Sequence record: PV796108.1 | Length of the DNA: 64,000 nucleotides | Direction: 5' to 3' (one strand) | Shown here: in pieces, positions 1-64,000 of the stretch | Numbering within the stretch: position 1 is the stretch's first letter | Layout: the number at the start of each line of letters is the position of its first letter | The notes under the pieces: model-generated | Told to the model about the DNA's origin: nothing | Databases searched by the model: none | The model's input: the letters and a program-made list of their open reading frames with translations, nothing else | Program-made: the position numbers and the translations under genes

Positions 1-1359
1 AACTGCATCAATCCATTCATCTATATGGTCTTCTTTTACAGGACTCTGTTCTAATGCTCCTGACATATTCTCAACAATAGAATAGAGGCGACGCACACTT
101 TCTTTATCCGTCACTGCTCGCATATGTCTATGTCGATAGTTCGCTTCATAATCAAGCATTTTAAAATAGTCCATAGATTGTTGTTGATACGCATCTTCCA
201 TTGCATAAACACCTTCAGTTAGGTTATTGAATAGCCACTCCTCTGTGCTACCTTGCTCTGTAGGAGGAGCCTCATTCATTTGCTCATGGAGAGAACGGAA
301 TACTTCATTACGTAAGTAAATATCATCAAGCAATCCATCTTGTACTTTTAAACGATTGTCACGATTACTAATTGTCCGAAGATTACTGGTAAACATCTCA
401 ACTTCTTCTTTGCGCTTGTCATATCCAAGTCTTAGTCCCATCAGGACATGTTCGGGTTTTAGAGTTTTACTCTTCTCGAACATAGAAAGTAAGTTGCGAA
501 TAATCTTGCTATCTTCTCCCTCTTTTGGTACGAATCCTACGCATTCTTCTAAGTAGTCAATATGATAGGACAAGTTACCAAGTTTACGTTTGCATAGCGC
601 ACCGATCTCTGTCTTAGTAACTAATCTTGTCTCTATCTCTTTCTTTTTCTTTTCTGCTTCTCTTGTTTCTTTAGCTTTTACTTGCTGTTCCAATGAACCA
701 TAATCCGTCATCACGAGCTTGTCATTTTCATACTGAGTACTTTCAAATTCTTTTGTACGTAATACGTATTCATCAGAAATCTTTTTCTCTAGTTCAGCAA
801 GTGTCTGCACCACTTCGTCTTGCTCTGATTTGTTTGGCGTCTTCCAATCCATCAGTGGACGAATCAACCCATCTTCGATAAACGACTTTGTATCTTTCAC
901 ATCATCTTGAATAGCTAATACATCTCTGTAGAGTTCGCCCTCCATTAGACCATCTATCTCACTGAAATGTGATTCTATCTCTTTAATTATTAAGCTATTC
1001 TCATGTGTAGTCGGCTCCATCAGAGCGTTTTTATAATCATCAATTGTAAGGGTACTTTTTCCTGTGAGGTCATGTAATGTCTCATTGTTTACAGGAATGA
1101 TTGTGGGTTTTAATTTTTCGTGGAATTCATCTACAACTTTATCAACCTTATCTTCGATTTTAATAATCTCTTCCCAGATATCAGGAATGATTACTTCAGT
1201 AACTTCATCTATCACTGTCTCTGGTTGTAAGTCTTCAATGATTGGAGATGTAACTCTTGACTCTCCAAATATTTCTGTTAGTTCTGGACGGTATGTTAAT
1301 ACCCATCTTTCATATGGCGTATCAATACCAGGACCATTAACTCTTTTTTCTTCCGTCAT
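1..1359 (-). CDS. Partial hypothetical protein (>=453 aa, runs off left edge), probably virion/morphogenesis
   Basis: Absent from ORF track. ATG at 1359 with AAGGAGG SD; hand translation MTEEKRVNGPGIDTPYERW... stays open to base 1. Function inferred from position only. Confidence 0.8.
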   Translation of the reverse strand, partial: MTEEKRVNGPGIDTPYERWVLTYRPELTEIFGESRVTSPIIEDLQPETVIDEVTEVIIPDIWEEIIKIEDKVDKVVDEFHEKLKPTIIPVNNETLHDLTGKSTLTIDDYKNALMEPTTHENSLIIKEIESHFSEIDGLMEGELYRDVLAIQDDVKDTKSFIEDGLIRPLMDWKTPNKSEQDEVVQTLAELEKKISDEYVLRTKEFESTQYENDKLVMTDYGSLEQQVKAKETREAEKKKKEIETRLVTKTEIGALCKRKLGNLSYHIDYLEECVGFVPKEGEDSKIIRNLLSMFEKSKTLKPEHVLMGLRLGYDKRKEEVEMFTSNLRTISNRDNRLKVQDGLLDDIYLRNEVFRSLHEQMNEAPPTEQGSTEEWLFNNLTEGVYAMEDAYQQQSMDYFKMLDYEANYRHRHMRAVTDKESVRRLYSIVENMSGALEQSPVKEDHIDEWIDAV

Positions 1360-1380
1360 ATACATCCTCCTTTATTCATA

Positions 1381-1434
1381 AAAAGAGGCAAGACATATAA
1401 GCAATGGGGGAGGAGGGTGCCCATATGTCTTGCC
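1381..1434 (-). terminator. Intrinsic terminator / attenuator hairpin
   Basis: Perfect 12-bp stem (1387-1398 / 1423-1434), 24-nt C-rich loop, followed by UCUUUU on the minus strand. Confidence 0.65.
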
Positions 1435-1511
1435 CAAGAAGGGAGAGGGAGGAAAACAAGAGGTGCTAGGCAAGACCTAGCTATATAGTAAACAGGTTTC
1501 CCTGAATTACC

Positions 1512-4436
1512 CTAGAATTTTCGTCGAGTGAACTCACGAGTAGTCCCTCTACTTCCCCAAGAGAAGGAGCTTCCTCTTCGTCTCGAACCAGTGGACACTT
1601 TTTTAAGTGGTGGTGAGCCAGGCTCATCCCATTCTACTTCGTCAGTCTTACGGAAAGACTTGAGTTGAGCGAGTGGGTCAATGAACTTCATGTTGGCAGA
1701 ACCAAATGTAGTTGCTCCTTTTACAGAATCTACAGTCTGTGCAATGTTTGGCATCTCTATAATGAAAGCAAGTAGAGATAACATGAATGCATCCAGAGCA
1801 TGTTCATCTTTATTGGAGTAAGTTGGCTCCCCTGTTTTTGCTGATATGCTTACCACTTGATAGTTAACCATTTGACGATAAATTGTTTCGTCCATTTCCT
1901 GAGTTGGAATACGAAGCATACCACGTTCTAATAGCATAACAGTTTGGTTAACCATGAACGGTTTGATTGGCTTCTTATCGAACTCACGAGAATGTGGGTC
2001 ACGAACCATATGCGAACTTCCTAAGTGGACACCTTTTACTTTATCGCCTAGTGCTTTACGAAGCATCTCGATTTGGTATTCACCTGCACCTCTATCTGGA
2101 TAGATAAACGCTGGATTGTAAATACGGTCAAGCTCGATAACCTTCTGCACGGCATTATCGTAAGTGAACTCACTCTTTGGAATTTCAATACGGTTAATAA
2201 CTTTAAATCGCCCTTCTCCAACTTGTCCCTCCCGTCGAGATTCGAATGGGTCCCATTGCGTAACTACAATCTGAGTTGCAGCTCCGAACTTGTCCCAGTC
2301 AATACCGATAGTAATTGGACTGTCGTAGATTGGACGGCTAAGGAGATGATAACCACTAGATGTGGCTTCGTCAACATAATCTTTGTTAAATACCCCAGCC
2401 ATTTCTGTACCGAACTCTGCAAGTACCTCATGCTCGTATGCCATTTCAGAATACAGGGCTTTTAACTCTTGTTCCATACCTTCATCCCACTCTGGGTTGA
2501 CCATTGTTGGGAAGTGGAATTCTTGCCAGCCTTTAACCGTTGTACGGTCATATGGTCTCGTATCGAATATAGCTTTCTCTTTATCCAATAAAGGAACTTC
2601 CTGAGATATCTTCATGTTCGGGTTTTTACAGATGTTGTAGAATGTACCACGACGACCAGTAGGTGTAGATGCACACATAATACCGATACGTTGCGGAGCC
2701 TCTAATGTGATGGCATAGATTGCCTCGAAATCTTTATCACTGAGGTAATCCACCTCATCCATGTACAACCAAGATGCTTTCTGTCCACGCATACTACCAC
2801 CCTCAGAACCAGAGCGAGTACCAGCTGTGTATAACTTAATACGAGATTTGTTTTTTAATACAATCTCATATGGGGAACGACGAATGCTTTCCACACTGTC
2901 TTTTAATACGGGGTTACCATTAATGAAGTTATTCAACTGGTCAAATATCTCACGGGCCTGTGTATCATATGGCGTCGCAACCAGACATGTTGCACCTTTC
3001 TTCAATTCCGTACCGCCATTACAAGTAAAGGCTACCCATAGCATGTGAGCTGTCATTGTCCATGTATTATGAACATATACATCTTCTACTACTAAGTTAT
3101 GAGTCTCTGGAACTGAGATATCGTAAGTTTGTTGCTCACCTTGCGATTCGATTGAGTCAACTTCTTCCCAGATAACATCACTGTGTGCTAAGTCCCATAG
3201 ATAATGATCTTGTAAGTTATTTGCATATAACTTCATTTTGTTACGGCTAGGACCGATATGAGTACGAACACGAGCGCCTTGACCTACTACGTCTTTCTTC
3301 TTGAGTCCTTTCTCTTTACGAGTCTCTTCCATATAAGACCATACTTCTTTTGGAATTGTATGTTCCATCGTATCTAAATCAGCTAGGTGCTTCATTAAAT
3401 TCATTGCTTCCTCTTTACGATGATTCATACCAATCTCTTTCATAAACATTAGCATGTCATCACGGCGAAGCATTAATAGGTGATACGAAACATATTCAAC
3501 TCCGCTAATTGTTTGTTTCTTTTCGATGAATCGTGACCAGATACCTAAGCGTAATAATAAGTGACCAATATCTCTCATTAATTGTTTGCTTACGTTACTT
3601 ACACCGATTTCACATCGTTTACCTGCGTGAATCCATCCACTTACACTGAAAAATGTTTTGAGGAATAAACGTAGTTGTTCTTTTTCTAGTTGGAAAATGA
3701 TTTGAGGAAGACCTTCTTTTTCAAATACACCATATGATTCGAATAGGTCTAATAGAGGATTACCTTCTCCTTCAACTCCTTTTACTACATGAGTTGTTTC
3801 TTTAGAGAGAATACGAGCAGCTTTACATCCAAGCTTACCCATTGTTTGTTGGAAGTCATATGCAACATCTGTGGACTTACATGAGAACGTTACATAATCT
3901 TCATTGATATTTCCGCCAGCATACATATAAGCTAGTGCTTTGATATGTGCTTCTGGAAGAACTTCATTACCGAAGAATGGTAGACTCATAGGTGTTGCGA
4001 TACGCATACCTGGTCTTACTAAGTCTACTTCTCTCCACCCATCTACTGTTAAGACAGGGTGATTACCTGTAAGTACTACTTCATGGCCTTGTTTTGTTTT
4101 TACCTTGAAGACTTCTTTTACGCCATTGTCTGACACATGGATACCAGTACCTTTAACTCCTTTGTACTTCTCATCTAGTGTTACAACCGAAAATGGTTGT
4201 TGTGATTCAAACAACTCTTGGACTGTTAAGTATGACCCAGTATCTGGATTTAAGACACGCTGATCGCCAGCTATGCATTTTCCTACACGTCGTCCACAAC
4301 GTAATACTTTACGGTGATGTGGATGACGAAGGATTTGTGCCTGATACCAGCGAGGGGCTTCACCTAAATGGTGAGCCACCCACTTTACAGGGTCATGAAA
4401 GATTTCAAACATTTCTCTATCATGACGTGTAAACAT
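1512..4436 (-). CDS. terL: Terminase large subunit (intein-containing)
   Basis: Walker A GRRVGK/T split by an intein, Walker B WLYMDEVD, ASTP motif, nuclease motifs IGIDWD and DEHALDAF. Confidence 0.95.
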   Translation of the reverse strand: MFTRHDREMFEIFHDPVKWVAHHLGEAPRWYQAQILRHPHHRKVLRCGRRVGKCIAGDQRVLNPDTGSYLTVQELFESQQPFSVVTLDEKYKGVKGTGIHVSDNGVKEVFKVKTKQGHEVVLTGNHPVLTVDGWREVDLVRPGMRIATPMSLPFFGNEVLPEAHIKALAYMYAGGNINEDYVTFSCKSTDVAYDFQQTMGKLGCKAARILSKETTHVVKGVEGEGNPLLDLFESYGVFEKEGLPQIIFQLEKEQLRLFLKTFFSVSGWIHAGKRCEIGVSNVSKQLMRDIGHLLLRLGIWSRFIEKKQTISGVEYVSYHLLMLRRDDMLMFMKEIGMNHRKEEAMNLMKHLADLDTMEHTIPKEVWSYMEETRKEKGLKKKDVVGQGARVRTHIGPSRNKMKLYANNLQDHYLWDLAHSDVIWEEVDSIESQGEQQTYDISVPETHNLVVEDVYVHNTWTMTAHMLWVAFTCNGGTELKKGATCLVATPYDTQAREIFDQLNNFINGNPVLKDSVESIRRSPYEIVLKNKSRIKLYTAGTRSGSEGGSMRGQKASWLYMDEVDYLSDKDFEAIYAITLEAPQRIGIMCASTPTGRRGTFYNICKNPNMKISQEVPLLDKEKAIFDTRPYDRTTVKGWQEFHFPTMVNPEWDEGMEQELKALYSEMAYEHEVLAEFGTEMAGVFNKDYVDEATSSGYHLLSRPIYDSPITIGIDWDKFGAATQIVVTQWDPFESRREGQVGEGRFKVINRIEIPKSEFTYDNAVQKVIELDRIYNPAFIYPDRGAGEYQIEMLRKALGDKVKGVHLGSSHMVRDPHSREFDKKPIKPFMVNQTVMLLERGMLRIPTQEMDETIYRQMVNYQVVSISAKTGEPTYSNKDEHALDAFMLSLLAFIIEMPNIAQTVDSVKGATTFGSANMKFIDPLAQLKSFRKTDEVEWDEPGSPPLKKVSTGSRRRGSSFSWGSRGTTREFTRRKF
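3066..4277 (-). mobile_element. Intein (404 aa) with degenerate LAGLIDADG endonuclease domain
   Basis: Starts at Cys54 (CIAGDQRV), has block B VLTGNHPVLT, ends YDISVPETHNLVVEDVYVHN followed by +1 Thr. Confidence 0.95.
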
Positions 4437-4949
4437 TTAAAGCACTCCTTGTCCTCGATGTGAATTCTGATTAAGAAGTCGAGCTTCTCCGCCTAGAATA
4501 CTTCGAGCGTTTATTTTACTTCCGTTGATTGCCTCTACAGATGCTTGTCTCATAGTAGCAGCACGTTGTGTATCCATGTAGTTGCCACCGACAGTTCCTC
4601 TATAGAAGTTCTTTTTGTACTCACCTTCACGTCTACGCTTCCATTCATGTCCTGCAATAACCATATCAGGAATAGTTGTAGCCGCTAAATGAGCTGTCAT
4701 TATACCAGGTGCAAAGTTCCATAGTGCAGTTTCCGCACCAGCCTTTACTAAACCTGTACCTAAATCATCTCCACCAGATACGTTCATCGCTGTACTGATA
4801 CCCATCCAAGCTAATGAACCACCTAGTCGAGGAGTCATTTTGTTACTTGATGCTGGGGCACTACTTACAAGTTGTCGCTTTGTCATAGCTTCTAACCCAG
4901 TCATATTTCCACCGCTAAAACCTTTAGCAAGGAATTTTCCAAAACTCAT
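4437..4949 (-). CDS. Hypothetical Gly/Ala-rich protein, candidate internal virion protein
   Basis: 170-aa ORF with SD, abutting terL; function is inference. Confidence 0.75.
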   Translation of the reverse strand: MSFGKFLAKGFSGGNMTGLEAMTKRQLVSSAPASSNKMTPRLGGSLAWMGISTAMNVSGGDDLGTGLVKAGAETALWNFAPGIMTAHLAATTIPDMVIAGHEWKRRREGEYKKNFYRGTVGGNYMDTQRAATMRQASVEAINGSKINARSILGGEARLLNQNSHRGQGVL

Positions 4950-4954
4950 TTACA

Positions 4955-5404
4955 TCACCCTCTTCTTTGTTTAGATAATGCAAGTGTTAAATCACCTGAA
5001 GCTCCTAATGTCGGAGCCTTACTATTTCCTACTTGGTCATAAGTTGTAGCAGGTGCTTGACCAACGTAAGTCATATCGTTTTGAGACTTGTCTATCATAT
5101 TCGAACGGATACTGTAATCACCAAATCCATATGCAGTTGCAATACCTGCTCCAGCAACTGTCGCCGCAGTAGATGGTTTATACCCAGTGTATAAGTTAGT
5201 CCAGTTCTCATCTGTCTTTGTTAATGCATTTTTGCCAATGAATTTACCAGACTTCTTTGCACCTTTGATAGATGCATCCAACATAACATCTTCGGTTTTA
5301 TGAACAGCTTTACGCAAGCTATCATTCTTAGCTGTCTGAATAAACTTGGATACATTCGTAGATGTTTTACTTGTTGCATTCTTTAAGAACTTCGCAACTC
5401 CCAT
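4955..5404 (-). CDS. Hypothetical Gly/Ala-rich protein
   Basis: 149 aa, GGAGG SD, short hydrophobic segment ATVAGAGIATAYG. Confidence 0.75.
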   Translation of the reverse strand: MGVAKFLKNATSKTSTNVSKFIQTAKNDSLRKAVHKTEDVMLDASIKGAKKSGKFIGKNALTKTDENWTNLYTGYKPSTAATVAGAGIATAYGFGDYSIRSNMIDKSQNDMTYVGQAPATTYDQVGNSKAPTLGASGDLTLALSKQRRG

Positions 5405-5417
5405 TTAAAACACCTCC

Positions 5418-6089
5418 TTATGATGTTGGAATCTTGTATCCACCTTGGAGCATTGTTCGTGCAATACCAGCTTGTTGTTGGTTATTTAATAAAGAAAGAA
5501 CCTGTTTACTTACGTTCTTATCTCCACTCAATGCTTGTTGCAAGTTCTTACCTTGCTTGTAGATACCGTTTTTACCAAGTGGATTTACAGATGTTGCACC
5601 GACAGAACGCATACCCATACGATAAGCTCCCCATCCAGCCGCACCATTGAATGCACCTGATTTCGCACCATCCCAGAAGTCCCCACCTTGCATAGCACTT
5701 GTTGTACCACCGACAACCCCACCAGTAGCAGCACCATGTAATGCATCCCTACCTAGAGCGCCCCAGAAGGTACGTCCTTCTTTCTCAAGCATCATATCTC
5801 GAATGTTACCAGTTGTACTCATTAAGTCCATAGATGACTTATCAGAACGAACTCGACCTTCTGGTAGAATACCTTGTTTAAATGCTTTACTGTAATAAGC
5901 AGACTTCTTACCAGTATTAATATAATCTGATTGTCCTCGTCCACCTCGTGTAAGATTTGTACTACCGACATTCTTAAACTGTCTTACACTATCTGCATTC
6001 ACACCAAGCTGTTCCATTCGACCCATTTGTTGTGGATTAACTTTCTTGATTACATTTTCAAGACCTTGTGCAATATTCTTTACAGCCAC
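5418..6089 (-). CDS. Hypothetical Gly-rich protein
   Basis: 223 aa, SD, glycine-zipper-like GAATGGVVGG and GAFNGAAGWG. Confidence 0.75.
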   Translation of the reverse strand: MAVKNIAQGLENVIKKVNPQQMGRMEQLGVNADSVRQFKNVGSTNLTRGGRGQSDYINTGKKSAYYSKAFKQGILPEGRVRSDKSSMDLMSTTGNIRDMMLEKEGRTFWGALGRDALHGAATGGVVGGTTSAMQGGDFWDGAKSGAFNGAAGWGAYRMGMRSVGATSVNPLGKNGIYKQGKNLQQALSGDKNVSKQVLSLLNNQQQAGIARTMLQGGYKIPTS

Positions 6090-6101
6090 TTATACCACTC
6101 C

Positions 6102-6686
6102 TTATTTAAATTTGGCGTTTCCAATCTTGTTATGTCCAAGTCTTTCATTAAACATATCAAGAGGTATTTGCCCCCAGTTGGTATATCCGTAAGCCATAGT
6201 ACCTTGGAAGTCCCTCTCTTCCTTCTGCTTTCGCATTTGGTTTTTCATCTGCTGATTTTTCATCTTAGATACTTCTACATCTTGTTGTAAGCTTTTACTC
6301 ATATCCATGATTGCAGTTAGACCAATTAAACCGAAGCCAGCGATACCTGCTGCTTTTGTATTACGGAGTTGGCTCTTGAGTTTTCCCTCATTTCTAATTC
6401 TTGTAGGTTCTGTACGTGCAGAATGTTTTGCTTCTTCTTTCACTACATCACCTACAGATACTCCCTTGTTCTGCTTATCTCCATTAGGAGAAGCCGTAGC
6501 TTCTATATCAGCAGTTGTTTTGGAACCCGACGTGAATCCTTTTTTATCAGAAGTTTGATCTTCGATTTGAATTCGTTCTCCATTAGTAGCACCTTTTATA
6601 TCTCTCTCTAGTCCATCCAACTTGTCATTAAGGTTATCAATACGATTTTTAGCATTGTTTATCTTATTGATTAAGTCCTCATTCAT
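6102..6686 (-). CDS. Hypothetical coiled-coil protein with one hydrophobic segment
   Basis: 194 aa, GAGGAGG SD, segment AAGIAGFGLIGLTAIM. Confidence 0.75.
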   Translation of the reverse strand: MNEDLINKINNAKNRIDNLNDKLDGLERDIKGATNGERIQIEDQTSDKKGFTSGSKTTADIEATASPNGDKQNKGVSVGDVVKEEAKHSARTEPTRIRNEGKLKSQLRNTKAAGIAGFGLIGLTAIMDMSKSLQQDVEVSKMKNQQMKNQMRKQKEERDFQGTMAYGYTNWGQIPLDMFNERLGHNKIGNAKFK

Positions 6687-6689
6687 GGA

Positions 6690-7391
6690 TTAGTCCTCCT
6701 CTGAATACGGAACGTCAAGTACAGGTGAAGTCATCTTACCTGAAGCCATAGCCTCCATAAGTCGAGAAGCATACGTACTTGGGTCAAGTTGAACACTAAG
6801 CTTATCTCCTGCTTTATCTTTACGAGTTGAGTTCATAAGCTCAAGAATCTTATGTCGCTTCGTCATGACTTTCTCTTTATACTCAGAAGCTTTAGAGATT
6901 TGTGGATTTGTAATCTCATCTCCACGTTCATTTACGGCAACGACAACATCTTGGATGAAGTCACCCTCGATAGCTAGACGATTCTCTGCACGGAACTGTT
7001 GAATGTCTAAGTCGATTAAATCTTTTGTAAGACCCATATCAACTACGTTTGTTTCATCTATACCAAACTCTTCAGAGTAATCTTCAAACTTTCGCAGGAT
7101 AAGAGCAATCTCAAGCGTACAACGTTCCCCATCAGGAGCATCCCCCGTTTCTACTAGTGGACAAACTTGTGCATACGGACAAGCTTCGCCACGGCATAGC
7201 ATAGGAATAGATGAGTACATACCATGTTTCGCTTCATTAGAACTCACTGTTTGACGTAAAGCTTTCATTCCCTTTTCGGAAACCTTCCAAGCTTTTGGTA
7301 AGTTAACAGTGACAAGCTTTTCTGCTTTTGGCGATAACTGATTCTCTGTACGAGATAGTTCTTTTAGTAGTTCTTGTCTACTTTCCTCCAT
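6690..7391 (-). CDS. Putative terminase small subunit (positional), Cys cluster
   Basis: First gene of the terL operon; four Cys (CRGEACPYAQVC...RC) and a helical acidic/basic C-terminus. No family motif recognised with certainty. Confidence 0.45.
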   Translation of the reverse strand: MEESRQELLKELSRTENQLSPKAEKLVTVNLPKAWKVSEKGMKALRQTVSSNEAKHGMYSSIPMLCRGEACPYAQVCPLVETGDAPDGERCTLEIALILRKFEDYSEEFGIDETNVVDMGLTKDLIDLDIQQFRAENRLAIEGDFIQDVVVAVNERGDEITNPQISKASEYKEKVMTKRHKILELMNSTRKDKAGDKLSVQLDPSTYASRLMEAMASGKMTSPVLDVPYSEED

Positions 7392-7486
7392 TAATTTCTC
7401 CCCCTTTTTTGTTTATTTATAAATAATATATAGTCAAGCTTGCTTCGAACGTAACCTTTACTTAATAAATTATCAATATTTTTTTA

Positions 7487-7516
7487 TTGACATTTGGAAA
7501 TTATCTATCATATAAA
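7487..7516 (+). promoter_or_regulatory. SigmaA-like promoter
   Basis: TTGACA-N18-TATAAA in an intergenic region. Confidence 0.45.
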
Positions 7517-7903
7517 AGGTACTTCACGGCGGGTGCCCCTACCATTGTTCCTACATCGTGTACCTTTTCTACATGAAAAAGGAGACCTCCGTCATAGAAG
7601 TCTCCAGATAAAAAAAGAAAAAGAACCCTGCTACCAACAAGGTCCTTCTCTCTACAAAATTAGCGAATTAGTTTGTAAAATATTTAAGAATAAGCCCCAT
7701 TAAAAAGAAAATCGAACTAAAGGAATGATATGGCTATCGCCACAATAACCACATCTCTAATATAGCATAGCACTATATCTATGTAAATAGAAAAGAGCCT
7801 CTTTTCCAGAGAGACTCTCAACTAAACCAATATCATAAAAAATATGAAAGGAGTTAATCAACCAATGCTCTTATAGAGTATCCATTAGAATATTAATTGT
7901 CAA

Positions 7904-9016
7904 CTACTGTTTTAAAGGAGGGACATCAAGCCATAGCTTACGTATGGAGTGGTTCCCCGTATCAGCGAATAGATAACCTGAACCGTCCCAGATAAAGTCA
8001 ATTGGATAATCCATCTTTGCACTACCCTCAATACCATCTTTATATCCACGTTCACTACCTGCAACAAGGAATGCTTCATTCTTAGGTCCACCTTTAGGGT
8101 CTTTATATACCATAGACTTATACTGGTTCTCCCATACTACATAATACAATGCATTGTCTTGTCCTATCCATACATCACTCATAGAAGCAGTAGGGTCTTT
8201 CCAACGTACAATCTCTTTAGTCTCTCTTGGAGATAGTGTTATACGTATTATATATCCATTCTTAGTACTTACGTATATTTCATTATCCTTTACAAAGAAG
8301 TTATAAGGGTCTGGATATGATTCCGCCCCCGTCACTTGTTTCATCTCTCTTGTATCTAAGTCATACGTAAAGAATTGGAACTGATAGCTTTTACCCAGCG
8401 CCAGGATATAGAGTTTATTCCCTACACCTTTCATACGATAGATAGCATCCATCTGATTACGTTTTAATGTTTCCATAATACGTCTATCTAACTGATACAA
8501 CTCTTTATCTTTAACGGTATAGACTTCTTTTGTAGTAGCTAGATATACTTTATCAGTTACATACAATCCAGAAGCTATATCTGAAGTTTCTTTCGTCCGA
8601 GGTGTTCCACTTATATCTACAATGGTTTCTATGTTCTTACCATTATACATACGAAGTTTAGCTTCTCCGTGGTTACCATCTATGAACCAAATGTTTTTAT
8701 TCTTATCTATCTGTAGTTTACGAGGGTTAGCCATAGAGTTACTGTCTTGGTTAGCTGTCCCCGTACCTAGTATAGTAGATACTTCTTGGTCTTTACCTTT
8801 ACTAACTTTCTTTCCTTGTGGTTGTCCGCCCTGTACTGGCTTCCACCAGCTTTCCTCTTGGGCAGGGTACTCAAATGTACCATCACTGACTGTCTCTTGT
8901 TTAGCGGGCTGCTGGGACTGTTTAACGAGTTCCTCTGCTGTAGCAGGACTTACTGTTCCGCCTAGCGAAGGTATTAATAAAGTCAGAGCCATCCACGCTG
9001 AATTTACTATATTCAT
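7904..9016 (-). CDS. Secreted NHL-repeat (beta-propeller) protein
   Basis: N-terminal signal peptide ending ...PATA/EE; NHL-type blades ANPRKLQIDKNKNIWFID and GYKDG...DYPIDFIWDGSGYLFADTGNHSIRKL. Confidence 0.75.
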   Translation of the reverse strand: MNIVNSAWMALTLLIPSLGGTVSPATAEELVKQSQQPAKQETVSDGTFEYPAQEESWWKPVQGGQPQGKKVSKGKDQEVSTILGTGTANQDSNSMANPRKLQIDKNKNIWFIDGNHGEAKLRMYNGKNIETIVDISGTPRTKETSDIASGLYVTDKVYLATTKEVYTVKDKELYQLDRRIMETLKRNQMDAIYRMKGVGNKLYILALGKSYQFQFFTYDLDTREMKQVTGAESYPDPYNFFVKDNEIYVSTKNGYIIRITLSPRETKEIVRWKDPTASMSDVWIGQDNALYYVVWENQYKSMVYKDPKGGPKNEAFLVAGSERGYKDGIEGSAKMDYPIDFIWDGSGYLFADTGNHSIRKLWLDVPPLKQ

Positions 9017-9079
9017 TTATACACCACTCCTTATGATATATAGTATAGTCCAAATTTATGTAATTTATGCAAATGTTTC

Positions 9080-9108
9080 TTGAAGTTTTCTGAAAAAATG
9101 GATACGAT
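9080..9108 (+). promoter_or_regulatory. SigmaA-like promoter at the strand switch
   Basis: TTGAAG-N17-TACGAT directly upstream of the SD of 9129. Confidence 0.5.
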
Positions 9109-9128
9109 TTAAGAAAGGAGGGGTATAC

Positions 9129-9332
9129 ATGCAGAAATTTAGCTTTGCTGGTAGGTACATTGTACTTGTATCAGACAACGAAGGTGTATTCAAAGTAGAA
9201 TCTTTCTACAATGAGTTCTATCCGCCACTTACGGTTTATGAGGGGAACAACATTTATGAAGCATGGAAAGTAGTGATGGACCACACAGGTTATGAAACCA
9301 TCTTACCCAAAGAACTGGAGCAATATCTATGA
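9129..9332 (+). CDS. Hypothetical protein
   Basis: 67 aa, AAGGAG SD. Confidence 0.7.
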   Translation: MQKFSFAGRYIVLVSDNEGVFKVESFYNEFYPPLTVYEGNNIYEAWKVVMDHTGYETILPKELEQYL

Positions 9333-9446
9333 GTAAGTTAATCCACCACTTCGAAGATTCTATGGACAACATCATTAGGGATTACCGTAGACGTTTCTTA
9401 AAGTCTTTGGGTAGTAAACGATAGAGCAATAAAGGGAGGAAGTTTA

Positions 9447-9812
9447 ATGCTAGAGGAGTTAGGATACAGAGATGCGGAACTTCTTGAAGTAGAAGAAGAG
9501 TTTGTTTTAAATAACAACATTGAGTTCAAAACATTTATGGCAAAGGTTGTACCAATGGAGAAGTATAAAACAGCTACATGGGATATAGATGGCTCAATCG
9601 TACCTATTACGTATGAGAAACCACCAGTATACTTTGAATATGTAAAGGATGAACCACCTAACATAGCAGAATTAGTAGCTACATGGTGGCATGGTGGTGG
9701 GCTTTGGAAAGATATGGAGTGGAGAGACATCTACACGATTAACTTCACTGATGAAGAACGATATCGTGCTAATAGCATCATTCTTACTCTCATCTCAGAT
9801 GGGTGGGGTTGA
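9447..9812 (+). CDS. Hypothetical protein
   Basis: 121 aa, GGAGG SD. Confidence 0.7.
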   Translation: MLEELGYRDAELLEVEEEFVLNNNIEFKTFMAKVVPMEKYKTATWDIDGSIVPITYEKPPVYFEYVKDEPPNIAELVATWWHGGGLWKDMEWRDIYTINFTDEERYRANSIILTLISDGWG

Positions 9813-9813
9813 T

Positions 9814-10131
9814 ATGAACTGGATGCATACAGCGGAGCTAAAAGATGTCTTCTTCAAAGGTCAAGAGAGGTTCTGTAGACTACGTGAAATCGAACAACCA
9901 TACGGAATACCTCGAACGGAATTATATGCAGAATTACGGGAACACATTCCAGGAGAGGATAAGATCGACGTCTGGGATATGGTTATAGGATGGTGGTTTC
10001 CATCTCGAACAAGAACTGAGCGCATGAAGCTGGCTTTCTTAACATCTCCAGCCAAACATCGTATTCGAGCACACAACTTCAATATGTATCTATTAAACAA
10101 ATGGGAGGGACGTACTGATGAGCACATTTAA
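9814..10131 (+). CDS. Hypothetical protein, paralog of 10118
   Basis: Start moved from track position 9691 to ATG 9814; shares VW-x-hV-x-x-WWFPS...N-h-NM with the next ORF. Confidence 0.7.
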   Translation: MNWMHTAELKDVFFKGQERFCRLREIEQPYGIPRTELYAELREHIPGEDKIDVWDMVIGWWFPSRTRTERMKLAFLTSPAKHRIRAHNFNMYLLNKWEGRTDEHI

Positions 10132-10381
10132 TATGTTTTTCCGAGGACGTCATTTCTTCTGTGACCAATTAGGCATTGTAGTGCCTGTTATTACAAGAGA
10201 ACAAGTCATGGAGGAAATATCTAGTGAGCACAATCAAGTCTGGACACTTGTTTTTACTTGGTGGTTTCCTTCTATATTAAATCATGCAGATGACAAGCTT
10301 AGATTAATGCAAAGCACTCCACGAGCAGACCTTATCAAAGCCTACAACATCAACATGAAAATCCTCCACAAATATTCTTAA
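10118..10381 (+). CDS. Hypothetical protein, paralog of 9814
   Basis: 87 aa, SD, WWFPS motif. Confidence 0.7.
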   Translation: MSTFNMFFRGRHFFCDQLGIVVPVITREQVMEEISSEHNQVWTLVFTWWFPSILNHADDKLRLMQSTPRADLIKAYNINMKILHKYS

Positions 10382-10425
10382 CTCTTCTTATATAAAGAAC
10401 GGGCGCATTAGGAAAGGAGAATACA

Positions 10426-10518
10426 ATGTTAATTACTCTGGGACAAGTATTTGGCGTTTGGTTTGGTATTTCGGCTCTTCTTTGGACAGTACAACATGTA
10501 TGGGAAAGAGCTAGATGA
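10426..10518 (+). CDS. 30-aa hydrophobic micropeptide
   Basis: AAAGGAG SD; MLITLGQVFGVWFGISALLWTVQHVWERAR; below ORF-track cutoff. Confidence 0.55.
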   Translation: MLITLGQVFGVWFGISALLWTVQHVWERAR

Positions 10519-10613
10519 GTGTATTAGATTGTATTATGGTTTCGTTTTACGTTTTAATTTGTCTAGTTCCTATCTATTGGTTGTTAGAAGATTGGAGACA
10601 GAACAATAAATAG
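10515..10613 (+). CDS. 32-aa hydrophobic micropeptide
   Basis: ATGA overlap with previous ORF; MSVLDCIMVSFYVLICLVPIYWLLEDWRQNNK. Confidence 0.5.
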   Translation: MSVLDCIMVSFYVLICLVPIYWLLEDWRQNNK

Positions 10614-10882
10614 CTCTTGTCTTGTATTAAGAACCGACCTAATAGGACTAAATTGAATATAATTTGTATTTGAGATTCGCCTTTTTGTATAACGAAGGGG
10701 GGTCTCTTTTTTTTGCCCACCCGTACTACTGTCATTGTCCTATATCATGTCCCACTATAAGGAGGGAAGGTTAATTTTTTTCAACCACAAGGTATATTCT
10801 TTAGTGAGGCTTTTGGAATCTTTCCGTGCCCACCCCTATTGGTATGGCGGTCTCATCAAATAGAACAAAAGGAGGAAGCAAA

Positions 10883-11080
10883 ATGAAAAAGCAAATGATC
10901 GAAGCAATCCGTAATGAAGTTCTGAAAAGAGGGTTAACGTATCGAGATTTATCAACATTAATGGGAGGAGTATCATTGTCTCTCATTAGTAGTACATTCA
11001 ATCAAGGTAATCCTACACTAGATACTTTGATTAAGATGTGTGAAGCATTAGACCTAGAGATAGTAGTTAGAAAGAAATAG
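10883..11080 (+). CDS. XRE/Cro-family HTH regulator
   Basis: Start moved to ATG 10883 after AAGGAGG; RGLTYRDLSTLMGGVSLSLISS...GNPTLDTLIKMCEALD. Confidence 0.9.
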   Translation: MKKQMIEAIRNEVLKRGLTYRDLSTLMGGVSLSLISSTFNQGNPTLDTLIKMCEALDLEIVVRKK

Positions 11081-11155
11081 TATAGCTAGGGAGCCTTCTA
11101 TATGAGGGCTTCTTATGGTGTACTATGCACCAATACAGATAATGGAGGAGATAGT

Positions 11156-11344
11156 ATGAACATCTATTCGAAGGATGATATGAAGTCATTAATCCTTGAT
11201 ATGAAGAAGGCTTGTGACACATATCGAGAACTAGCAAAAGAAGCAGAATCACGTAAGGACTATGAGAAGGCATTACAATGGAACACTAGATTGTCAGAAG
11301 TAGAAGCAAGTGTATTGATGTTATTACCATGTATTGAAGATTAA
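11156..11344 (+). CDS. Hypothetical helical protein
   Basis: Start moved to ATG 11156 after GGAGGAG. Confidence 0.65.
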   Translation: MNIYSKDDMKSLILDMKKACDTYRELAKEAESRKDYEKALQWNTRLSEVEASVLMLLPCIED

Positions 11345-11367
11345 TTAAACTATAGGAGGTATTTAAA

Positions 11368-11877
11368 ATGAAATTACAAGACTTATACACTAGACACGTA
11401 GCAAAGCAAACAATCAAGAAACACTTAGGGCTTATGGTTAATGAGCTACAGATGCAAGGCTGTGATATTGAGAAGCGTATTAAGATAGACTTACCACATC
11501 TATTCAACTTGGATGATATGGGTGTAACAACAGCGCAGTCTATTGGCACAGGTGCTAGTATGCAGACTGATATGTCTACTGTGCAGATTACGTTGTATCC
11601 ATTACTAGTTATGTTTGGTAGTACGTTAAACAGTAAACCTATTGTAGGTATTGAGCTACTAAGCCGACGTACTCAGCGAGAGATTCTATTCGGACTAGCA
11701 CATGAGGTTAAGCATTACCACCAGCATTGGACACAGAACTATCATCAGATGTACCAAGCTGATATGGCTATAAACCCTAGACTGTATAAGCAGTATAAGG
11801 ATGTACCATATGAGATGCGTACTGTAGAACAAGATGCTAATAGATGGGCTATGTACTATGTAGCTAAACACTTATAA
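11368..11877 (+). CDS. HExxH zinc metallopeptidase-like protein
   Basis: LAHEVKHYHQ and downstream EQDANRWA. Confidence 0.75.
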   Translation: MKLQDLYTRHVAKQTIKKHLGLMVNELQMQGCDIEKRIKIDLPHLFNLDDMGVTTAQSIGTGASMQTDMSTVQITLYPLLVMFGSTLNSKPIVGIELLSRRTQREILFGLAHEVKHYHQHWTQNYHQMYQADMAINPRLYKQYKDVPYEMRTVEQDANRWAMYYVAKHL

Positions 11878-11889
11878 GGAGGAGTTATA

Positions 11890-12513
11890 ATGGGACTACG
11901 TACATTCATTCAAGATGTTAAAGAGGTTATTGCAGCTAATATAGAGGCACAAGGACTACGCTTAGTTAATAACTATGTAGTAGAGGGTGTTACTATTCAC
12001 CATGATAATGTAGGCATGAAAGCATCAGGCTTACTTATAGCGGCTTGTACGAAAGGGGAGAATGGGCCAATGATTTATGTAGATGATTTATTCTTCGAAC
12101 TATCTAAGAATGCCCAGAAGTTTGTGGTACAACATGAGCTAGGCCATGCACGACTACATCAGAATAAGCGCTTTTTAAAGTTACGTAATACTGTAGAGCT
12201 ATCCACTCGTTGGATACGCTCTTCTTTTTATTTTGTCTCAAAAGCAGAACAAGAGGCAGATATGTATGCAATGGTAAAGGTAGGAGACCAAGAGGCTAAG
12301 GCAGCTCTACGGGAAATCTTCTTTGTATTAACTACTATGAAAGGCATCTACAATCGTGAGGTACTGTTACGGTACTTCATGATTCCTTCTATAGATGAAG
12401 AGTTTAAAAACGGAAGAGTATTAAGCGCCAATGAGCGTTGGAATTATGCAGTAGAACAAGTAAAAGATTTCGAGAAACAAGTAGATAAGGAACGTAAGAG
12501 TCTTCGTAAATAG
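11890..12513 (+). CDS. HExxH zinc metallopeptidase-like protein
   Basis: VQHELGHARL and downstream EQEADMYA. Confidence 0.75.
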   Translation: MGLRTFIQDVKEVIAANIEAQGLRLVNNYVVEGVTIHHDNVGMKASGLLIAACTKGENGPMIYVDDLFFELSKNAQKFVVQHELGHARLHQNKRFLKLRNTVELSTRWIRSSFYFVSKAEQEADMYAMVKVGDQEAKAALREIFFVLTTMKGIYNREVLLRYFMIPSIDEEFKNGRVLSANERWNYAVEQVKDFEKQVDKERKSLRK

Positions 12514-12528
12514 AAGGCTCTTTTTTTT
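12496..12528 (+). terminator. Intrinsic terminator
   Basis: AAGAGTCTTC / GAAGGCTCTT stem plus T-run. Confidence 0.75.
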
Positions 12529-12585
12529 ATACAACAAATCCCAGCTTATACAAAGCACATTAAACAATAATTGGAGGAAATGAAA

Positions 12586-13365
12586 ATGAAATTAGCAGAA
12601 TTAACGGTATTAAAGGAAATGAAGAAGAAACGCAAAGGTTTAGTACGTAAAGGGTTTTATGCATTTAGTCACAATGGAAGAGTTCGTCCTTTCCCAGTTG
12701 CAGGTAACATGGATATTCGTGAGTCATTGGAAATTGAATTTACTCGTATTTGTGAATGGCAAGAACAACAAGATGCAATGAAAGAATTAAACGAGAAAGT
12801 AAATGATGATTATGACATCTCATATGCTGATTTAATCCTGTCTATTACAGAAGAAATCCATAATAAGTTGGATGTGGAGCTGGCGGACATCACTCGTGAG
12901 AACATCTTAGAGGAACAATGTCTGCTCCATGAACCTTCTGGCATGGTTATGCGTGAAGAATTAGAACGTGTATTTAAAAAGTTATTCTATAAAACAAAAC
13001 ATATATCAGATATTCCGTTACACAAAGCAGCTTTAATGGATGAAGTATATAGTGAGTATAGATTCCAATATGGTTTATTCAATCTAAATGTATGTTATGG
13101 ACCACATATCGAGGCTCAATCATATAGAAGACAAGTTTCATTAGATGTAGTACATGGAATGGTAGAGGAAAGCATTGGTGAAATCTTAATGTATCCGTCT
13201 ATGACAGTACGTATTGCATCTCGTCAACGTAACACTGTAATCATCCTCCGTGCTTATGCAAAAGGATCAGGCAATATTGATATCAATTATATAACGACTT
13301 ACCCATATGATGCAGACTCTCAACCAGTAAAAGAATATGAATTATTAATCGAAATGGAGGACTAA
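12586..13365 (+). CDS. Hypothetical protein
   Basis: About 259 aa; start placed 8 nt after GGAGG. Confidence 0.75.
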   Translation: MKLAELTVLKEMKKKRKGLVRKGFYAFSHNGRVRPFPVAGNMDIRESLEIEFTRICEWQEQQDAMKELNEKVNDDYDISYADLILSITEEIHNKLDVELADITRENILEEQCLLHEPSGMVMREELERVFKKLFYKTKHISDIPLHKAALMDEVYSEYRFQYGLFNLNVCYGPHIEAQSYRRQVSLDVVHGMVEESIGEILMYPSMTVRIASRQRNTVIILRAYAKGSGNIDINYITTYPYDADSQPVKEYELLIEMED

Positions 13366-13369
13366 GAAT

Positions 13370-13906
13370 ATGAATATCTTAGCTAAAACAAAATTAAATA
13401 TCCCTACTTATATGTTTCGTAATGAATTAAAGTTTGCAGGTGACTTCTCTACTGCTGATAAGAACTATGTATATGGTGTATATGATTATCTAGGATTACA
13501 AGAGTCATATCAAATCATTAAGTCTGATTGGTTAGATGATAACACTTCAGGCTTATTTGAGGCTGACAAAAACATTGTATATATATCTAATAAGAATCAA
13601 TCCATTGATACAGTAATAGCTCATGAGTTTCGCCATGCATACCAGAAAGAGAATAAGATGGTATCGTGGTTATCTTATGACATCTTTGATGAAGAACAAA
13701 TCCAGTCTTATTGGACTGACTATTTAGAAGTAGATGCATTTAACTTTGAGTTATGGTATTGCTTCGAACAAGATGTCATGGAACTACCAGTATTAATGAC
13801 AGACTATGGTATTGAGAATATGGCTGACAATAAAGAGGAAGTAGAAGAGTTGTTGTGGAAACGATATGATATTATCGGGCCACGTCTAAAGAAATACTAT
13901 ATGTAA
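13370..13906 (+). CDS. HExxH zinc metallopeptidase-like protein
   Basis: IAHEFRHAYQ and downstream LEVDAFNF. Confidence 0.75.
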   Translation: MNILAKTKLNIPTYMFRNELKFAGDFSTADKNYVYGVYDYLGLQESYQIIKSDWLDDNTSGLFEADKNIVYISNKNQSIDTVIAHEFRHAYQKENKMVSWLSYDIFDEEQIQSYWTDYLEVDAFNFELWYCFEQDVMELPVLMTDYGIENMADNKEEVEELLWKRYDIIGPRLKKYYM

Positions 13907-14010
13907 TAACTAGGGGACTAACCATCCCCTCTAAGGCGTAAGGAGGTGAATCGTCTTATTGCTACTCTGTAAATCTATATGCAGAGAATCATACAAGAGG
14001 AGGAAGTTTA

Positions 14011-14304
14011 ATGAAAAAAGGTTTCGCAATCGGTAGAATGAGTAAAGGTGAAATGAAGATTGAGAGTTTGCAGGATGAAACAATCTTATTATTAAGCAAG
14101 AACAACGAGGAGGTACAGCCAGTGATTGAAGAAGAGTATGAAGAACCAGTACAGAAGCTCTCAGATTTAAAAGAAGAGGAGATTGTAGAGATACCTGAGT
14201 TCATTCGTAACCGTCGCAATCTGTATCGTGCAACACCAAGAAGAGAAGAACACACTGAAAGCTTTATGCAGAAGTTATTAAATAGAATAGGTGGTAAGAG
14301 GTAA
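14011..14304 (+). CDS. Hypothetical acidic protein
   Basis: 97 aa, GGAGGA SD. Confidence 0.7.
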   Translation: MKKGFAIGRMSKGEMKIESLQDETILLLSKNNEEVQPVIEEEYEEPVQKLSDLKEEEIVEIPEFIRNRRNLYRATPRREEHTESFMQKLLNRIGGKR

Positions 14305-14439
14305 GTTCTGGAGGTGGGGATTATTCCCTGCCTCTTTTTTAATCCCAAGGAGGTGAATGGGAACCGCACTAGTCTTACAAATATGTCTGTAAGAAAGTCA
14401 TAGCACAATTAAAAACTTATAAAAACAAAGGAGAGATTT

Positions 14440-15345
14440 ATGATGATTAAAGAATTAGTTGGAGTTATCGCATTAGTATTATTAGCAGGTGTAGTTGGGT
14501 ATGCATGGTGTGCATTCTTAAACAGAAGAGAAAGAGAGAATGTAGAACGTGTAGCTGGTCAATTACAAGGGTATCAAGCATTACTAGGTGGAGTAGAGTA
14601 TGAAGATGGTTCATTCGAATCTAAAGTAGAAACAGTTGATGGTCGTGTAACAAATGTATTAGTACGTAACATGCCTTTTGGAAGCTTAGAAGAAGCATTA
14701 GCAGGTGGATACATGGAGCCTAAGACTCGTAGATTCTTAACTTCATTAATTGATGAGCTAGATACTGTAGAAGCATTTAAAGAAGAAAAGATTGAGCAAG
14801 TAGCAGCAACAGCAGAAGTACAAACAAGTGTTGAGAGACATGAACAACGTAAGAACATTGAAGTAATTGATGGCGGCGTTACTCACGGAAAGATTACTGT
14901 GTATCGTCCTTGTATGGTTCGTGTTCCTGGAACAAAGAATTTTGGTATGCGTATTGCTCAAGAAGAAGGAACGAATTATCTATACATCGCTAATTTTTAT
15001 TATCATGCAGAAGATATTGCAGACACAAGAAGATTAGAATATGACATGAGAAACCCAGAACATGGTAAGTCATTCAATCAAACGTTCATGCAAAAACATT
15101 ACAAACACTTTGAGAAAGAGATGCAGGAGGTTATTGCTATCAATACTGACATCGAAAGATTTAATCGCTTAATTGACGAAGAAATGATTGATGCTAGTGA
15201 TATTTATAACATTGTTTTACTTCCACCTAAAGCATCTCTTATGCAAAAAGAAGAGGTAATAGAAGAAAAAGTCGAAGACATTGAACTACCAGCAGAGAAA
15301 AAAGAAGTGTTGGAGTTTGAAGATGCAGACACGATAAAGCACTAA
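14440..15345 (+). CDS. Hypothetical membrane-anchored protein
   Basis: 301 aa, N-terminal TM (LVGVIALVLLAGVVGYAWCAFL). Confidence 0.75.
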   Translation: MMIKELVGVIALVLLAGVVGYAWCAFLNRRERENVERVAGQLQGYQALLGGVEYEDGSFESKVETVDGRVTNVLVRNMPFGSLEEALAGGYMEPKTRRFLTSLIDELDTVEAFKEEKIEQVAATAEVQTSVERHEQRKNIEVIDGGVTHGKITVYRPCMVRVPGTKNFGMRIAQEEGTNYLYIANFYYHAEDIADTRRLEYDMRNPEHGKSFNQTFMQKHYKHFEKEMQEVIAINTDIERFNRLIDEEMIDASDIYNIVLLPPKASLMQKEEVIEEKVEDIELPAEKKEVLEFEDADTIKH

Positions 15346-15408
15346 TATTATCTCACTGAAAGGAGGTGATGAATAGCTTTACCATTATATGAAAGGGGGA
15401 AATCGGAT

Positions 15409-15840
15409 ATGAAAGAATTACTCTGGGTGCTACAAATTCTCTTCTTCTTCTCAAAGAAGCCCAGAGAAGAAAGTCGCACGAGTCGTATATCTAATAAAAA
15501 AGTAAACGATAGATTACGACAGGTCCTACTCACAAGTCGTTGTGCAGACGAGATAAAGTCCGTGGCAGTCTTACGGGGGTTCGACAATACCATGGACATA
15601 GATTCGTTGTCATTAATTGAGAAACGGGCAATTGAACGTGAGAAGTATGCAAGAAACTTACACCAGCTTATGCATCTATTACATCAAGAGAAACAACAGT
15701 GTCGTGATGATGTATCTAGTCTGGTAATAAAAGTACAAGAGGTAGTGGTCGGGGGACTGGCTGCCTTATCACAGAAGATGCAGTATATAAAAACTATTAG
15801 AAAAGGGGTTATGGGAGATGACGAAACAGCACACATTTGA
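15409..15840 (+). CDS. Hypothetical protein
   Basis: 143 aa, GGGGG SD. Confidence 0.55.
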   Translation: MKELLWVLQILFFFSKKPREESRTSRISNKKVNDRLRQVLLTSRCADEIKSVAVLRGFDNTMDIDSLSLIEKRAIEREKYARNLHQLMHLLHQEKQQCRDDVSSLVIKVQEVVVGGLAALSQKMQYIKTIRKGVMGDDETAHI

Positions 15841-16303
15841 ATTCAAATTTAGAGATGGTGGAGCAGTAATCAAGACTTTCAGAACAACACATGAGATGGA
15901 AGTGTCAGTACCAACAATGACTCATGGTTTCAAGGTAGAGTATGTTCCTGTAAAGGTAGAGATAGATGTAATTGGTTTATCTGTTCAATTCGAAAGTCAA
16001 ATCGGACAGATTGGTCAATCATTTACGTTCTCTCCGTTTGCTTGCCGTGATGGTTATGTTGGACGTGCAATGAGATTACTAGATGACGTTAAGAGACAAA
16101 GAGAAGCGTTATTCTTATTGAAACAAATCACTGACGAGAATTACGTCTCAATCCTGCAAGCCGCAGAGAAACTGGCGCAGCGCCAAGTTGGAAAGAACAA
16201 GTCCAAACCTCGTTCAGAACAAATGCATAAAACTGCGTATGAAAAGAGACTGGCTAGAGCTAAACCACAGCCACAGATTAAACTGCCTTGGGACAACATC
16301 TAG
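15818..16303 (+). CDS. Hypothetical protein
   Basis: 161 aa, basic C-terminus. Confidence 0.7.
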   Translation: MTKQHTFEFKFRDGGAVIKTFRTTHEMEVSVPTMTHGFKVEYVPVKVEIDVIGLSVQFESQIGQIGQSFTFSPFACRDGYVGRAMRLLDDVKRQREALFLLKQITDENYVSILQAAEKLAQRQVGKNKSKPRSEQMHKTAYEKRLARAKPQPQIKLPWDNI

Positions 16304-16377
16304 TATAGGGCAAATATACAAATAGGCTTCGAGCCTGGGTGGGTAGGCGGGAATAAAAACGGAAAGGATGTTGTTCC

Positions 16378-16641
16378 ATGTTTAAAAAGTTATGGCAAAA
16401 GATTAAGTCTCTTTTCACACAACAAGAACCAGTTGTAGAAGTTAAATCTGTTCAAGAAGTACCTGTACGTCATAAGAATCCAGATACAGAACGTATGGTT
16501 AAATGGGCAGTATTCTCCTATCACCTTAGAGAGGAAGCTCTTGAAAGAAAGAAACAAGAAGATGACTTCCGTAACAGCGTAGAACAATGGAGGGAAAACA
16601 TTCGCAACACAGATGCAATACGTAGAAGACTTGCACAGTAA
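16378..16641 (+). CDS. Hypothetical protein
   Basis: 87 aa, AAGGA SD, amphipathic N-terminus. Confidence 0.7.
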   Translation: MFKKLWQKIKSLFTQQEPVVEVKSVQEVPVRHKNPDTERMVKWAVFSYHLREEALERKKQEDDFRNSVEQWRENIRNTDAIRRRLAQ

Positions 16642-17110
16642 CTGGCAGTAGCATCCTATAGAACGAGTTAGGATGTGAGGGGCTATCCAGGGAGATAGCT
16701 AGGTTGGGTGGGCCAGCGGAATATATGAAAGGAGTTTATGCTTTATCGTTTTATACCGTCCCTCTTGTAGAGAGACGGGGGACTCTGTTGTTGAAGTGAG
16801 AGACGGGGGTCTTGAAGCATCAACGGGTCTAGAATTATGCCCTATCAACAAGAAAGTAAAATCAGAAAGGAAGTTTATCAACCAATGCACTCTATACACA
16901 GCACACAACTTACTCTTTTTATCTCAATTCCGAAAGGGGTTGGGCAACTATAATCCTGTAAAGGAGGTGATAACAAGCATTTGCACGAACACGATTGCAG
17001 CAGCAGTCGGACTTTAATTAGGGGACGGACTCGTTTCTGGAGTTGATTGACACGCCGATCTCCCAACGTATTGAAAAATAATAAAAAACTAAAACGAAAA
17101 TCAAAGGAGA

Positions 17111-17815
17111 ATGTTTATTATGATGACAATTAATGTATTGAAAGCACGTATGGAAGAAATGAAAGTAGCAGAGAAAGCAAGCAAGGTTGTTGATGCTAGT
17201 GTTAAAGCAGTAAAAGGAGCAATGCCTGTAACAAGTAAGAAGTTTGAAGAAACAAAAGAAGGTTTAATCATCAATGACCTTCATGCAGATTTACGTATCT
17301 CTCGTCTTGAGTCTGCGTTAGTAAATGCAGGACTTATTACAGAGCAAGAAGTAGATGCAGATATGACAGCAGAGGTTATGGAAACTCGTGAACAAATGGC
17401 TCAGTATGAAGCTCAAATGATTGAAGAAAAGAAAGCAAAGGATTTAGAGGAGGCGAAAGCTAAAATGGCTCAACGTATTGAGAAAACAAAGACTCATGTT
17501 CGTAACATTACTGGGTTCTTTATGCCAAACATCACTGTTGTAAAGGAAGAAAAGAAAGAAGAAGTTGTAATGACTGAAAGAGAGCAACAGTTACAAGCTG
17601 AGTTAGAAGCAGCGAATCAACGTGCAGAGGAAATGGCTCAACAGTTAAGTGCTATGGAAGAATCAGTTAAAGAGATTAGTAGTCACTTCAAGCCACAACC
17701 AGTAGTACCAGAACAACCAACTGGAGAGAAGCCAGCAACAAGACGTATGCGAGGTGTATTTGCAGACCCAAGTGAATCACAGTTTGATTACAAAGCTGGT
17801 AGTGAAGAAGCGTAA
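17111..17815 (+). CDS. Hypothetical coiled-coil protein
   Basis: 234 aa, E/K/A/M-rich heptads, AAAGGAG SD. Confidence 0.8.
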   Translation: MFIMMTINVLKARMEEMKVAEKASKVVDASVKAVKGAMPVTSKKFEETKEGLIINDLHADLRISRLESALVNAGLITEQEVDADMTAEVMETREQMAQYEAQMIEEKKAKDLEEAKAKMAQRIEKTKTHVRNITGFFMPNITVVKEEKKEEVVMTEREQQLQAELEAANQRAEEMAQQLSAMEESVKEISSHFKPQPVVPEQPTGEKPATRRMRGVFADPSESQFDYKAGSEEA

Positions 17816-17936
17816 GTTTATATTTGTTAACTAATTTTATTCAGCTTAACAGTGAGGAGAAGAAGGGTGAGACGCCTTCAACAATATAGGTCTAGCTCCT
17901 GACCAATTAAATGAGAGCATATGAAAGGAATTTATC

Positions 17937-20414
17937 ATGACTAACACTACAACTACTACAACTAACACAATCGAAGTAAACGTGGAAATGAAAATGAAAG
18001 ATTTACGTGCTATTGGTAAAGGTTTTGGCGTTAAAGCTCCTGTAGGTACAACTAAGGAAACTCTAGTAGCAAACATTATCGCAGCACAAAAACAATTACA
18101 AGCAAACGAAGAGGAGATGGTAGTAATGGAAACAGCTAAAACAATCGTAGAGGAAACTGTAGCAACAACTAATAATACAAACGAAATGGAGATGGTTGAA
18201 ATGGTAAAAACAAATAACGAGGTTAAAGCAAACGAAGTAGTATTATCAGCAGAGGTATTAGCAGCTAACGCAAAAGCATTAGATAACAGCAAAGGTAATG
18301 CATTAGATGTAACTCAACGTAACCCACATAACTTCTTTGCTGGTCATGTAAATCACGTTCAAAATGGTGTAATGCAGTATATCAATGAGGGTGCAGCTCG
18401 TTTCATGGAGCACCAAGAGAAAATGAATTTAGAAGTAACTGACTTCATGTTTGTTAACAATGCAAAAGCAGATGCATTTGGTCGTAAAGTAATTGGTGTT
18501 CTTCAAGTACGTGTAGGTGCTAAGACTATGGTTGTTAAGCAATGGGAACAAACTCCAGCAGCATTAGCAGCAGGTAAACGTGGTGAGTTCGTATGGAAAG
18601 CATTCGAGAACCATACTTACACTAAAGCAGCTCCAACAGCTCAAGGTATCCGTGTTTACAAAACAGATGTATTCGCTCCACTTATGTCTGGTGAAGGTAT
18701 CTTAACTTTACCAATCTATGAGAACAAAGAAGGTTTAGCTCACGTTTCTCTACCAGTAACTCGTGCAGAAAAAGATGGCAAAGTAACATTCTATGAAGTA
18801 TTCCGTTCTCGTCGTGCTGGTGCAGAGTTCTTCTCAGCTCGTACAAATGAAGTAATCAATGCACTATTAACTGCGTCTGCTCGTTTACTACGTGCTCAGT
18901 TCGTAGAAGCTAATCCATTAAACCGTGGTGGAATTAAAGAGTCTTGCCTAAACTGCCGTTTCATCAAATACTTCCCAATCAAAGACGGCGTTACTGATGA
19001 TTTAGAAACTGACAAAGGTTCTTTAGTTGATGTTACAAAACAAATCCAATCTGGTAAAGCTGGTATCGACTATAGCTCAACTCGTTGGATGCAACAATTA
19101 TCTACAGATGAGTTAACTGGTAATGGTTCTAACTTACCTCAACACTTCTGCCCATTAGTAGGAGAGTATGTTGGTAAGAAAGCAGTTATGGACTTCAAGA
19201 AATTAAGTGAAGCAGAATCTAATCAAGTTGAGATTGAAGAAGGCGTGTTCACTTATGTACCAGCAGGTAAAGTAGTAGTATCTGGTCGTGTAATGGATTA
19301 CAACGAGTACTTAGAAAATGAATTAGAAAACGTTGCTTCTGATTGCAACTACTACCACATGAACGAACCAAAAGGTGCTCACGTTGTAGCTGCTGAGAAA
19401 GTAGAAGCTCGTGAAGAACGTGGAACAGATGCAAGCGGCAACTATGCTGAGAAAGTATATGTATCTCCAAACTATGTAACAAATGCGAAACCAGAACGTA
19501 TGGCTGTTCAAATGCGTGTAGCTGGCGTATGGGTTAATGCATTCCCAGGTCAAGTAGACAATGCTGATGCTGTTCGTATCTATGGTTTAGAAGGATACAA
19601 AATGATGTTCTCTGATAAAGCAATGGATCGTTTCGCTGCTTATGGTTTCAACTATGTTCCAACTAAAGAAGCTGTAGATGCTGAGAAGTTTAACTTCAAC
19701 GTTGTATTACGTGGTAGCTACAACACATTAATGAACAACAATGCAACTGAAGAAGATGTAGCAGAAATCGAAAGCTATGTAAAAGAAACTCCAGCTCACA
19801 TCGTTGAAATGTTCAAGAAACGTGCTGATGGTTCTAAATTACAAGAGCGTTGGAACAAAATGGTTTCATTCTTCGAGCGTCAACAAGGATGGAAAACTGT
19901 AGAGACTCGTGCAGACTTCAAAGTTAAGTTCTTTGCTGATAAAGCTGAAGGACGTAAAGTATTAGACTCTGAAGCAGGAGACTTCTCACCAGCAGCATTA
20001 TTATATGATTTCAAATGGAACGAAGAAAACGAAAATGTTCTTCACACTCCAGGCGGAACTGTTGTTGATTACAAAGGTGGTTCTGTAACAATCAATGAGA
20101 ATGGTGAAGAGAAAGAAGTAGTATACAGCGGTATCACTGGTAAAGAGTTCGTTCGTAACATTGATAGCGAGAAAGGTGACCGTTTAGTTGAGTATGTATT
20201 AACAACTGGTAATGATGTAGTATTCGAAACTGACGAAGCAGAAAACATCACAGAAGAAGATGTACGTCTATTAGCGGAAGCTATGCAAATTCTAGTTCAA
20301 CGTGAGATGAACAAATATGTATGGGCTGTTCGTAAAGAGGAAGAAGGAGAGCGTAAAGCTAAAATCAACTTCTTATCTGATGAAGCTAAATTATACATCA
20401 TCGAAAATCTATAA
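17937..20414 (+). CDS. Large multidomain protein: Rho_N-like helical domain, SpoVG-like domain, Cys cluster
   Basis: MKDLRAIGKGFGVK...KETLVANI; NLEVTDFMF...GRKVIGVLQV...IYENKEGLAHVSLPV resembles SpoVG; CLNC...C...C. Confidence 0.6.
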   Translation: MTNTTTTTTNTIEVNVEMKMKDLRAIGKGFGVKAPVGTTKETLVANIIAAQKQLQANEEEMVVMETAKTIVEETVATTNNTNEMEMVEMVKTNNEVKANEVVLSAEVLAANAKALDNSKGNALDVTQRNPHNFFAGHVNHVQNGVMQYINEGAARFMEHQEKMNLEVTDFMFVNNAKADAFGRKVIGVLQVRVGAKTMVVKQWEQTPAALAAGKRGEFVWKAFENHTYTKAAPTAQGIRVYKTDVFAPLMSGEGILTLPIYENKEGLAHVSLPVTRAEKDGKVTFYEVFRSRRAGAEFFSARTNEVINALLTASARLLRAQFVEANPLNRGGIKESCLNCRFIKYFPIKDGVTDDLETDKGSLVDVTKQIQSGKAGIDYSSTRWMQQLSTDELTGNGSNLPQHFCPLVGEYVGKKAVMDFKKLSEAESNQVEIEEGVFTYVPAGKVVVSGRVMDYNEYLENELENVASDCNYYHMNEPKGAHVVAAEKVEAREERGTDASGNYAEKVYVSPNYVTNAKPERMAVQMRVAGVWVNAFPGQVDNADAVRIYGLEGYKMMFSDKAMDRFAAYGFNYVPTKEAVDAEKFNFNVVLRGSYNTLMNNNATEEDVAEIESYVKETPAHIVEMFKKRADGSKLQERWNKMVSFFERQQGWKTVETRADFKVKFFADKAEGRKVLDSEAGDFSPAALLYDFKWNEENENVLHTPGGTVVDYKGGSVTINENGEEKEVVYSGITGKEFVRNIDSEKGDRLVEYVLTTGNDVVFETDEAENITEEDVRLLAEAMQILVQREMNKYVWAVRKEEEGERKAKINFLSDEAKLYIIENL

Positions 20415-20500
20415 GAGGTAAGCAACAACTTAACAGTGAAGACTCGGAGGGAGTGAGAAGCCCCTCCTTTTTATTTTGCCGCTAAAGGAGAGAAAAAATT

Positions 20501-22279
20501 ATGTTAACTAAATTTGTACAAACAAATGAAACAGGTGTAAGTATTCTACAGGTAATCAACAAAGGATTGGTGACAGTAACAGAGAAGTCTGCATATCAAG
20601 ATGATGTAGCAGGTGGATATGACCATGGTGGTTCTGAATCAAGCAATGATGTATTTGTGACTATCACAGCAGAGGAAGCAAATCAATTAGATGATGCTGA
20701 TATCGTTACAGCTGCTTTTGAGATTAATGGTCCGATTGGTGTAGTAAATGGTAGTCAACATGCAGAACGTTTACAGCGTCTATTTGATGAAGAGATGGAA
20801 TGGGTTGTCGCTCACTTCGAAGTTATTCTTGAGAAGGAAGGTACAAGAGTTTATCAGTCCAAGTTAGATGACCAAGGCTATGCAGAAGATGTAGAAGCTT
20901 GGCTTCAGGTTAATGTAAGTAAAGAACCAGGTTTATCGGTAAAAGAAGAGACAACTAAGATTACGTATAAGGAAACTGCTACATTGAATAAGATTGGATT
21001 ACCAGTCGGCACAATGATTAAAGCAGGAGAAGAGTCTTTACGTATTGTTGGTGAAGATACAGAGAACAAAGAGCTAGATACGTATGTTGTATTACAAAAG
21101 CCAGATGGTGAGTTGGTATCTATCCCAGCTCCAATCATCTTAGATTTAAAGCAACCAAAGAAAGAAGAAGTAAAGAAGCTATCTCTAGAAGAAGAGATGG
21201 AGATGATGCGTGAACAAAATGCCAAGAAAGAAATGGGCGACCTACATAAGGTAGAACCACAACAAGAGCCTGTAAAAGAAGAAAAGAAAGAAACTGCATT
21301 AGAAGCATTCATGAACAAAGAAAACCAAACTAAAACAAACAATTCTAAGGAGGAAACAAAAATGACAGCAGCTACAGTACGTTTCGGAGGACAAGCAACA
21401 CAAGGAGCAACTCAAGGTGAAGGAAAAGCAACTGTACGTTTAGGAGCAGCACCAACTAAAACTAACAACCAACCTAAAGGAGAGAAAACAATGACAACTA
21501 CTACTAACAACACTCAAGGAAATGCAGCAACAAGACGATTCGGAGCACAAAAAGGAACAACTACACCAGCACCAGCTATGGAAGGTTTCGGAGTAGATGG
21601 CGTTCAATTACCAGTAACAACACCAGCAGTAGCACCAAAAGGAAAGTTCGATGATTCTCAAACTTACCGTGGTGGTAATGTTCCAAATGCAACTCGTAAA
21701 GCTTGGTATTTAGAGAAGTTAGCTGAAGACAATCGTATCGTTACAAACATCTTAGAATTAAAACGTAATATGAATCTAGGTATCGAGTCTATTAAAATCT
21801 ACGATCCAGTTGCAATGTTCCAATCTGGTGAACTTAAATTTGCTAAGAACGAGAAGTGTGTGGCAATCGTAGAAGTAGTATTAGCTGGTGGCGAAATGGT
21901 TATGCCTTTCGATATCTTTGTAAGTGAAGACGGAGAAAGCTTATTCTCTCCAAACATCAAACGTATGAAGACCTTCAAAGGATGGGCTTCTAAGTATCAA
22001 ATGAGCGTATCTAACTTAACTGAAAGCACTGTAACATGCTGTGGTAAACGTATCGAAGTGAAAGATGGTAAAGAGTTTGCTTGCCCAGTATGTAAGAAGG
22101 AAATGGTAATGGCAATCAATCGTGTTGTATTCAATCGTACAACTGGTCAAGAAGAGAAAGTACAAGTACAAACTTACAACAACCGTAAGCAACTACTTCC
22201 ATTCAACTTCCAAATTGGTGAGAGCTTACTTGCTCAAGTAATGGTATTTGCTCACGACTTCTTTGGATACGAAATGTAA
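20501..22279 (+). CDS. Multidomain protein with C-terminal SpoVG-like domain and Zn ribbon
   Basis: LGIESIKIY...CVAIVEVVL...DIFVSEDGESLFSP; inserted TCCG...CPVC; T/N/Q-rich linker. Confidence 0.55.
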   Translation: MLTKFVQTNETGVSILQVINKGLVTVTEKSAYQDDVAGGYDHGGSESSNDVFVTITAEEANQLDDADIVTAAFEINGPIGVVNGSQHAERLQRLFDEEMEWVVAHFEVILEKEGTRVYQSKLDDQGYAEDVEAWLQVNVSKEPGLSVKEETTKITYKETATLNKIGLPVGTMIKAGEESLRIVGEDTENKELDTYVVLQKPDGELVSIPAPIILDLKQPKKEEVKKLSLEEEMEMMREQNAKKEMGDLHKVEPQQEPVKEEKKETALEAFMNKENQTKTNNSKEETKMTAATVRFGGQATQGATQGEGKATVRLGAAPTKTNNQPKGEKTMTTTTNNTQGNAATRRFGAQKGTTTPAPAMEGFGVDGVQLPVTTPAVAPKGKFDDSQTYRGGNVPNATRKAWYLEKLAEDNRIVTNILELKRNMNLGIESIKIYDPVAMFQSGELKFAKNEKCVAIVEVVLAGGEMVMPFDIFVSEDGESLFSPNIKRMKTFKGWASKYQMSVSNLTESTVTCCGKRIEVKDGKEFACPVCKKEMVMAINRVVFNRTTGQEEKVQVQTYNNRKQLLPFNFQIGESLLAQVMVFAHDFFGYEM

Positions 22280-22361
22280 TTGAGGGGGCTAGTCCCTCTC
22301 TTTCTTTTTTATTGTTGATTAATACAAAAACTTATAACATATACCCAGGAGGAATTTAACC

Positions 22362-24467
22362 ATGACTAAATTTGCTAAGAGCTTTTATATTGTAGGAAAC
22401 CACGATACGGATGTATTACCAGTAAGAAAGTATGTTATTGATGGTCTCAAGAGAGATTTTGATTTAGAAGAAGTACCACATGAAGTAGTTGCAGGTTTAT
22501 CAGTAATGGCATCAGAAGCAGATGTAAGGTTCCGTGTAAACAAAGGACAAGGTAAGTTATTCTGTTCTTGTGGATACCAAGGAGATGCAGTAACAGTATT
22601 TGAAAAGGTAGTAGCGAATGAAGCGGTATTCCACATAGGGATGCTTGATGAGGAGAGAGAAGCAGAAGAAAAGAAAACATTTGAACACAATTTCTATGAT
22701 TTAAAGAGAGTTGTATCATGTCCAGAGTGTGGTAGTGACAACCATGAGATCACAGCTGTATCTTCAGTGGATAGCATTAAGAATCCTATGTATATGAAAC
22801 TCTATCATAATGAGAGAGGTGTTTCATTGTCTTATGGTATTCAAAGTTATTACTTCAATCCGAATGTAGAGAAGCTTGGAACAAAGTTATCACGAGCACG
22901 TATTACATTCTCATACAAAACAAACATGTTCTACTTTGTACGTGGTGGTAAAGTACGTAATATCTCTTACGGCACATTCCCAAGTAGGACAGCATCAGGA
23001 GAGTTCCACGATGTATTCAATAATGCAAGGGACAACGAGGAGTGGGCAATGGCTATTAAAGAGTTTAAAGAGACGGTTATTAAACATACGGGGGCATTTA
23101 TCTCAGAAGAGTTGGTAAATAAAGTACACGGTAGTGATATGGTTCTATTCATGGCTAGTATTGTTTGTCCACATCTAACGATTCTTCCGTTCCAACCAGA
23201 CCCATATCGTTTAAAAGAAGGAGTGAAAGTATTAAGAAAGTTGCCACTGAAGAAGAAAGCTATTACACAATTCTTAAATGGACCAGTGACAAAAGCTATG
23301 ACTCCTTATGTGAAAAACCAAGCAGATATTCGCTTCTTTGCTATGATAACTTCTTTAGTACAAGACCCTAACTATCGTTTAACATTGTTAAAAGCATATC
23401 AAGAGTATGGCGACAAGCATATCAGAAACAGTTTCCATACAGATAGAATCTCAGAAGTGAAGTCATTTGATATGGTAGTGAAGGAACTGAAGGCATATGA
23501 TTTCCCGCAAGAGTCAATGGATTGGTTAAAGTCTTTACATCCAACAGATGCAAGTATGTATCATGCAATGGTTCGTATGGCAACAGAGCCAGTTAAAGAA
23601 TGGAATAGTGAAGAGCGTCGTATGGTTGAGACAGGAGAAAAGAAAGTGAATCTCGGTAGTGTGAATTGGCTTACTCGTGACTCTCACCGTATGTATCAGG
23701 ATATCATAGCGGCACTACCAGCTTATGATTTACGTTACGATGGAAACATGAGAGAGACGCATGATAGATTAACAAGAGACTTTAATCGTATTAGACAAGC
23801 ACCACGTACGATTCCTTACTCAGAAGATGAAAGAACATACCTAGTTGCTTCTCATGGTGGATATGATTTCGTATTACCAGAGGTGACAACAGAGTTAGTA
23901 GAGTGTGGACAGGCATTAGATATCTGTGTAGGTGGATATGGTAATGAGGTAGCAAATAAACGCACACTGATTGTATTTGTTAAGAAAGAAGATAAATATG
24001 CGGCTTGTATTGAGATTACTCCTACTGGACATATGTCTCAAGCAAAAGGATATGGCAACAATAGATTCCGTCCTTTAGCAGATGATGTGATTGATGCAAT
24101 TGCACACTGGGCTTCTAATGGCGGCGTAAATCTAAACACGTATGATATGAATAGCCACAGAGAGAGACTAGAAAAAGAGTATGCACACTTATTCGAACGT
24201 CCTGAGTTCTTAGTAAAAGAGATTGGGAACCCAGAAGAGTCTGTATGTTTAGAAGTTACACAAGAGATGCTTGAGCAAGAACCAGTAGTAGCAGAAGCAT
24301 ATCAACCAGAGCCTAATCCATTTGATGTGTTAGATTTCGAACCTGCACCTGTATATGGGAGAGCATTAGACCAACGTCAGTTAGTAGAAGTACCAGTAGC
24401 TCGTAATGTAGGCGAACCAATTAGAGCAGAATTGTTGGGGGACCTTAACGATGACCTTCCATTCTAA
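22362..24467 (+). CDS. PcfJ-like domain protein with N-terminal Zn finger
   Basis: HDRL...LPEVTTELVECGQALDICVGGY...CIEI...QAKGYGN; N-terminal CSCG and CPECG. Confidence 0.85.
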   Translation: MTKFAKSFYIVGNHDTDVLPVRKYVIDGLKRDFDLEEVPHEVVAGLSVMASEADVRFRVNKGQGKLFCSCGYQGDAVTVFEKVVANEAVFHIGMLDEEREAEEKKTFEHNFYDLKRVVSCPECGSDNHEITAVSSVDSIKNPMYMKLYHNERGVSLSYGIQSYYFNPNVEKLGTKLSRARITFSYKTNMFYFVRGGKVRNISYGTFPSRTASGEFHDVFNNARDNEEWAMAIKEFKETVIKHTGAFISEELVNKVHGSDMVLFMASIVCPHLTILPFQPDPYRLKEGVKVLRKLPLKKKAITQFLNGPVTKAMTPYVKNQADIRFFAMITSLVQDPNYRLTLLKAYQEYGDKHIRNSFHTDRISEVKSFDMVVKELKAYDFPQESMDWLKSLHPTDASMYHAMVRMATEPVKEWNSEERRMVETGEKKVNLGSVNWLTRDSHRMYQDIIAALPAYDLRYDGNMRETHDRLTRDFNRIRQAPRTIPYSEDERTYLVASHGGYDFVLPEVTTELVECGQALDICVGGYGNEVANKRTLIVFVKKEDKYAACIEITPTGHMSQAKGYGNNRFRPLADDVIDAIAHWASNGGVNLNTYDMNSHRERLEKEYAHLFERPEFLVKEIGNPEESVCLEVTQEMLEQEPVVAEAYQPEPNPFDVLDFEPAPVYGRALDQRQLVEVPVARNVGEPIRAELLGDLNDDLPF

Positions 24468-24469
24468 TA

Positions 24470-24830
24470 TATATGGCGCCCCACGAGCGAAGCGAGTAAT
24501 ATTCTTCTTTTTGTGTCAATGGCTGATAAGCCACATGTATGCAAAAAGAATTAAAGTTATCGTACAGAATGTGTACCCTTCGAGGCAACGAGAAGGTAGT
24601 ACATACTCTGTACATCCTTTGAACAGTCCTGAGCTACGTAGTAGCGAGTATAAACGAGGAAGGACTGTTCTATGTAAGGGGAGGGTTATTAATCGGCTGG
24701 TAACACGCCGATCCATTTTATTTGGCCTTCGGCTGCCAGTGTTCCGCCTTCGGCTATACGGAGCAGTGGGTATCCATTCGGATACCAGTCGGTGGGAGGG
24801 TTAGGTTGGAAGGGTAAGTTGTTATATATA
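24470..24830 (+). ncRNA. Candidate structured ncRNA (unassigned)
   Basis: At least seven adjacent stems in a GC-richer intergenic gap, two capped by CUUCGG; strand assumed from flanking genes. Confidence 0.5.
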
Positions 24831-24861
24831 TCACTTCGTGTAAGGGAAAGGTGGGATTGGT

Positions 24862-25167
24862 ATGGTAAGGAAAGTATTTCAGGTACAGGTAATAAAGAAC
24901 AATAGTGGTTGGGATGCACATGAGGGATTGGTCTACGATGTAAGGAATGTAACGCATGATGTGGAATTGTATCGGTTGGCGGTAACGGAACGAAATACTG
25001 CTAATATGGATAAGGTGTGTATGGAGAGACCTAATCAGGTAGAGTATCGGGACCAGATATATAAAACGGGGCGGGCATGTTTACCTATGGATATGGCGAT
25101 TCGAGTGAATATGAATAATGAGGGTAATTTATGTAATCTGAAGGAGGATGATTATGCAAGTAGTTGA
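24862..25167 (+). CDS. Small beta-rich protein with shared C-terminal motif
   Basis: Ends NNEGNLCNLKEDDYASS. Confidence 0.7.
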   Translation: MVRKVFQVQVIKNNSGWDAHEGLVYDVRNVTHDVELYRLAVTERNTANMDKVCMERPNQVEYRDQIYKTGRACLPMDMAIRVNMNNEGNLCNLKEDDYASS

Positions 25168-25327
25168 TGTAACGTATGTAGGGTATGTGGATGAGGTAGA
25201 GGTATGTCGGTTTACACTGGAGAGTTGTGTGGAATGTGACCCGTCGTTTGAGCAAATGGTTGAGGATAGGCAGACGGAAATGGAAGTTATGTTGGATTTG
25301 AAGGATGTGTATTGGGATAGGGAGTAA
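25154..25327 (+). CDS. 57-aa acidic hypothetical protein
   Basis: AAGGAGG SD inside upstream ORF; MQVVDVTYVGYVDEVEVCRF...; followed by a terminator. Confidence 0.55.
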   Translation: MQVVDVTYVGYVDEVEVCRFTLESCVECDPSFEQMVEDRQTEMEVMLDLKDVYWDRE

Positions 25328-25388
25328 TCTCTGTCCCTTTTTTTGTACCGCTATGGTATTATGTTTTTATTATGTAAGGGGGATTTTT

Positions 25389-25586
25389 ATGAAGCAGTTA
25401 GTAACAGGTTTATATACGAGTCATGATGAGTTAGTGAGGGCGGGCTTCGCCTTTATGGAGACTCAAATTCATGATGAGGTAAAGCCTATTCATACATATA
25501 GTAAGGGTGTTAAAGTATATTACTTCGTGGAGAATAGTCCAGGGGAGTATATGTTTATGTATGGATTGAAAGGGGCGGTAGCATGA
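25389..25586 (+). CDS. Hypothetical protein
   Basis: Start moved to ATG 25389 after GGGGG SD. Confidence 0.65.
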   Translation: MKQLVTGLYTSHDELVRAGFAFMETQIHDEVKPIHTYSKGVKVYYFVENSPGEYMFMYGLKGAVA

Positions 25587-25831
25587 ACTCGCATTGTCTG
25601 GGTAACGTCGAGGAGATATATCAGCGAACGGTGGCAGGTCTTGTTGAACAACTTAAAGCACGCCGTCAAGAGAAAGGATTAACTCAGAAGCAATTGAGTG
25701 AGTTGGCAATGATTGATACGAAAACTATCCAGAAGATAGAGACAGGGAAATGGTTGCCATCCATGCGGAGTTTGATGTTAATGTCCGAGGCATTGGATAT
25801 GACTGTATTCTTTGATTTACGTATTAAGTAG
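25583..25831 (+). CDS. XRE-family HTH regulator
   Basis: LKARRQEKGLTQKQLSELAMIDTKTIQKIETGKWLPSMRSL. Confidence 0.92.
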   Translation: MNSHCLGNVEEIYQRTVAGLVEQLKARRQEKGLTQKQLSELAMIDTKTIQKIETGKWLPSMRSLMLMSEALDMTVFFDLRIK

Positions 25832-26010
25832 GTATACACAAGTTATTCATAGATTAGGTGATTTTTAAGTGTTTAGGCGGGGATTTTTCGATAGACTTGC
25901 TTGCACTGTTAATATCTATGCATAATCTTGTATATATATAGTTGTACAATATGAGAAGCGTGGGGACGTTATCTCAAAAAAAAATTTAAATTGAAAAGGA
26001 GAGATTTACA

Positions 26011-26532
26011 ATGGCAGCATTTGGCGCTAAAGCAGAACAAACTCAACAAGAGGAAACACAAGTAAAACAGGAGGGTACAGGTACTACTGCAACTATGGAA
26101 GCACCTAAACCTGAAGCACCAACTATGGAGGTACAAGCACCTAGAGAGGCTCGTGCCGCTACACGTAGATTTAGCAGAGGAGCTAATGACCCAACATGGT
26201 TCTTAAATCGTGACGGGGAGCTTGAGGTAGTAACTGATGAGGATACAAATCCAGCATTAGGAATCATCAAGATTTATGCTCGTGGTGCAACAGATGCACA
26301 GTTCAACAATGGTATTATCGCAAACGTATCATTAGATACAGTACTAGGTCGTATTGAAGGGTTCCAGATTCGTGAGTCTAAAGAGCGTGATGGAAACATT
26401 CAATTAAGTGAGCCATCTAGTTCTTACATGTCTGGAACACAAAAGAAGTACAATAACTATACGAAACTATTGAATCCAGTGAAAGCTCAGATTCTTAGTC
26501 ATGTATGGTCACAACTAAGCCCTGTGGAGTAA
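26011..26532 (+). CDS. SpoVG-like nucleic-acid-binding protein with disordered N-terminus
   Basis: GIIANVSL...IEGFQIRES...GNIQLSEPS...KKYNN...VKAQILSHV aligns by eye to SpoVG. Confidence 0.6.
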   Translation: MAAFGAKAEQTQQEETQVKQEGTGTTATMEAPKPEAPTMEVQAPREARAATRRFSRGANDPTWFLNRDGELEVVTDEDTNPALGIIKIYARGATDAQFNNGIIANVSLDTVLGRIEGFQIRESKERDGNIQLSEPSSSYMSGTQKKYNNYTKLLNPVKAQILSHVWSQLSPVE

Positions 26533-26696
26533 TCCCAGGGTTTTCTTTTTTTCGCCGTGCCCACTAGTTGGGTATTGGTGTGCCGCTAACAGAGGTTGTC
26601 TATTTTAAGACCTCTAGCGTGCTTGTAACGAGGGCGTAGTCTTTTCTGGTACAAATAGTCTTTGTAGCTGATTGACCCGCCGAGAGGAGGACGACA

Positions 26697-26783
26697 ATGA
26701 GGCGAGCGCATTGGTTATCTATTATCTTTGCATTCATACTGTTATTACTTATGATAGCGGTACGTATGTTACCAGTATATTAG
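26697..26783 (+). CDS. 28-aa TM micropeptide
   Basis: GAGGAGG SD; MRRAHWLSIIFAFILLLLMIAVRMLPVY. Confidence 0.6.
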   Translation: MRRAHWLSIIFAFILLLLMIAVRMLPVY

Positions 26784-26793
26784 GAGGGATAGT

Positions 26794-27108
26794 ATGGCAG
26801 TCGGGCCAGAACGTTTACTAGGTCATCCATTCTTTGTGCATGTACACATATCACATCCAGCATGGCAAGACCTATACGATAAAAAGATTCTTGTGCAGGA
26901 GTATGTACCCAATCCACAACCAAACTGGGTACCTGTACGGTCAAAGTATCATGTACTACGATGCGAACACAACAACCAATTCTTAAAAGAGGTTCATCAT
27001 TATCGGAATGGCTCCTATGTTATACAAGCAGATATATGTGAAAGAATTGCATATGATAACAAGGAGACACTCTATTCATTAAAACAAGAGGATGCTTCTT
27101 ATATATAG
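26794..27108 (+). CDS. Paralog family A (C-x-x-N beta-barrel-like) with C-terminal motif
   Basis: FFVHV...ILVQEY...RCEHNNQFL; ends DNKETLYSLKQED. Confidence 0.75.
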   Translation: MAVGPERLLGHPFFVHVHISHPAWQDLYDKKILVQEYVPNPQPNWVPVRSKYHVLRCEHNNQFLKEVHHYRNGSYVIQADICERIAYDNKETLYSLKQEDASYI

Positions 27109-27119
27109 GGGGAGAGTTT

Positions 27120-27368
27120 ATGATAGTACGATATGGGCACATGGAATTCAATGCGTCGGATATGCATACACCAGAGGGGATTATTGACATACTAGCGGAC
27201 ACATTTCCTGAGTTAGGTGATGGTAAAGGTATATATAAGAGAGAGGGCGATATCCTACGTATCTTTGTAAAACCTATGGCAACGCAGAAGTATCAGTTCC
27301 GCCAAGTCTCGTATGAGAACAATAAGACAACCATCACTACGATGAGGCAGGAGGTGAACTATGGGTAG
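27120..27368 (+). CDS. Hypothetical protein with C-terminal motif
   Basis: Ends NNKTTITTMRQEVNYG. Confidence 0.7.
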   Translation: MIVRYGHMEFNASDMHTPEGIIDILADTFPELGDGKGIYKREGDILRIFVKPMATQKYQFRQVSYENNKTTITTMRQEVNYG

Positions 27369-27675
27369 TTATAGAGCTGTACATGAAGAAGACTTAATAG
27401 GTGAGCCTATATATGTATATATACATGACCATGGCAATGCCCTTATTAATGACAAGTTTATATACGTAAGGAAGTTTCACCCGCAGGGGACTTTCGCTGG
27501 GCTATCCCGTAGCACGTATCAAGTAGAGAACTGTCCACACAATGATAAGCTACTATCTACCTATAATAACTATAGGGACTATAACATGTGTGTAGATAAA
27601 CGTAACTGTAGGAAAGCCGTAGAAAGCAATACAGTGGCTACTAAGTCTATGAAGATAGAAATACCCTTGGACTAG
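27361..27675 (+). CDS. Paralog family A with C-terminal motif
   Basis: NCPHNDKLL; ends SNTVATKSMKIE. Confidence 0.75.
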   Translation: MGSYRAVHEEDLIGEPIYVYIHDHGNALINDKFIYVRKFHPQGTFAGLSRSTYQVENCPHNDKLLSTYNNYRDYNMCVDKRNCRKAVESNTVATKSMKIEIPLD

Positions 27676-27848
27676 CTAACGGACGAACCAGGGGATATAG
27701 GACACTCTAAAAGGGGGTCTGGCACCTTCGGAATGTAAGTAGTTGGTTCGTATGTGGTAGGAATGCTGTTATATCAACGTTTATCCCCTATGTGCTTATA
27801 TATAGTGTATAGGGGTGTTTTTATGTAAAAGAGGAGGTATTTCTCTGT

Positions 27849-28079
27849 ATGGTTAATCAATTATTATCTAATATAAGTGTAATGTCTTATGTAGTAGTTA
27901 TATTAGGTATAGTATTATTTATCTCTTATATAGTTAGTTATTATAGTAAGAGTATCTTATATGTGTATTATGTCTTATCTATTATCTTTTATATATATGT
28001 AGGAGTAATAGTTATAAATGTATGGTTAGGGGCGGCGAGTAGTGAGAATTATGTTTGGTCATACGGTAAAGATATATAA
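27849..28079 (+). CDS. Two-TM membrane protein
   Basis: 76 aa, GAGGAGG SD, very hydrophobic, very AT-rich DNA. Confidence 0.65.
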   Translation: MVNQLLSNISVMSYVVVILGIVLFISYIVSYYSKSILYVYYVLSIIFYIYVGVIVINVWLGAASSENYVWSYGKDI

Positions 28080-28263
28080 AGGTACTAGAGATAATCTAGT
28101 TAAAAAAGTAAAGGAATGGTTTTCTGAAGAGGATATGTCTTCTTATGATTACTTAGTTATAAAAGGTAGGCTATATCATGTATGGTGTATAGAAGATGGA
28201 GCTATACATTGTGAAGAAGTATTAGGTGATGTAATAGTAGCTGAAGATACAGAAGAGGTATAG
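28042..28263 (+). CDS. Hypothetical protein
   Basis: 73 aa, GTG start. Confidence 0.55.
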   Translation: MRIMFGHTVKIYKGTRDNLVKKVKEWFSEEDMSSYDYLVIKGRLYHVWCIEDGAIHCEEVLGDVIVAEDTEEV

Positions 28264-28281
28264 GGGGCGCTTATTATCGTT

Positions 28282-28572
28282 ATGCATCAATTTTTTGTTA
28301 AAGTACATGATGAACTACCAAGGGATTGTTTTATGTGGAAGCACTTAAAAGGTAAAGTTTTATTAGTAGAGGGCGGTGACCCGACACGAACTAAAAACGT
28401 TACTGTTCATATTGTAAAGTGTCCTCATAATGATAAACATTTTACTCCTAACCACACGAGTTATCATCGAGGTGGAGCTGGTATTTTAAATCAGATTATA
28501 GATGTCATTGATATGGGAGATAGCAATGTTGTTAGTTTAAGTAGTTGGAGGTTTAACCGTGAGTTTAGGTGA
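28282..28572 (+). CDS. Paralog family A with C-terminal motif
   Basis: FFVKV...LKGKVLLV...KCPHNDKHF; ends SNVVSLSSWRF. Confidence 0.75.
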   Translation: MHQFFVKVHDELPRDCFMWKHLKGKVLLVEGGDPTRTKNVTVHIVKCPHNDKHFTPNHTSYHRGGAGILNQIIDVIDMGDSNVVSLSSWRFNREFR

Positions 28573-28642
28573 GATATGTGTAGTTGTATTTATAGCAGTT
28601 ATGATTGCAGGAGATGCTTATTTAAGAGGAGATGATGAATAA
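28559..28642 (+). CDS. 27-aa TM micropeptide
   Basis: GGAGG SD + GTG; MSLGEICVVVFIAVMIAGDAYLRGDDE; TAATG coupling to the next gene. Confidence 0.55.
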   Translation: MSLGEICVVVFIAVMIAGDAYLRGDDE

Positions 28643-28830
28643 TGAAAATTCGTGTTAAAAATGAAAAAGGTCTTATTGATACATTTAATATGAGAGACGG
28701 TATGAAACCTGATATGGTTGAACTTTCTATTATGATGGTTATGGGTCTTCGTACAAAGTATAATGCTGAGGAAGATATTTATGAACATGTACCGTTTGTT
28801 CGTGAAGATGGAGGGTGTATCAATGAATAA
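28642..28830 (+). CDS. Hypothetical protein
   Basis: 62 aa, translationally coupled. Confidence 0.65.
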   Translation: MKIRVKNEKGLIDTFNMRDGMKPDMVELSIMMVMGLRTKYNAEEDIYEHVPFVREDGGCINE

Positions 28831-28927
28831 GTGGGGTTGGTTAGGTGTCACATTAATTGGTGCAGTTATTAGTTTGTATGGTAACAAAAAGGTACAAGAG
28901 GAAGTAAGAAAGGAGCTGGGTGTTTAA
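28823..28927 (+). CDS. 34-aa TM micropeptide
   Basis: GGAGG SD; MNKWGWLGVTLIGAVISLYGNKKVQEEVRKELGV. Confidence 0.55.
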   Translation: MNKWGWLGVTLIGAVISLYGNKKVQEEVRKELGV

Positions 28928-29136
28928 TGTCTCCTGCTGAAAAGCTATTGTTAAATCTACTTCGCATGAATGGTACTAAAAATCCTATTGATGCTATTTA
29001 TTGCACGAACTTTGTTTATTTACAATATAGTGTGCATAAGAAAATGTTTTATGTAAGTGTAAATAACAAAATTGAGTATTTCAGCGGTGAGAGATTACTT
29101 CAGCTAATCAATATTCATGAGTTACGTTTATTATAA
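28927..29136 (+). CDS. Hypothetical protein
   Basis: 69 aa, AAGGAG SD. Confidence 0.65.
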   Translation: MSPAEKLLLNLLRMNGTKNPIDAIYCTNFVYLQYSVHKKMFYVSVNNKIEYFSGERLLQLINIHELRLL

Positions 29137-29149
29137 GGAGGAATTATTT

Positions 29150-29266
29150 ATGTGGTATTCAACTAAAGATACTTGTTGGAAAAAGGAATCATTGATTGTG
29201 GGGATTATTGGTTCTACTTTATTATCAGCAGTTATGACAGTAGGTTATACATTAACATCGTTTTAG
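29150..29266 (+). CDS. 38-aa TM micropeptide
   Basis: AAGGAGG SD; ...SLIVGLLVLLLLSAVMTVGYTLTSF. Confidence 0.6.
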   Translation: MWYSTKDTCWKKESLIVGIIGSTLLSAVMTVGYTLTSF

Positions 29267-29278
29267 GAGGAAGTTCTG

Positions 29279-29476
29279 TTGGATTTTTTACGTATGATCT
29301 TTGTGGATAGTGATTTTATTATGCGGGCAACGTTTTTATTAACGACTTGGATTATTGTGGGATACTTCATTAGCCGTGTAATAAGAGCAAGAAAACTATG
29401 TGATATTATGACTTGGTTAACTATTGTAACTGTAAGTTATTTAACTACGACTCTAGTTATTCAAGTCATGATATAG
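29279..29476 (+). CDS. Two-TM helical-hairpin protein (array member)
   Basis: 65 aa, two hydrophobic helices with a basic loop. Confidence 0.7.
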   Translation: MDFLRMIFVDSDFIMRATFLLTTWIIVGYFISRVIRARKLCDIMTWLTIVTVSYLTTTLVIQVMI

Positions 29477-29488
29477 GGGGAAGTTGTT

Positions 29489-29734
29489 ATGAATTTGACA
29501 CCAGTACTTGTTATTGCATTAACAATATTGTTGTTAGTTATTGGAACGGTAGCAATCTTTATTTTAAGTATATTGTTTTTAGAGACATCTAAAATTAGTA
29601 AGCACATACTAGCTAAGGATTATAAGGAAGGTGTTAAGTATTTCTTTATTGTTATTCTTTTATCTGTATGTGAATTTATCATGGTACTAGCTCTTATAGC
29701 TATTTATACTATGATTGCATCTTATGTATTATAG
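29489..29734 (+). CDS. Two-TM helical-hairpin protein (array member)
   Basis: Loop KISKHILAKDYKEGVKYF. Confidence 0.75.
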   Translation: MNLTPVLVIALTILLLVIGTVAIFILSILFLETSKISKHILAKDYKEGVKYFFIVILLSVCEFIMVLALIAIYTMIASYVL

Positions 29735-29745
29735 GAGGTAAATAA

Positions 29746-29988
29746 ATGAGTAATACATTAGTTGTTTTAATTTCAATGGCAATGATGTGTGTATCTATTA
29801 TAGTAGCAATTGCATTGTTCATTATGCTTATTGTTGCCATTACAAAAATTGTGAAAAGTATAAATGAGAAAATGTATAAAGTAGCTGGAGCTTATTTCGG
29901 CGCAGCAGTTTCTTTATTAATTTGCTTAGGATTAGATTTCTTAGCTATATATGCTGCATATGGTTTAGTTGATTCATTAGTTAAGTAG
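29746..29988 (+). CDS. Two-TM helical-hairpin protein (array member)
   Basis: Loop KIVKSINEKMYKVAGAYF. Confidence 0.75.
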   Translation: MSNTLVVLISMAMMCVSIIVAIALFIMLIVAITKIVKSINEKMYKVAGAYFGAAVSLLICLGLDFLAIYAAYGLVDSLVK

Positions 29989-29997
29989 GAGGTAAAC

Positions 29998-30240
29998 ATG
30001 GTTCCGATTATTGATATGATACTTACTGGATTTATGATTTTTCTTTTATTTAATATGTTCGGTGTAGGTATTTGGTTTGCCATTATGCTTATGAGTTATG
30101 TAGGCGATTTGATAAGTAATATAAGAACAAAGGATTGGTTCAATTCAGTAAAAGCTTATGGTGGCTTTGTAGGATTTGCGACACTCTTATGTTTTGATAT
30201 CATAGGTATGTTAGCAATACTTGATGTAATTGTTAAATAA
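29998..30240 (+). CDS. Two-TM helical-hairpin protein (array member)
   Basis: Loop DLISNIRTKDWFNSVKAY. Confidence 0.75.
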   Translation: MVPIIDMILTGFMIFLLFNMFGVGIWFAIMLMSYVGDLISNIRTKDWFNSVKAYGGFVGFATLLCFDIIGMLAILDVIVK

Positions 30241-30254
30241 AAGGAGAGATAGTT

Positions 30255-30539
30255 ATGGTAGATAAAATATTTGATTGGATTAAACAAGGTAAACATGTTT
30301 TAGTGAAAGACCATTCAAAGATTGTGTATCATTTATATCCATCTGTAGGAAAAACACATTTTGTTGCAAATGTATTTGGCATTGAACCTGGTTATTTTGG
30401 AACAAGATTAGCTTTTGATGAAGATGAAGTGAAACAATCTTTCACTAAAGAATCTACTGAGAAAAAAGTAGAGTTTTATGAAGATGGTGACAGCGCCAAA
30501 GCTGAATTAGCGAAATTTGGTTATAAGTATGTTTCTTAA
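30255..30539 (+). CDS. Hypothetical protein
   Basis: 94 aa, AAGGAG SD. Confidence 0.7.
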   Translation: MVDKIFDWIKQGKHVLVKDHSKIVYHLYPSVGKTHFVANVFGIEPGYFGTRLAFDEDEVKQSFTKESTEKKVEFYEDGDSAKAELAKFGYKYVS

Positions 30540-30774
30540 TTTCTTACTGTACCTATTCTTTAGCGTTTTAACATTTAATGCAGGTATTTTATTTATTCTT
30601 GTATTTATTGAATTCATTAAATATACAGTTCGGTTCTTTAAAAGTTTATACAAACGAGATAAACATAACATAGCTAGACATTATGGTTCAATGATGATGT
30701 TTTTACTATGTTCGATTTTTATGTTGTTTGCTATAGGTGCATTTGTTACTCCAATGATAAATAAGTTTCAGTAG
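30517..30774 (+). CDS. Two-TM helical-hairpin protein (array member)
   Basis: Loop RFFKSLYKRDKHNIARHY; start uncertain. Confidence 0.65.
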   Translation: MVISMFLNFLLYLFFSVLTFNAGILFILVFIEFIKYTVRFFKSLYKRDKHNIARHYGSMMMFLLCSIFMLFAIGAFVTPMINKFQ

Positions 30775-30782
30775 GTGATAAC

Positions 30783-31139
30783 ATGAGTAAGTTTTACAAT
30801 CAAATTAGGTGGGAACGTGAGAAGCCTGAGAACTTTAGTAAACCTTTTTTTATTAAAGTAGATGCTTATAAAAATGATAAAGACCTCAGTGTTTGGGAAT
30901 CACTAAAAGATAAGGTTATTTTGGTTGTTGAATATCATCCAGATGGTAAGTATAGTCACTTATCTTCATCAGATTATCAAATCTTACCACATCCTTTTAA
31001 TGATGCGATTAAAAATGATTGGCCTCCTCATTACTTTGAAAATGCACATTGTATTGCAAAAAGATTATGTACTGTATATGTAGAAAACAATGAGCAAGCA
31101 ACAATTGGTTTGAAGGAGGAATTTGATTGGACATCTTAA
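30783..31139 (+). CDS. Paralog family A with C-terminal motif
   Basis: FFIKV...LKDKVILV...PHPFND; ends NNEQATIGLKEE. Confidence 0.75.
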   Translation: MSKFYNQIRWEREKPENFSKPFFIKVDAYKNDKDLSVWESLKDKVILVVEYHPDGKYSHLSSSDYQILPHPFNDAIKNDWPPHYFENAHCIAKRLCTVYVENNEQATIGLKEEFDWTS

Positions 31140-31303
31140 TTAAATTATTTACAAGTGTAGGGGCATTTATCTTAATGATAGTGTCCCTTCTTTTGTTTAA
31201 GTTAATTGATTCGATTTTTGGATTTGGATTGGGAAATTATATCATGAACACGTTATATATTTATTTGTTCTTATTTGCATTTCTGTATATGACCAGGGAT
31301 TGA
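31127..31303 (+). CDS. 58-aa two-TM peptide
   Basis: AAGGAGG SD + TTG; not in track. Confidence 0.55.
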   Translation: MDILIKLFTSVGAFILMIVSLLLFKLIDSIFGFGLGNYIMNTLYIYLFLFAFLYMTRD

Positions 31304-31315
31304 GGAGGTTGTAAT

Positions 31316-31624
31316 ATGGCACCAAAATGTATTGGTAAATCTTTTTATGTACGAGTAAATGAAAGCCTACCTGAATCTGCTTTACGTAGTTATGGTTTAG
31401 CTAGAGGACAATTTGTTAAAGTGAGAAGGTATAATATAAAAGGTGAATATGCAAGCTTATGTAATTCATATTTCAATCTTACTCCTTGTAATGAAAATGA
31501 TGTTTTCTTTCTAAAAGAAAGCTCCTATATTCGAGGCTCTTTAACAATCCCTCAAGACTATTGTGAGTTTACCAATGATGTTTCAGTTACAAAGCTTATG
31601 AAAGAAGAGGAAGGTTGGTTTTAA
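31316..31624 (+). CDS. Paralog family A with variant C-terminal motif
   Basis: FYVRV...PCNENDVFF; ends TNDVSVTKLMKEEE. Confidence 0.75.
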   Translation: MAPKCIGKSFYVRVNESLPESALRSYGLARGQFVKVRRYNIKGEYASLCNSYFNLTPCNENDVFFLKESSYIRGSLTIPQDYCEFTNDVSVTKLMKEEEGWF

Positions 31625-31625
31625 T

Positions 31626-31772
31626 ATGGCACGATTATTAATAATGATATTATTAGGCATGTTATTAATACTTGAGATAAATGGTTTAACTACAGAAAAG
31701 ATTTATATTGTCTTTATCTGTTACTTTTCATTCTTTGCAGCTTTTGGAGCGAATAGGGAGGGTAAAAAGTGA
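31626..31772 (+). CDS. 48-aa hydrophobic peptide
   Basis: MARLLIMILLGMLLILEING...; coupled to neighbours. Confidence 0.5.
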   Translation: MARLLIMILLGMLLILEINGLTTEKIYIVFICYFSFFAAFGANREGKK

Positions 31773-31993
31773 TTGTACACAACTTCTTTTTTAACCCTAA
31801 ATTTATATTTAGTTTAATGACGGTCTTATTTATTCTTATGATTGTATGTTTTGCTTTAGAAAAACTGGTTGCTTATCGTAATGAGAAGTATCCACGTATT
31901 TGTGGTTTTGTATTTGCAGGTATCTTGATTAATTATATGATTATATATGCATTCATTGCATCATGTACAAATATGATTCGAGCTTGGGAATAG
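31769..31993 (+). CDS. Two-TM membrane protein, paralog of 32490
   Basis: Shared N-terminus IVHNFFFNP / IIHNLFLNV. Confidence 0.7.
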   Translation: MIVHNFFFNPKFIFSLMTVLFILMIVCFALEKLVAYRNEKYPRICGFVFAGILINYMIIYAFIASCTNMIRAWE

Positions 31994-32004
31994 GAGGTCT
32001 TCTT

Positions 32005-32259
32005 ATGAATGTAGAAGTAAACCATACTCCATTAATTGAAGTAGGAGATACCGTTACTATAGCAGGATGGGGTTCAGAAGGAAAAACTCATCATACTGTT
32101 ATAAGATATGGTAGGAATTTTCTAGTTGTAGAATTAGAAGGTGCAAGAGTAAGACATGAATTTGTTACTATTAATGATGTGCGTAAGTACTTTGCAACAG
32201 AGAAGGTAATAGAAATACTAAGACACAATGACTACAAAGTGTCTATTCAAAAGTTGTAG
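32005..32259 (+). CDS. Hypothetical small beta-barrel protein
   Basis: Start moved to ATG 32005 after AGGAGG; IEVGDTVTI. Confidence 0.65.
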   Translation: MNVEVNHTPLIEVGDTVTIAGWGSEGKTHHTVIRYGRNFLVVELEGARVRHEFVTINDVRKYFATEKVIEILRHNDYKVSIQKL

Positions 32260-32325
32260 GATTATTATGGTCCTACTTTTTATTTGTGCCGCTATTATAA
32301 TCTGGGATATAGGGAGGCAACGCAA

Positions 32326-32493
32326 ATGAATGAGAATCAGCATTTGTGGCAAGTGAAATTAAGTACAGGCAAAGTTATTCATTTCTATTCTAGTTCTACA
32401 AGTTTTAGCTCTGTTTATCATGCTACATCTCATATTCATGAGTATCATTTACTTGTAGGATTGGAAAGATTAGGGGAGTTGAAAGCACTATGA
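32326..32493 (+). CDS. Hypothetical protein
   Basis: Start moved to ATG 32326 after GGGAGG. Confidence 0.6.
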   Translation: MNENQHLWQVKLSTGKVIHFYSSSTSFSSVYHATSHIHEYHLLVGLERLGELKAL

Positions 32494-32720
32494 ACATTAT
32501 ACATAATTTATTTTTAAACGTACCAGTAATATTGGGTATTGCAGGTCTTATGTTTATCTTATCAATTGCAATTGGTATAGCGACTGACAAAGTAAAAAGA
32601 CGATTTGTTCATTACTATGGAACGAAGATATCAGATTTCTTATTCGTAGGTAGCTTTGCATACATTGCTATGTGTGCATTTGCTGGTTCTATTTATTTCA
32701 TTATTAATAATTGGGTATGA
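32490..32720 (+). CDS. Two-TM membrane protein, paralog of 31769
   Basis: 76 aa, hydrophobic hairpin. Confidence 0.7.
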   Translation: MNIIHNLFLNVPVILGIAGLMFILSIAIGIATDKVKRRFVHYYGTKISDFLFVGSFAYIAMCAFAGSIYFIINNWV

Positions 32721-32745
32721 TATCTCCTGAATAGGAGGTTTCGTC

Positions 32746-32829
32746 GTGAATACGCCAAGTTGGTTTATATTGTTCCCCTTTATTGTTTTTATACTTTATT
32801 GGATAATAAGATTAATATGGAGGGATTAG
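32746..32829 (+). CDS. 27-aa TM micropeptide
   Basis: AGGAGG SD + GTG; MNTPSWFILFPFIVFILYWIIRLIWRD. Confidence 0.6.
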   Translation: MNTPSWFILFPFIVFILYWIIRLIWRD

Positions 32830-33147
32830 ATGTTTATACGAGTAAATTGTTACGATCCAATAAACTCATGGAATCAAGCACACGGAACTGTTCTTGAAGC
32901 AGAGAAAGCAACCGTTGCTAATTTACCACAAATGAAAGAAAGTAAAATTGAAGAACCACTTCAACATTTTATGATTCCTATTACTGAGTTTAATAACAAA
33001 GCAATGGAGAAGCTTTATAGAAGTACAGCACATAGCTTTTTTAATTACATATACAAACAAGGTGGTATGTGTATCCATAGTAAGTTTTGTTCAGCAGTTA
33101 GTAATCAAGAAGCAGCTTCTAAAATGAGAAAAGAAGGTTTGTTATAG
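32830..33147 (+). CDS. Paralog family A with C-terminal motif
   Basis: MFIRV...TEFNNKAM; ends SNQEAASKMRKEGLL. Confidence 0.75.
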   Translation: MFIRVNCYDPINSWNQAHGTVLEAEKATVANLPQMKESKIEEPLQHFMIPITEFNNKAMEKLYRSTAHSFFNYIYKQGGMCIHSKFCSAVSNQEAASKMRKEGLL

Positions 33148-33170
33148 GGCGCATTTGTCGCCCTTTTTTT
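33146..33170 (+). terminator. Intrinsic terminator followed by CCGCTAAGGAG
   Basis: AGGGCG / CGCCCT stem plus T7. Confidence 0.75.
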
Positions 33171-33267
33171 ATTCCGCTAAGGAGGGATTTCAATGGTGAA
33201 GTTAATTATTGTGGTAACATCAACAATGCTTTTGGTATCATGTGCCGCTATCTAAATAACAATAGGA

Positions 33268-33627
33268 GTGATAATTATGAACGCTGAGTATATGCCCAAT
33301 AAAAAAGCAGATAGGATTGAAAAAAAAACAATTGGTCAGCCTTTCTTAATAGAAATCACAACTGACCTTGCTAGTCCATTTAAAACTGGAGATAAGGTAG
33401 TTGCAATGGAATACAAAAAGAGTTTCAATATGGATGCTGGTGACTTATTTGTTGTTCCTTGTAAACACAATGATATTTTAATTAAGAAAAACGGTAGCAT
33501 TCCTAGTAGGCATTATTCATATGATATAGCTGGTATGTATATTGGCAAGCACAAATATAAAAAGTATTCTGCTGTCAATCGAATAGCAGTAAATACATTT
33601 AAAAGGGATGAATTTTATTATGAATGA
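33268..33627 (+). CDS. Paralog family A with C-terminal motif
   Basis: PFLIEI...PCKHNDIL; ends VNRIAVNTFKRDE. Confidence 0.75.
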   Translation: MIIMNAEYMPNKKADRIEKKTIGQPFLIEITTDLASPFKTGDKVVAMEYKKSFNMDAGDLFVVPCKHNDILIKKNGSIPSRHYSYDIAGMYIGKHKYKKYSAVNRIAVNTFKRDEFYYE

Positions 33628-33949
33628 AGACATGATGCTTAACAGACCTGAATTAGAAAGATATAGTTCTTTTAGTTTATATGGAAAACCATATCTTGTT
33701 CGTGTAAATGAAGATTTTCCTTCTATCATGATGAAAGGATTAGTTGGTCAGGTTGTTGTCGTAGGTGAAGCTAGTCGTTTCCAAGACCCGTATGCTGGTT
33801 ATCCTGGTGTTAGTTCCACTATTCCTAGCGATGTTGTATTAGTACCCTGTAATCATAACGATAATATATTTGGTGTAGAAAACTTACCTAAAGATTATCG
33901 TGAAGGCATTGCTTATATTAATCGAAAGTGGTTAACAAAAATTGAGTAG
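33608..33949 (+). CDS. Paralog family A lacking the C-terminal motif
   Basis: PYLVRV...PCNHNDNIF; ends RKWLTKIE. Confidence 0.75.
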   Translation: MNFIMNEDMMLNRPELERYSSFSLYGKPYLVRVNEDFPSIMMKGLVGQVVVVGEASRFQDPYAGYPGVSSTIPSDVVLVPCNHNDNIFGVENLPKDYREGIAYINRKWLTKIE

Positions 33950-34097
33950 GTGATAATATGTATGGTTTCCGTATTTTACATTGGAATGGTGTACCAGAAG
34001 TATTCTGGAGCCACTCTCCATATGAATGTGATTTACCATCTAGATTTGATAATGCAATTGATATTCAATTTTTAGATGTTGTATAAGGAGGTATCGT

Positions 34098-34448
34098 ATG
34101 ATAATTACAGTGAAAGCTGCAAAAGGAAATGGTTGGTACGATATTAATGGTCACCAACTTGAAGTTGTTCCAGTTACACCTGAAATGATTCGGGAAAAAG
34201 GTTCAGACTTAAATGTAGGTAGAGATATAAGGAAGTACTACCTTGCAATTGATTCTGAATTTAATCGCAACTTATTAGACAAATTAGTACATGAAGGTTA
34301 TTTAGGTCAACATTCAAGTTTTATTCGTTGGGCTGAACATTTTATATTTAAAAGCAAGACAGCTCTTATTCATAAGTCTTATATGAGCAAACCACTTAAT
34401 GATGCTCATGTTCTTAACTTCAAAGGTGAAGAACTGAGGTGTGATTAA
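34098..34448 (+). CDS. Paralog family A (divergent) with C-terminal motif
   Basis: SEFNRNLL; ends LNDAHVLNFKGEE. Confidence 0.7.
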   Translation: MIITVKAAKGNGWYDINGHQLEVVPVTPEMIREKGSDLNVGRDIRKYYLAIDSEFNRNLLDKLVHEGYLGQHSSFIRWAEHFIFKSKTALIHKSYMSKPLNDAHVLNFKGEELRCD

Positions 34449-34588
34449 TGGCAGTCAATGATTGCTGGTGTGATCTATGTGATGATAAGATTAAAGCCGT
34501 GAAAGTTAAACTTCATGGAAAGATACTACATATATGTAACCACTGTCATAGTTTATGTGCAGGTTGCGAAGAAGTGAAAGGGGAGTAA
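34448..34588 (+). CDS. 46-aa Cys-rich Zn-finger-like peptide
   Basis: GAGG SD; CWCDLCD...CNHCHSLCAGC. Confidence 0.55.
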   Translation: MAVNDCWCDLCDDKIKAVKVKLHGKILHICNHCHSLCAGCEEVKGE

Positions 34589-34592
34589 AAAA

Positions 34593-34838
34593 GTGAGAAA
34601 ACAATATAAAATTAAAGAGGTGCCCAACCTTATCTGTATTGAAGAAAGTGGTCATGTTCGTGACTTCTCATCATTAGTATCAGGTAACGTAAGAATCTTT
34701 GCTGTTGAGAATTGGATGCCAGTTCTAATAGCTGAAGGTGAAGTTTTTGATAGTTATAGATGTGAAGAGTCAGGTCAATGGGAAATCATCTTGAAATCTC
34801 TAGAGAGTGTAAAGGAATCCTTAGTAGAGGAGATTTAA
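34593..34838 (+). CDS. Hypothetical protein
   Basis: 81 aa, GGGGAG SD. Confidence 0.65.
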   Translation: MRKQYKIKEVPNLICIEESGHVRDFSSLVSGNVRIFAVENWMPVLIAEGEVFDSYRCEESGQWEIILKSLESVKESLVEEI

Positions 34839-34839
34839 C

Positions 34840-35025
34840 GTGTTTACCTTTTTTCAAATATATCCGTTCTTATTGATTGGTGGAATTATCCTAGCTCTTA
34901 CAATGTGTGCATTATGCATCAATCGAGAAGAAGCTAGTTTTGAAGATAAAGTTTGGGGTTCATTCTATCTTATTATTGGACTAGTAATGATAGTCTTACT
35001 GAGTGAATTCCAATATTTTATATAA
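34840..35025 (+). CDS. Two-TM membrane protein
   Basis: 61 aa, hydrophobic hairpin. Confidence 0.65.
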   Translation: MFTFFQIYPFLLIGGIILALTMCALCINREEASFEDKVWGSFYLIIGLVMIVLLSEFQYFI

Positions 35026-35183
35026 GTGGAATGTTTTTCGCCTTGATTACCTGGGAAATAACGTGTTATCCTTACAGAGGTATCACATCGAACATGTCAC
35101 AAGAAAAACCCGATATCTGCTAAATTGCAAGAAAGAAGACTCCGTTACTGCATATACGGGGTCTTTTTTCGTTACATTGTAAT

Positions 35184-35417
35184 ATGTGTAAAATTCAAGG
35201 ATTCTGTATGGGGAGAGAAAAAAATTTGATTATTTTTTATGGAGCTATTGGTTTTGCTATACTATTCGCTTTTCTATCATTAATGTGTCTCATACACTAT
35301 GGATTATCTCGTAGTGAAACATCTTATTCTAGAGCAATTTGGTTTGGTATATTTTCTTTTGCCAACATCTTGTTTCTTATTTTTAAAATTGATGGATTCA
35401 TGAATCGAATCTTCTAG
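35184..35417 (+). CDS. Two-TM membrane protein
   Basis: Hydrophobic hairpin; start uncertain. Confidence 0.6.
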   Translation: MCKIQGFCMGREKNLIIFYGAIGFAILFAFLSLMCLIHYGLSRSETSYSRAIWFGIFSFANILFLIFKIDGFMNRIF

Positions 35418-35424
35418 GAGGTAT

Positions 35425-35655
35425 ATGATGGAACATCTTGCTAGTGTTGCATTTATTATTTTTATGACTGTAGCTGCTGGTTATAATGTTTGCAGATGTT
35501 TAATCAATCTACAGTACATCAAGCATTACATAAGTACAGGACAAAAAGAAAATTCTCGTTTCGTATGGAAACAAAGAGCATTATTCTTTAATTGTGTCTT
35601 TACTATTTTCTTCATTGCAAGCCTATTAGCTGAATTACTAACAAGGTATGCATAG
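35425..35655 (+). CDS. Two-TM membrane protein, paralog of 36203 and 39920
   Basis: Loop IKHYISTGQ vs VHYYVQKGD vs IQYYITTGQ. Confidence 0.7.
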   Translation: MMEHLASVAFIIFMTVAAGYNVCRCLINLQYIKHYISTGQKENSRFVWKQRALFFNCVFTIFFIASLLAELLTRYA

Positions 35656-35665
35656 GAGGTGTGTC

Positions 35666-35941
35666 ATGGAATTAATTCCAGTTGGTACAGAAGTAAGAGT
35701 ACGTTCGGATTCACCGTATTATCCACAGAATTTTGTTGATAAGCATCTTTTGTCAGGAACCCTTCAAGGTATTGTTATTAGGAATGACCATAAATCAGCT
35801 GGAGATAAACGCTATATTTATCGCGTAGAATGGTTTTTAAAAGGTAAGTCTTATGATAAAAACAATTATCGTCCATTAGATTTAGAAGCTATTCACAACA
35901 TCGGTATGGTTCATAAGATGAATCAGGAGGATGCGTTATGA
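35666..35941 (+). CDS. Paralog family B (PIGT, SH3/KOW-like) with C-terminal motif
   Basis: IPVGTEVRVR..S.Y..Q...YRVEW...NNYRPLDL; ends HNIGMVHKMNQED. Confidence 0.75.
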   Translation: MELIPVGTEVRVRSDSPYYPQNFVDKHLLSGTLQGIVIRNDHKSAGDKRYIYRVEWFLKGKSYDKNNYRPLDLEAIHNIGMVHKMNQEDAL

Positions 35942-36216
35942 TTTATCCAATAGGTACATATGTACAAATAAGAAAAAACACTGAGTATTACCATCAACAG
36001 TTTGTTAGTTATGACCCTCACAAAGAAAAACTTAATGGTGTAGTTGTTAATAATGAATACGATGGTGATGGAGAAGAGGAGTATATCTACAAAGTAGAAT
36101 GGGAACTTGAAGGTGAATATCATAGTTCTAACTTTTATCGTATTGAAGATTTAGAGGAAGCAAAGAACATATCTCAAGTTCGTAACTTTAAAAAGGAGGA
36201 GAATGTATTTGACTAA
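35938..36216 (+). CDS. Paralog family B with C-terminal motif
   Basis: YPIGTYVQIR...YKVEW...NFYRIEDL; ends KNISQVRNFKKEE. Confidence 0.75.
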   Translation: MIYPIGTYVQIRKNTEYYHQQFVSYDPHKEKLNGVVVNNEYDGDGEEEYIYKVEWELEGEYHSSNFYRIEDLEEAKNISQVRNFKKEENVFD

Positions 36217-36433
36217 TACACAACAATTAACTGCTATGTGTTATGTTGTATTATTTGCTTTCTTCTTTATGAATGCATTTGTTTCAATGTGTAAAGTTCA
36301 TTATTACGTACAAAAAGGTGATGCTAAAAGCAAGCCATTTAAAAAAGTGTTTTTTAGTGCCACAGGATGGCTTATCCTAGCATTAATGAATTTTGTTATT
36401 GCTTTTTATTCTTTTGCAAGTTATATAAATTAA
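36203..36433 (+). CDS. Two-TM membrane protein
   Basis: 76 aa, hydrophobic hairpin. Confidence 0.7.
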   Translation: MYLTNTQQLTAMCYVVLFAFFFMNAFVSMCKVHYYVQKGDAKSKPFKKVFFSATGWLILALMNFVIAFYSFASYIN

Positions 36434-36452
36434 TTTAAAGGGAGAGATACTA

Positions 36453-38525
36453 ATGTCATACGAATTAACTGGTGCTGAATATAATAACAACGATAGCGAA
36501 AGAGATGGATACCCTGAGTTTGAATTAAGCTTACAAGCTCATTTCGATAAAGTAGTTGCTAGTGGTAAAAAGCTATTTACTACTGATGTAGAAGGCTTAT
36601 ATGAAATGTACTTAGAGAACTTACCTGAGCACAAACCAGGTACTCGCCAGCATTATACGTGTCATGGATGTAAACATTTCTTCGAGCGTTATGGTCGTTT
36701 AGTAACAATTGATGAAAATGGTATTTTCCGTTCTGCAATCTTTGATGAAGGTATTGTTCCTGATTTCTTTGTTGATGCTGTTATTAAAATGCGTCATGCA
36801 GTTTTAACTTCTAATGTAAATGGTGTATTTGTTCCAGATGCACGAGTATTAGGCACACCTAAAACTGGTGAGTGGACACACGTTCATATTCGTTTACCAC
36901 AAGATATGGTGAATCGCAATGTGTTACGTACTGGACCTCAAGTAGCAGCTCAGAAACGTGAAGATTTCAATGTTTTACGTCGTGTATCATCTCAGCATAC
37001 ATTAGAAACTGTTGACCAAGCTATTGCATTGCTAAAATCTGAAACTGTTAATCGTGGAAATCGTTATGTTCCTCATGCTGAATGGTTTAAGAATGTATTA
37101 GTAAAATTGAATGAAGTAATGACTCCACAGGCGCAACGTAATTACTTATGGCTTGCGGTGGCTGAAGCCCCTAATGGATTCATTCCATCTAATAGCAGTA
37201 ACTTAGGTCAATTATTAAATGATATTGCTGAGTTCCCGTTAGCTACAGCAGGTGAAAGACTAGCTGAACGTTTACGTCCGTCTACATTTATGCGTACTGT
37301 AACGCCACCATCTGCTAATGCAATCCGTGAAGCAGAGAAAACGTTTGATAAACTTGCTGAAGCTGGTATGGTAAGTAAGGATTCATTGAAACGTCGTTAT
37401 GCTAAGATTGAAGAAGTTCCTGAAATGTCATGGGAGCCAAAGTTAAAAATCACTGACAAAGCTGTTAAGCCTGGTGGTGTATTCGGTCATATCGTACCAA
37501 AAGAACAAAAAGCTGTACCTGTTAAAGATACTGCTTTAGCTTCTAAAGTAATGACATGGAGTAAGTTTGAGCGTACGATTTTGCCTACGGCTGATAAGCT
37601 TGAAGCATTAATCGACAATCCAGACAGATTCATGGCTTTAGTTACTGCTGGTGTTGAAGGCACACCAAACATGTTACAGTGGGACAATGAGTTCTCATGG
37701 TATTATCATGGTGGTGTAGATGCTGAAATTAAGCGTCGTGTTGAAGCAGCAGGTGGTCGTTATGAAGATAATGCACTTCGTGTATCTCTATCATGGGAAA
37801 ATTACACTGACCTTGATATTCATGGTGTAACTCCAGCGAAGCAACATATCTACTATCGTTCTCCACGTAGTTCTTGTGGTGGTTACTTAGATGTAGATGC
37901 AAATGGTGGTCGTGCAACAACAATGACTCCAGTAGAGAACATTCGTTGGAAAGATAATGCTCCTGATGGACGTTATCGTTTCTTCGTTCATAATTACCAA
38001 GAACGTGGAACTGGTAAAACTCCATTCAAGGTTGAACTTGAAGTTAAAGGTAAAACATGGACATACCATGGCGTATCTGGTGCTACTGGATGGCAAGTGG
38101 ATGTGTTCGAGTTTGATTATGTAAATGGTGAAGTTACTCATATTCGTCATACTGCTATCACTTCAAATGATTCTTGGACAGCTCAACCAAATACGTTCGT
38201 TGAAGTTAAAGGTATTACAACTTCTCCTAACTTATGGGGTAAAAATCCTGTTCCTCATGCAGGTAATCATACATTCTTCTTATTAGAAGGTGTGAAAGAT
38301 AAATCTGAAGGATGTGGTCGTGGATTCTTTAACGAACACTTGAAATCAGAGTTCCGTGAGATTCGTCGAGTACTTGAAGAGTATGCAAATAGTGCTGTAA
38401 TTGAAGGCGCTGACGAAGCTACTGCATGTGGTTTAGGATTTAGTAAAGATGCTGAATGGAATGTTACACTGAAAGTTACAACAGGTAATACAACTCAACT
38501 GGTTAAGATTGACCGTTGGGATTAA
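36453..38525 (+). CDS. 690-aa protein with CxxC and YfaP/DUF2135-like domain
   Basis: HYTCHGCKHF; LRVSLSW...DLDIH...GGYLDVDANGG...PVENIRW...PDGRYRFFVHNY. Confidence 0.65.
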   Translation: MSYELTGAEYNNNDSERDGYPEFELSLQAHFDKVVASGKKLFTTDVEGLYEMYLENLPEHKPGTRQHYTCHGCKHFFERYGRLVTIDENGIFRSAIFDEGIVPDFFVDAVIKMRHAVLTSNVNGVFVPDARVLGTPKTGEWTHVHIRLPQDMVNRNVLRTGPQVAAQKREDFNVLRRVSSQHTLETVDQAIALLKSETVNRGNRYVPHAEWFKNVLVKLNEVMTPQAQRNYLWLAVAEAPNGFIPSNSSNLGQLLNDIAEFPLATAGERLAERLRPSTFMRTVTPPSANAIREAEKTFDKLAEAGMVSKDSLKRRYAKIEEVPEMSWEPKLKITDKAVKPGGVFGHIVPKEQKAVPVKDTALASKVMTWSKFERTILPTADKLEALIDNPDRFMALVTAGVEGTPNMLQWDNEFSWYYHGGVDAEIKRRVEAAGGRYEDNALRVSLSWENYTDLDIHGVTPAKQHIYYRSPRSSCGGYLDVDANGGRATTMTPVENIRWKDNAPDGRYRFFVHNYQERGTGKTPFKVELEVKGKTWTYHGVSGATGWQVDVFEFDYVNGEVTHIRHTAITSNDSWTAQPNTFVEVKGITTSPNLWGKNPVPHAGNHTFFLLEGVKDKSEGCGRGFFNEHLKSEFREIRRVLEEYANSAVIEGADEATACGLGFSKDAEWNVTLKVTTGNTTQLVKIDRWD

Positions 38526-38527
38526 TT

Positions 38528-38552
38528 GGAGGCTTCGGCCTCCTCTTATTTT
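38528..38552 (+). terminator. Intrinsic terminator
   Basis: GGAGGC-TTCG-GCCTCC followed by a T-rich tail. Confidence 0.75.
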
Positions 38553-38562
38553 GAGGTGAACC

Positions 38563-38778
38563 ATGAAAGAAGGAGTTACTTACAATTCAAGAAAAGAATC
38601 CGATTTTATTAAACGGATGGAACCGAAAAAAAGGGAAAGATACATTAAAGAATGGATTGCTAGATGTAATCCAAATGAATTACTTCCTTTTATCACAATC
38701 TTAGAACACGATAAACATTATCGTGAAATCAAGTATGCAATTCAAATACCAAATACAGAAACCAAGGGAGAGAATTAA
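38563..38778 (+). CDS. Hypothetical protein
   Basis: 71 aa, GAGGTGA SD. Confidence 0.65.
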   Translation: MKEGVTYNSRKESDFIKRMEPKKRERYIKEWIARCNPNELLPFITILEHDKHYREIKYAIQIPNTETKGEN

Positions 38779-38780
38779 AA

Positions 38781-39860
38781 ATGAAAATTATTAACTACGG
38801 AAACACTTATGAAATCTACTCTGATGACTTACGTACATACGATTTATTACCAGCTGGTACTTATAAAGTTGCTTTCGATCCAATGTCAGGTTTCTCTTTA
38901 GTAAAAGTTGATAACTTTGTAACATTAGAAGAAAAGATTTATGGTAATCACATCGAAAAGATTGATAAAGTATTAGAGTCATATGACCGTTTCAATCGTA
39001 GTTTAGGTGTCATTTTAAGTGGTGACAAAGGTATGGGTAAATCATTATTCACTCAGCTTTTATCTCAAAAGGCTGTTGAAAAAGAATTACCAGTTATCAT
39101 GGTTACAAAAGCTTACCCTGGTGTAGCTGACTTCATCGACAAAATTAAGCAAGATGCATTGATTATGTTTGATGAGTTCGAAAAAGTATTTAGTATTTCT
39201 GGTGGTCAAGGTGAATCACAAAATAACCTTTTAGGCTTATTTGATGGTACATCTCAAGTTAAACGTTTATATGCAATTACTGTTAACAATTTGCGTCATG
39301 TAAGTGAGTTTATGGTGAGCCGTACTGGTCGTTTCCATTACCATATACGTTTTGATTATCCAACTGCTGCTGAAATCGAAATCTACTTAAAAGATAAGAT
39401 TGAAGAACAGTATTATGGTGAAATCAAGCATGTGGTTGCATTCGCTAATAAAGTGAAGCTGAACTATGATAGCTTGCGTGCAATTGCATTTGAATTAAAT
39501 GGTGGTATTAGCTTCCGTGCTGCTATTAGTGATTTAAATATCTTAGCAACTGATACACAACGCTATGATATTAAAGTTATCTTTACTGATGACAAAGTAA
39601 CAACAATTACTGGTCAACATATGAACCTATTCCAAGAGAAGATTCGTATTGATGGATATAAAGATGGTGGAGATTACTTCTCTATTACATTTGAAGGGAA
39701 CAAAATTAAATCGGAAATGAACCGTATGTTTGTTCTTGGTGAAGACCTTCAATCAGAATCTATGGATGAAGATGGCGATAAGGTTACACAATATGGTGTT
39801 AAAGCTGTTGAGCTTGTTCGTCAAAAAGAATCAGCTGTTAACTATCGTTTAGATTATTAA
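38781..39860 (+). CDS. AAA+ family ATPase
   Basis: Walker A GDKGMGKS, Walker B LIMFDEFEK, sensor/Arg finger ITVNN...SRTGRF. Confidence 0.9.
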   Translation: MKIINYGNTYEIYSDDLRTYDLLPAGTYKVAFDPMSGFSLVKVDNFVTLEEKIYGNHIEKIDKVLESYDRFNRSLGVILSGDKGMGKSLFTQLLSQKAVEKELPVIMVTKAYPGVADFIDKIKQDALIMFDEFEKVFSISGGQGESQNNLLGLFDGTSQVKRLYAITVNNLRHVSEFMVSRTGRFHYHIRFDYPTAAEIEIYLKDKIEEQYYGEIKHVVAFANKVKLNYDSLRAIAFELNGGISFRAAISDLNILATDTQRYDIKVIFTDDKVTTITGQHMNLFQEKIRIDGYKDGGDYFSITFEGNKIKSEMNRMFVLGEDLQSESMDEDGDKVTQYGVKAVELVRQKESAVNYRLDY

Positions 39861-39919
39861 TATGAAAAACTGGGAGTAGTCGCTAACGTGGCTATTCCCT
39901 TTTTTAGTGTAAAGAAAGG

Positions 39920-40156
39920 ATGATTAGAATGGTTGATTGGATGCAAGTTATCTTTTATATTGGAGCAACTACTGTTATTGGTGTTTCTATAACACAAGCA
40001 ATTATTACTTCTCGTTTTATTCAGTATTATATAACAACTGGTCAATGGGACCATCCTGATTACAATAAGAAAAAACAAGTGTTATTCCGTCATGTTATAA
40101 TAGCAGTATTCTTTATTGCATGGTTTTTAGGTAATATCATTATGCAGTATGCTTAG
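39920..40156 (+). CDS. Two-TM membrane protein
   Basis: Paralog of 35425. Confidence 0.7.
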   Translation: MIRMVDWMQVIFYIGATTVIGVSITQAIITSRFIQYYITTGQWDHPDYNKKKQVLFRHVIIAVFFIAWFLGNIIMQYA

Positions 40157-40171
40157 AAAGGGGAGAACATT

Positions 40172-40789
40172 ATGATTGATAGAGTTAGGTCTTTACTAGG
40201 TTTAGATAAACCAAAAGAAAGAAAAGTAGCTACAACTAGTCGAGCTTTTACAGATGAGGAAGTTGCAAAACACGAAGAAATGGAAAAGATACGTGTTCAA
40301 CTTGCTGAAAAAGAATCAGCTAAATTACTTGATGTATTAAAGAAAGAATTGGTTTCAGGCGAAACTTGTTATATATATGGTATGAACAGAGGATTTCATT
40401 GGGGCCAAAGAAGACAAACGCTTGCTAAAGCATGGCTAGAAGATGATGGTATTAGATTTGGTAGATTTGCAAATAAACTATTTACACCTGAAGAAGAAGA
40501 TGTTTTATTAAAGAACTTCTATGATATGTTTTATAGTCATTTTGTAGAATATCATTTTAAATTCCCAAATGAAGTAGAAGAATCATTAGTTGCATTAGAA
40601 TCTCCTAGAAATTTAAAGCTTTCATTAGGTTCTACTTCTTTATGGGTAGAGAATGGTAGGTATCTTACTCAATTAAGTGATGCGGAGCCAGTAGAGGTAC
40701 ACTTAAAGGATTTCCACGATCATTTGAATATGCTTGAATTAGCTGCTCCTAAATGGAGTGTAAGAGGTGATAATAATCATGACAGCTGA
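40172..40789 (+). CDS. Hypothetical protein
   Basis: 205 aa, GGGGAG SD. Confidence 0.75.
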   Translation: MIDRVRSLLGLDKPKERKVATTSRAFTDEEVAKHEEMEKIRVQLAEKESAKLLDVLKKELVSGETCYIYGMNRGFHWGQRRQTLAKAWLEDDGIRFGRFANKLFTPEEEDVLLKNFYDMFYSHFVEYHFKFPNEVEESLVALESPRNLKLSLGSTSLWVENGRYLTQLSDAEPVEVHLKDFHDHLNMLELAAPKWSVRGDNNHDS

Positions 40790-40964
40790 AGAAAGAAGTA
40801 GTCTGAAACAAGGTGATATTCTTATTCATAATGAAACAAAAAAAGAATTCACCGTTATTGATTGGCCGACTGGTCAGTTAATATTTGTTGATGATGATGC
40901 TCATGGTGTTTATACTAAAGACTTAAATTTAGAAAGCTATACGGTTAAAAAGAAGGAGGGCTAA
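40767..40964 (+). CDS. Small SH3/KOW-like protein
   Basis: LKQGDILIHN; start uncertain. Confidence 0.6.
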   Translation: MIIIMTAEERSSLKQGDILIHNETKKEFTVIDWPTGQLIFVDDDAHGVYTKDLNLESYTVKKKEG

Positions 40965-41000
40965 TCAGCTCTCTTTTTTTGCCGCTAAGGAGGGTATCGT

Positions 41001-41132
41001 ATGAAAAAGAAAAAGAAACCAGCAATTAAACTTGGTCGAGCGACTTGGCATATACGTCCATCAACGAAAGTGAAGGACAGTGACAAGCGTTACAATCGCA
41101 AGTCCAAAGATTGGAAGAAAGATTTGGATTGA
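41001..41132 (+). CDS. 43-aa highly basic peptide
   Basis: AAGGAGG SD; MKKKKKPAIKLGRATWHIRPSTKVKDSDKRYNRKSKDWKKDLD. Confidence 0.65.
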   Translation: MKKKKKPAIKLGRATWHIRPSTKVKDSDKRYNRKSKDWKKDLD

Positions 41133-41157
41133 TATATTCCCTTTATGGGTTTATATA
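41129..41157 (+). promoter_or_regulatory. SigmaA-like promoter
   Basis: TTGATA-N17-TATATA upstream of 41184. Confidence 0.45.
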
Positions 41158-41183
41158 TACATAAAATTAGGGGAGGAAATGTT

Positions 41184-41597
41184 ATGACAAATACTACAAA
41201 TCATCAGTATCAAATTCCAGTAACAACATCGTTTTATCTTTTTAGAGATTATCGTAATAGCCCAGCTGTTAGCGTTATCTTTAGCTTTGTTTCACCAATC
41301 TCCAATACTAAATTTGAAGATAGATTCCAATTAGTAGGTGGCACAAGCTATCAGGATTTAATGGAAAAAACACTTGAGCTTTATAAAGACCCAGTTGCTC
41401 TTCAGAAACAAATTCATACACAAATTCAGAAGAAAATTGAAAGTGTTCTTCGTGTACAAGTACCAGTTGATATTTACGATGCAAAAACTGAGTATGATTT
41501 CAATAAAGCTTTAGCTACATCGAATTTCAGCTTTACAGCTCCAATTGATTTAAATCAAAGCATTCAACCTAATCCTGTTGTAAATGAGGTGCAGTAA
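41184..41597 (+). CDS. Hypothetical protein, paralog of 41597
   Basis: Start moved to ATG 41184; FVSPISN motif. Confidence 0.7.
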   Translation: MTNTTNHQYQIPVTTSFYLFRDYRNSPAVSVIFSFVSPISNTKFEDRFQLVGGTSYQDLMEKTLELYKDPVALQKQIHTQIQKKIESVLRVQVPVDIYDAKTEYDFNKALATSNFSFTAPIDLNQSIQPNPVVNEVQ

Positions 41598-41995
41598 TGA
41601 TTGATACGTCAGATTTAAAAGTTACAACATTTGAAGTCGTAGCAAGCTTATGGTACAAACATACTTATTTAAATGAGTACAAAACACATCTTATTTTAGG
41701 GATAACAACTTTCACTTCACCTATCTCTAATAAGCCTTTTACAAATAAAATCACTTTGTCTTCTGGACAAAATTTAAAAACTGTTCAAGCTGAAGCACAA
41801 GCATTGTTGAATGATACAACTTCTTTACGCAATCTGGTTGCAGAATCAATAGTTGAAACTATTCGTTCAGAAATTGAACAAACAAAAGAATTAACAGAAG
41901 ATGAACGAGCTATTTTCTACGGCATGTTAGGTGGGAATTATCAGTTTAACAGCGGTGTCCATATTGATTTAACAGAGGAAGTACAAAGAGGTTAA
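41597..41995 (+). CDS. Hypothetical protein, paralog of 41184
   Basis: FTSPISN motif. Confidence 0.7.
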   Translation: MIDTSDLKVTTFEVVASLWYKHTYLNEYKTHLILGITTFTSPISNKPFTNKITLSSGQNLKTVQAEAQALLNDTTSLRNLVAESIVETIRSEIEQTKELTEDERAIFYGMLGGNYQFNSGVHIDLTEEVQRG

Positions 41996-42001
41996 TAAAT
42001 C

Positions 42002-42024
42002 GCGGGCTTCGGTCCGCTTTTTTT
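42002..42024 (+). terminator. Intrinsic terminator followed by CCGCTAAAGGAG
   Basis: GCGGGC-TTCG-GTCCGC plus T7. Confidence 0.8.
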
Positions 42025-42047
42025 ATTCCGCTAAAGGAGTGATAATA

Positions 42048-42356
42048 ATGGGTAAAGTAATTAGAACTACTGATGTTAGAATTCCAATCACTGTTAGAGA
42101 TATTGGTGGTGGTGAAATCATCTTTTATGCTTCTACTTATCATCCTACTTATGATTCTGCATCAGATCGTTATCCAGTTCCAAAATGTCCAGAAAACGAC
42201 CACCTATTAGGAGAAGATGTTATGGATGCTAATAGACGAGATATGTATAGAAGAGATAGTTGGGTATTACCGAAGCACAAAGTTAAACTAGCAAAGGCGG
42301 ACAACAGAGCTACTAGCGGTAAGTTCAAAAAGGAAGGTGAGATTTTTGAGCTTTAA
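42048..42356 (+). CDS. Paralog family A (divergent) with C-terminal motif
   Basis: PKCPENDHLL; ends DNRATSGKFKKEG. Confidence 0.7.
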   Translation: MGKVIRTTDVRIPITVRDIGGGEIIFYASTYHPTYDSASDRYPVPKCPENDHLLGEDVMDANRRDMYRRDSWVLPKHKVKLAKADNRATSGKFKKEGEIFEL

Positions 42357-42630
42357 TATAGGTGATAAAGTAGAAATTGTTAAAGGTAATTCGTATTTTA
42401 ACCAGCAATTCAGTGGAATGGTAAAGCTGGAAGGAGTCATTACAGATGTCTCAGGACAAAATGAATGGGCTAGTACTACCTTTCAATACAAAGTAAGCTG
42501 GATGTTAAATGGAAAAGAAAGAGCTGCATATCTTTATAATGATTGTGATTTAGCTCTACTTGTCATCAACAATCAAAAAGTATCGTCTAGGTTAAAACAA
42601 GATGATACGGAAGATTGGATGACTATATGA
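42337..42630 (+). CDS. Paralog family B with C-terminal motif
   Basis: FNIGDKVEI...YKVSW...YNDCDL; ends NNQKVSSRLKQDD. Confidence 0.75.
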   Translation: MRFLSFNIGDKVEIVKGNSYFNQQFSGMVKLEGVITDVSGQNEWASTTFQYKVSWMLNGKERAAYLYNDCDLALLVINNQKVSSRLKQDDTEDWMTI

Positions 42631-42947
42631 TGTTACTTCCAATTGGTACGAAAGTAATTGTCCGTGAAGGTACACAATTTAAAGGTCAAGATTCTTATTT
42701 CGATGATTTTCCTATTCTTAGAAACAGTAGCTATACTGGTAATGATAAAAAACAAGGTTATGGGATTATATATCAATACATTAACATTGAAGATTTTTGT
42801 TATAGTGTTCGTTGGTATAAGCAAAATGGTGAGCAATATGCTTCCAATAACTATCGTAAAAGTGATTTACAAGCATTAACTAGTAACAATGAAGAAACTT
42901 TAAACAGACTTAAATCTGATGAAGATGCAAGCATAGGAGGATTCTAA
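42615..42947 (+). CDS. Paralog family B with C-terminal motif
   Basis: LPIGTKVIVR...YSVRW...NNYRKSDL; ends NNEETLNRLKSDE. Confidence 0.75.
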   Translation: MDDYMMLLPIGTKVIVREGTQFKGQDSYFDDFPILRNSSYTGNDKKQGYGIIYQYINIEDFCYSVRWYKQNGEQYASNNYRKSDLQALTSNNEETLNRLKSDEDASIGGF

Positions 42948-43235
42948 ATGAAAGAAGATTTGCTTCCTATTGGTACAAAGGTAAGATTGCGGACTGATTC
43001 TGAATACAAAGGTCAAGATAAATATAATCTTGATGGCAATAAGATATATGGATATGGAATCATTCATAAGCATCGAGAAACATACGGTATGTTTAAGTAT
43101 ATGGTTCAATGGTTTAAGCATACTGGTGAGCATTTTAATAGTAATGCTTATCGTAAAATTGATTTAGATGTAATCGAAGAAACTAATAAAAGTTCGGTTA
43201 ACAACTTTAAAGTTGAGAAAGATATCCTATTATAG
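42948..43235 (+). CDS. Paralog family B with C-terminal motif
   Basis: LPIGTKVRLR...YMVQW...NAYRKIDL; ends TNKSSVNNFKVEK. Confidence 0.75.
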   Translation: MKEDLLPIGTKVRLRTDSEYKGQDKYNLDGNKIYGYGIIHKHRETYGMFKYMVQWFKHTGEHFNSNAYRKIDLDVIEETNKSSVNNFKVEKDILL

Positions 43236-43253
43236 AAAGGGGAGAAAAGAAGA

Positions 43254-43367
43254 ATGTGTGTAAAACACAAATGGATTAAAGCATTTGAAGACAAAATACG
43301 TGGTCTTGAAGTTAAGAAGTGTGCGTTTTGTTGTAAAACAAGAAAGAAACGAACAAGAGCAAGTTAA
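43254..43367 (+). CDS. 37-aa basic Cys/His peptide
   Basis: GGGGAG SD; MCVKHKW...KKCAFCCK. Confidence 0.5.
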   Translation: MCVKHKWIKAFEDKIRGLEVKKCAFCCKTRKKRTRAS

Positions 43368-43382
43368 AGGAGGCTACTTCTT

Positions 43383-43811
43383 ATGTCTCATGTAAAAAAA
43401 GCAGGTACTTTAAAATATGAAGGTGAAACTCTTAATGTTTACATCAATGAAGAGTTTCCTGATGATGTAAAATCTTTCGTTCAAGAAGGAGAATGCAAAC
43501 CAATCATTATCTTATATATAGATGATGATGCGCCTCGTACAAAAGATAGCTTCATTATGAATTATGAACGCTACTTAAAAGATAAGCCGACAAAAGAACA
43601 CATTATTCCTGATATCATGAAAAAACTAACTATTGAAGATATTGGTTCCGTTCAACATTACACTGAAAATGGTTCTTTTCAACAAATTGTTGAGGATTCA
43701 GATATCGGAGTAATGGAGTGGGAAGAAGGTGGATTTTACATTGTATATCTTCCTCCTGAAAACAATGAAACTTCTATACGTAAGATGAGGTCGGAATTAG
43801 ATTACTCTTAG
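43383..43811 (+). CDS. Hypothetical protein with C-terminal motif
   Basis: Ends NNETSIRKMRSEL. Confidence 0.75.
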   Translation: MSHVKKAGTLKYEGETLNVYINEEFPDDVKSFVQEGECKPIIILYIDDDAPRTKDSFIMNYERYLKDKPTKEHIIPDIMKKLTIEDIGSVQHYTENGSFQQIVEDSDIGVMEWEEGGFYIVYLPPENNETSIRKMRSELDYS

Positions 43812-43819
43812 GGGAGAGG

Positions 43820-44101
43820 GTGAACATGTCTTATCAGTATTATTATGTAAGAGGAGAAACACCTCTGGTTTATACTAGTGATACAGATGACTGGGTTGAA
43901 CTCTTAACAAAGCATAGAGCAGTTTATCTTCCTATATCTCGTAAGAGAGTAGAAGAAACTGAACGTAAAGCTAAGAATACAATAAAGATATTAGGTTGGC
44001 GGCGTTCAAAAGCTGGTATTCTTTATGCTTTGTTGAAATTTGAAAATGAATTAACTAATATTCAATCCATCAATAGATGGAAAGAGGAGAGTTGCTTATG
44101 A
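43820..44101 (+). CDS. Hypothetical protein with C-terminal motif
   Basis: Ends TNIQSINRWKEESCL. Confidence 0.7.
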   Translation: MNMSYQYYYVRGETPLVYTSDTDDWVELLTKHRAVYLPISRKRVEETERKAKNTIKILGWRRSKAGILYALLKFENELTNIQSINRWKEESCL

Positions 44102-44478
44102 CAATGGAACCTCATGGCTATGTTGTTACTCCAGATGAAAAGATGTTTGTTGATTTGTATTTACATCAACGATTACATGAAGATGTTGTAGCATTACGAG
44201 CAAAGAACGGTAATCCAATTGCAGTTCTTACAAATGCTTCTACATCATCACGTATGCATCAAATCTTACGTTTATGTGAACCCTCTCTACGAGACGAAAC
44301 ATTACATGTTAAGATATTAGGTTCTTGTTCAGAATTACATGATGTTATACATATTAATAAACATGTAAAAAGTTCGTTAATGGTTGCAATGAACGAATAC
44401 AATCTTGCAGTCATTTCATTAGGTGGTAACAATACAGATAGTCTGAATCGAATGAGAAAAGAGGAGACTTGTTTATGA
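44098..44478 (+). CDS. Hypothetical protein with C-terminal motif
   Basis: Start moved to ATG 44098; ends NNTDSLNRMRKEETCL. Confidence 0.7.
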   Translation: MTMEPHGYVVTPDEKMFVDLYLHQRLHEDVVALRAKNGNPIAVLTNASTSSRMHQILRLCEPSLRDETLHVKILGSCSELHDVIHINKHVKSSLMVAMNEYNLAVISLGGNNTDSLNRMRKEETCL

Positions 44479-44861
44479 CATGGCAAGAATTAGCTGATAA
44501 GTATCTTGGTAAGACTACAGAATACATTGACCAGTTTGCTGCTAAATTAGGTACAACATCTGAGTATGCATTTGAAATCTTAGTTAAACAACAAATAGCA
44601 TCTGGTATATCAGGTGTTGTTTTCTTTACTGTTGTAATGATTTTTTCTACTATAGGAACTATTATTTCAACAAAAATGCATTTGAAACTAAAAGAAAACT
44701 ATAATTACTGCGATGGTTGGTTGGCAGGTATTATTATTGGTATTGTTATTGTTCTTCTTGCATTAGCAGGTATTTTATATAACATTCGATTAATCATGAA
44801 TCCTGAGTATTATGCAATACAGGATATCGTTAACTTCATCAAGGAGAAAGTAGGTAACTAA
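44475..44861 (+). CDS. Two-TM membrane protein with soluble termini
   Basis: GAGGAG SD; MTWQELADKYLGK..., two hydrophobic helices. Confidence 0.7.
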   Translation: MTWQELADKYLGKTTEYIDQFAAKLGTTSEYAFEILVKQQIASGISGVVFFTVVMIFSTIGTIISTKMHLKLKENYNYCDGWLAGIIIGIVIVLLALAGILYNIRLIMNPEYYAIQDIVNFIKEKVGN

Positions 44862-44862
44862 A

Positions 44863-45006
44863 GTGAAGTTCCTTATGTATTTAATTGTAGGAATTATATT
44901 CTTTGTGTTTGTAGCTCCTGTAATTGTAGCAGCAGCGGCTCCAGTACTATGTTTTGTGCTGGCTGCTGCTTTCATTGTTTTCATTGCTAAGATGACGAAA
45001 GGATGA
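44863..45006 (+). CDS. 47-aa hydrophobic peptide
   Basis: GTG start; MKFLMYLIVGIIFFVFVAP...; the track's minus-strand ORF here is its shadow. Confidence 0.55.
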   Translation: MKFLMYLIVGIIFFVFVAPVIVAAAAPVLCFVLAAAFIVFIAKMTKG

Positions 45007-45011
45007 GGTTC

Positions 45012-45158
45012 ATGCTTAAAGGCATTCTATATCTAATCATTGGTTTAATAATCTTCTTATTCGTTTTACCACTGATTATGTCAATTGCCTTTCCTATTAT
45101 TATCATGGCAATTATCGTTGGTTTTATATTTTGGTTTATAGGATTATTAAAGGAGTGA
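45012..45158 (+). CDS. 48-aa hydrophobic peptide, paralog of 44863
   Basis: GAGG SD; MLKGILYLIIGLIIFLFVLP... Confidence 0.55.
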   Translation: MLKGILYLIIGLIIFLFVLPLIMSIAFPIIIMAIIVGFIFWFIGLLKE

Positions 45159-45162
45159 TAAG

Positions 45163-45531
45163 ATGTCGATGTTAAGACACGTTGAAACAAATCATTGTCC
45201 AAAATGCGGTGAATCATTAGTAATTGAAGAGAAGGTTGGTCATAGTTATTTTAATGGTCAAATTCATGTTAGCGATCATATTAGTGGTCATCGTGATGAA
45301 ACAAGAAGATTTGCATGTGGGCAAGCAGTAAGTTATAGTAAAAACTTCCGTCAGGAAAAAGTAGAAACTGCTGGTTATACGTGTCTACGAGACCCTGAGC
45401 GAATCGAAAAAGAGAAACAAAAGGAAAAGCTGGAAGAAGACGTAAAGAACTTTATACGAGGTTCTGAGCTTCCAGAAGATGTGAAACGTTCCGTTGCTGC
45501 TAAACTCTATATTCATTTAGGAGAGGATTAA
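45163..45531 (+). CDS. Zn-finger-like protein
   Basis: HCPKCGE...FACG...TC. Confidence 0.7.
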   Translation: MSMLRHVETNHCPKCGESLVIEEKVGHSYFNGQIHVSDHISGHRDETRRFACGQAVSYSKNFRQEKVETAGYTCLRDPERIEKEKQKEKLEEDVKNFIRGSELPEDVKRSVAAKLYIHLGED

Positions 45532-45574
45532 TCTATCCTAAAGAAACAAAGGATGATAGAATAGGAGGTGCTTT

Positions 45575-46225
45575 ATGTACCTACATGTTTATCAAGAGTA
45601 CAAATCAAGTTATAATAAAGAAACTGTTAAATTTACAAATAAACTTATCAATGTACCTCTTAAAATTAGAGATACATTGTCACCTAGAACAATTTATTAT
45701 CCATGTTACAATCATTTTGCTCCTTGTGCTTCAAATCTTATGATTTATGATGTATTAGGAATGACTGAAGATGATTTTTATGGAAGAAGTGCTTGGGGTG
45801 GGAAAGAAACACTCCATGTAGGTGGTGGCTCATTTCGTCTTGTTGAATCTATTGAAATGGTTAAACCTGTTATTCTTGTGAAAGTTAAGCCTAACAATCA
45901 TAAAATATGGAAACATTTCGTTGGATTTACTTTAAGAGTTTTAATTCCAAGGCATCAAATGCATATGGAAAACAATTATGAAATGAATACTCATTTATTT
46001 TTTGATAGTTTTGTTTCAAGTCAATGTCCGCATGAAATTAGGGTGAATGCTTGGGGTAATGATTACGAGGAAAGAATTCATCCAATGTATGACCACTTAA
46101 AAGGTCTTCATGCTCATACTAGTTATTTGCATTACATTCCAAAGAAAATTGTTGATATCGTCTCAGAAGCTGAGATGTTTCAAAATAAATTAATCGAACA
46201 AGGAAAAGGAGAGGTTTTAATATGA
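45575..46225 (+). CDS. Hypothetical protein
   Basis: 216 aa, AGGAGG SD. Confidence 0.75.
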   Translation: MYLHVYQEYKSSYNKETVKFTNKLINVPLKIRDTLSPRTIYYPCYNHFAPCASNLMIYDVLGMTEDDFYGRSAWGGKETLHVGGGSFRLVESIEMVKPVILVKVKPNNHKIWKHFVGFTLRVLIPRHQMHMENNYEMNTHLFFDSFVSSQCPHEIRVNAWGNDYEERIHPMYDHLKGLHAHTSYLHYIPKKIVDIVSEAEMFQNKLIEQGKGEVLI

Positions 46226-46938
46226 CAATCACAATCAAAATTCAAAAGGTAACAGTTCCAGCTTTAGAAAACTTAACACTTGAGGGCGTGGAATTACAAG
46301 TTGAAAATCCATTAACTGCTTTAACTGGTGGCGGTATTCATTCAAGCATTGCTGATTTAGTAGAAGCAATTATTGCAGATGCAGAGCAAGAAGCAGGTAA
46401 CGAGCCTGATATTGATGCTGATTTCCCTGATGATATGCCTGATGGACTTCGTGCATTCTTAGAAGCACAACGAGCTGCTCAACAAGAAGTGAAAAAAGAA
46501 CATCCAGGTTTTACAACTTCTTTCCCGTTCGCAGGTAACATTCAAGCTGGATTTAATCCATTAGAAAGTTTAAAAATCCCTAATCAAGTGGATATTGCAA
46601 AGGAATTAGGTAAGTTACATATTCCTACTAAAGAAGAAATTGCTGAACAACTACAACAAATGGATGGTTTCCCATTCGGTAAGTTAATTAAAGTTGGTGT
46701 TCCAACTGAAGGTAATGAAGAAGGTGCTAGCGACTTTCTTAAAGCGTTAAAAGCAGCAACTGAGCAAGCTGAAGAAGGCGGCGGTGTTGGATTCCCAGGT
46801 TTACCAACATGTATCGTTGCTGGAGAAGGTATCAATCCTCAAGCAATTGACCCAGCTGTAGCAATCAAGATGTTGGCTCAGGCTGGTGCATTAGGCAACA
46901 TTGCTAACATTTCAGCTTTTAAGAAAGGGATTAAGTAA
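46222..46938 (+). CDS. Acidic low-complexity hypothetical protein
   Basis: 238 aa, recurring GFP/GFN motifs. Confidence 0.75.
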   Translation: MTITIKIQKVTVPALENLTLEGVELQVENPLTALTGGGIHSSIADLVEAIIADAEQEAGNEPDIDADFPDDMPDGLRAFLEAQRAAQQEVKKEHPGFTTSFPFAGNIQAGFNPLESLKIPNQVDIAKELGKLHIPTKEEIAEQLQQMDGFPFGKLIKVGVPTEGNEEGASDFLKALKAATEQAEEGGGVGFPGLPTCIVAGEGINPQAIDPAVAIKMLAQAGALGNIANISAFKKGIK

Positions 46939-46978
46939 GCGGCTCTTATGAGCTGCTTTCTTTTTTATCTAGGGGGAT

Positions 46979-47458
46979 ATGAAAATGATTAGATTTTATA
47001 TTTTCAACCATACAACTGTTAGAAGACAAACTGAAGCATTCTTTCAGAAACATGGATTAAAATATGAAGCAAAATCAACAAGAGAGATATCATTTAATTT
47101 GTTTTGTGATATGTTAAGTAAAACGGTTGATGGAATAGGAGACATTATTAATCTTAAATCTCCAATTTTCGAAAAGAATAAGGTTGACCCAGAAGAATTA
47201 ACGTTAAGTCAGCTTTATGCTTTTGGAATGCAACACATTGACATATTCAAGAAACCAATTATCTTTAATGGTGAGAAGACTTCAGGTGGCATAACCGAGA
47301 ATTCATTAAATAGTTTCTTACCAAGTAAGGCACGTAGACAAACACTCAATCGAATCCTGACTCAAATTCGTGTAATCGAAGACAAGAGAGAGGAGGAGAG
47401 AATACAACAAGAACTAGCAAGACAACAACGAAAGAAAGTGAGTGTAACCACATCATGA
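46979..47458 (+). CDS. Spx/ArsC-family transcription factor homolog lacking CxxC
   Basis: Colinear with Spx: TVDGIGDII (TEDGTDEII), LYAF..QH, FKKPII (LRRPII), SFLPSKAR (RFLPRKVR); no Cys pair at the N-terminus. Confidence 0.8.
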   Translation: MKMIRFYIFNHTTVRRQTEAFFQKHGLKYEAKSTREISFNLFCDMLSKTVDGIGDIINLKSPIFEKNKVDPEELTLSQLYAFGMQHIDIFKKPIIFNGEKTSGGITENSLNSFLPSKARRQTLNRILTQIRVIEDKREEERIQQELARQQRKKVSVTTS

Positions 47459-47557
47459 TGTATTATGGAATTGTATTAGGATTTACAGGAGCATTTGTTT
47501 CATCAACGATCTTTGGTATTATTGTAAGTTTATTTTCTATTTAAAGGAGAGATTCAT

Positions 47558-47830
47558 ATGTTAACAAAAGTAGAAACTGGTACTCATAAGTTTGAACTAG
47601 ATATTCCGTTGGTTGATAGAACGATTCATCTAGCAAAACAAACTTGTCCACATTGCGATGTTGTTATCGGTGAAGGAATCTTCATTGATACGATTGATGA
47701 GAAAGAAATGGTTACAAAAGGTGATATTCACCAATGTCCAAATTGTAGTGAGTTTTATGGGGTAATGGATAAACCAGTATTTCCACAAGGAATTGATACG
47801 ATCTGGACAAAGGTTAAAATTAAAAAATAA
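47558..47830 (+). CDS. Zn-ribbon protein
   Basis: CPHCD...CPNCS. Confidence 0.75.
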   Translation: MLTKVETGTHKFELDIPLVDRTIHLAKQTCPHCDVVIGEGIFIDTIDEKEMVTKGDIHQCPNCSEFYGVMDKPVFPQGIDTIWTKVKIKK

Positions 47831-47866
47831 TGGGAGTTACGGCTCCCTGAGAAAGGAGGGGGCAAG

Positions 47867-48046
47867 ATGAACTTGTTCGCATATCATTTAGTAGAACAGC
47901 TAATAACAGATTATACAGAACAGAACCCAACGGCATCATTTGACGATGTAAAAGGGCGAGTTCATCAGCATTTTAATATCCACACATCTCAAGCAGATGA
48001 TATGATTAATGTGTTGATTCGTCGAGGTATGAGACGGGCAGGATAG
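47867..48046 (+). CDS. 59-aa hypothetical protein
   Basis: AAAGGAGG SD; not in track. Confidence 0.6.
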   Translation: MNLFAYHLVEQLITDYTEQNPTASFDDVKGRVHQHFNIHTSQADDMINVLIRRGMRRAG

Positions 48047-48141
48047 TTTCCTGTCTAAAGTAGGAAAGAGGGTTGCTTCCCCCGCACCCACACTCCCTTT
48101 TTCCTGCTTTAGAGAAGGAATTATTCTTCTAGGAGGTAATT

Positions 48142-48468
48142 ATGGTTACATTATCAAGTAAGAAACTTCTTCGTAAGTATTATTTCAAAGCTTTTTGTAA
48201 GTACAACAAGTCATTAGTACTTCCTTTATCTTTAGTACTTATCATCTTAGGTGGTATTTGCTGGGCAAAAGGAGAAAGTTGGTTTGTATTTTTAGTAACA
48301 GTTATTGTTCCTATGATTCTAGCTTTATTCATTTCTGTTATTCATTTTCATGTTGAAATTAAGCCGATGGTAAAAATCGTCTTAGTAGAAGCAATTGAAG
48401 AATGGAATCAAGAAAGTTTGAACATCGAATATTCATCATTACAAAGTAAGTTCAATCGTACTTACTAA
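48142..48468 (+). CDS. Two-TM membrane protein
   Basis: 108 aa, AGGAGG SD. Confidence 0.7.
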   Translation: MVTLSSKKLLRKYYFKAFCKYNKSLVLPLSLVLIILGGICWAKGESWFVFLVTVIVPMILALFISVIHFHVEIKPMVKIVLVEAIEEWNQESLNIEYSSLQSKFNRTY

Positions 48469-48479
48469 GGAGGGTAATT

Positions 48480-48824
48480 ATGGATTTTAAAAATGCAGAA
48501 GATGCACAAAGGTTTATTCATTTTCATCCTAACTTATCTTTAGAAATAAAGAGAGCGGCAGATGGAGCTGTAATGGATTATTTACACAAAGGCATTCAGA
48601 TTCAATTAAAGCAATACAAGTTTGATGATAAAGTTGGTTTTAGTAGATATATGGATGGTTTTACTTTATCAGTTGGTGTTCCTCATTCTGATCCATCATC
48701 TATTACAGACCCTTACAACAATGAAATAGAGGTAATTGGGGATACATTAGAAGAAACTTTTATTAATTTGGCTAATAAAGTCTATGAAATGTATGGGACT
48801 TATCCTCAGTACAGAACTTATTAG
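48480..48824 (+). CDS. Hypothetical protein
   Basis: 114 aa, GGAGG SD. Confidence 0.7.
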   Translation: MDFKNAEDAQRFIHFHPNLSLEIKRAADGAVMDYLHKGIQIQLKQYKFDDKVGFSRYMDGFTLSVGVPHSDPSSITDPYNNEIEVIGDTLEETFINLANKVYEMYGTYPQYRTY

Positions 48825-48942
48825 TTTTTGTTAATTTTAAGGAGGTGATAAGCATGACTCGTGAAGAATGGAATGAATTCGCAGAACATCTTGCTCACAG
48901 CTCTGTCCATGAAATTACAGAATTGAAAGGAGATAACTAATT

Positions 48943-49752
48943 ATGTTTCAAAAAGGTATGAACGTTTATTATATTGAGGTTCAAGAAGGTGCTTCATCTT
49001 TTAATTTCTTTATGCCATATGAAGATGCTCAAGATGTAGTCAACTTTATTCAAAATACACCAGGTATTTCAATTAAAAATCATGGTGAAGGTATTATTCA
49101 AACGGAGGTAACAGATGCTTCTCTACGTGATATGGAAAAACTTGACCTTCCTACTGATTATTGTTTTAAAGTTAATTTTCAAGGTAGTCATGCAGTACTA
49201 GTTGATGGTACTTGTCGTTATTCTTCTAAACTTATTCAATTAGCGAAAGGGGAGATAGAAGAAGTGGTAGTTGAACAATCAGAAGAAGTCGTTCAACAAG
49301 TTATACAACAAGACCCGAAACAATCTGCTAAAGATGCATTAAAAGCAAAAATGGCTCAAACTCAAGCGAAACCAGCAGTTCAAGTTGGTCAGCAACCAGT
49401 CGTTACAGTAGGTCAATCACCAGTTGTTACAGCTGGCCCAGCACCTCAGCAACGAGATGATTCATTAAATGCGATTCGTCAGCAAACGCAAGAACAAAAA
49501 GCAACTCATGTATCACCTGTTGTTGGTAGACCAGTTACAATTGGTGCAGCAGTTAATTTACCAACTACAAGACAGATTGGTACTCAGCAGAAAACAGCTG
49601 CTTTTACTCCATCACCTACTCCACAAAAAAGTAAGATGGATAAGATTTATGATTTATTATTATCACAACAGCAAGATAATCAGCAGTTAGTAGCTGAAGT
49701 TCAACAGTTACGAGCTGAGGTTCAAGCGTTAACACAGGCTTTATATCAATAG
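48943..49752 (+). CDS. Protein with Q/P/V-rich linker and C-terminal coiled coil
   Basis: 269 aa; followed by a terminator at 49751-49774. Confidence 0.75.
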   Translation: MFQKGMNVYYIEVQEGASSFNFFMPYEDAQDVVNFIQNTPGISIKNHGEGIIQTEVTDASLRDMEKLDLPTDYCFKVNFQGSHAVLVDGTCRYSSKLIQLAKGEIEEVVVEQSEEVVQQVIQQDPKQSAKDALKAKMAQTQAKPAVQVGQQPVVTVGQSPVVTAGPAPQQRDDSLNAIRQQTQEQKATHVSPVVGRPVTIGAAVNLPTTRQIGTQQKTAAFTPSPTPQKSKMDKIYDLLLSQQQDNQQLVAEVQQLRAEVQALTQALYQ

Positions 49753-49806
49753 GCGGGAGAAATCCCGTCTTTTTATTATATTTTAGTAAATTTTTCTAAA
49801 TATTTT

Positions 49807-49835
49807 TTTACTTTCTACAGCTTTTTTCTTATAAT
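49807..49835 (+). promoter_or_regulatory. SigmaA-like promoter upstream of the 49895-58651 cluster
   Basis: TTTACT-N17-TATAAT. Confidence 0.6.
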
Positions 49836-49894
49836 AGTAATGGGATATAGGAAAAAGGTTGTTAGAGTAAAAAAATCAAACAAACGAAGGAGAG

Positions 49895-51376
49895 ATGGAA
49901 GTGGCAAAATTAGTAGGTATCGCTCGTGTTTTAAAAGGTGCTCGTTTTAAATGGTCTGGAGAGGACTTTGAGGTAGTTATCGCAGGTTCTGACCCAGTAG
50001 TTAAAACAAATCTTCATGGAGAGGACAAAGAAGTTGGCAACTTATCTACTTTTATTACAGAAGATGTTTCTGATGTAAATGTAATTGTTGGTGACGCATT
50101 TGTTAAACCTGAAGCACCTTCACACGAATCAACAATCAAGGAAAAATTAAAAGCTAAAGCTCGTTCGAAGAAACCATCACTTGAGTTTCGTCCTGATAGT
50201 ATTACGATCTCTGGTGGCTCAATTGACACATCAGCAATTACCAAGAAACAATTGGGTACTGATACAAAAGTGAGTAAGCTTTCATCTGAAGTTGGTAAAC
50301 TTAAAGTTGGTGCTCGTTTAACTTCTGACCGAGTAACTTCAGTAGAAAGTAAAGTTGATTCAACAGCATCAGTTGCTCAACGTGCTGAACGATTAGCTGG
50401 TTATGCATTAGATCAAAATCAAGCAGTAGCAGATTTCCATCAGTCGGAAATCGAAAAAGTTGCTCGTCGTGTTGGAAAATTAGAAGTTAAAAATGAACTT
50501 ACAAAAACTAAGGAGGAAAATTCAATGAACTTACAACAAAAATTCGCTCAAAAATCTCAAGAGGTAGCTAACCGTAATAACTTACAGGAGAAATTCGCTG
50601 CAAAATCGGCTTCAAAACAGAAGGGATTTGGTTCTATGTTAAACAACTTCAAAGGTCTATTCGGTAAAGTAGAAGATTTATTTGCATTCTCTCCACTTAC
50701 AGGTGGTTTAGCTGTTAAGAAGAAAGATGGCGGTTTAGTAGCTTATCAAGATGGTGGTTTAACTGATGTTTCTGGTTTATCTTTAGACTTCAATGTACCA
50801 GCATTCAAGTTACCAGTAGCTGCAAAAGATGTGAAAGCTGGAGACGCTGTTCTTCATAACGGTGAAGTTGCTTACGTTATCGGAGTAAACGATGACTACT
50901 TAGAAACAATCGTACCAGAAAAAGGTTCTAAAGGTTCTGTATTACCTGTTAAGAACGTATTGTTCGGTCAAGCATTCTATGTTGTTGTTAAAACATTAGA
51001 TGCAGCTGGTAACGGTGGTTTCGACCCAATGTTACTTATGGCATTAGGTGATGGAAACAAAGACGACTTACTTCCACTTCTTTTAATGGGTGGAGGTTTA
51101 GGCGGTAATGGCGCTCAAGCTGGTGGAATCGACCCAATGATGTTAATGATGATGGGCGACAAAACTGATGACTTATTACCACTTATCTTAATGCAACAAG
51201 GTGGTTTAACTGGTCAAGGTTTCAATCCTTTATTGTTCTTACTTGGAGACGACAAAGGTTCTAAAAAGGATTTACTTCCATTACTTCTTATGCAACAAGG
51301 TGGAGGTCTTTTCGGTGGACAAGCAGCACCAGCTCCATCTGCACCAGTAGTAGAAGTTAAAAAAGATCAAAAGTAA
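49895..51376 (+). CDS. Protein with conserved beta domain and three Gly/Met/Leu-rich DP..DDLLP repeats
   Basis: C-terminal half is paralogous to 51514 (FGKVE..FAFSP.TGGLAV...DF.VPAFKLPV). Confidence 0.8.
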   Translation: MEVAKLVGIARVLKGARFKWSGEDFEVVIAGSDPVVKTNLHGEDKEVGNLSTFITEDVSDVNVIVGDAFVKPEAPSHESTIKEKLKAKARSKKPSLEFRPDSITISGGSIDTSAITKKQLGTDTKVSKLSSEVGKLKVGARLTSDRVTSVESKVDSTASVAQRAERLAGYALDQNQAVADFHQSEIEKVARRVGKLEVKNELTKTKEENSMNLQQKFAQKSQEVANRNNLQEKFAAKSASKQKGFGSMLNNFKGLFGKVEDLFAFSPLTGGLAVKKKDGGLVAYQDGGLTDVSGLSLDFNVPAFKLPVAAKDVKAGDAVLHNGEVAYVIGVNDDYLETIVPEKGSKGSVLPVKNVLFGQAFYVVVKTLDAAGNGGFDPMLLMALGDGNKDDLLPLLLMGGGLGGNGAQAGGIDPMMLMMMGDKTDDLLPLILMQQGGLTGQGFNPLLFLLGDDKGSKKDLLPLLLMQQGGGLFGGQAAPAPSAPVVEVKKDQK

Positions 51377-51402
51377 TTCCCAATTAAAAATGATGAGATG
51401 TA

Positions 51403-51432
51403 AAAGAGGGGTGTAACCCATCCCTCTTTTTT
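51403..51432 (+). terminator. Intrinsic terminator
   Basis: AAAGAGGG / CCCTCTTT stem plus T-run. Confidence 0.65.
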
Positions 51433-51513
51433 ATAATTTGTTTTATAAGTTCTTTTATAAAATATAGAAGGACTTACAAACAAATTATAGGAAAATAGAG
51501 GAGGAAGTTTATT

Positions 51514-52320
51514 ATGAAAAACTTATTAGCAGGTGTAAAAGGTCAATTTGGAAAGGTAGAGAACGTATTTGCATTTTCACCAGTAACAGGCGGTCTAGCA
51601 GTTCGTGTTGGTTATGGTAAAGAGTTCGTTGCATTCCAAGATGGTCAATTAGTAGATGTTGCAGGTCTAACTCTTGATTTCAAAGTACCAGCGTTCAAAT
51701 TACCAGTGAATGCTTCAGAAGTAAAAGCTGGCGATGTTGTTCAAAATGGTGCTGAATACTTATATGTTACAGCAGTAGCTGATGGTTATGTAGAAGCTGT
51801 ATCTCCAGCTCGTCGTGAAAAAGTGAATGTATTACCAACTACGAATCTATTATTCGGTAAACCATTCTTCACTGTTGTTCGTACTATCGACGGAGCAGGT
51901 GCTGGTTTCGACCCAACAATGCTTATGTTAATGTCTGATGGTGGAAGCAAAGAAGACTTACTTCCATTCTTACTTATGTCTGGTGGCTTAAATGGTCAAC
52001 AAGGACAAATGAATCCAATGATGCTTATGGCTCTTCAGGATTCTACTGATGACCTATTACCTCTTTTACTCATGCAACAAGGTGGCGCATTAGGTGAAGG
52101 TTTCAATCCATTAATGATGCTTGCAATGGGTGGAGACAAAGGCGGTAAGTTAAATGATTTACTTCCACTTATGATGATGCAACAAGGTGGAGGCGCTGCT
52201 GGTGGTATTAACCCAATGATGCTTATGATGATGGGTGACGGCGGTTCTGACATGAAAGACTTGATGATGATGCAAGCTTTATCAGGTGGAAATGGCTTCA
52301 ATCTTTTCGGAGCTAAGTAA
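51514..52320 (+). CDS. Paralog of 49895 with four Gly/Met/Leu-rich repeats
   Basis: 268 aa, GAGGAGG SD. Confidence 0.8.
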   Translation: MKNLLAGVKGQFGKVENVFAFSPVTGGLAVRVGYGKEFVAFQDGQLVDVAGLTLDFKVPAFKLPVNASEVKAGDVVQNGAEYLYVTAVADGYVEAVSPARREKVNVLPTTNLLFGKPFFTVVRTIDGAGAGFDPTMLMLMSDGGSKEDLLPFLLMSGGLNGQQGQMNPMMLMALQDSTDDLLPLLLMQQGGALGEGFNPLMMLAMGGDKGGKLNDLLPLMMMQQGGGAAGGINPMMLMMMGDGGSDMKDLMMMQALSGGNGFNLFGAK

Positions 52321-52526
52321 TGGATTTCGGTAATATGAACCCGAAAGAGTTACGAGCTATGGCAAGAAAGTTAAATGCCATGGCTCAAGCTCTTGAGTTG
52401 GCTCAAAATCCAGAAAAGTTCATGCAAAAGAAAGTCCGTTCTAAAATGAATGGTGTTAAACGTAAAATGAAGAATCAAGTTATCAATGGTGTTTTGGGTA
52501 ATTCACTTTCCAATAAATCAAAATGA
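52320..52526 (+). CDS. Small basic helical protein
   Basis: 68 aa, TAATG-coupled to 51514. Confidence 0.7.
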   Translation: MDFGNMNPKELRAMARKLNAMAQALELAQNPEKFMQKKVRSKMNGVKRKMKNQVINGVLGNSLSNKSK

Positions 52527-52628
52527 GTTTATCATTAAGACTTGGAAAGCCATGTATTGGATGTAAGTTCATTGAACTTTTATCATAAAAAATAAAAAAA
52601 ATTGACAATTGAAAGGGAGTTATTAATT

Positions 52629-53480
52629 ATGCGTAAAGTAGTATATGGTTCAACAACAGTAGACATCGAGGACAACAACTTAACAGTACAGGACATTCGT
52701 GAGGTAATGTCTGAAACATACCCTGAGTTAGCAAATGCAACACACACTGAAGCTGATGGCGTTATTACATTTAAAGTCCAAGCTGGTACAAAAGGTGCGG
52801 TTCGTATTGTTAAGTATGGTTCAACAACAATCGACATCGAAGATGATGCTCTAACTGTAAATGATATCCGTGAAGTAATGGCGGAAACTTACCCTGAATT
52901 AGCCAATGCATCTCATACACAAGAGGGTAACGTAATCGAGTTCAAGGTACAAGCAGGAACAAAAGGAGCCGTACGAGTTGTTAAGTACGGTTCCACTTCA
53001 ATTGATATCGAAGACGATGCATTAACTGTCAACGATATTCGTGAGGTAATGGCTGAGACTTATCCTGAACTTGCTAACGCTTCACATACACAGGAAGGTA
53101 ACGTAATCGAATTTAAAGTGCAAGCTGGTACGAAAGGTGCTGTCCGTGTTGTAAAATACGGTAGCACTTCTATCGACATTGAGGATGATGCATTGACTGT
53201 TAATGACATCCGTGAGGTAATGGCTGAGACTTATCCTGAGTTGGCTAATGCGTCTCATACTCAAGAAGGCAATGTTATTGAGTTCAAGGTGCAAGCTGGA
53301 ACCAAAGGTGCTACTCGTGTAGTAAAATATGGTTCTACTACAATTGATATCGAGGATGACGCTTTAACAGTTAACGACATTCGTGAAGTAATGGCTGAAA
53401 CGTATCCAGAACTAGCAAATGCTTCTCACACTCAAGAGGGCAATGTGATCGAATTTAAAGTACAAGCAGGTACAAAAGGT
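52629..53480 (+). repeat. Five in-frame tandem repeats (168 + 4 x 171 bp)
   Basis: Units 52629-52796, 52797-52967, 52968-53138, 53139-53309, 53310-53480. Confidence 0.95.
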
Positions 53481-53528
53481 GGTCTTGAGTTCTTCAAAGC
53501 TATTGCACCAAAATTAAGAAAGAAGTAA
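52629..53528 (+). CDS. Polyubiquitin-like precursor: five tandem prokaryotic Ubl domains (PRTRC protein C / Prok_Ub-like) plus 15-aa tail
   Basis: Start at ATG 52629 after AAGGGAG. Units of 56/57 aa with YPEL and terminal F-K-V-Q-A-G-T-K-G, matching the remembered YPEL...GTKG signature of PRTRC protein C. Confidence 0.88.
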   Translation: MRKVVYGSTTVDIEDNNLTVQDIREVMSETYPELANATHTEADGVITFKVQAGTKGAVRIVKYGSTTIDIEDDALTVNDIREVMAETYPELANASHTQEGNVIEFKVQAGTKGAVRVVKYGSTSIDIEDDALTVNDIREVMAETYPELANASHTQEGNVIEFKVQAGTKGAVRVVKYGSTSIDIEDDALTVNDIREVMAETYPELANASHTQEGNVIEFKVQAGTKGATRVVKYGSTTIDIEDDALTVNDIREVMAETYPELANASHTQEGNVIEFKVQAGTKGGLEFFKAIAPKLRKK

Positions 53529-53535
53529 TATGAAT

Positions 53536-53568
53536 GGGATGGAGGCCTTGGGCTTTCATCCCTTTTTT
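53536..53568 (+). terminator. Intrinsic terminator after the poly-Ubl gene
   Basis: GGGATGGAGGCC / GGCTTTCATCCC stem plus T6. Confidence 0.7.
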
Positions 53569-53608
53569 CGGTGTAATTATATTTGTATTATTAAAAGGAG
53601 GTAATTGT

Positions 53609-53983
53609 ATGAGTCAAGAAGCTACAGATTTACAAGTTTCATTGGAAAGTATTCTTACAGATGACGGTGAAGAAACAGTTCCAGCACCTGAAACAAGAAG
53701 TTCATGGGAGGTTGCAGGTTTTGGTGGTCTTGAGGCATTTGTTTGTGAGAGATTAGAAGCTTTACCAAACCAACCAATTGTTAATGGTACAGTGAAAGCT
53801 AATGTTGAAAGAATTATGTCAGCAGAAAAGGTTGAGGATTTAAGTGATATCTCAACTGGTACTTTAGAAACAATTGTAGAAGAATTAAGACGTTCAGTTA
53901 ATAGTCATTTAAGTCGTCTTGATGATTTTGCGCCTCGTGTTGGTCGTGCAATGCCAATTGAAAGAGAAAGTGACTTTATCTAA
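53609..53983 (+). CDS. Acidic hypothetical protein in the Ubl operon
   Basis: Start moved to ATG 53609 after AAAGGAGG; 124 aa. Confidence 0.75.
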   Translation: MSQEATDLQVSLESILTDDGEETVPAPETRSSWEVAGFGGLEAFVCERLEALPNQPIVNGTVKANVERIMSAEKVEDLSDISTGTLETIVEELRRSVNSHLSRLDDFAPRVGRAMPIERESDFI

Positions 53984-53997
53984 AGGAGGGAATTAAC

Positions 53998-55536
53998 TTG
54001 ACGAACTTAGAAACATTAAGAAATCGAGTTTCACATATTGTAACGTCTAGAAGACTGGTAGATGATGGTCTTATCAAGGAACATATCACAATTCCACAAT
54101 CTGAAGTGGAAGAAGGTAAGATTGTTAGAGAAGTAGTTTTCGAAGCAATTAAAGATACATTCACTGGATGTCGTATTAATCCAAATAAACATTCGTTTTC
54201 AGTTAAATTGGATGGTGCAATCAGTGTTAAAGCACAGGAGCTTTATGATTATATTCAAGAGCATCCACATTGGAAGTCTTTCTTAGAGTCACAGCATTCT
54301 AGCAAGTTACGTACAATTTTAAATCTCTCAAATGTTTATCAAGAAAGGAGAGAATTAAAATATAAGAAAGAAGATGATGGGCGCCGTTTCATTTATGTAC
54401 CATTTGAACCAAAGGACATTCCGAGTTATAACCAACAAGGTCTGTATTATATGCTTCAGTACTTATCTGAAAGTTTTAGTCGTGAACGTAGAGCTTCTGA
54501 GATTTTTGATGAAGTTATGCAATTGATTGAGACTGAACGTGAACGTCGTATCGAAGAACGTAACCGTTTAATGGCACGTATCGAAGCGAAGTACAAGGAA
54601 GATATCAAAGCAAGCTTGTTGAAACCCATCGGAGCGATTCAAGGAGATGTTCGTGAGAAACTTATCCAAGAACGTATGGTGAAATGGTGTAATGAGCAAG
54701 GTTTAGCACCAGCTATCCCTCAAGAGCTTACATATCAAAACATTATTCCAGTAGGTACAGAAGTATCTGTAGTTGTTAAGTCAGGTTCTCAAGAAGAAGG
54801 ATGGTTTGCAGTTCCACGTTCTGGAGGATTTGATATTCCTGAAGGATTTGAACGTTTAATGGTTTATGATAATGTAACTCGTCACGATGCATTACACCAA
54901 CGTTCTCGTAATGGTTCAGCTCCAATCGTAATCAATGAAGATACTTTCACTGAGTTTGACATTGCTTATTGGAATCATTTAATCCCAGCGGAACATGCTC
55001 AGTATAAAGCAGGTTATGAGGCTGTAGTTGCTTCTGTAACGGCTGCTGAAATTAAAGTAGTACAAGACTTACTTGATGAGCAAAAACGTGAGGAAGAGGC
55101 ACGTATTCAACGTCAGAAGGAAGAGCTTGCACAACGACGTGAAGAATTAAGACGTCAACGTGAGCGTGAAGATGAAGAGTTACGTAATCTTGAACGTTCT
55201 TATGACAATGAAAATGAACAAAAGCGTCAAGAAAGAAAACGTAGAAGCTTAGATGCGATTGCTCGTCAGTTACAAGAACAAGCTGAAACACATTCTGTAC
55301 CAGAGGACGATGATTTGTTTGAAGAGATTATCGAATCTGATTACAAACTCTTGTATAATCCATTTGGTGTAGATAGTAAGTTTACGTTAGTTCATCCAGA
55401 TGGTGAGGAAGAAAACTTCTCAAGTGAAGATGATTTAAAGGTTCGTGTCTTTGAAGAATTAGAATTAGATGAACATGAAGCAGTTGTTTATCACAAAATT
55501 AATCAAAGTCGTGTGTACAAAGCTTTAGAAAAATAA
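53998..55536 (+). CDS. 512-aa protein with long E/R-rich coiled coils in the Ubl operon
   Basis: AAGGAGG SD + TTG; no family recognised. Confidence 0.8.
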   Translation: MTNLETLRNRVSHIVTSRRLVDDGLIKEHITIPQSEVEEGKIVREVVFEAIKDTFTGCRINPNKHSFSVKLDGAISVKAQELYDYIQEHPHWKSFLESQHSSKLRTILNLSNVYQERRELKYKKEDDGRRFIYVPFEPKDIPSYNQQGLYYMLQYLSESFSRERRASEIFDEVMQLIETERERRIEERNRLMARIEAKYKEDIKASLLKPIGAIQGDVREKLIQERMVKWCNEQGLAPAIPQELTYQNIIPVGTEVSVVVKSGSQEEGWFAVPRSGGFDIPEGFERLMVYDNVTRHDALHQRSRNGSAPIVINEDTFTEFDIAYWNHLIPAEHAQYKAGYEAVVASVTAAEIKVVQDLLDEQKREEEARIQRQKEELAQRREELRRQREREDEELRNLERSYDNENEQKRQERKRRSLDAIARQLQEQAETHSVPEDDDLFEEIIESDYKLLYNPFGVDSKFTLVHPDGEEENFSSEDDLKVRVFEELELDEHEAVVYHKINQSRVYKALEK

Positions 55537-55566
55537 ACCGTTAGATAACTAAGGAGGAAATTTATT

Positions 55567-56292
55567 ATGGCAAACCGTCCAGATTCTATTAACATTGAGA
55601 TTTTACAAGAGGGTGTTACAGTTAAAACAACGAAAGGTGGCGTAACATCTATCAAGGAAACAAATCTTGAGCAGATTCAACGTCAATTAACAAGCAATGA
55701 GCGTATTGAGACGCCGTTGCTTCCAAGTATTTGGGGTGTTCAAAAGTATGTAAAGCGTGGTAAACGTGAGCTTTATGTAATCACGACTCCTCCAGGGGTA
55801 CGTAAAGTACAGTATACTGGTGATGACCGTGGTGAGTATGAGATTCCTGTACCAGCAGCAGTTTGGTTTGTAACATCACAAGAACGTTCTGGTGGTGGAC
55901 GTCAATTAGTTCATACAACAGTTTATGCAATTAAAAATCCTATTTTAACAGGTATTGAACAATTGTATCGTATGCCATTTAGTAACTGCGATAACTCATA
56001 CATTTGCTGGGGAGATGAGAGTCCACAAATTTCATCACCAAAAAGTATTCAATCTATTCCAGACCGTTTCTTTGGAATGCCTTTCAACAGTGATTTAGGA
56101 AGTAATGCGTATCAACCGATTAAAGAAGAGATTGATGGAAAAGAGATTAGTCACTTCCGTATCAATCATTTATTCCGTTACTTAGATCGTAAGTTGAAAG
56201 CAGACAAGGATTTCCGTTTCCCGAACAATCATTTAAACAGTTACGAGTCATTTAAACGTGTACTTGACCACGAGCTTCGTCGTTTATCTTAA
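55567..56292 (+). CDS. Prokaryotic E2-like protein (Prok-E2 family D / PRTRC protein B-like)
   Basis: TPLLP...LYRMPFSNC..SYICWG with candidate catalytic Cys; lies between Ubl and JAB/E1 genes. Confidence 0.8.
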   Translation: MANRPDSINIEILQEGVTVKTTKGGVTSIKETNLEQIQRQLTSNERIETPLLPSIWGVQKYVKRGKRELYVITTPPGVRKVQYTGDDRGEYEIPVPAAVWFVTSQERSGGGRQLVHTTVYAIKNPILTGIEQLYRMPFSNCDNSYICWGDESPQISSPKSIQSIPDRFFGMPFNSDLGSNAYQPIKEEIDGKEISHFRINHLFRYLDRKLKADKDFRFPNNHLNSYESFKRVLDHELRRLS

Positions 56293-56345
56293 TCTATATT
56301 TTGGTAGTTAATAAAAAAACAAACAATTAAAAGGAGAGATTTATT

Positions 56346-57725
56346 ATGACTAAAGCAGCAAAATCAAGCGCAATGGCGGCACTACGAGCAAAAATGGCAG
56401 GACAAACAATGGCATATCACATGGGACCTCAAACAGCTGAGGTCTATGCACAAAAGCCAACAAACTATGTTACAGCAGGTAATGGTGTTTTCCGTGTTAT
56501 CCAAAAGGATATCGGTGCTTTCGTAACAAAAGTTGCTGATGGTAAGATTCCAGGCTTCCCAGAGATGGAGGAAGGCGTACATTTACAAATTCCAAAGATT
56601 CCTTATAAGTATTGGTTACAAGTATTATCATTCTACAAAGATGTTAATGCGAAAGATGGTACTGAAGCATCTGTATTATTCTTCTGGAACACAAACAATG
56701 TAACATTACCAACTCATTATGACCCAACGCCAGCACAAGCTGCAAAAGGTGAGTTAGGACCAGAAGTAAAAGGTTTAACACAAGATGGTCAATTAATCAT
56801 TTATTGCCCAGTACAAAAGAACTCTGGTAGTTTATCAGACTTCACGAAAGATTCATTTGTAGATTACTTACGTCTACATACAGCTCAGTTATGTGAAACA
56901 CATTCTCATAATACAATGGGAGCGTTCTGGTCAGGAACTGACGATAGCAATGAGAACTATCCACAGTTCTATGGTGTTATTGGTAAAGTTTCAAGCAAAG
57001 AACCTGAACATCGTTTCCGTTATGCATTAGGTAAAGAAAAATTTGATTGCGAACTATGGGAATTATTCGAAAAGCCTAAAGTTCAAAAGATGGAAATTGT
57101 AACAATCGACATTCCAGGTGTTGGCACTGTTGAAGATGTACAAGAAATTAAAAATCTTGACTTTAAAGGTCCATGGCCGATGGTTGATTATCCAAGTGAT
57201 TGGATGGGTCAACATAGTAAAAGTTACTACACTCCCAGTTACGGCACAGCCTATACTCGTAAAACCTACGGTACAGGTGGTACAGCAGTCCAAACCCACG
57301 GAGGTCAAGGTGGCGGAATCTTTCCCAGCTACGGACACTGGCCAGAAGAATGGGACACTCTTGGGGGCTGGGCTGACGCTGGCAATCAGTCTGGCCTTGG
57401 GTTGGCTGCGGAAGTAGCTGGCGAAGGAGACTATGGTTTCGGAGAAGGTACCAGGCAAGGGCAAGAATCTTTCAACGAAGCGTACAAAAAATTCTTACAA
57501 GAACCAGTCGAGGGCCAAGGGACGTGGACGTTCTCAAAAGCAAGGGAAAAGAAAGTAGCTGAAGGTCAGCTTGAAACTGATGGTACAGTAGTTGATTATG
57601 TAATCATGGAACCAACAGAAGCTGAAGAATGTGATGAGATTCATTCAATGATTGGTGAATTAATTAACTTTGGTGTTTATGCAACCATCGTTGATATTGC
57701 GAAAGAAGAACATCTTGTAGAGTAG
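56346..57725 (+). CDS. JAB/MPN+ metallo-isopeptidase (PRTRC protein A-like) with long low-complexity tail
   Basis: Catalytic Glu in GTEASV plus ETHSHNTMGAFWSGTDD (HxH-x7-S-x2-D). Confidence 0.88.
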   Translation: MTKAAKSSAMAALRAKMAGQTMAYHMGPQTAEVYAQKPTNYVTAGNGVFRVIQKDIGAFVTKVADGKIPGFPEMEEGVHLQIPKIPYKYWLQVLSFYKDVNAKDGTEASVLFFWNTNNVTLPTHYDPTPAQAAKGELGPEVKGLTQDGQLIIYCPVQKNSGSLSDFTKDSFVDYLRLHTAQLCETHSHNTMGAFWSGTDDSNENYPQFYGVIGKVSSKEPEHRFRYALGKEKFDCELWELFEKPKVQKMEIVTIDIPGVGTVEDVQEIKNLDFKGPWPMVDYPSDWMGQHSKSYYTPSYGTAYTRKTYGTGGTAVQTHGGQGGGIFPSYGHWPEEWDTLGGWADAGNQSGLGLAAEVAGEGDYGFGEGTRQGQESFNEAYKKFLQEPVEGQGTWTFSKAREKKVAEGQLETDGTVVDYVIMEPTEAEECDEIHSMIGELINFGVYATIVDIAKEEHLVE

Positions 57726-57793
57726 GCATTAGCCTACTTTACATTTTTTTATTGCACTACATATCTTATTTATATTAAAAGGAGAGATTTATT

Positions 57794-58651
57794 ATGAAAC
57801 TTGAAAAAACTTATTCTTTAGATACTATGTACAGAACTGCTAAACATTTTATCGTAATTGGAGCTGGGGGTAACGGTGGTTATTTCATTCCACAATTAGC
57901 TCGTATGGTTTCTGTTCAAAATAAAATTCGTGAAGTACAACGTTTACCATTACACCGTATTACAATCATTGAAGCTGATGGAGTAGAAGCGAAGAATTTA
58001 ACTCGTCAAAACTTTATTGCAGCTGATATTGATAAAAATAAAGGTGAAGTAATGGCTGCTCGTTATGCTCGTGCTTTTGGTCTTGAAATTGGATTAGTAG
58101 GGCAATATCTTGATAGTCATGAGATGTTACTTAAAATTATGCGTGAAAGTACATCAAAAGAAGTACCAGTTATTTGTGGTATGGTAGACAACAATAAAAC
58201 TCGTAAATTAATGCATGATGCATTTAAAGCATACTCAGGTGCATTCTATCTTGATGTAGGTAATGAAGAGTTTGCAGGACAATGTGTTCTTGGTTACAAC
58301 CACAACAAAGATCGTTTTGTTTTACCAAGAGAAGGTGGAGATTCAATCCAAAGCTTTAGTTTACCAAGTGTTTGTGAAGTATTCCCAGAGGTAATGGAAG
58401 CGCAAGACAAATTACCAACTGAAATGTCTTGTGCAGAACGTTCTGAGTCAGCTCCTCAAAATATTTATACAAACATGACAGCATCAAATGAAGCATTAGG
58501 ATTTGTGAACCATTTATTAACAGACAATGTAAATGGTTCAACACCAACTGGTTTACGTGTTCATACAACAATCTTTGATGCTAACACAATGAATAAAACA
58601 ACTCGTTTTAATCGTACGAGTGAGCTTGAAAAATATGTGGCGGGGAAATAA
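57794..58651 (+). CDS. ThiF/E1-like ubiquitin-activating enzyme (PRTRC ThiF-like)
   Basis: VIGAGGNGG, DGVEAKNLTRQNF, GMVDNNKTR, YLDVGN, candidate catalytic Cys in MSCAE...PQ. Confidence 0.92.
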   Translation: MKLEKTYSLDTMYRTAKHFIVIGAGGNGGYFIPQLARMVSVQNKIREVQRLPLHRITIIEADGVEAKNLTRQNFIAADIDKNKGEVMAARYARAFGLEIGLVGQYLDSHEMLLKIMRESTSKEVPVICGMVDNNKTRKLMHDAFKAYSGAFYLDVGNEEFAGQCVLGYNHNKDRFVLPREGGDSIQSFSLPSVCEVFPEVMEAQDKLPTEMSCAERSESAPQNIYTNMTASNEALGFVNHLLTDNVNGSTPTGLRVHTTIFDANTMNKTTRFNRTSELEKYVAGK

Positions 58652-58678
58652 TCCCTGCCCTCCTTTTTGGAGGTAGTT

Positions 58679-59110
58679 ATGTATACAACAATTGATTTAT
58701 TATCAAAGAGTCTTAATGAAAATCAAATTCGTGGTAGATTAGGCTTAGATTACTCTGACATAGTTGAATTAAAACATGTACATATGCCCGTTCTTCTTCA
58801 TGGAAGAAAAGGTGAAATGCATTATTACTTGTTAAAAAATCCAGATAATTATCCTGGCGCTCAAGCTGATACTTTATCTGATATGAAAAGTATTGTTGCT
58901 GTTTCTCCAGAACTTGAACCATGGATAGAAGAACTAATAAGTGAAACAGACGAACACGACGGAAGTTTCATTGGTCGAACTAATAACTACAAAAATGATA
59001 TTTACCCATATTGGTGGTTAGTTTCTCATACATTAATACCATGTTTATCAGAGTCTAATACAAGTTCAATTGTGCAACTAAAAAGTGATGAAGACTTAAC
59101 AATAGATTAG
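58679..59110 (+). CDS. Paralog family C with C-terminal motif
   Basis: Start ATG 58679; MYTTI...YYL..NPD.YPG...YWWL; ends SNTSSIVQLKSDE. Confidence 0.75.
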   Translation: MYTTIDLLSKSLNENQIRGRLGLDYSDIVELKHVHMPVLLHGRKGEMHYYLLKNPDNYPGAQADTLSDMKSIVAVSPELEPWIEELISETDEHDGSFIGRTNNYKNDIYPYWWLVSHTLIPCLSESNTSSIVQLKSDEDLTID

Positions 59111-59119
59111 AGGTGACAC

Positions 59120-59554
59120 ATGTACACAACAATAAGACAATTAATGGATGATGTCGGTTTTGATGAGGTAGCTTATCAGATTGGAATGGCTGCAAAAGAT
59201 ATGAATAAAGCATTTGATTTTGAAATACCTGTTTACTTAGTAGGAGAAAATCATAACAAGCAATGGTATTACTTGATAGACCATCCTGATGGATATGAAG
59301 GAGGAAATAGTAATGTTCTTGTTGCATTACAAGATATCAAAATCTATAAAGAACGAGAAGTTCGTCCATATTCAGACTGGGAAAATCTTAGGGATGAAGT
59401 AGACGAAGATGGCGATTTCCTTGGTGATTATAATGATTATGATTCGGCAATCAACAAGTATTGGTGGATTTCTTTTAGCCAACCAATCACATTGTTTGAG
59501 TACGATAACAATCAAAATCTTAGAAAGTTAAATAAAGAAACCCCTTTTGAGTGA
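59120..59554 (+). CDS. Paralog family C with C-terminal motif
   Basis: MYTTI...YYL..HPD.YEG...YWWI; ends DNNQNLRKLNKET. Confidence 0.75.
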   Translation: MYTTIRQLMDDVGFDEVAYQIGMAAKDMNKAFDFEIPVYLVGENHNKQWYYLIDHPDGYEGGNSNVLVALQDIKIYKEREVRPYSDWENLRDEVDEDGDFLGDYNDYDSAINKYWWISFSQPITLFEYDNNQNLRKLNKETPFE

Positions 59555-59640
59555 GCAATTTGTAATGGAATGTTGTATTCTATTAAATGGGATACAACCT
59601 GCCATTATAAGTGGCACTAAAATTGGGGAGGGACTTATAA

Positions 59641-60714
59641 ATGCTAGACTTTTTATTAGTTGCGATTTCCATTATTGGATTTATCGCATTAGGCGCTTTT
59701 GCGTATTCGATTTGGAAGGCTGCAAGAAACCATGAAACAACACACTATGACACGAAGGACGAACATGCTTATGGAGAATTTGCATTCAACAATAAGTTAT
59801 GGGTATTACCTGTAGTTGCTATTTTGATGTTTACAATCTTCTTCTTTAACTTATGTACAACTCGTGTTCAACCAGGTTATAACGGCATTACATATTCATT
59901 AGTATCAGGTTTAAAGAATGACGTTAAGACACCAGGTTTAAAAGTGCATTATCCATGGGAAACAATTCATGATTATCCAACATCAACAGAAACGGTTTAT
60001 TTAAAGAAACCAAAGAAAGATGATGGAGAGGATGACAAGAGCTTTTCAGTGAATACAAACGATGGTAAGAGTGTAGATGTAGATGCAGTTTATTCATATC
60101 ATATGCAATCTGAAAAACTTCCACACATCTTTGCACGTTTCCGTCGTCAGCCATCTAATAAAATTGAGGAATCTTATATTAAACAAGAGATTTCTAACCA
60201 TGTACAAGCTGCAACAACAAAGTATTCTGTTCTAGAAGTATATTCACACAAACGTTCTGAAATCACAAAAGAGATTAAAGACAATCTAGCAAAATCACTT
60301 GTGAAAGATGGTATTGTACTAGAGAAGTTTACAATCGCAGATGTTCGTCCTGATAAAGATACAAAAGTTAAACTTCAGGCTATTGCTGACATGCAAAACG
60401 AACAAGAACGTTTAGCTCGTGAAGAACAGGTTAAGCGTCAACAAGCAGCGAATGATAAGATTGAAGCTGAAGGTAAGAAAGTTACAGAACTTATCAACGC
60501 AGATCGTGATGCAGAGAAAATCCGTATCAATGCTGAAGCACAATCTGTAGCCAACGAAAAATTAAAAGCTTCATTAAGTCCAGAAGTTATTCAATCTGAA
60601 TGGATTAAGAAATGGAATGGACAAAAATCTGTTGTTGAAGGTGGTTCTGGTTCTATTATTAACATGCCAGCTGACATTATTAAACAACAATTGGAACAAG
60701 GGGCTAAGAAGTAA
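59641..60714 (+). CDS. SPFH/Band 7 (prohibitin/flotillin-like) membrane protein
   Basis: Two N-terminal TMs; TRVQPGYNGI, PGLKVHYPW, TNDGKSVDVDA, I.L..F.I.DV, coiled coil, W..KW.G. Confidence 0.9.
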   Translation: MLDFLLVAISIIGFIALGAFAYSIWKAARNHETTHYDTKDEHAYGEFAFNNKLWVLPVVAILMFTIFFFNLCTTRVQPGYNGITYSLVSGLKNDVKTPGLKVHYPWETIHDYPTSTETVYLKKPKKDDGEDDKSFSVNTNDGKSVDVDAVYSYHMQSEKLPHIFARFRRQPSNKIEESYIKQEISNHVQAATTKYSVLEVYSHKRSEITKEIKDNLAKSLVKDGIVLEKFTIADVRPDKDTKVKLQAIADMQNEQERLAREEQVKRQQAANDKIEAEGKKVTELINADRDAEKIRINAEAQSVANEKLKASLSPEVIQSEWIKKWNGQKSVVEGGSGSIINMPADIIKQQLEQGAKK

Positions 60715-60956
60715 TAACCAACACTGTCGGAGGTGTTAAATTCGCTTCTTAACATTATCTGCATTTTTAGAAGTATTAATGGGGTAACACAGGGGTATTA
60801 AACATAAATCAGTGGGAGCTTAACGGCTCCCCTCTTTCAGGGAGGAGTAATCCTCCCCTTTCTGTTTTAAGTAATGATTCTTGAATGAGTCCCAAGAGTC
60901 AAGTAGGGCAAGGAAGAGAATTCCCCTAGATTCTCTTCCCTGAAGGAGATGATAAT

Positions 60957-61295
60957 ATGGAAAGAATAGTAGTTTATGAAGCATATGATTATGTATCAGG
61001 ATGTATTATTCTAGGTATATTTATAGGAGTAGGATTTTGGATGGCTTATTACGGTGGAAGAAGAAAAATTCTCTATGGCATACTAGGAACACTTGGAATT
61101 CTATTATGTATATTTGGAATATTATCAGCTAATCTTGAATCACTACAAAAACCAGTTAATCAGTACCTTGTTGATAAGAAAGTCATTCCACAAATTGACT
61201 TCGGAAGATACCAAGTTATTGGACAGCAAGGCGACACCTTCTTATTAGAAAGAATTGAACACACAAAAACATTTAGAGTAGATAATAGGAGGTAG
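60957..61295 (+). CDS. Two-TM membrane protein, paralog of 61301
   Basis: Shared IP.IDF..Y.I..Q.G..F..E. Confidence 0.75.
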   Translation: MERIVVYEAYDYVSGCIILGIFIGVGFWMAYYGGRRKILYGILGTLGILLCIFGILSANLESLQKPVNQYLVDKKVIPQIDFGRYQVIGQQGDTFLLERIEHTKTFRVDNRR

Positions 61296-61300
61296 ATACG

Positions 61301-61642
61301 ATGCAAGAACTCGTTAGTTATAGTCCACCATGGTACAGCATATTCATGATTGCATTTGGAATTGGATATGGAGTTGTTTGTGTAGTTATTGCTTTTGTCC
61401 ATCACAAGCAAGGTAAAAGTAATCGCATATCTACCATACTAGCTTGTCTATTTGGAATTTTACTTTGTGCAGGATTAATTCTATTTAATATGACTGACCT
61501 TAAAACAAAGAATGTAAAATACCAAATTCATAAAAATGATATTCCTTCTATTGATTTCGCTGACTATAAGATAGAAGAACAAACAGGAAATTACTTTATT
61601 ATAGAAAAGCGTGAAAAAGAAAAGGATGTTGAATTTAAATAA
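61301..61642 (+). CDS. Two-TM membrane protein, paralog of 60957
   Basis: 113 aa, GGAGG SD. Confidence 0.75.
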   Translation: MQELVSYSPPWYSIFMIAFGIGYGVVCVVIAFVHHKQGKSNRISTILACLFGILLCAGLILFNMTDLKTKNVKYQIHKNDIPSIDFADYKIEEQTGNYFIIEKREKEKDVEFK

Positions 61643-61657
61643 TGGGAGGTAGTTATT

Positions 61658-61999
61658 ATGTTAAAAGCACTGTTTCCAAAGAAACCTACACCTCATGAGT
61701 TAGAAATAATAAGACTACAAAAGAAAATAGCACAACTAGAAGATGAGAATCATGAGTTACAAATGAAATTAAAAGTGAAACGAGTTATTGATGCGCCGAC
61801 GCCAGTTAATGGTTTAATCATGACTTCTAATACATACGAAGTCTTTTCTCGTCATGAGAAGATGACACTAAGTGAAGGTGCTATCAGATGGAGAGGTCTT
61901 GAAATAGTTAAAACAAACTCATTGGCATTTACAGATGGGTTGTTGTACTATCTTTCAGAGTATGAAGAATACATGAAAGAGAAAGGCGTGAAAGGATGA
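61658..61999 (+). CDS. Hypothetical protein with N-terminal coiled coil
   Basis: 113 aa, GGAGG SD. Confidence 0.7.
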   Translation: MLKALFPKKPTPHELEIIRLQKKIAQLEDENHELQMKLKVKRVIDAPTPVNGLIMTSNTYEVFSRHEKMTLSEGAIRWRGLEIVKTNSLAFTDGLLYYLSEYEEYMKEKGVKG

Positions 62000-62448
62000 A
62001 CATCAAGACATTAAGTATTCTTCATAGTAATTTAAGCGCAGAAGAAAGAGGTATTTTCTATAAAGACATTCTGCAAAAATTACATGAGAAGAGACAACAA
62101 AAAGATATGGTTTTAAATTTAACTGGTTTACCATATTCTAGTGCAAAGCATGTGCAACAGATGGAATGTGGTATGCCTGTTTATCTATTAAAGAACCCTA
62201 ACGTTCATGATAGATATGCTATTTCTGCTTATTTAGATGAAGAATGTACGCAACATGTAGGCTGGGTTAGTCGTGGCGGAGGTACTTTATTCCCTCAGGC
62301 ACAAGCAAATCATGAAGTTTACAGAAAAATTATCCAAAAAGAGAAATTTATTCTTGCATATCCGTTTAAAAGTGGATACTATATAACCAAAAGCTTGAGC
62401 AATCAAAATACTTTAGGCGTTATGAAACACGATGAAGTATTATATTGA
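61996..62448 (+). CDS. HIRAN-domain protein with C-terminal motif
   Basis: LTGLPY...VYLLKNPNVHDRYAISAY...HVGWVSR; ends SNQNTLGVMKHDE. Confidence 0.7.
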   Translation: MNIKTLSILHSNLSAEERGIFYKDILQKLHEKRQQKDMVLNLTGLPYSSAKHVQQMECGMPVYLLKNPNVHDRYAISAYLDEECTQHVGWVSRGGGTLFPQAQANHEVYRKIIQKEKFILAYPFKSGYYITKSLSNQNTLGVMKHDEVLY

Positions 62449-62650
62449 TATTCATTTTGAACAAGGGAGATAGTTTTTGTCTCTCTTTTTGAAAATGAAT
62501 ACGCCAAACAGTACCCGTGCAGAAAGGAACCCAAAAGAGTAAGCGTCAGCTGCACACGTAGGGGAATCATGGACTTTTGTTTTCTACCCTCTGGACTAGA
62601 GATATACCTCAAAACAGAGGGTATTTTCATAAATAAAGGAGGGTAAGACA

Positions 62651-63079
62651 ATGATTGATAAGTTAAAACACTTTGTAACATTTAGTGAAGCTTTAAAGAA
62701 AGAAACTGAACATGGTAAAGAATTTACTGTTGGTGGAAAGATAACCAGCATATTGAACACAACACACTTTGTTGATAAAATAGAAGAACCGAAAGATCAT
62801 TTTGTATACCTTATGTTGGACGATGCAGTTGGTGAGCAATCCGTAGCCTTACCTTTAGGTGCTTACGAACATGCAGTTGCTCGTTACGGCATTGGAGTAG
62901 GTTCTATTGTTTTAGTTCAAGGGATGTTACAAATCTTAGATTTTTCATTTGAGTACAAGGATAAACGAGGAATGATTTACAAGTCAAATGGTGTAAATCA
63001 TCCAGAACAAACTAAACGTATTGTAGGATGGAAAGTAACTCCATTACCTGAAGAAGTACCGACACTATCGAAGGATTAA
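62651..63079 (+). CDS. Stand-alone OB-fold protein resembling the DnaE (Pol III alpha) OB domain
   Basis: TVGGKITSI...YLMLDDAVGEQSVAL...YE...IGVGSIVLVQG. Confidence 0.65.
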   Translation: MIDKLKHFVTFSEALKKETEHGKEFTVGGKITSILNTTHFVDKIEEPKDHFVYLMLDDAVGEQSVALPLGAYEHAVARYGIGVGSIVLVQGMLQILDFSFEYKDKRGMIYKSNGVNHPEQTKRIVGWKVTPLPEEVPTLSKD

Positions 63080-63094
63080 TTTCCTTCGTTTTTT
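63069..63094 (+). terminator. Intrinsic terminator
   Basis: CGAAGGA / TCCTTCG plus T6. Confidence 0.75.
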
Positions 63095-63096
63095 AT

Positions 63097-63141
63097 GTGT
63101 GTAAAAGGTTCTTTGTCCGTTCGATTCGGGATACACACACC
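63097..63141 (+). other. tRNA-like minihelix (acceptor stem + T-arm, no D or anticodon arm)
   Basis: GTGTGTA / TACACAC 7-bp stem, T-arm GTCCG-TTCGATT-CGGGA, then A-CC. Confidence 0.5.
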
Positions 63142-63150
63142 TAAGTACAA

Positions 63151-63652
63151 GAGTAATGATGCATATACATAATCAGTGCCTCTTTGAATTGTTGCCAATA
63201 GGGGTGAATGGGTTTCGGCTAATTAAAACGTCCAGCTTCAGTATATTTCATTACTCTCCCTTATGGGAAAGCTCATACGTATCGTGTGGGTTTCCTCATA
63301 AGGGAGACAGCCATGTGACAGAAGTAAGAGTTATTGATCGTAGCTTCCTTGAAATCGAGATGCCAATAGATTCGTATAAGACAAGAGATTAAGAAGTTAT
63401 TCTTATGCCTGTTATCTTATATGAGTTGCGGCCTTACAGAGGTGTCTACTCTGATGCGAATGACCGTAGAAGCACTCTTATGAAAGTCTGAGGTGAATCT
63501 CTTATGATTGAAAGTAACTAGAACTTGCCGAGAAGGGGTAAACTCTGAACCCTTTGGACAGGTGCATCCTTCAAAGCATTAACTTCCTAAGTTCAAAAAC
63601 TTTCAAGTGAATGATAAGGAGTATGGGCTACTAACTATGCTCCTTGTTTTTC
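63151..63652 (+). ncRNA. Candidate large (about 500 nt) structured ncRNA
   Basis: Four multi-stem domains with G-U-rich long helices, ending in a hairpin (63617-63645) plus U-tract. Confidence 0.6.
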
Positions 63653-63801
63653 TTGGATATACAAGGGGGCTTATAACCCCACGTCTCATAATATCTCTTC
63701 CATAAATACGACATTTTAAAAATTAGGTAAGAGAGCTGGCACTCTTTTATCGGGCGATGTGCGTCGCCTTGTATATCTATTTTCTTAAAGGGGGAAAAGC
63801 A

Positions 63802-64000
63802 ATGAATCTTGTAAAGCATTTCTACAAACGATGGGTAGAGCGAGTAGTAAAAATCGAAGATGAAATTGAAGTTAATCGGTATGTTACAGAGAACCAAGAG
63901 TTAATTAAAGAACATGCGGAAACAATGTATTGTTATGCTACCTTTATGTACAAAGGACAGATTGGTGACCATGTAACTCGTAACTATTACATAAAAGATA
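63802..64000 (+). CDS. Partial hypothetical protein (runs off right edge)
   Basis: GGGGG SD; MNLVKHFYKRWVERVVKIEDE... open to the window end. Confidence 0.65.
   Translation, partial: MNLVKHFYKRWVERVVKIEDEIEVNRYVTENQELIKEHAETMYCYATFMYKGQIGDHVTRNYYIKD

Follow-up and report, generated by a model that had tools for sequence, protein, structure and literature searches.

Genomic context of the motif

The window analysed here is a stretch of 64,000 nucleotides covering bases 124001-188000 of Bacillus phage Edson, a large Bacillus cereus phage. It carries 110 annotated proteins, and many of its small open reading frames, which belong to many unrelated families, end in the same short motif with an invariant asparagine, predicted to form a helix. 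The window also encodes the components of a ubiquitin-like (Ubl) system, namely a poly-Ubl protein (52602-53528), an E2 of family D, a JAB-like protein and ThiF/E1. The motif closes 20 window proteins cleanly, in addition to one insertion variant and one degenerate copy. The coordinates below refer to the window, all the tags listed lie on the + strand, positions in the motif are counted from the Asn (0), and the labels F03, F04 and so on stand for the groups into which the carriers were placed.

The first of these tags (25114..25167) belongs to ORF 24862-25167 (101 aa, group F06), reads NNEGNLCNLKEDDYASS, and is kept in the ortholog of phage WH1. Group F03 accounts for several others. The tag at 27055..27108 closes ORF 26794-27108 (104 aa) and reads DNKETLYSLKQEDASYI, with the ribosome site of the next gene lying after the stop, while the tag at 27625..27675 closes ORF 27361-27675 (104 aa), which has no downstream gene for 173 nt. 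The tags at 31086..31139 and 33574..33627 belong to ORF 30783-31139 (118 aa) and ORF 33277-33627 (116 aa), respectively. The tag at 31571..31624 of ORF 31316-31624 (102 aa) is a variant with a one-residue insertion, TNDVSVTKLMKEEEGWF, which scored 9.8 in the position matrix. ORF 28333-28572 (79 aa) is a homolog of F03 (hmmsearch E 1.5e-10) with a degenerate tag at 28522..28572, SNVVSLSSWRFNREFR, in which Asn replaces the acid at +10 and which falls below the matrix threshold. A decayed tag (33908..33949) was found at the end of the untagged F03 paralog 33620-33949, which terminates in INRKWLTKIE, whereas its WH1 ortholog continues as KIEEEINYD with Glu at +8. ORF 42048-42356 (102 aa, F11), tagged at 42300..42356, is distantly related to F03.

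The SH3-like group F04 includes ORF 35666-35941 (91 aa; tag 35894..35941), which has Asn at +8 where the WH1 ortholog has Arg, ORF 35938-36216 (92 aa; tag 36163..36216), ORF 42346-42630 (94 aa; tag 42568..42630), ORF 42630-42947 (105 aa; tag 42885..42947), and ORF 42948-43235 (95 aa; tag 43182..43235), the last of which has no downstream gene for 147 nt. The remaining carriers belong to other groups. ORF 27120-27368 (82 aa, F08; tag 27318..27368) has a body that is a single Prok_Ub repeat (hmmsearch E 2.5e-30) homologous to the poly-Ubl protein. ORF 32830-33147 (105 aa, F14; tag 33100..33147) is followed directly by a terminator-like hairpin at 33146-33164, and ORF 34098-34448 (116 aa, F21; tag 34395..34448) has a WH1 ortholog with Arg at +8. 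Further examples are ORF 43383-43811 (142 aa, F12; tag 43761..43811), ORF 43826-44101 (91 aa, F25; tag 44054..44101) and ORF 44098-44478 (126 aa, F23; tag 44428..44478). Two F09 paralogs, ORF 58679-59110 (143 aa; tag 59054..59110) and ORF 59120-59554 (144 aa; tag 59504..59554), lie directly downstream of the ThiF/E1 gene, and the latter has Asn at +8, as does its WH1 ortholog. Finally, ORF 61996-62448 (150 aa, F24; tag 62398..62448) has no downstream gene for 202 nt and gave no Pfam or PHROG hit.

Enrichment, position and phylogenetic distribution

The observation made by the sequence-only reading, that about 22 small proteins share a C-terminal motif, is confirmed. All 22 strings it listed are present in the ORFs to which it assigned them, although five of these ORFs have slightly different annotated starts (28333, 33277, 42346, 42630 and 43826), and two of the 22, those of ORFs 31316 and 28333, are imperfect. 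Its count and its division of the carriers into at least three paralog families, a HIRAN protein and singletons were underestimates, and the HIRAN assignment of 61996-62448 is not supported.

The simplest expression, N.{6}[LMFW][KR].[ED], matched 18 of 1,210 C-terminal positions and 0 of 15,883 internal positions in the 110 annotated window proteins (Fisher p 1.8e-21). In 1000 residue shuffles the mean was 0.15 C-terminal hits and the maximum 3, and there were no N-terminal hits and none in reversed sequences. A position matrix revealed information at columns which the expression had not selected (-1, +3, +4, +9, +11 and +13), and the full consensus is [NSTD]-N-x2-[ATNS]-[LVI]-x2-[LMFW]-[KRN]-x-[ED]-x2-[LIVY], ending 2-8 residues before the stop. 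The distribution of matrix scores is sharply bimodal. Across the Edson genome there are 54 C-terminal hits at a score of 9 or more against 0.2 expected from the internal rate, so that the motif ends about 54 of 308 proteins, or about one in six. There are 53-56 such ORFs genome-wide, well beyond the window, all but one of which lie on the + strand.

The motif ends at least 47 proteins in phage WH1, and it is retained in a 229-kb relative that is only 39% identical in the one protein compared, that of group F20. On the contrary, it is essentially absent from KLEB27-3, 0305phi8-36 and Bcp1, as the 315 kb scanned in these phages hold 2 weak hits in total, of which one is in an annotated gene.

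Selection acts on the protein

The recurrence of the motif could be a by-product of nucleotide-level constraints, namely the Shine-Dalgarno sequence or translational coupling of the next gene. There is some evidence in this direction. In the 29 carriers whose next gene overlaps or abuts, the Glu codon is GAG in 15, whereas it is GAG in 4 of the 23 others, and K-G-E is encoded by AAAGGAGAA. However, the sequence-only reading had named the restriction of the motif to genes with an overlapping downstream Shine-Dalgarno site as a reason to discard it, and this restriction was not observed. Of 52 carriers, 23 have the next start at least 9 nt after the stop or no downstream gene, and in these the motif, its spacing and its residue frequencies are the same, with only the synonymous choice of GAG for Glu being shifted. 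The Asn and the hydrophobic positions lie 24-30 nt upstream of any ribosome site, the codons vary at every motif position, and the non-coding frames show no enrichment. The nucleotide-level explanation is therefore refuted as a sufficient cause and remains very unlikely.

The comparison of orthologs leads to the same view. In 38 Edson-WH1 ortholog pairs, Asn is identical in 38/38 and Glu/Asp in 35/38, whereas the protein bodies are 60% identical and the non-motif positions of the tag 39-53%. The Lys at +8 is less constrained, being Arg or Asn in 12 of 53 carriers and swapped in 9 of the 38 pairs.

Carriers and predicted structure

The interpretation offered by the sequence-only reading is partly supported. 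Its proposal of a transferable tag rather than a part of one fold holds, since with the tag masked the carriers form 27 BLAST clusters, 24 groups at an HHalign probability of 90% or more, and about 18 at 60% or more. Three carriers are demonstrable fragments of untagged phage proteins of different folds (a Prok_Ub repeat, the tail tube N-terminus and a tail sheath segment), and another is a lone domain 1, or half, of an SF2 helicase. It is nevertheless possible that the carriers descend from fewer ancestors than profile comparison can see, as both folded families give SH3-like matches, none of them significant. The reported absence of the motif from membrane proteins also holds, as a TM-like segment occurs in 2% of tagged and 24% of untagged small ORFs. 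The carriers are soluble and small (74-210 aa, median about 104), and lie in tandem paralog arrays with high turnover between Edson and WH1 (38 reciprocal pairs out of 53).

The proposed N-capped amphipathic helix fits two AlphaFold2 models of different families, in both of which a helix begins at the invariant Asn. In ORF 42630-42947 a predicted beta barrel is followed by helix 87-99 starting at N87 with pLDDT of 54-68, and in ORF 26794-27108 helix 90-96 follows N89 with pLDDT below 50, against core blocks mostly above 84-90. Foldseek gave only weak matches (E 0.03 or higher) for the former, mostly to SH3-like barrels such as PsaE and YorP. These models, which were built on 16-19 sequences, are weak evidence, and as the linker before the helix is only 4-5 residues, the helix might pack on its own domain.

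A proposed docking or sorting signal

The motif is best explained, with moderate confidence, as a lineage-specific short linear docking or sorting signal, that is, a C-terminal amphipathic helix of about 14 residues appended to small soluble accessory proteins of many unrelated folds and read by one common receptor. The analysis shows that the motif is selected at the amino-acid level, tied to the C-terminus, located on unrelated domains, and predicted to be a helix which starts at the invariant Asn and is not confidently packed on its own domain. The remainder, including binding itself, is inferred. In this view the helix would be loosely attached in the free protein, and on binding the stripe Asn0 / +4 / +7 / +11 / +13-14 would insert into a groove of the receptor, with the Asn making a buried, specific hydrogen bond, which would explain why Ser, Thr or Asp never replace it, and Lys/Arg at +8 and Glu/Asp at +10 flanking the stripe and making edge salt bridges. 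When dozens of unrelated proteins share a terminal peptide, the precedent is a sorting or processing signal rather than a stoichiometric regulator, and the tag is hence taken as committing its carriers to one shared fate. Of the possible fates, all inferred and each by itself unlikely on present evidence, loading into the virion for co-injection ranks first, followed by timed removal by a protease or unfoldase, and then by recruitment to the phage Ubl machinery as adaptors and docking on a host hub, which rank equally.

No receptor was found, and every phage-encoded candidate that could be tested fails to co-vary with the tag. The Ubl/E2 system and the ClpP-like protease are also found in KLEB27-3, the AAA ATPase with its DUF8224 partner is also found in Bcp1, both phages being essentially free of tags, and the beta-propeller protein is missing from WH1. 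In the library searched, no expression, proteomic or binding data exist for this phage group.

Capsid or virion loading is a specific version of this explanation and remains tentative. Here the helix would bind the scaffold or the inner capsid surface, so that about 50 small proteins are packaged and injected with the DNA, which would be functionally like the T4 capsid targeting sequence or encapsulin cargo-loading peptides. The small, soluble and diverse carriers turn over fast between relatives, as expected of an effector repertoire, and the strict terminal position and the predicted amphipathic helix match those of cargo peptides. Moreover, the relative 0305phi8-36 has small virion proteins, found by mass spectrometry, that are encoded outside the structural module. 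However, no tagged gene lies in the structural module or on its strand. The promoter type seen before structural operons (TTGAC-N-GTTACG) is absent from the window and the right arm, and some right-arm transcription units have sigma-A-like promoters. WH1 labels six proteins as ‘virion structural’ in the 140 kb read, on an unknown basis, and none of them is tagged. In addition, phage targeting sequences described so far are N-terminal.

A degron, recognised by a host or phage AAA+ protease or adaptor so that accessory proteins are removed on schedule, is rather doubtful. The tag is a C-terminal, exposed, low-confidence helix, and the phage encodes a Clp-family protease (Pfam CLP_protease E 1e-23) and a classical AAA ATPase. 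However, the last 2-8 residues are variable in length and sequence, unlike ClpX-type tags that need defined terminal residues, and the Clp-like gene matches head maturation proteases best, besides the occurrence of both candidates in phages essentially without the tag.

A link to the phage Ubl system is likewise unlikely, whether [LMFW]-K-x-[ED] is taken as a SUMO-like acceptor site recognised by the E2 or the helix as docking the carriers on the E1, E2, JAB or Ubl proteins as substrate adaptors. The core of the motif equals the psi-K-x-E/D consensus, two tagged paralogs follow the E1 gene directly, and one tagged protein is itself a Ubl repeat. However, the replacement of Lys by Arg or Asn, while Asn0 never changes, argues against an acceptor lysine, and the site is predicted to be helical and not extended. 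KLEB27-3 carries the same E1, E2, JAB-like (PRTRC_A) and poly-Ubl genes but no tag enrichment in 117 kb. The adjacency of 2 of about 54 carriers to the E1 gene is not more than expected for genes spread along the whole arm. Recognition as a Ubl acceptor site is thus weakened, while the evidence does not settle which of the functions listed by the sequence-only reading (packaging, scaffold, protease adaptor, Ubl system) applies.

It is also possible, though improbable, that there is no shared receptor, and that the helix is a self-association element (a two-heptad coiled coil with a core Asn) or a structural cap, inherited from a few ancestral genes and spread by recombination inside the tandem arrays. 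The hydrophobic positions 0/+4/+7/+11/+14 with Lys and Glu at flanking positions fit a d-a-d-a-d heptad. In F20 the helix is ancestral, as gp091 of KLEB27-3 keeps h-x2-h-K-x-E at the homologous place, and the SH3-like matches of both folded families, though not significant, point in the same direction. On the other hand, two heptads are too short for a stable coiled coil, and self-association would not hold Asn invariant across about 100 proteins of different folds while the neighbouring positions drift. Tags are attached to fragments of proteins whose parents lack them, and the codons differ throughout, so there is no sign of recent DNA-level spread.

Comparison with known terminal signals

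The capsid targeting sequence of T4, present on the internal proteins and Alt, is likewise a short amphipathic peptide shared by otherwise unrelated small soluble phage proteins, which commits them to one fate. However, the T4 signal is N-terminal, sits on a handful of proteins and is removed by the prohead protease, whereas the Edson tag is C-terminal and sits on about 54 proteins encoded apart from the structural module. Encapsulin cargo-loading peptides and microcompartment encapsulation peptides are C-terminal (or terminal) peptides of 10-20 residues on unrelated cargo, which bind a shell protein, and those of microcompartments are amphipathic helices. A profile of the Edson tag found no similarity to any solved chain (best E 0.1, internal coiled coils). 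Cargo genes normally neighbour the shell gene, which is not the case here, and the linkers of these systems are long, whereas here the linker is 4-5 residues.

The SUMO consensus psi-K-x-E/D, read directly by an E2, is identical in form to the core [LMFW]-K-x-[ED], and Edson encodes E1, E2, Ubl and JAB-like proteins. In the Edson tag, however, Lys is dispensable, the invariant residue is an Asn eight positions upstream, the motif is C-terminal and predicted to be helical, and the Ubl system also occurs without it. Hub-binding terminal motifs, such as the PIP box, the bacterial beta-clamp motif and the gp45-binding tails of T4, have an invariant amide residue followed by spaced hydrophobics at a protein terminus and are shared by many partners of one hub. 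The residue (Asn, not Gln) and the spacing are different in Edson, and its carriers are mostly orphan small proteins, not replication enzymes. Among the poxvirus ankyrin/PRANC (F-box-like) proteins, many viral paralogs carry a short C-terminal helical docking element that plugs diverse binding domains into one machine. PRANC proteins share one N-terminal repeat type and dock on host Skp1, whereas the N-terminal domains of the Edson carriers are unrelated. C-terminal degrons such as ssrA are also peptides that can be moved between proteins, but in the Edson carriers the terminal residues are not conserved, and the conserved part is a predicted helix 2-8 residues in from the end.

Occurrence of the motif and its conservation as protein

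The window is 100% identical to bases 124001-188000 of Bacillus phage Edson (PV796108.1, 233,813 bp, host B. cereus), which has vB_BceM_WH1 as its nearest relative, at 85% nucleotide identity over a 4.3-kb test stretch. The rest of the Edson genome and 140 kb of WH1 were also examined, and nearly every gene in the Edson record is annotated as a hypothetical protein. The sequence-only reading had claimed a shared motif at the C-termini of about 22 unrelated small proteins, and this observation held, as all the strings it reported are present. Among the 110 annotated window proteins, the pattern N.{6}[LMFW][KR].[ED] matches 18 of 1,210 positions that lie within 10 residues of the C-terminus and none of 15,883 other positions (Fisher p 1.8e-21). 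Residue shuffles gave 0.15 C-terminal hits on average, and N-termini and reversed sequences gave none. A position matrix built from the hits carries information at columns which the pattern did not fix, namely -1 (N/S/T/D), +3 (A/T/N/S), +4 (L/V/I), +9, +11 and +13 (L/I/V/Y). The scores are bimodal, and over all 1,167 ORFs of the genome there are 54 C-terminal hits at a score of 9 or more, against 2 internal ones. Genome-wide, 53 ORFs match the pattern at the C-terminus, about 18% of the 308 annotated genes, and all but one are on the + strand. They lie in tandem arrays at 148-168, 182-191, 199-202, 205-212 and 219-220 kb, in addition to two in the replication/transcription module at 5.6 and 13 kb. 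In the window, 20 ORFs are canonical, whereas ORF 31316 has a one-residue insertion and ORF 28333 is degenerate.

A motif of this kind could be a by-product of the Shine-Dalgarno sequence or the overlap of the next gene, and restriction of the motif to such overlaps had been named beforehand as one of two outcomes that would overturn the observation. However, synonymous codons vary at every conserved position, so that conservation is not at the nucleotide level. When 52 carriers were classed by the distance to the next annotated start, 29 overlap or abut, 12 have a gap of 9-14 nt, and 11 have a gap of 30 nt or more or no downstream gene. Residue frequencies and tail length are the same in all three classes, and hence 23 of 52 carriers show the same motif with the next start at least 9 nt after the stop or none. 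Only the synonymous Glu codon shifts towards GAG where a ribosome site overlaps. The Shine-Dalgarno explanation therefore fails as a cause.

Selection on the protein was assessed in 38 reciprocal-best Edson-WH1 pairs. Protein bodies are 60% identical and non-motif positions inside the tag are only 39-53% identical, while Asn is identical in 38/38 pairs, the acid in 35/38 (class 38/38) and the +7 hydrophobic residue is conserved in class in 38/38. Position +8 changes among Lys, Arg and Asn in 9 pairs.

Distribution among related phages

Close relatives from Logan assemblies keep the tags. A full HMMER pass over 1.84 billion representatives with the F20 carrier, a predicted helicase-domain protein, gave one real distant homolog, 39% identical, on the 229-kb contig ERR14864770_2445, and this homolog still has the motif. 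Walking about 45 kb of that contig showed seven more or less canonical tags on the expected orthologs, one of them with Gln at +8. As controls, 117 kb of KLEB27-3, whose sheath protein is 50% identical, 100 kb of 0305phi8-36 and 98 kb of Bcp1 were scanned. Together they give two weak C-terminal hits, one of them in an annotated gene. The tag is therefore confined to the Edson/WH1/ERR14864770 clade.

Homologs elsewhere were few. A tblastn search of two carrier families against 50,697 phage records found only Edson and WH1, and searches of a 5.8-billion-protein set found only close relatives. A scan of IMG/VR found no relative of the phage E2. Pfam and PHROG scans of 30 carriers gave nothing significant, except for PHROG hits to the tube-like and sheath-like N-terminal fragments of two carriers. 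Likewise, a profile of the tag searched against all PDB chains gave a best E of 0.1, with only chance-level internal coiled-coil segments, and no Pfam, PHROG or PDB entry matches the motif itself. Literature searches returned nothing on WH1, no proteomic data, nothing on shared C-terminal motifs in phage early proteins, and nothing relevant on Prok_Ub and PRTRC.

Diversity and origin of the carriers

The tag could be part of one divergent protein superfamily, in which case the bodies should remain recognizably homologous once it is masked. With the tag removed, the 97 tagged proteins of Edson and WH1 form 27 BLAST clusters, and profile-profile comparison (HHalign) gives 24 groups at a probability of 90% or more and about 18 at 60% or more. 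Positive identifications show different origins. For example, ORF 27120-27368 is one Prok_Ub repeat, homologous to the poly-Ubl protein at 52602-53528 (E 2.5e-30). Edson ORF E219367 begins with residues 55% identical to residues 11-58 of the tube-like protein E109361, and E219860 contains a stretch 52% identical to tail-sheath residues 449-479; both lie in Edson 219367-220171 (31367-32171 of L003, one of the further Edson stretches, here L003 to L006). The parents of these three lack the tag, which is the clearest evidence that the tag is portable. It suggests that new accessory genes arise from duplicated fragments of the phage's own Ubl, tube and sheath genes, and that acquiring the tag is what makes a new fragment useful, a route for gene birth in large phages.

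The F20 carrier (E13027; L004 13027-13659, minus strand) is a single SF2 helicase RecA-like domain 1 (reverse gyrase H1, E 5e-6) with Walker A and B motifs. It is the largest and best-conserved carrier (210 aa, 94% identical to WH1) and lies in conserved synteny between a Cas4-like nuclease and a sigma factor. It is the only carrier family with a homolog in KLEB27-3, which keeps h-x2-h-K-x-E at the homologous helix but has Ile in place of Asn and runs on for about 30 more residues. One possible origin of the tag is therefore the C-terminal helix of this protein. An origin from the Prok_Ub alpha-1 helix was also considered, as in the 82-aa tagged Ubl the tag lies colinear with the start of a second repeat. 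Profile comparison of all tags with Ubl repeats aligns the same register, but at a probability of 0.9%, and this is only a lead.

Predicted structure of the tag

AlphaFold2 on the alignment of the F04 carrier family predicts a small beta barrel with most core blocks above 90 pLDDT and a helix at 87-99 that starts at Asn87, with pLDDT 54-68. The best Foldseek matches of this model, all weak (E 0.03 or higher), are mostly SH3-like barrels. On the alignment of the F03 family, the prediction is an alpha/beta domain and a helix at 90-96 after Asn89, with pLDDT below 50. On a helical wheel, Asn0, +4, +7, +11 and +13/14 form one stripe, and Lys/Arg +8 and Glu/Asp +10 lie on its two edges. Carriers are 74-210 aa, and only 2% have a TM-like segment, against 24% of untagged small ORFs. 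Membrane targeting was rejected because the helix is net acidic. Similarly, Asn-linked glycosylation was rejected because Ser or Thr at +2 occurs in only 9 of 53 carriers.

The stripe, with its core Asn and charged flanking positions, has the a/d pattern of a parallel coiled-coil dimerization segment. Such a segment needs at least 3-4 heptads, though, whereas the conserved part spans about 14 residues and the modelled helices are 7-13 residues. Self-association by a two-heptad coil would also not explain the invariance across folds.

Interpretation and comparison with known signals

The data fit a short linear docking or sorting motif read by a common receptor, a reading considered somewhat more likely than not. 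Ser, Thr and Asp cap helices as well as Asn does, so the invariant Asn argues for a specific buried contact rather than helix capping. The C-terminal enrichment, the selection on the amino acids and the unrelatedness of the bodies are shown by the analysis, while docking, the receptor, the Asn contact and any packaging, proteolysis or conjugation of the carriers are inferred. The interpretation in the sequence-only reading, a transferable helical tag acting as a targeting or docking signal, was partly supported. By analogy with the known cases in which dozens of unrelated proteins share a terminal peptide, a sorting or processing signal is favored.

Four phage-encoded receptor candidates fail a phyletic test. 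The first is the ubiquitin-like system, a complete conjugation set at window 48943-58651, with poly-Ubl at 52629-53528, an E2 of family D at 55567-56292, a JAB-like protein at 56346-57725 and ThiF/E1 at 57794-58651. The poly-Ubl protein has five tandem Prok_Ub repeats, the last ending ...TKGG plus a 15-residue tail. In the phage collection only Edson, WH1 and KLEB27-3 have this set, and KLEB27-3, with ThiF, the JAB-like PRTRC_A protein, E2 and poly-Ubl, shows only 2 weak tag hits in 117 kb. The second candidate, the AAA ATPase at 38781-39860 with its neighbor, a 690-aa DUF8224 protein at 36453-38525, also occurs in Bcp1, which has no tags. The first about 800 nt of the ATPase gene are 73% identical at the nucleotide level to Bcp1, an unrelated herellevirus, which points to recent exchange among B. 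cereus phages, and Bcp1 also carries a 678-aa ORF in the DUF8224 position. The third, a Clp-family protease, best matches head maturation proteases and is also in KLEB27-3. The fourth, a 498-aa PQQ-type beta-propeller protein between tagged arrays (Edson 203532-205028; L003 15532-17028), is missing from WH1; with a phosphoesterase and three tagged genes it forms a block present in Edson and in NCBI contig MTEW01002841.1 but absent from WH1.

A SUMO-type psi-K-x-[E/D] acceptor site resembles the core of the motif, as [LMFW]-K-x-[ED] occurs in 41 of 53 Edson carriers. The Lys of such a site is the acceptor and therefore indispensable, but here Arg or Asn stands at +8 in 12 of 53 carriers. The dispensable Lys argues against a SUMO-like acceptor site. 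An ssrA/ClpX-type degron has defined last 2-3 residues with a free carboxylate, whereas the tail after the acid is 2-8 residues long, of variable sequence and variable last residue. A degron is possible, but these residues do not fit.

Loading into the virion has phage precedent and suits the size and turnover of the carriers. Against it, the tagged genes are not in the structural module, and in the 140 kb of WH1 examined none carries its 'virion structural' label, the basis of which is unknown; WH1 does give this label to the poly-Ubl protein and to the 493-aa ORF (window 49895-51376). A promoter-like motif, TTGAC-N17-19-(G)GTTACG(T/A)T, precedes structural operons at L005 1148-1176 and 9975-10004 and L006 8700-8729 (Edson about 51.1, 60.0 and 108.7 kb, minus strand). 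It has no match in the window or the right arm, and it may be a late-promoter class for one of the phage sigma factors. Its absence from the tagged arms is suggestive only, and sigma-70-type sites are not enriched. The T4-type capsid targeting sequence is N-terminal and removed by the prohead protease, while the tag is C-terminal, with no N-terminal hits. Encapsulin or microcompartment cargo peptides are short terminal peptides shared by unrelated cargo, as is the tag. However, the tag does not resemble a described cargo peptide or a solved complex, and while cargo genes adjoin the shell gene, no tagged ORF lies within the minus-strand virion-gene block at about 36-133 kb. Clamp-binding tails and PRANC/F-box adaptors are further neighbors at the level of function, and none of the systems compared qualified by sequence, position or gene context. 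Shared terminal signals are known; what is unusual here is the scale in a phage and the invariant Asn.

A more novel but unlikely reading is that the tag is the docking element of a repertoire of about 50 fast-evolving substrate adaptors. Each small variable domain would bind a different host or phage target, and the common helix would plug it into the phage-encoded E1/E2/Ubl/JAB machine, as a prokaryotic-virus counterpart of F-box or PRANC adaptor families. A capsid-loading code that packs an arsenal of about 50 small proteins for co-injection is less novel and more likely than this, though still doubtful.

Shared terminal peptides are how cells and some viruses sort proteins, but no phage is known to us in which about 18% of the proteome, from roughly 20 unrelated families, carries one such peptide, and the libraries searched returned none either. 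If one receptor reads the tag, a single peptide would give experimental access to the fate of some 50 orphan proteins that are otherwise 'hypothetical', as bait for pull-down, as a reporter tag or as a point-mutation target, with the invariant Asn providing a clean negative control. In practice, the motif would be a portable tag for Bacillus phage engineering, whatever its fate turns out to be.

Other features of the genomes

A recurrent unit-start context is found at window 20415-20500, 33148-33276 and 41996-42047 and at L003 1356-1423, which consists of a terminator hairpin, a T run, and then (T)CCGCTAAAGGAG just before the start codon. In the WH1 region homologous to L003 3891-8236 (Edson 191.9-196.2 kb), DNA polymerase III alpha is annotated as three separate ORFs with gaps of 0.4-0.7 kb between them, suggesting introns or inteins. 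LAGLIDADG-type ORFs interrupt the helicase region in the ERR14864770 relative. This divergent relative also encodes an Apyc1 (anti-Pycsar) family metallo-beta-lactamase-fold protein next to thymidylate kinase (5041-5796 of L020, a stretch of contig ERR14864770_2445). The structural module of Edson (L005 and L006, Edson 44-107 kb, minus strand) holds seven ORFs of 1,495-2,515 aa, and two tail-sheath paralogs (525 and 483 aa) with two tube-like paralogs (191 and 190 aa).

What the first reader, a model, noticed from the sequence alone, without database searches (positions are those of the whole stretch)
52629..58651. Phage-encoded ubiquitin-like conjugation operon with a polyubiquitin-style precursor
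Seen: one co-oriented cluster encodes (i) five head-to-tail Ubl units, each ending AGTKG, (ii) two unknown proteins, (iii) an E2-like protein (PFSN..ICWG), (iv) a JAB peptidase with an intact HxH-x7-S-x2-D motif, and (v) a ThiF/E1 with GxGGxG, NLTRQ and SCAE. Established: these four families form the PRTRC cassette (ThiF plus proteins A, B, C; Pfam Prok_Ub, Prok-E2_D, Prok-JAB), usually described on plasmids with a single-domain protein C next to ParB. Bacterial E1/E2/Ubl systems such as Bil act against phage. Inference: here a phage carries the full machinery, and the Ubl is made as a concatemer that the JAB enzyme would cut at TKG/A into monomers, as in eukaryotic polyubiquitin. It may tag host or phage proteins, or counter host Ubl defences. 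No ParB or ParM-like PRTRC gene is visible in this window.
Basis: partly seen in the sequence, partly recalled or inferred. Interest (0 to 1): 0.95.

Follow-up and report, generated by a model that had tools for sequence, protein, structure and literature searches.

The report
Jumbo-phage ubiquitin-like system with polyubiquitin-style gene
A 230-kb Bacillus phage carries its own ubiquitin-like tagging kit (E1, E2, JAB peptidase and two unknown partners), and the tag is encoded as five head-to-tail, nearly identical copies with a short end cap, the same gene layout as eukaryotic polyubiquitin; this layout has not been described for a bacterial virus in the literature I could search.

Summary
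Window 52629-58651 is a co-oriented six-gene cassette in a Bacillus cereus jumbo myophage (99.5% identical to phage Edson). It encodes a 299-aa protein of five 56/57-aa Prok_Ub units, each ending AGTKG, plus a 15-aa cap. Then come a 124-aa protein, a 512-aa protein, a Prok-E2_D E2 (Cys147), a JAMM/JAB peptidase with an intact motif, and a ThiF-type E1.

It is a distant sister of the PRTRC / "type 6d" cassette, not a member. Every PRTRC model scores below its cutoff, whereas a temperate Burkholderia phage passes all five.

Processing into monomers is not shown. It is strongly suggested by four things:
- Tandem relatives (2-6 units) always keep GTKG at each junction.
- Units are 96-100% identical in protein although synonymous sites are fully randomised.
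- Amino-acid changes occurred in parallel in all inner units.

Tandem arrays were found only on large phage contigs, and none in 185,579 reference genomes. Targets and biological role remain unknown. I rate it a new variant of a known kind, of high interest.

The parts
52629..53528 (+). Poly-Ubl gene: five head-to-tail Prok_Ub units plus a 15-aa C-terminal cap (299 aa). The ATG at 52629 is preceded by the Shine-Dalgarno AAAGGGAG.
   Evidence: The AlphaFold2 model shows 5 x (beta-beta-alpha-alpha-beta-beta) modules with coil junctions.
52629..52796 (+). Ubl unit 1 (56 aa). It is the most divergent unit, 73-75% identical to the others.
52797..52967 (+). Ubl unit 2 (57 aa, ends AGTKG)
52968..53138 (+). 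Ubl unit 3 (57 aa). Its protein is identical to unit 4, at 80% DNA identity.
53139..53309 (+). Ubl unit 4 (57 aa)
53310..53480 (+). Ubl unit 5 (57 aa, ends AGTKG)
53481..53525 (+). C-terminal cap of 15 residues after the last GTKG. It is not conserved outside the closest relatives.
53536..53572 (+). Terminator-like hairpin (12-bp stem, 7 GC pairs) plus a T-run, directly after the poly-Ubl stop codon.
53609..53983 (+). Small accessory protein (124 aa; Shine-Dalgarno AAAGGAGG) with an acidic-hydrophobic C-terminus. A small protein sits in this position in the related six-gene cassettes.
   Evidence: no Pfam, NCBIfam, PHROG or PADLOC hit
53998..55536 (+). Large accessory protein (512 aa), mostly alpha-helical with long Glu/Arg-rich helices. 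It is a cassette-specific, fast-evolving family.
   Evidence: There are 30 clusters in 1.84 billion representatives. No Pfam hit in 24 members. The model is weak, pLDDT 60, and has no fold match.
55567..56292 (+). E2-like protein (241 aa), Prok-E2_D, with Cys147 and Asn140.
   Evidence: Cys147 and Asn140 are conserved in 58/58 phage homologues.
56346..57725 (+). JAB/JAMM metallopeptidase (459 aa) with a JAB-N-like N-terminal region and a long low-complexity C-terminal part.
   Evidence: hhalign to the canonical PRTRC_A gives probability 87.7%, E 3.4e-6.
57716..57753 (+). Terminator-like hairpin at the end of the JAB gene.
57794..58651 (+). ThiF-type E1 (285 aa): Gly-rich loop at 23-29, NLTRQ at 68-72, Asp132, Cys213 (SCAE).
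58639..58669 (+). Terminator-like hairpin closing the cassette.

Best explanation
This is a self-contained ubiquitin-like protein-conjugation module of a Bacillus jumbo phage. It is a distant sister of the PRTRC / Iyer-Aravind 'type 6d' cassettes.

Shown by sequence:
- The genes encode a tandem Prok_Ub protein, an E2 with an invariant Cys and Asn, a JAMM peptidase with a complete metal-binding and catalytic motif, a ThiF-type E1 with its nucleotide-binding residues and a conserved Cys, and two cassette-specific accessory proteins.
- The poly-Ubl gene is followed by its own terminator-like hairpin.

Inferred:
1. The poly-Ubl is made in excess and is a precursor.
2. The JAB peptidase cuts after the Gly of each GTKG. 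This releases five near-identical ~6-kDa beta-grasp monomers and removes the 15-aa cap, so each monomer ends in a free Gly.
3. The E1 adenylates that Gly, possibly with a Cys213 thioester.
4. The Ubl passes to E2 Cys147.
5. It is then attached to lysines of target proteins. The 124-aa and 512-aa proteins are the likeliest specificity or adaptor (E3-like) factors, and JAB may also reverse the mark.

On this reading the tandem array is a dosage device, as in eukaryotic polyubiquitin. It implies abundant targets. Virion proteins are one candidate, but the targets are unknown.
For: Family assignments.

GTKG is the true C-terminus in relatives:
- At least 10 IMG/VR loci have a single Ubl whose frame stops directly after GxKG. 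L020 has two such genes side by side.
- The bona fide PRTRC Ubl of BgVeeders33 ends ...GTKGG plus an extension of about 60 aa.

Tandem family: 15 proteins with 3-6 units in the 5.8-billion-protein database, plus IMG/VR arrays of 2-6 units. Every junction is (A/S)GTKG. End caps run from 1 to 21 non-conserved residues (N, M, E, V, DVA, TTLA ...).

Unit equivalence under selection:
- Units 2-5 are 96-100% identical in protein but 77-80% in DNA. Units 3 and 4 have 0 amino-acid differences and 32-33 synonymous codon differences out of 56-57, and pS is 0.81-0.89.
- Codon differences between units equal or exceed random synonymous choice.
- The same pattern appears in KLEB27-3, L008, L012 and L017.
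- Units are positionally orthologous between the window and WH1. Even so, Ala/Ser at column 28 and Val/Leu at the second residue after the junction changed in all inner units, on unit-specific codons.

Structure: five separate beta-beta-alpha-alpha-beta-beta modules, with flexible low-confidence junctions and pTM 0.26. Domain-level matches are to ubiquitin-like folds.

The six-gene order is conserved on other 180-265 kb contigs.

A terminator follows the Ubl gene.

Bub and Bil precedent: the peptidase of the operon matures the Ubl (papers 10.1101/2024.11.21.623953 and PMC1779556).
Against: - No cleavage, adenylate, thioester or conjugate has been observed for this or any type-6d/PRTRC system. 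I found no experimental paper.
- Multi-beta-grasp Ubls that are not cut between domains exist in Bil and Bub (10.1101/2024.11.21.623966).
- A single unit scores just below the Pfam cutoff (23.7 against 25), and JAB scores below its cutoff.
- The 'downstream His' that Iyer et al. describe for this E2 type is not conserved here.
- The beta-grasp fold is supported only by a medium-confidence model and by mixed Foldseek hits, with POTRA repeats ranking first.
- The roles of the two accessory proteins are pure inference. orf512 shows no similarity to the alpha-hel2 / PRTRC_F protein.
- E1 Cys213 is absent from 20 of the 93 E1-like sequences compared.
Confidence: 0.62

Rival explanations
1. The chain is not cut between units. 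Only the end cap is removed, and the whole five-domain protein is the modifier, or a self-assembling scaffold or virion component. This is how the two- and three-beta-grasp Ubls of Bil and Bub operons behave.
For: Multi-domain Ubls of 1-3 beta-grasp domains are common in Bil and Bub, and some form filaments (10.1101/2024.11.21.623966). WH1 labels the homologue gp211 'virion structural protein', which could mean the intact chain sits in the particle. Some relatives have linkers of 3-30 residues between units.
Against: - Every internal junction keeps the exact motif that is the free C-terminus in monomeric relatives.
- Inner units are held identical and change in parallel, as expected if each meets the same E1, E2 and JAB surfaces.
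- Unit number varies freely (1, 2, 3, 4, 5, 6), and L020 uses two separate monomer genes.
- The model shows no fixed inter-unit packing.
- The peptidase must accept almost any residue after the Gly, given the variety of caps. It would therefore also accept the junction residues.
Confidence: 0.2
2. The Ubl is a sulfur carrier (ThiS/MoaD-like). The E1 activates it to make a thiocarboxylate for cofactor, tRNA or DNA thiolation, and it is not a protein tag.
For: The E1 is a short ThiF/MoeB-type enzyme with no ubiquitin-fold domain. The Ubl gives weak whole-protein hits to SAMP1 and MoaD. It ends in a C-terminal Gly.
Against: An E2 with invariant Cys and Asn is present in 58/58 related phage cassettes. 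There is no rhodanese, cysteine desulfurase or biosynthetic gene in or next to the cassette. Five-fold amplification of a catalytic carrier has no obvious rationale.
Confidence: 0.06
3. The biological role is counter-defence. The phage system either tags and inactivates host proteins, or its JAB and Ubl interfere with host Bil-type Ubl defences. It does not modify phage proteins.
For: Bacterial Bil systems tag phage tail proteins (papers cited). The cassette lies in the non-structural arm of the genome, among small early-type genes. Its distribution is patchy and module-like, with no conserved neighbours.
Against: There is no PADLOC or Bil similarity beyond a weak E1 hit. Nothing ties the cassette to hosts that carry Bil. 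The WH1 virion label on the Ubl points the other way. This rival concerns targets, not chemistry, and is compatible with the best explanation's mechanism.
Confidence: 0.25

Closest known systems
PRTRC cassette (NCBIfam TIGR03735-03738, TIGR03742) = 'type 6d' operon of Iyer, Burroughs & Aravind 2006 (PMC1779556)
   Same: The gene order is the same: Ubl, accessory protein(s), E2 (Prok-E2_D, catalytic Cys), JAB with an N-terminal extra domain, then a ThiF-type E1 without rhodanese. The Ubl ends in GTKG. PRTRC models are the best NCBIfam hits for the Ubl, JAB and E1.
   Different: - All scores are below the curated cutoffs, and PRTRC_B and PRTRC_F give no hit.
- The Ubl is tandem (x5) instead of single.
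- The alpha-hel2 / PRTRC_F protein is replaced by two unrelated proteins of 124 and 512 aa.
- No ParB or ParM-like partner was found among the nine ORFs scanned.
- The carrier is a lytic-type jumbo phage rather than a plasmid or ICE.
Eukaryotic polyubiquitin genes (for example yeast UBI4, human UBB/UBC)
   Same: Both have head-to-tail units with no spacer, protein-identical units with synonymous divergence, a variable unit number, a short non-conserved C-terminal cap (often one residue) that blocks the terminal Gly, and a dedicated peptidase encoded alongside.
   Different: - The unit is a 57-aa minimal beta-grasp of the Prok_Ub family ending KG, not a 76-aa ubiquitin ending GG.
- The presumed processing enzyme is a JAMM metallopeptidase.
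- No evidence of processing exists yet.
- The similarity is in gene architecture, probably arrived at independently.
[quoted passage not shown]
   Same: They have the same Ubl + E2 + JAB + E1 logic. The peptidase matures the Ubl. Multi-beta-grasp Ubls occur.
   Different: - There is no PADLOC or sequence membership.
- The domains of Bil and Bub multi-domain Ubls differ from each other, and only the last carries the reactive end.
- Bub lacks the catalytic Cys and has DUF6527.
- Those systems are host defences, whereas this one is phage-encoded.
Lambda/T1 tail-assembly Ubl (TAPI) with the JAB-containing TAPK
   Same: It is a phage-encoded beta-grasp protein with a C-terminal Gly next to a JAB peptidase (PMC1779556).
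   Different: It has no E1 or E2, a single Ubl domain fused to another domain, and it sits inside the tail module.

Membership tests
PRTRC system (NCBIfam equivalogs) | Protein C (TIGR03738) scores above the cutoff of 45.95 bits | tested here: not met
   A single unit scores 19.9 bits. The whole protein reaches 71.7 bits only by summing five units. BgVeeders33, the positive control, scores 107.1.
PRTRC system (NCBIfam equivalogs) | Protein B / E2 (TIGR03737) scores above 131.45 bits | tested here: not met
   No hit at E<0.1. BgVeeders33 scores 202.9.
PRTRC system (NCBIfam equivalogs) | Protein A / JAB (TIGR03735) scores above 101.8 bits | tested here: not met
   36.2 bits over residues 183-228 only. 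BgVeeders33 scores 224. hhalign still shows homology over 161 columns.
PRTRC system (NCBIfam equivalogs) | ThiF (TIGR03736) scores above 144.75 bits | tested here: not met
   102.6 bits, E 2e-29. It is the best hit but falls below the cutoff. BgVeeders33 scores 288.6.
PRTRC system (NCBIfam equivalogs) | Protein F / alpha-hel2 and ParB-related or ParM-like neighbours are present | tested here: not met
   None of the 9 ORFs from 52602 to 60714 hit PRTRC_F, D, E or parB. The orf512 profile against the alpha-hel2-like set gives probability 0.05.
Iyer/Aravind type 6d operon | Small beta-grasp Ubl with a conserved C-terminal Gly | tested here: met
   Prok_Ub gives 5 stretches. GTKG ends every unit and is the true end in monomeric relatives. 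The model has beta-beta-alpha-alpha-beta-beta modules.
Iyer/Aravind type 6d operon | E2-fold protein with a conserved Cys | tested here: met
   Prok-E2_D scores 40.1 bits against a cutoff of 25. Cys147 is conserved in 58/58.
Iyer/Aravind type 6d operon | Absolutely conserved His downstream of the E2 Cys | tested here: not met
   The candidate columns are variable. Position 175 is Ser here, with His in 8 of 59. Position 201 has His in 5 of 59. This result depends on the alignment.
Iyer/Aravind type 6d operon | JAB with an N-terminal alpha+beta domain (JAB-N / DUF2016) and an intact JAMM motif | tested here: inconclusive
   The JAMM motif is invariant. There is no DUF2016 Pfam hit. hhalign extends into the JAB-N region of the canonical protein.
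Iyer/Aravind type 6d operon | Rapidly diverging alpha-helical protein between the Ubl and the E2 | tested here: inconclusive
   orf512 is predicted mostly helical and diverges fast. It has no detectable similarity to alpha-hel2.
Pfam Prok_Ub (PF14454) | The domain scores at or above the gathering threshold of 25 bits | tested here: inconclusive
   The whole protein scores 96.9 bits. Single units score 23.7 and 20.9 bits, and a KLEB27-3 unit scores 25.5.
Polyubiquitin-type precursor (functional class) | Spacer-less identical units, each ending in the reactive motif, plus a C-terminal cap | tested here: met
Polyubiquitin-type precursor (functional class) | Endoproteolytic release of monomers | not testable with these tools
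   There is only indirect sequence evidence.
Bil / Bub / CBASS-type defence Ubl systems | Similarity to the PADLOC models of those systems | tested here: not met
   Only a weak E1-E2 hit for the E1 (E 2e-5). There is nothing for the E2, JAB, Ubl or accessory proteins.

The most novel reading that the evidence does not exclude
Jumbo phages run a complete ubiquitin-like conjugation pathway of their own. Its modifier is made as a true polyubiquitin-type precursor, cut into identical monomers by a JAMM peptidase. The phage needs it in bulk because it covalently marks abundant proteins, possibly its own virion components, as the unexplained 'virion structural protein' label on the WH1 homologue hints. 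The polyubiquitin gene architecture would then have arisen independently in viruses of bacteria.
Probability: 0.4. Interest if true: 0.9.

Novelty: new variant of a known kind. Interest (0 to 1): 0.78.

Why it matters
Ubiquitin-like conjugation in bacteria has so far been characterised as host defence (Bil, CBASS type II, Bub). The type 6d/PRTRC cassette has been known from sequence since 2006, but I found no functional study of it. Here a phage-encoded sister system shows the hallmark gene architecture of eukaryotic polyubiquitin: identical spacer-less repeats, an end cap and a cognate peptidase. It also carries an unusually clean evolutionary signature, with protein identity maintained across fully randomised synonymous sites and parallel substitutions across repeats.

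If processing and conjugation are confirmed, three things follow:
- The phage side of the conflict would be shown to use Ubl tagging too.
- There would be a tractable, minimal Ubl system (a 57-aa modifier) in cultured phages of laboratory-friendly Bacillus hosts.
- There would be an independent origin of the polyubiquitin solution to modifier dosage.

Tried and rejected
1. Equating orf512 with the PRTRC alpha-helical protein (alpha-hel2 / PRTRC_F). This was rejected for lack of any signal: no Pfam hit for 10 in-between proteins or for 24 family members, hhalign probability 0.05, and no NCBIfam hit.

2. Structure of orf512. I do not use them.

3. Whole-chain Foldseek of the poly-Ubl. It ranked BamA POTRA repeats first. 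I read that as an artefact of matching any tandem of small alpha/beta domains. The domain-level hits are ubiquitin-like folds.

4. The Arash 'structural protein' labels on its E1 and E2-like proteins. They come from a list of 116 MS-detected proteins that includes ribonucleotide reductases. They show expression, not virion location.

5. The source of WH1's 'virion structural protein' label could not be traced, because no paper was found. I kept it only as a lead.

I replaced them with a narrower E2 alignment, a JAB alignment and a direct DNA pattern.

7. Long-tract gene conversion as the cause of unit identity was rejected. DNA identity between units is at or below the level of random synonymous choice, and the parallel changes sit on unit-specific codons.

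8. Sequence search of the PDB found nothing for the E2 or JAB, and only a weak ThiF match for the E1.

Slip, declared as required. A gene in related metagenomic phage contigs (the JAB gene of L008/L009) is interrupted once by an insertion. This report gives only the count.

Full report
**What is there**

The window is part of a Bacillus cereus jumbo myophage. Region 52000-59600 is 99.5% identical to Bacillus phage Edson (233.8 kb) and 85% identical to vB_BceM_WH1 (229.8 kb). A distant relative, B. australimaris phage KLEB27-3 (216.7 kb), carries the same cluster.

On the + strand there are six tightly spaced genes:
- Poly-Ubl, 52629-53528.
- A small protein. Its real start is the ATG at 53609, which has a perfect Shine-Dalgarno. 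The longer 149-aa reading from 53534 runs through a terminator-like hairpin.
- A 512-aa protein, 53998-55536.
- An E2, 55567-56292.
- A JAB peptidase, 56346-57725.
- A ThiF-type E1, 57794-58651.

Terminator-like hairpins follow the poly-Ubl, JAB and E1 genes. Fifteen such sites were found in 11.5 kb, against 5.8±2.4 in shuffles.

**Family assignments**

| Protein | Result |
|---|---|
| Poly-Ubl | Prok_Ub in five stretches, E 5.9e-28; PRTRC_C E 4e-20 |
| E2 | Prok-E2_D, 40.1 bits against a cutoff of 25 |
| JAB | Prok-JAB 21.3 bits (below 25); PRTRC_A E 4.4e-9 |
| E1 | ThiF E 1.2e-10; PRTRC_ThiF E 2e-29 |

- The two other proteins hit nothing in Pfam, NCBIfam or PADLOC. In PHROGs the 512-aa protein gives only one weak, unconvincing match (phrog_250, E 0.0011).
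- The JAMM signature (E107, H186, H188, S196, D199) is invariant in four divergent relatives.
- Across the phage homologues gathered from IMG/VR, E2 Cys147 and an Asn seven residues upstream are each present in 58/58. From general knowledge, this spacing recalls the HPN...C site of canonical E2s.
- The E1 Gly-rich loop, Asn68 and Asp132 are conserved. Cys213 is present in 73/93.
- No solved structure is close by sequence.

**Is it PRTRC?**

It is related to PRTRC but not a member.
- The temperate Burkholderia phage BgVeeders33 carries a cassette that passes all five NCBIfam PRTRC models: C 107, F 104, B 203, A 224 and ThiF 289 bits. Its Ubl ends ...GTKGG plus an extension of about 60 aa.
- The window's proteins score 19.9 (single unit), no hit, no hit, 36 and 103 bits on the same models. 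All are below cutoff.
- The layout corresponds to operon 'type 6d' of Iyer, Burroughs and Aravind 2006: a small Ubl with a C-terminal Gly, an alpha-helical protein, an E2 with Cys, JAB-N+JAB, and an E1 (PMC1779556). In that paper the Ubl is a single stand-alone domain. Their 'polyUbl' belongs to another operon type, 6e, now called Bub.
- A profile of the phage JABs aligns with the canonical PRTRC JAB over 161 columns (probability 88%). So the relationship is real but distant.

**The repeat**

The five units are 56/57 aa long and abut without a spacer. The last is followed by a 15-aa cap.
- Units 2-5 are 96-100% identical in protein but only 77-80% identical in DNA.
- Units 3 and 4 are identical in protein, yet 32-33 of 56-57 codons differ.
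- The proportion of synonymous differences is 0.81-0.89, which is beyond saturation.
- Against random synonymous codon choice under the phage's own usage, codon differences are at the random level in KLEB27-3. They are modestly above it in the window (181 against 156±11) and in WH1 (195 against 161±11). So there is no DNA-level homogenisation. There may even be selection against repeat identity.
- Units are positionally orthologous between the window and WH1 (85-92% DNA identity for unit i against unit i). The five-unit array therefore predates their split.
- Even so, two residues differ between the two phages in all inner units. These are Ala/Ser at column 28, and the second residue after the junction, which is Leu in all four inner units of WH1 but Val (units 2-4) or Thr (unit 5) in the window. 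In each unit the change sits on that unit's own codon, for example GCG/TCG in unit 2 and GCT/TCT in unit 3.
- That is parallel substitution under selection for unit equivalence. It is what one expects if every unit must fit the same E1, E2 and peptidase.
- The same pattern of high protein identity with low DNA identity recurs in KLEB27-3 and in metagenomic arrays L008, L012 and L017.

**Relatives show what GTKG is**

- The large protein database holds 15 tandem Prok_Ub proteins of 3-6 units. Every unit ends (A/S)GTKG. The last unit is followed by 1-21 non-conserved residues, often a single N, M, E or V.
- A JAB-based scan of IMG/VR found 112 related loci. Of the 80 kept, at least 59 have E2+JAB+E1 together, many on contigs of 140-370 kb.
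- Their Ubl genes span the whole range known for eukaryotic ubiquitin genes:
  - at least ten single Ubls whose frame stops directly after GxKG;
  - one locus (L020) with two such genes side by side;
  - singles fused to C-terminal extensions of 80-250 aa;
  - arrays of 2, 4, 5 and 6 units.
- L058 is a separate subfamily with ~70-aa units, so tandem arrays arose more than once.
- The peptidase must therefore expose the Gly from very varied contexts, and the internal junctions look exactly like those contexts.
- A strict DNA pattern for the unit finds 5/5 units in the window (0 expected). It finds only three single, chance-level hits in 185,579 species-representative bacterial and archaeal genomes. 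It finds tandem hits on six IMG/VR contigs of 66-264 kb.
- Among 50,697 deposited phage genomes, only Edson, WH1 and KLEB27-3 have this E2 and this Ubl.

**Structure**

- AlphaFold2 on the whole chain gives five beta-beta-alpha-alpha-beta-beta modules (pLDDT about 74-87). They are joined by ~9-residue coils of low confidence around QAGTKG. There is no fixed mutual arrangement, with pTM 0.26.
- Foldseek gives mixed results. Tandem POTRA repeats rank first. Domain-level hits include a di-ubiquitin-like protein (probability 0.92), FAF1 UBL1, an E. coli multi-ubiquitin-domain protein and protein G B1. They also include small single-domain phage proteins, among them a 63-aa protein of Acinetobacter jumbo phage ME3. 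ME3's record also annotates a PRTRC protein A and a ThiF.
- So the beta-grasp fold is supported but not cleanly proven.

**Accessory proteins**

- The order poly-Ubl, small protein, ~500-570-aa protein, E2, JAB, E1 is conserved on other jumbo contigs.
- The 512-aa family has only 30 clusters among 1.84 billion representatives, and none has a Pfam domain.
- It shows no similarity to the alpha-hel2 / PRTRC_F protein.
- Its model is too weak to use.

**Mechanism**

The most likely mechanism is as follows.
- Shown: the parts list, the intact catalytic residues, and the precursor-like architecture.
- Inferred: the Ubl message is made in excess (it has its own terminator). JAB cuts after each GTKG and removes the cap. 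The E1 adenylates the Gly, E2 Cys147 carries it, and it is attached to lysines of targets chosen with the help of the two accessory proteins.
- The tandem array is a dosage device, which implies abundant targets.
- WH1's record labels the poly-Ubl homologue and a neighbouring gene 'virion structural protein'. It uses that label selectively inside its structural module. I could not trace the source of the label, so virion proteins as targets is only a lead.

**Prior knowledge**

- Multi-beta-grasp Ubls in Bil and Bub are described.
- The type 6d cassette was described in 2006.
- The Aravind-lab overview of jumbo phages does not mention Ubl, JAB or E1 genes.
- My searches found no paper on a phage poly-Ubl or on the function of PRTRC/6d.
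- The library lacks most subscription journals, so absence there is not proof of novelty.

**Verdict**

This is a new variant of a known kind. The processing and conjugation steps are still inferred.

I recorded the position of an insertion that interrupts the JAB gene of related contigs (L008/L009) before applying the operators' rule on broken genes. I stopped there and joined nothing. Only the count (one gene, one insertion) is reported.

Noticed in passing
window 49895-51376 and 51514-52320: These are two paralogous proteins (58% identity over 221 aa) with unusual Met/Leu/Gly-rich repeats. They have no PHROG hit and lie directly upstream of the cassette. The WH1 homologue of the first is labelled 'virion structural protein'.
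   Followed up: partly
window 58667-59110 and 59120-59554: Two small proteins that look paralogous by eye (they share the MYTTI start and the YWW motif) follow the E1. WH1 has a NADAR-family gene in place of the first.
   Followed up: no
window 59641-60714: This is an SPFH/Band-7 protein (Pfam E 8e-25; phrog_200 E 2.8e-54) just downstream of the cassette.
   Followed up: no
window 52968-53309 compared with L002 (WH1) units 3-4: The inner units 3 and 4 have about three times the synonymous divergence between the window and WH1 (dS about 1.1) of units 1, 2 and 5, the E2 and the E1 (0.31-0.47). This is unexplained.
   Followed up: partly
L008:11696-13387 and the same gene in L009: The JAB gene of these 180-203 kb metagenomic phage contigs is interrupted once by an insertion of about 0.3 kb. 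There is no Rfam match, and its folding energy is not unusual (z -1.3). Its nature is undetermined.
   Followed up: partly
L007 / L083 (IMG/VR 184-kb contig), upstream of its single-Ubl cassette: By eye, a MoxR-like AAA ATPase and a VWA-like protein sit directly upstream of the Ubl-E2-JAB-E1 genes. I did not test this with HMMs.
   Followed up: no
L019:6895-7086: A third Ubl-like gene follows a two-unit array but lacks the GTKG end, so it may be a non-conjugatable variant.
   Followed up: no
L005 (Salmonella phage Arash) 1519-4539: Arash has an E2-like protein (its Cys aligns), a JAB and a ThiF in a row. The E2-like protein and the ThiF were detected by mass spectrometry in the published particle preparation. 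No Prok_Ub was recognised in the adjacent 60-aa ORF.
   Followed up: partly

Follow-up and report, generated by a model that had tools for sequence, protein, structure and literature searches.

To our knowledge, few phage and bacterial RNAs longer than 500 nt have a conserved, complex fold, and those described so far are ribozymes or lack a clear function, as is the case for ROOL, GOLLD and OLE. RNase P cuts not only tRNA precursors but also RNAs that mimic the acceptor stem and T arm of a tRNA, among them the precursors of 4.5S RNA and tmRNA, the C4 RNA of phages P1 and P7 and the M3 RNA of phage phi80; MALAT1-mascRNA is a eukaryotic mimic that is cut in the same way. The minimal unit that the bacterial enzyme recognises is a 12-bp stack of acceptor and T stems followed by an NCC tail, and in such RNAs it serves to define an end of the molecule. 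In tmRNA, the tRNA-like domain is built from the 5' and 3' ends of the molecule, and the tag reading frame has no start codon. Among the large RNAs, ROOL (RF03087) averages 581 nt and, like GOLLD, is often carried by phages or prophages of Firmicutes, where both often lie beside tRNAs with which they are possibly co-transcribed (PMC5737381). Homo-oligomeric cages have been reported for ROOL and GOLLD (bioRxiv 10.1101/2024.12.08.627333).

The locus described here resembles ROOL and GOLLD (RF03087, RF01998) in that it would specify a large, multi-domain, non-coding RNA of unknown function, about 555 nt long, phage-borne and preceded by a tRNA-like element. It differs from them in that it matches neither covariance model, that its genome holds no tRNA genes and that it appears in one phage clade as opposed to several phyla. 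It lies near the end of the window, by which we mean the whole stretch of 64,000 nt that was analysed and whose numbering is used throughout. The + strand from 63097 to about 63652 forms a real and conserved structure at the RNA level, which constitutes a new family of narrow distribution.

Genomic context

The window corresponds to positions 124001-188000 of the record of Bacillus phage Edson (PV796108.1; 233,813 bp), a jumbo phage whose host is B. cereus BC102p. The segment of interest, 63080-63800, is a non-coding gap of 721 nt that is 100% identical to Edson and, by blastn, 84.7% identical to a segment of equal length in the B. cereus phage vB_BceM_WH1 (WH1 below). The gap is unannotated in both records and is flanked by genes for hypothetical proteins of 142 and 196 aa, all on the + strand.

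The upstream gene (62651-63079) encodes a stand-alone OB-fold of the PF01336 type. Its AlphaFold2 model, built from an alignment of 30 sequences, has a pLDDT of 90.7, and Foldseek matched it best to SSBs and to the OB domains with which AspRS and LysRS bind the anticodon; PF01336 itself is matched by seven of the 30 members of the family. Protein searches returned only the gene's own clade, and a profile search reached remote OB-fold relatives, which, in two of the three further phage contigs examined, have an RNase H-like gene on one side and the gene for DNA polymerase III alpha on the other. A terminator scan places the gene's own intrinsic terminator at 63069-63094 (hairpin 63069-88, then a run of six T), ending 2-3 nt 5' of the minihelix described below; the most diverged copy, L017, has a hairpin of different sequence at this position. 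The downstream gene starts at 63802 and is the first of a replication-module operon on the same strand as the RNA. Homologues of its 196-aa product, 35-42% identical, occur in large phages of Bacillus, Psychrobacillus and Lactobacillus (records of 132-160 kb), in which they are free-standing proteins that align with it from end to end, and relatives of the gene adjoin those for gyrase or DnaB. Since the relatives of both flanking genes have replication genes as neighbours, the RNA is an insertion within the DNA-replication module of the phage.

Distribution

Five lineages were compared, in seven rows of alignment: Edson with L011 (about 99% identical to it), L012 with L013, L018, WH1 and L017. 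The copies with L numbers came from homologues of the flanking proteins in Logan assemblies and from a pattern scan of metagenomes, the latter being the source of L018. A blastn search in a distant setting against 50,697 phage records found Edson and WH1 only. No copy was found in IMG/VR by scans based on the proteins, on the RNA pattern or on the pattern of the adjacent conserved region, nor by scans of the GTDB species genomes, and neither the Edson nor the WH1 genome holds a second copy. A covariance model built on the RNA (R1) returned the seven known copies and no others. L014-L016, where the 196-aa gene has distant homologues, and L023-L025, where the OB-fold gene has remote ones, show no comparable gap, no minihelix and no blastn similarity to the element. 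As the distant homologues of the 196-aa gene are not preceded by such a gap, the element is restricted to one group of Bacillus cereus jumbo phages, the Edson/WH1 clade.

Fold and domain architecture

The + strand of 63080-63800 folds with -217.3 kcal/mol, compared with -183.2 +/- 6.9 in dinucleotide shuffles (z -4.94), which is better than chance, whereas the - strand stays near its shuffles (z -1.82). At least 14 G-U pairs of the model would be A-C mismatches on the opposite strand. The original prediction had read the many G-U pairs as selection on RNA, as opposed to palindromes in DNA, and this asymmetry between the strands favours that reading. It had also placed a densely paired RNA of about 500 nt at 63151-63652. 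That folded region is real; its start was set too late, since the minihelix at 63097-63141 belongs to the element as well. All the helices that had been listed were recovered, position by position, by direct reading, by listing of pairs and in minimum-free-energy and domain folds.

Four domains follow the minihelix, all on the + strand. Domain 1 (63151-63256) is closed by stems 63151-59/63248-56 and 63163-68/63241-46 and carries hairpins at 63178-63205 and 63206-63239; the predicted pairing of its outermost stem, with ATATAC/GTATAT and GCCTCT/AGGGGT inside, is present in the sequence and in the folds. Domain 2 (63256-63306) is a near-perfect hairpin of about 25 bp, in which the foreseen helix 63256-65/63297-306 is extended by GGAAA/TTTCC and by a G-U-rich apical helix, so that the upper half of the hairpin is rich in G-U pairs. 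Domain 3 (63310-63494) is the multi-branch core. Its outer stem runs through 63310-12/63492-94, 63317-19/63486-88 and 63324-31/63474-81, and the part of it that had been predicted, 63325-31/63474-80 enclosing TTCGTATAAGA/TCTTATATGAG and CAGAG/CTCTG, was found again; the interior has a junction stem (63343-47/63469-73), two hairpins (63348-59 and 63437-53) and the stem 63362-64/63430-32, inside which lies a long hairpin (63369-63427). Domain 4 (63508-63606) likewise has the expected closing stem 63508-15/63599-606 around GAACTT/AAGTTC (63521-26/63589-94), which leads into a long, irregular apical hairpin. A scan for helices at long range and for pseudoknots with covariation gave weak candidates that rest on single events, such as 63339-44/63425-30, and we claim none of them.

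The 3' end is marked by an intrinsic terminator at 63613-63655, in which a G+C-containing hairpin with a 14-bp stem (63613-48) is followed by a U-rich tract. The terminator scan thus agrees with the closing hairpin of the original prediction. The terminator is canonical in four of the five lineages, shortened in L012 and L013 and absent from L017, and its stem covaries.

Searches of the whole window against Rfam 15 with cmscan gave no match at gathering thresholds, and in 62400-64000 a search at E<=10 returned only chance matches of the miRNA hairpin type. The thresholds of the covariance models of GOLLD, ROOL, OLE, raiA, HEARO and other large Rfam ncRNAs were not reached, and none of these families appeared even at E<=10. 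Together with the covariation and the lack of a coding frame described below, this supports the view that the locus holds a structured ncRNA of large size, which may represent a new class.

A tRNA-like minihelix at the 5' end

The minihelix, designated H0 (63097-63141), was found by a motif scan and is supported by covariation. It has an acceptor-like stem of 7 bp (63097-103 with 63132-38), the 3' strand of which continues without interruption into a T-stem of 5 bp (63115-19/63127-31). A G-C pair closes an invariant 7-nt loop, TTCGATT, and stem, loop and closing pair make up a canonical tRNA T arm. A linker of 11 nt stands where a tRNA has its D and anticodon arms, and the 3' tail is an unpaired A-C-C in all lineages, extended to ACCA in WH1. 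The full pattern (7-bp acceptor stem, 5-bp T stem, UUCRANN loop closed by G-C, NCC tail) is kept in all five lineages; both stems are 97-100% paired, with two compensatory pairs each, and covary in L017. In a pattern scan, the architecture matched once in the window, compared with 0.003 matches expected per 64 kb from Markov shuffles, and it occurs only once in the 233.8-kb genome.

H0 itself was considered as a tRNA and rejected: it consists of an acceptor stem and a T arm only, ARAGORN found no tRNA in the window, and RF00005 had no match at E<=10 in the whole of the Edson and WH1 genomes. These genomes (230-234 kb) contain zero tRNA genes. The analogy with GOLLD and ROOL as RNAs that occur near tRNA genes, which had been drawn earlier, therefore applies to Edson and WH1 in a loose sense only, in that a tRNA-like minihelix directly precedes the RNA.

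With its coaxial stack of 7 + 5 bp, T-loop-like hairpin and 3' NCC tail, H0 resembles the RNase P substrates that are not tRNAs, and like them it lies beside a presumed functional RNA. It differs from them in being placed at the 5' end of a 500-nt RNA, to which it probably stays attached, and in having no sequence relation to them. Because H0 fits the minimal unit of RNase P, we infer that the enzyme would cut 5' of G63097 and that the minihelix would be kept as a stable 5' end. The presence of structured domains and of a very short reading frame next to a tRNA-like part also recalls tmRNA, but here the acceptor stem is closed locally and not by the ends of the RNA, and the short frame has a Shine-Dalgarno sequence and an AUG of its own. 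tmRNA was rejected as an identity for the element on account of this local acceptor stem and the absence of matches in ARAGORN and Rfam.

Conservation and covariation

All four domains are supported by covariation across the five lineages, as the original prediction would lead one to expect, though with so few lineages the statistics are indicative only, and related sequences can beat shuffles without any structure. In H0 and domain 1 taken together, 94.7% of the cells of 46 pairs are paired and seven pairs show compensatory changes; domain 3 has 58 pairs, 94.8% of cells paired and eight compensatory pairs, and domain 4 has 29 pairs, 95.8% and seven. None of 500 shuffles reached these values in any of the three cases, and controls in which the pairing was slid along the alignment were 30-51%, 36-49% and 22-52% paired, respectively. 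In domain 2, three pairs are compensatory: L017 has G-C for C-G and U-A for G-C, and L018 has U-A for C-G. Within domain 1, the hairpin 63206-39 changes from C-G to U-A in three of the seven rows and from G-C to A-U in L017. L017 is shifted by two columns at the closing stems of this domain in the alignment, so that the pairing counts for those two helices are understated; folded as a single sequence, L017 forms shorter stems there, AATCA/TGATT and AGATAC/GTATCT, each with a compensatory change. The clearest case is the stem 63521-26/63589-94 of domain 4, where the GAACTT/AAGTTC of four lineages is replaced by GGGAGC/GCTCCC in L017: five of its six pairs have changed, and it is still fully paired.

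The domains differ in what is conserved. Identity to L017 is 59% in domain 1 and 54% in domain 4, compared with 84% in domain 2 and 86% in domain 3, the latter being the highest sequence conservation within the RNA; the flanking coding sequences are 58% and 79% identical. Across all lineages, domain 2 is 84-98% identical. Despite the low identity, domain 1 of L017 has the same folded shape as that of Edson, and the two versions of domain 4 are likewise alike. With identities below or near those of the flanking genes and folds that agree, domains 1 and 4 keep their shape while their sequence drifts, whereas domains 2 and 3 are constrained in sequence too.

Coding potential

There is no protein-coding frame conserved across the lineages, and the longest frame that is open in all of them has 28 codons. 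An ATG-led frame of 20 codons that is common to all lineages shows almost only non-synonymous changes. Edson has a 78-aa open reading frame at 63156-63392, but it is truncated in L018 and absent from WH1 and L017.

The statement that the region holds no reading frame led by a Shine-Dalgarno sequence needs a correction, as it does not hold strictly. Direct reading of the alignments shows a Shine-Dalgarno-like GAGGTGA at 63490-96 on the + strand, followed after a spacer of 7 nt by the five-codon frame ATG ATT GAA AGT AAC TAG at 63504-21, and this layout (63490-63521) is invariant in all lineages; nothing longer is conserved. Edson would yield the peptide MIESN, L017 MIEGN and WH1 MIESK. The mini-ORF lies at the junction of domains 3 and 4 and overlaps the 5' strand of the closing stem of domain 4. 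An antiterminator driven by the mini-ORF was considered and found unsupported: the terminator persists in silico when 63492-63533 is forced to be single-stranded, and since opening this region does not melt it, a simple attenuation model has no support. One possibility is that GAGGTGA serves as an exposed anti-16S sequence.

An ultra-conserved region adjacent to the RNA

The + strand segment that follows, 63655-63790, is the most conserved part of the locus. Every lineage has 89-90% identity to Edson here, the other lineages hardly differ from one another, and neither flanking gene is as well conserved. A 12-nt inverted repeat (63655-66/63764-75) encloses three hairpins and an AT-rich spacer, and the segment (fold z -3.1) can be folded as a junction closed by this repeat, immediately 5' of the ribosome site that serves the 196-aa gene. 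The region is unique in the genome, and its motifs do not recur elsewhere in it. In L017, where the terminator is absent, domain 4 abuts the conserved region. The segment could be a promoter or operator, a leader RNA or an origin.

Evidence of expression

Two metatranscriptome runs from food fermentations gave one contig each, of 209 or 217 nt, at a word depth of 8-9x. The part that aligns to Edson is 63339-63474, and the loose ends are the L017 version of the flanks of domain 3, so that domain 3, from an L017-like phage, is the only part of the RNA seen in these contigs. The same runs yielded nothing on the downstream gene or on 63655-63790, a region 150 nt downstream in which L017 and Edson are 89% identical and which is therefore alignable. 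The contigs fit an RNA that contains domain 3 and is far more abundant than its neighbours; they are no proof of transcription, as DNA carry-over is possible, the L017-like flanks are in part too diverged to align with Edson, and the contigs may break at domain 2 simply through its inverted repeat. A third run, labelled RNA-Seq but probably DNA, holds a contig of 180 nt at 63428-63607.

Scans for sigma-A promoters gave no convincing candidate upstream of the minihelix or within 63655-63790. As a separate observation, Edson encodes a SigG-like sigma factor (record positions 7953-8585).

Alternative explanations

The most serious alternative, which we nevertheless regard as unlikely, is that all of 63097-63800 serves the downstream operon as a giant 5' leader that acts in cis, in which the body of the RNA and its terminator work as an attenuator or riboswitch-like sensor and 63655-63790 is the expression platform. 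The RNA lies directly upstream of the operon on the same strand, no separate promoter was found for it, and the best-conserved segment of the locus ends at a ribosome site; moreover, as L017 lacks the internal terminator and its domain 4 runs into that segment, the RNA is contiguous with the leader there, which keeps the reading of a single long leader alive. A candidate closing stem (63149-53/63651-55), with one compensatory change in WH1, would also span the element, though it requires read-through of the terminator. The arrangement is that of the T-box and riboswitch leaders of Firmicutes, which are structured, precede an operon on the same strand and end in an intrinsic terminator; however, the Edson RNA is two to five times larger, matches no T-box or riboswitch family, shows no antiterminator pairing and lacks the terminator in one lineage. 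A sensor of 500 nt would be far larger than known leaders, the orthologous gene is expressed in distant phages without such a leader, the terminator withstands the opening of the mini-ORF region in silico, and the metatranscriptome contigs fall on the core, leaving the conserved leader and the gene uncovered. The location within the replication module would also suit an RNA that belongs to an origin, that is, a pre-primer or R-loop RNA like RNA II of ColE1 (about 550 nt), the 3' end of which would feed an origin in 63655-63790. The neighbours of the homologous genes (RNase H-like protein and DNA polymerase III alpha in two of three contigs on one side, gyrase or DnaB on the other) speak for this, as do the inverted repeats, the AT-rich spacer and the uniqueness of the conserved region. 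We consider it improbable, given that the cumulative GC skew has no inflection here, that no iteron-like family of repeats is present and that in four of five lineages a strong terminator stands between the RNA and the conserved region.

The reading of the element as a self-splicing intron, degenerate or free-standing, or as another mobile ribozyme-like insertion between replication genes would fit its restriction to one clade, its absence from the syntenic site in distant relatives and the presence of at least one group I intron in the genome, in the split gene for DNA polymerase III alpha. It is nonetheless very improbable. The region has no group I or group II match at E<=10, and because the genome's real intron scores E 1e-7 in the same search mode, this mode would detect an intron in 63080-63800; the flanking genes are complete and separate, the upstream one with its own stop codon and terminator, and the bounds of the element are a tRNA-like hairpin and a terminator in place of splice sites. 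Still harder to sustain is the view that there is no functional RNA at all and that the signal comes from a DNA-level element (for instance, palindromes that bind a protein), a short coding gene or a fold that arose by chance. The 78-aa frame of Edson and the conserved five-codon frame with its strong Shine-Dalgarno site could be cited in its favour, yet the longer frame is lost in three lineages, on the - strand at least 14 G-U pairs would become A-C mismatches and the fold is near shuffles, and compensatory changes are found in every domain.

A proposed processed phage RNA

Against these alternatives stands the reading that we prefer and to which we give about an even chance: a stable, processed ncRNA that ends at a terminator and whose 5' end is cut by RNase P at the minihelix. 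The RNA would stem either from an unrecognised phage promoter or from a longer + strand transcript, one that passes the weak terminator behind the OB-fold gene. RNase P of the host would recognise the acceptor/T-arm minihelix with its A-C-C tail, and the cut before G63097 would leave the minihelix as a protective 5' end, with the terminator at 63613-55 setting and protecting the 3' end. The perfect hairpin of domain 2 is a possible further processing site, for RNase III. The core of domains 2 and 3 and the exposed GAGGUGA could then offer a surface to which a protein, the 30S subunit or further copies of the RNA bind, and domains 1 and 4, conserved in shape only, would be scaffolds. Some observations weigh against a processed ncRNA. 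One is that no promoter was found upstream of the minihelix, 2-3 nt before which the upstream terminator ends; L017, without the 3' terminator, is another, as the RNA there would extend into the conserved region and on into the next gene; and the RNA evidence consists of a few short contigs in which DNA carry-over is possible.

We speculate further, and more tentatively, that the Edson RNA founds a class of large phage ncRNAs that is new, in which a built-in minihelix makes and caps the 5' end and the core acts in trans during infection, where it might capture the 30S subunit through the Shine-Dalgarno-like site or form an RNA-only or RNA-protein particle tied to DNA replication. Should this be true, it would offer a mechanistic reason why ROOL and GOLLD sit beside tRNAs, namely that the enzymes of tRNA processing define the ends of the RNA. 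The built-in minihelix offers a concrete hypothesis for how large RNAs gain defined ends, and the site inside the replication module, beside an ultra-conserved element, is a place to look for the function. Unlike most RNA classes known from metagenomes, this one comes with a cultured pair, Edson and B. cereus BC102p, in which expression, processing, the phenotype of a deletion and the three-dimensional structure can be tested directly.

Other loci in the Edson genome

The DNA polymerase III alpha gene of Edson lies outside the window (L020:3891-8236, which is 191891-196236 of the Edson record) and is split into three open reading frames that encode PHP + NTPase-N, NTPase-C + finger, and HHH + OB, separated by gaps of 735 and 395 nt. 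The second gap holds a sub-threshold match to the group I intron family RF00028 (39.6 bits, E 1e-7; L020:6951-7295), and the first has no match in Rfam. Also outside the window, at record positions 196843-197726, is a gap of 884 nt that is free of open reading frames and folds on the + strand with a z of about -4.8; it has no Rfam match at E<=0.1. Within the window, the - strand of 7392-7903 is a gap of 512 nt that contains no open reading frame of at least 70 aa and lies near a change of sign in the GC skew at about 8 kb. It carries a row of strong hairpins, several of them followed by U tracts (fold z -4.4), and is probably a cluster of terminators.
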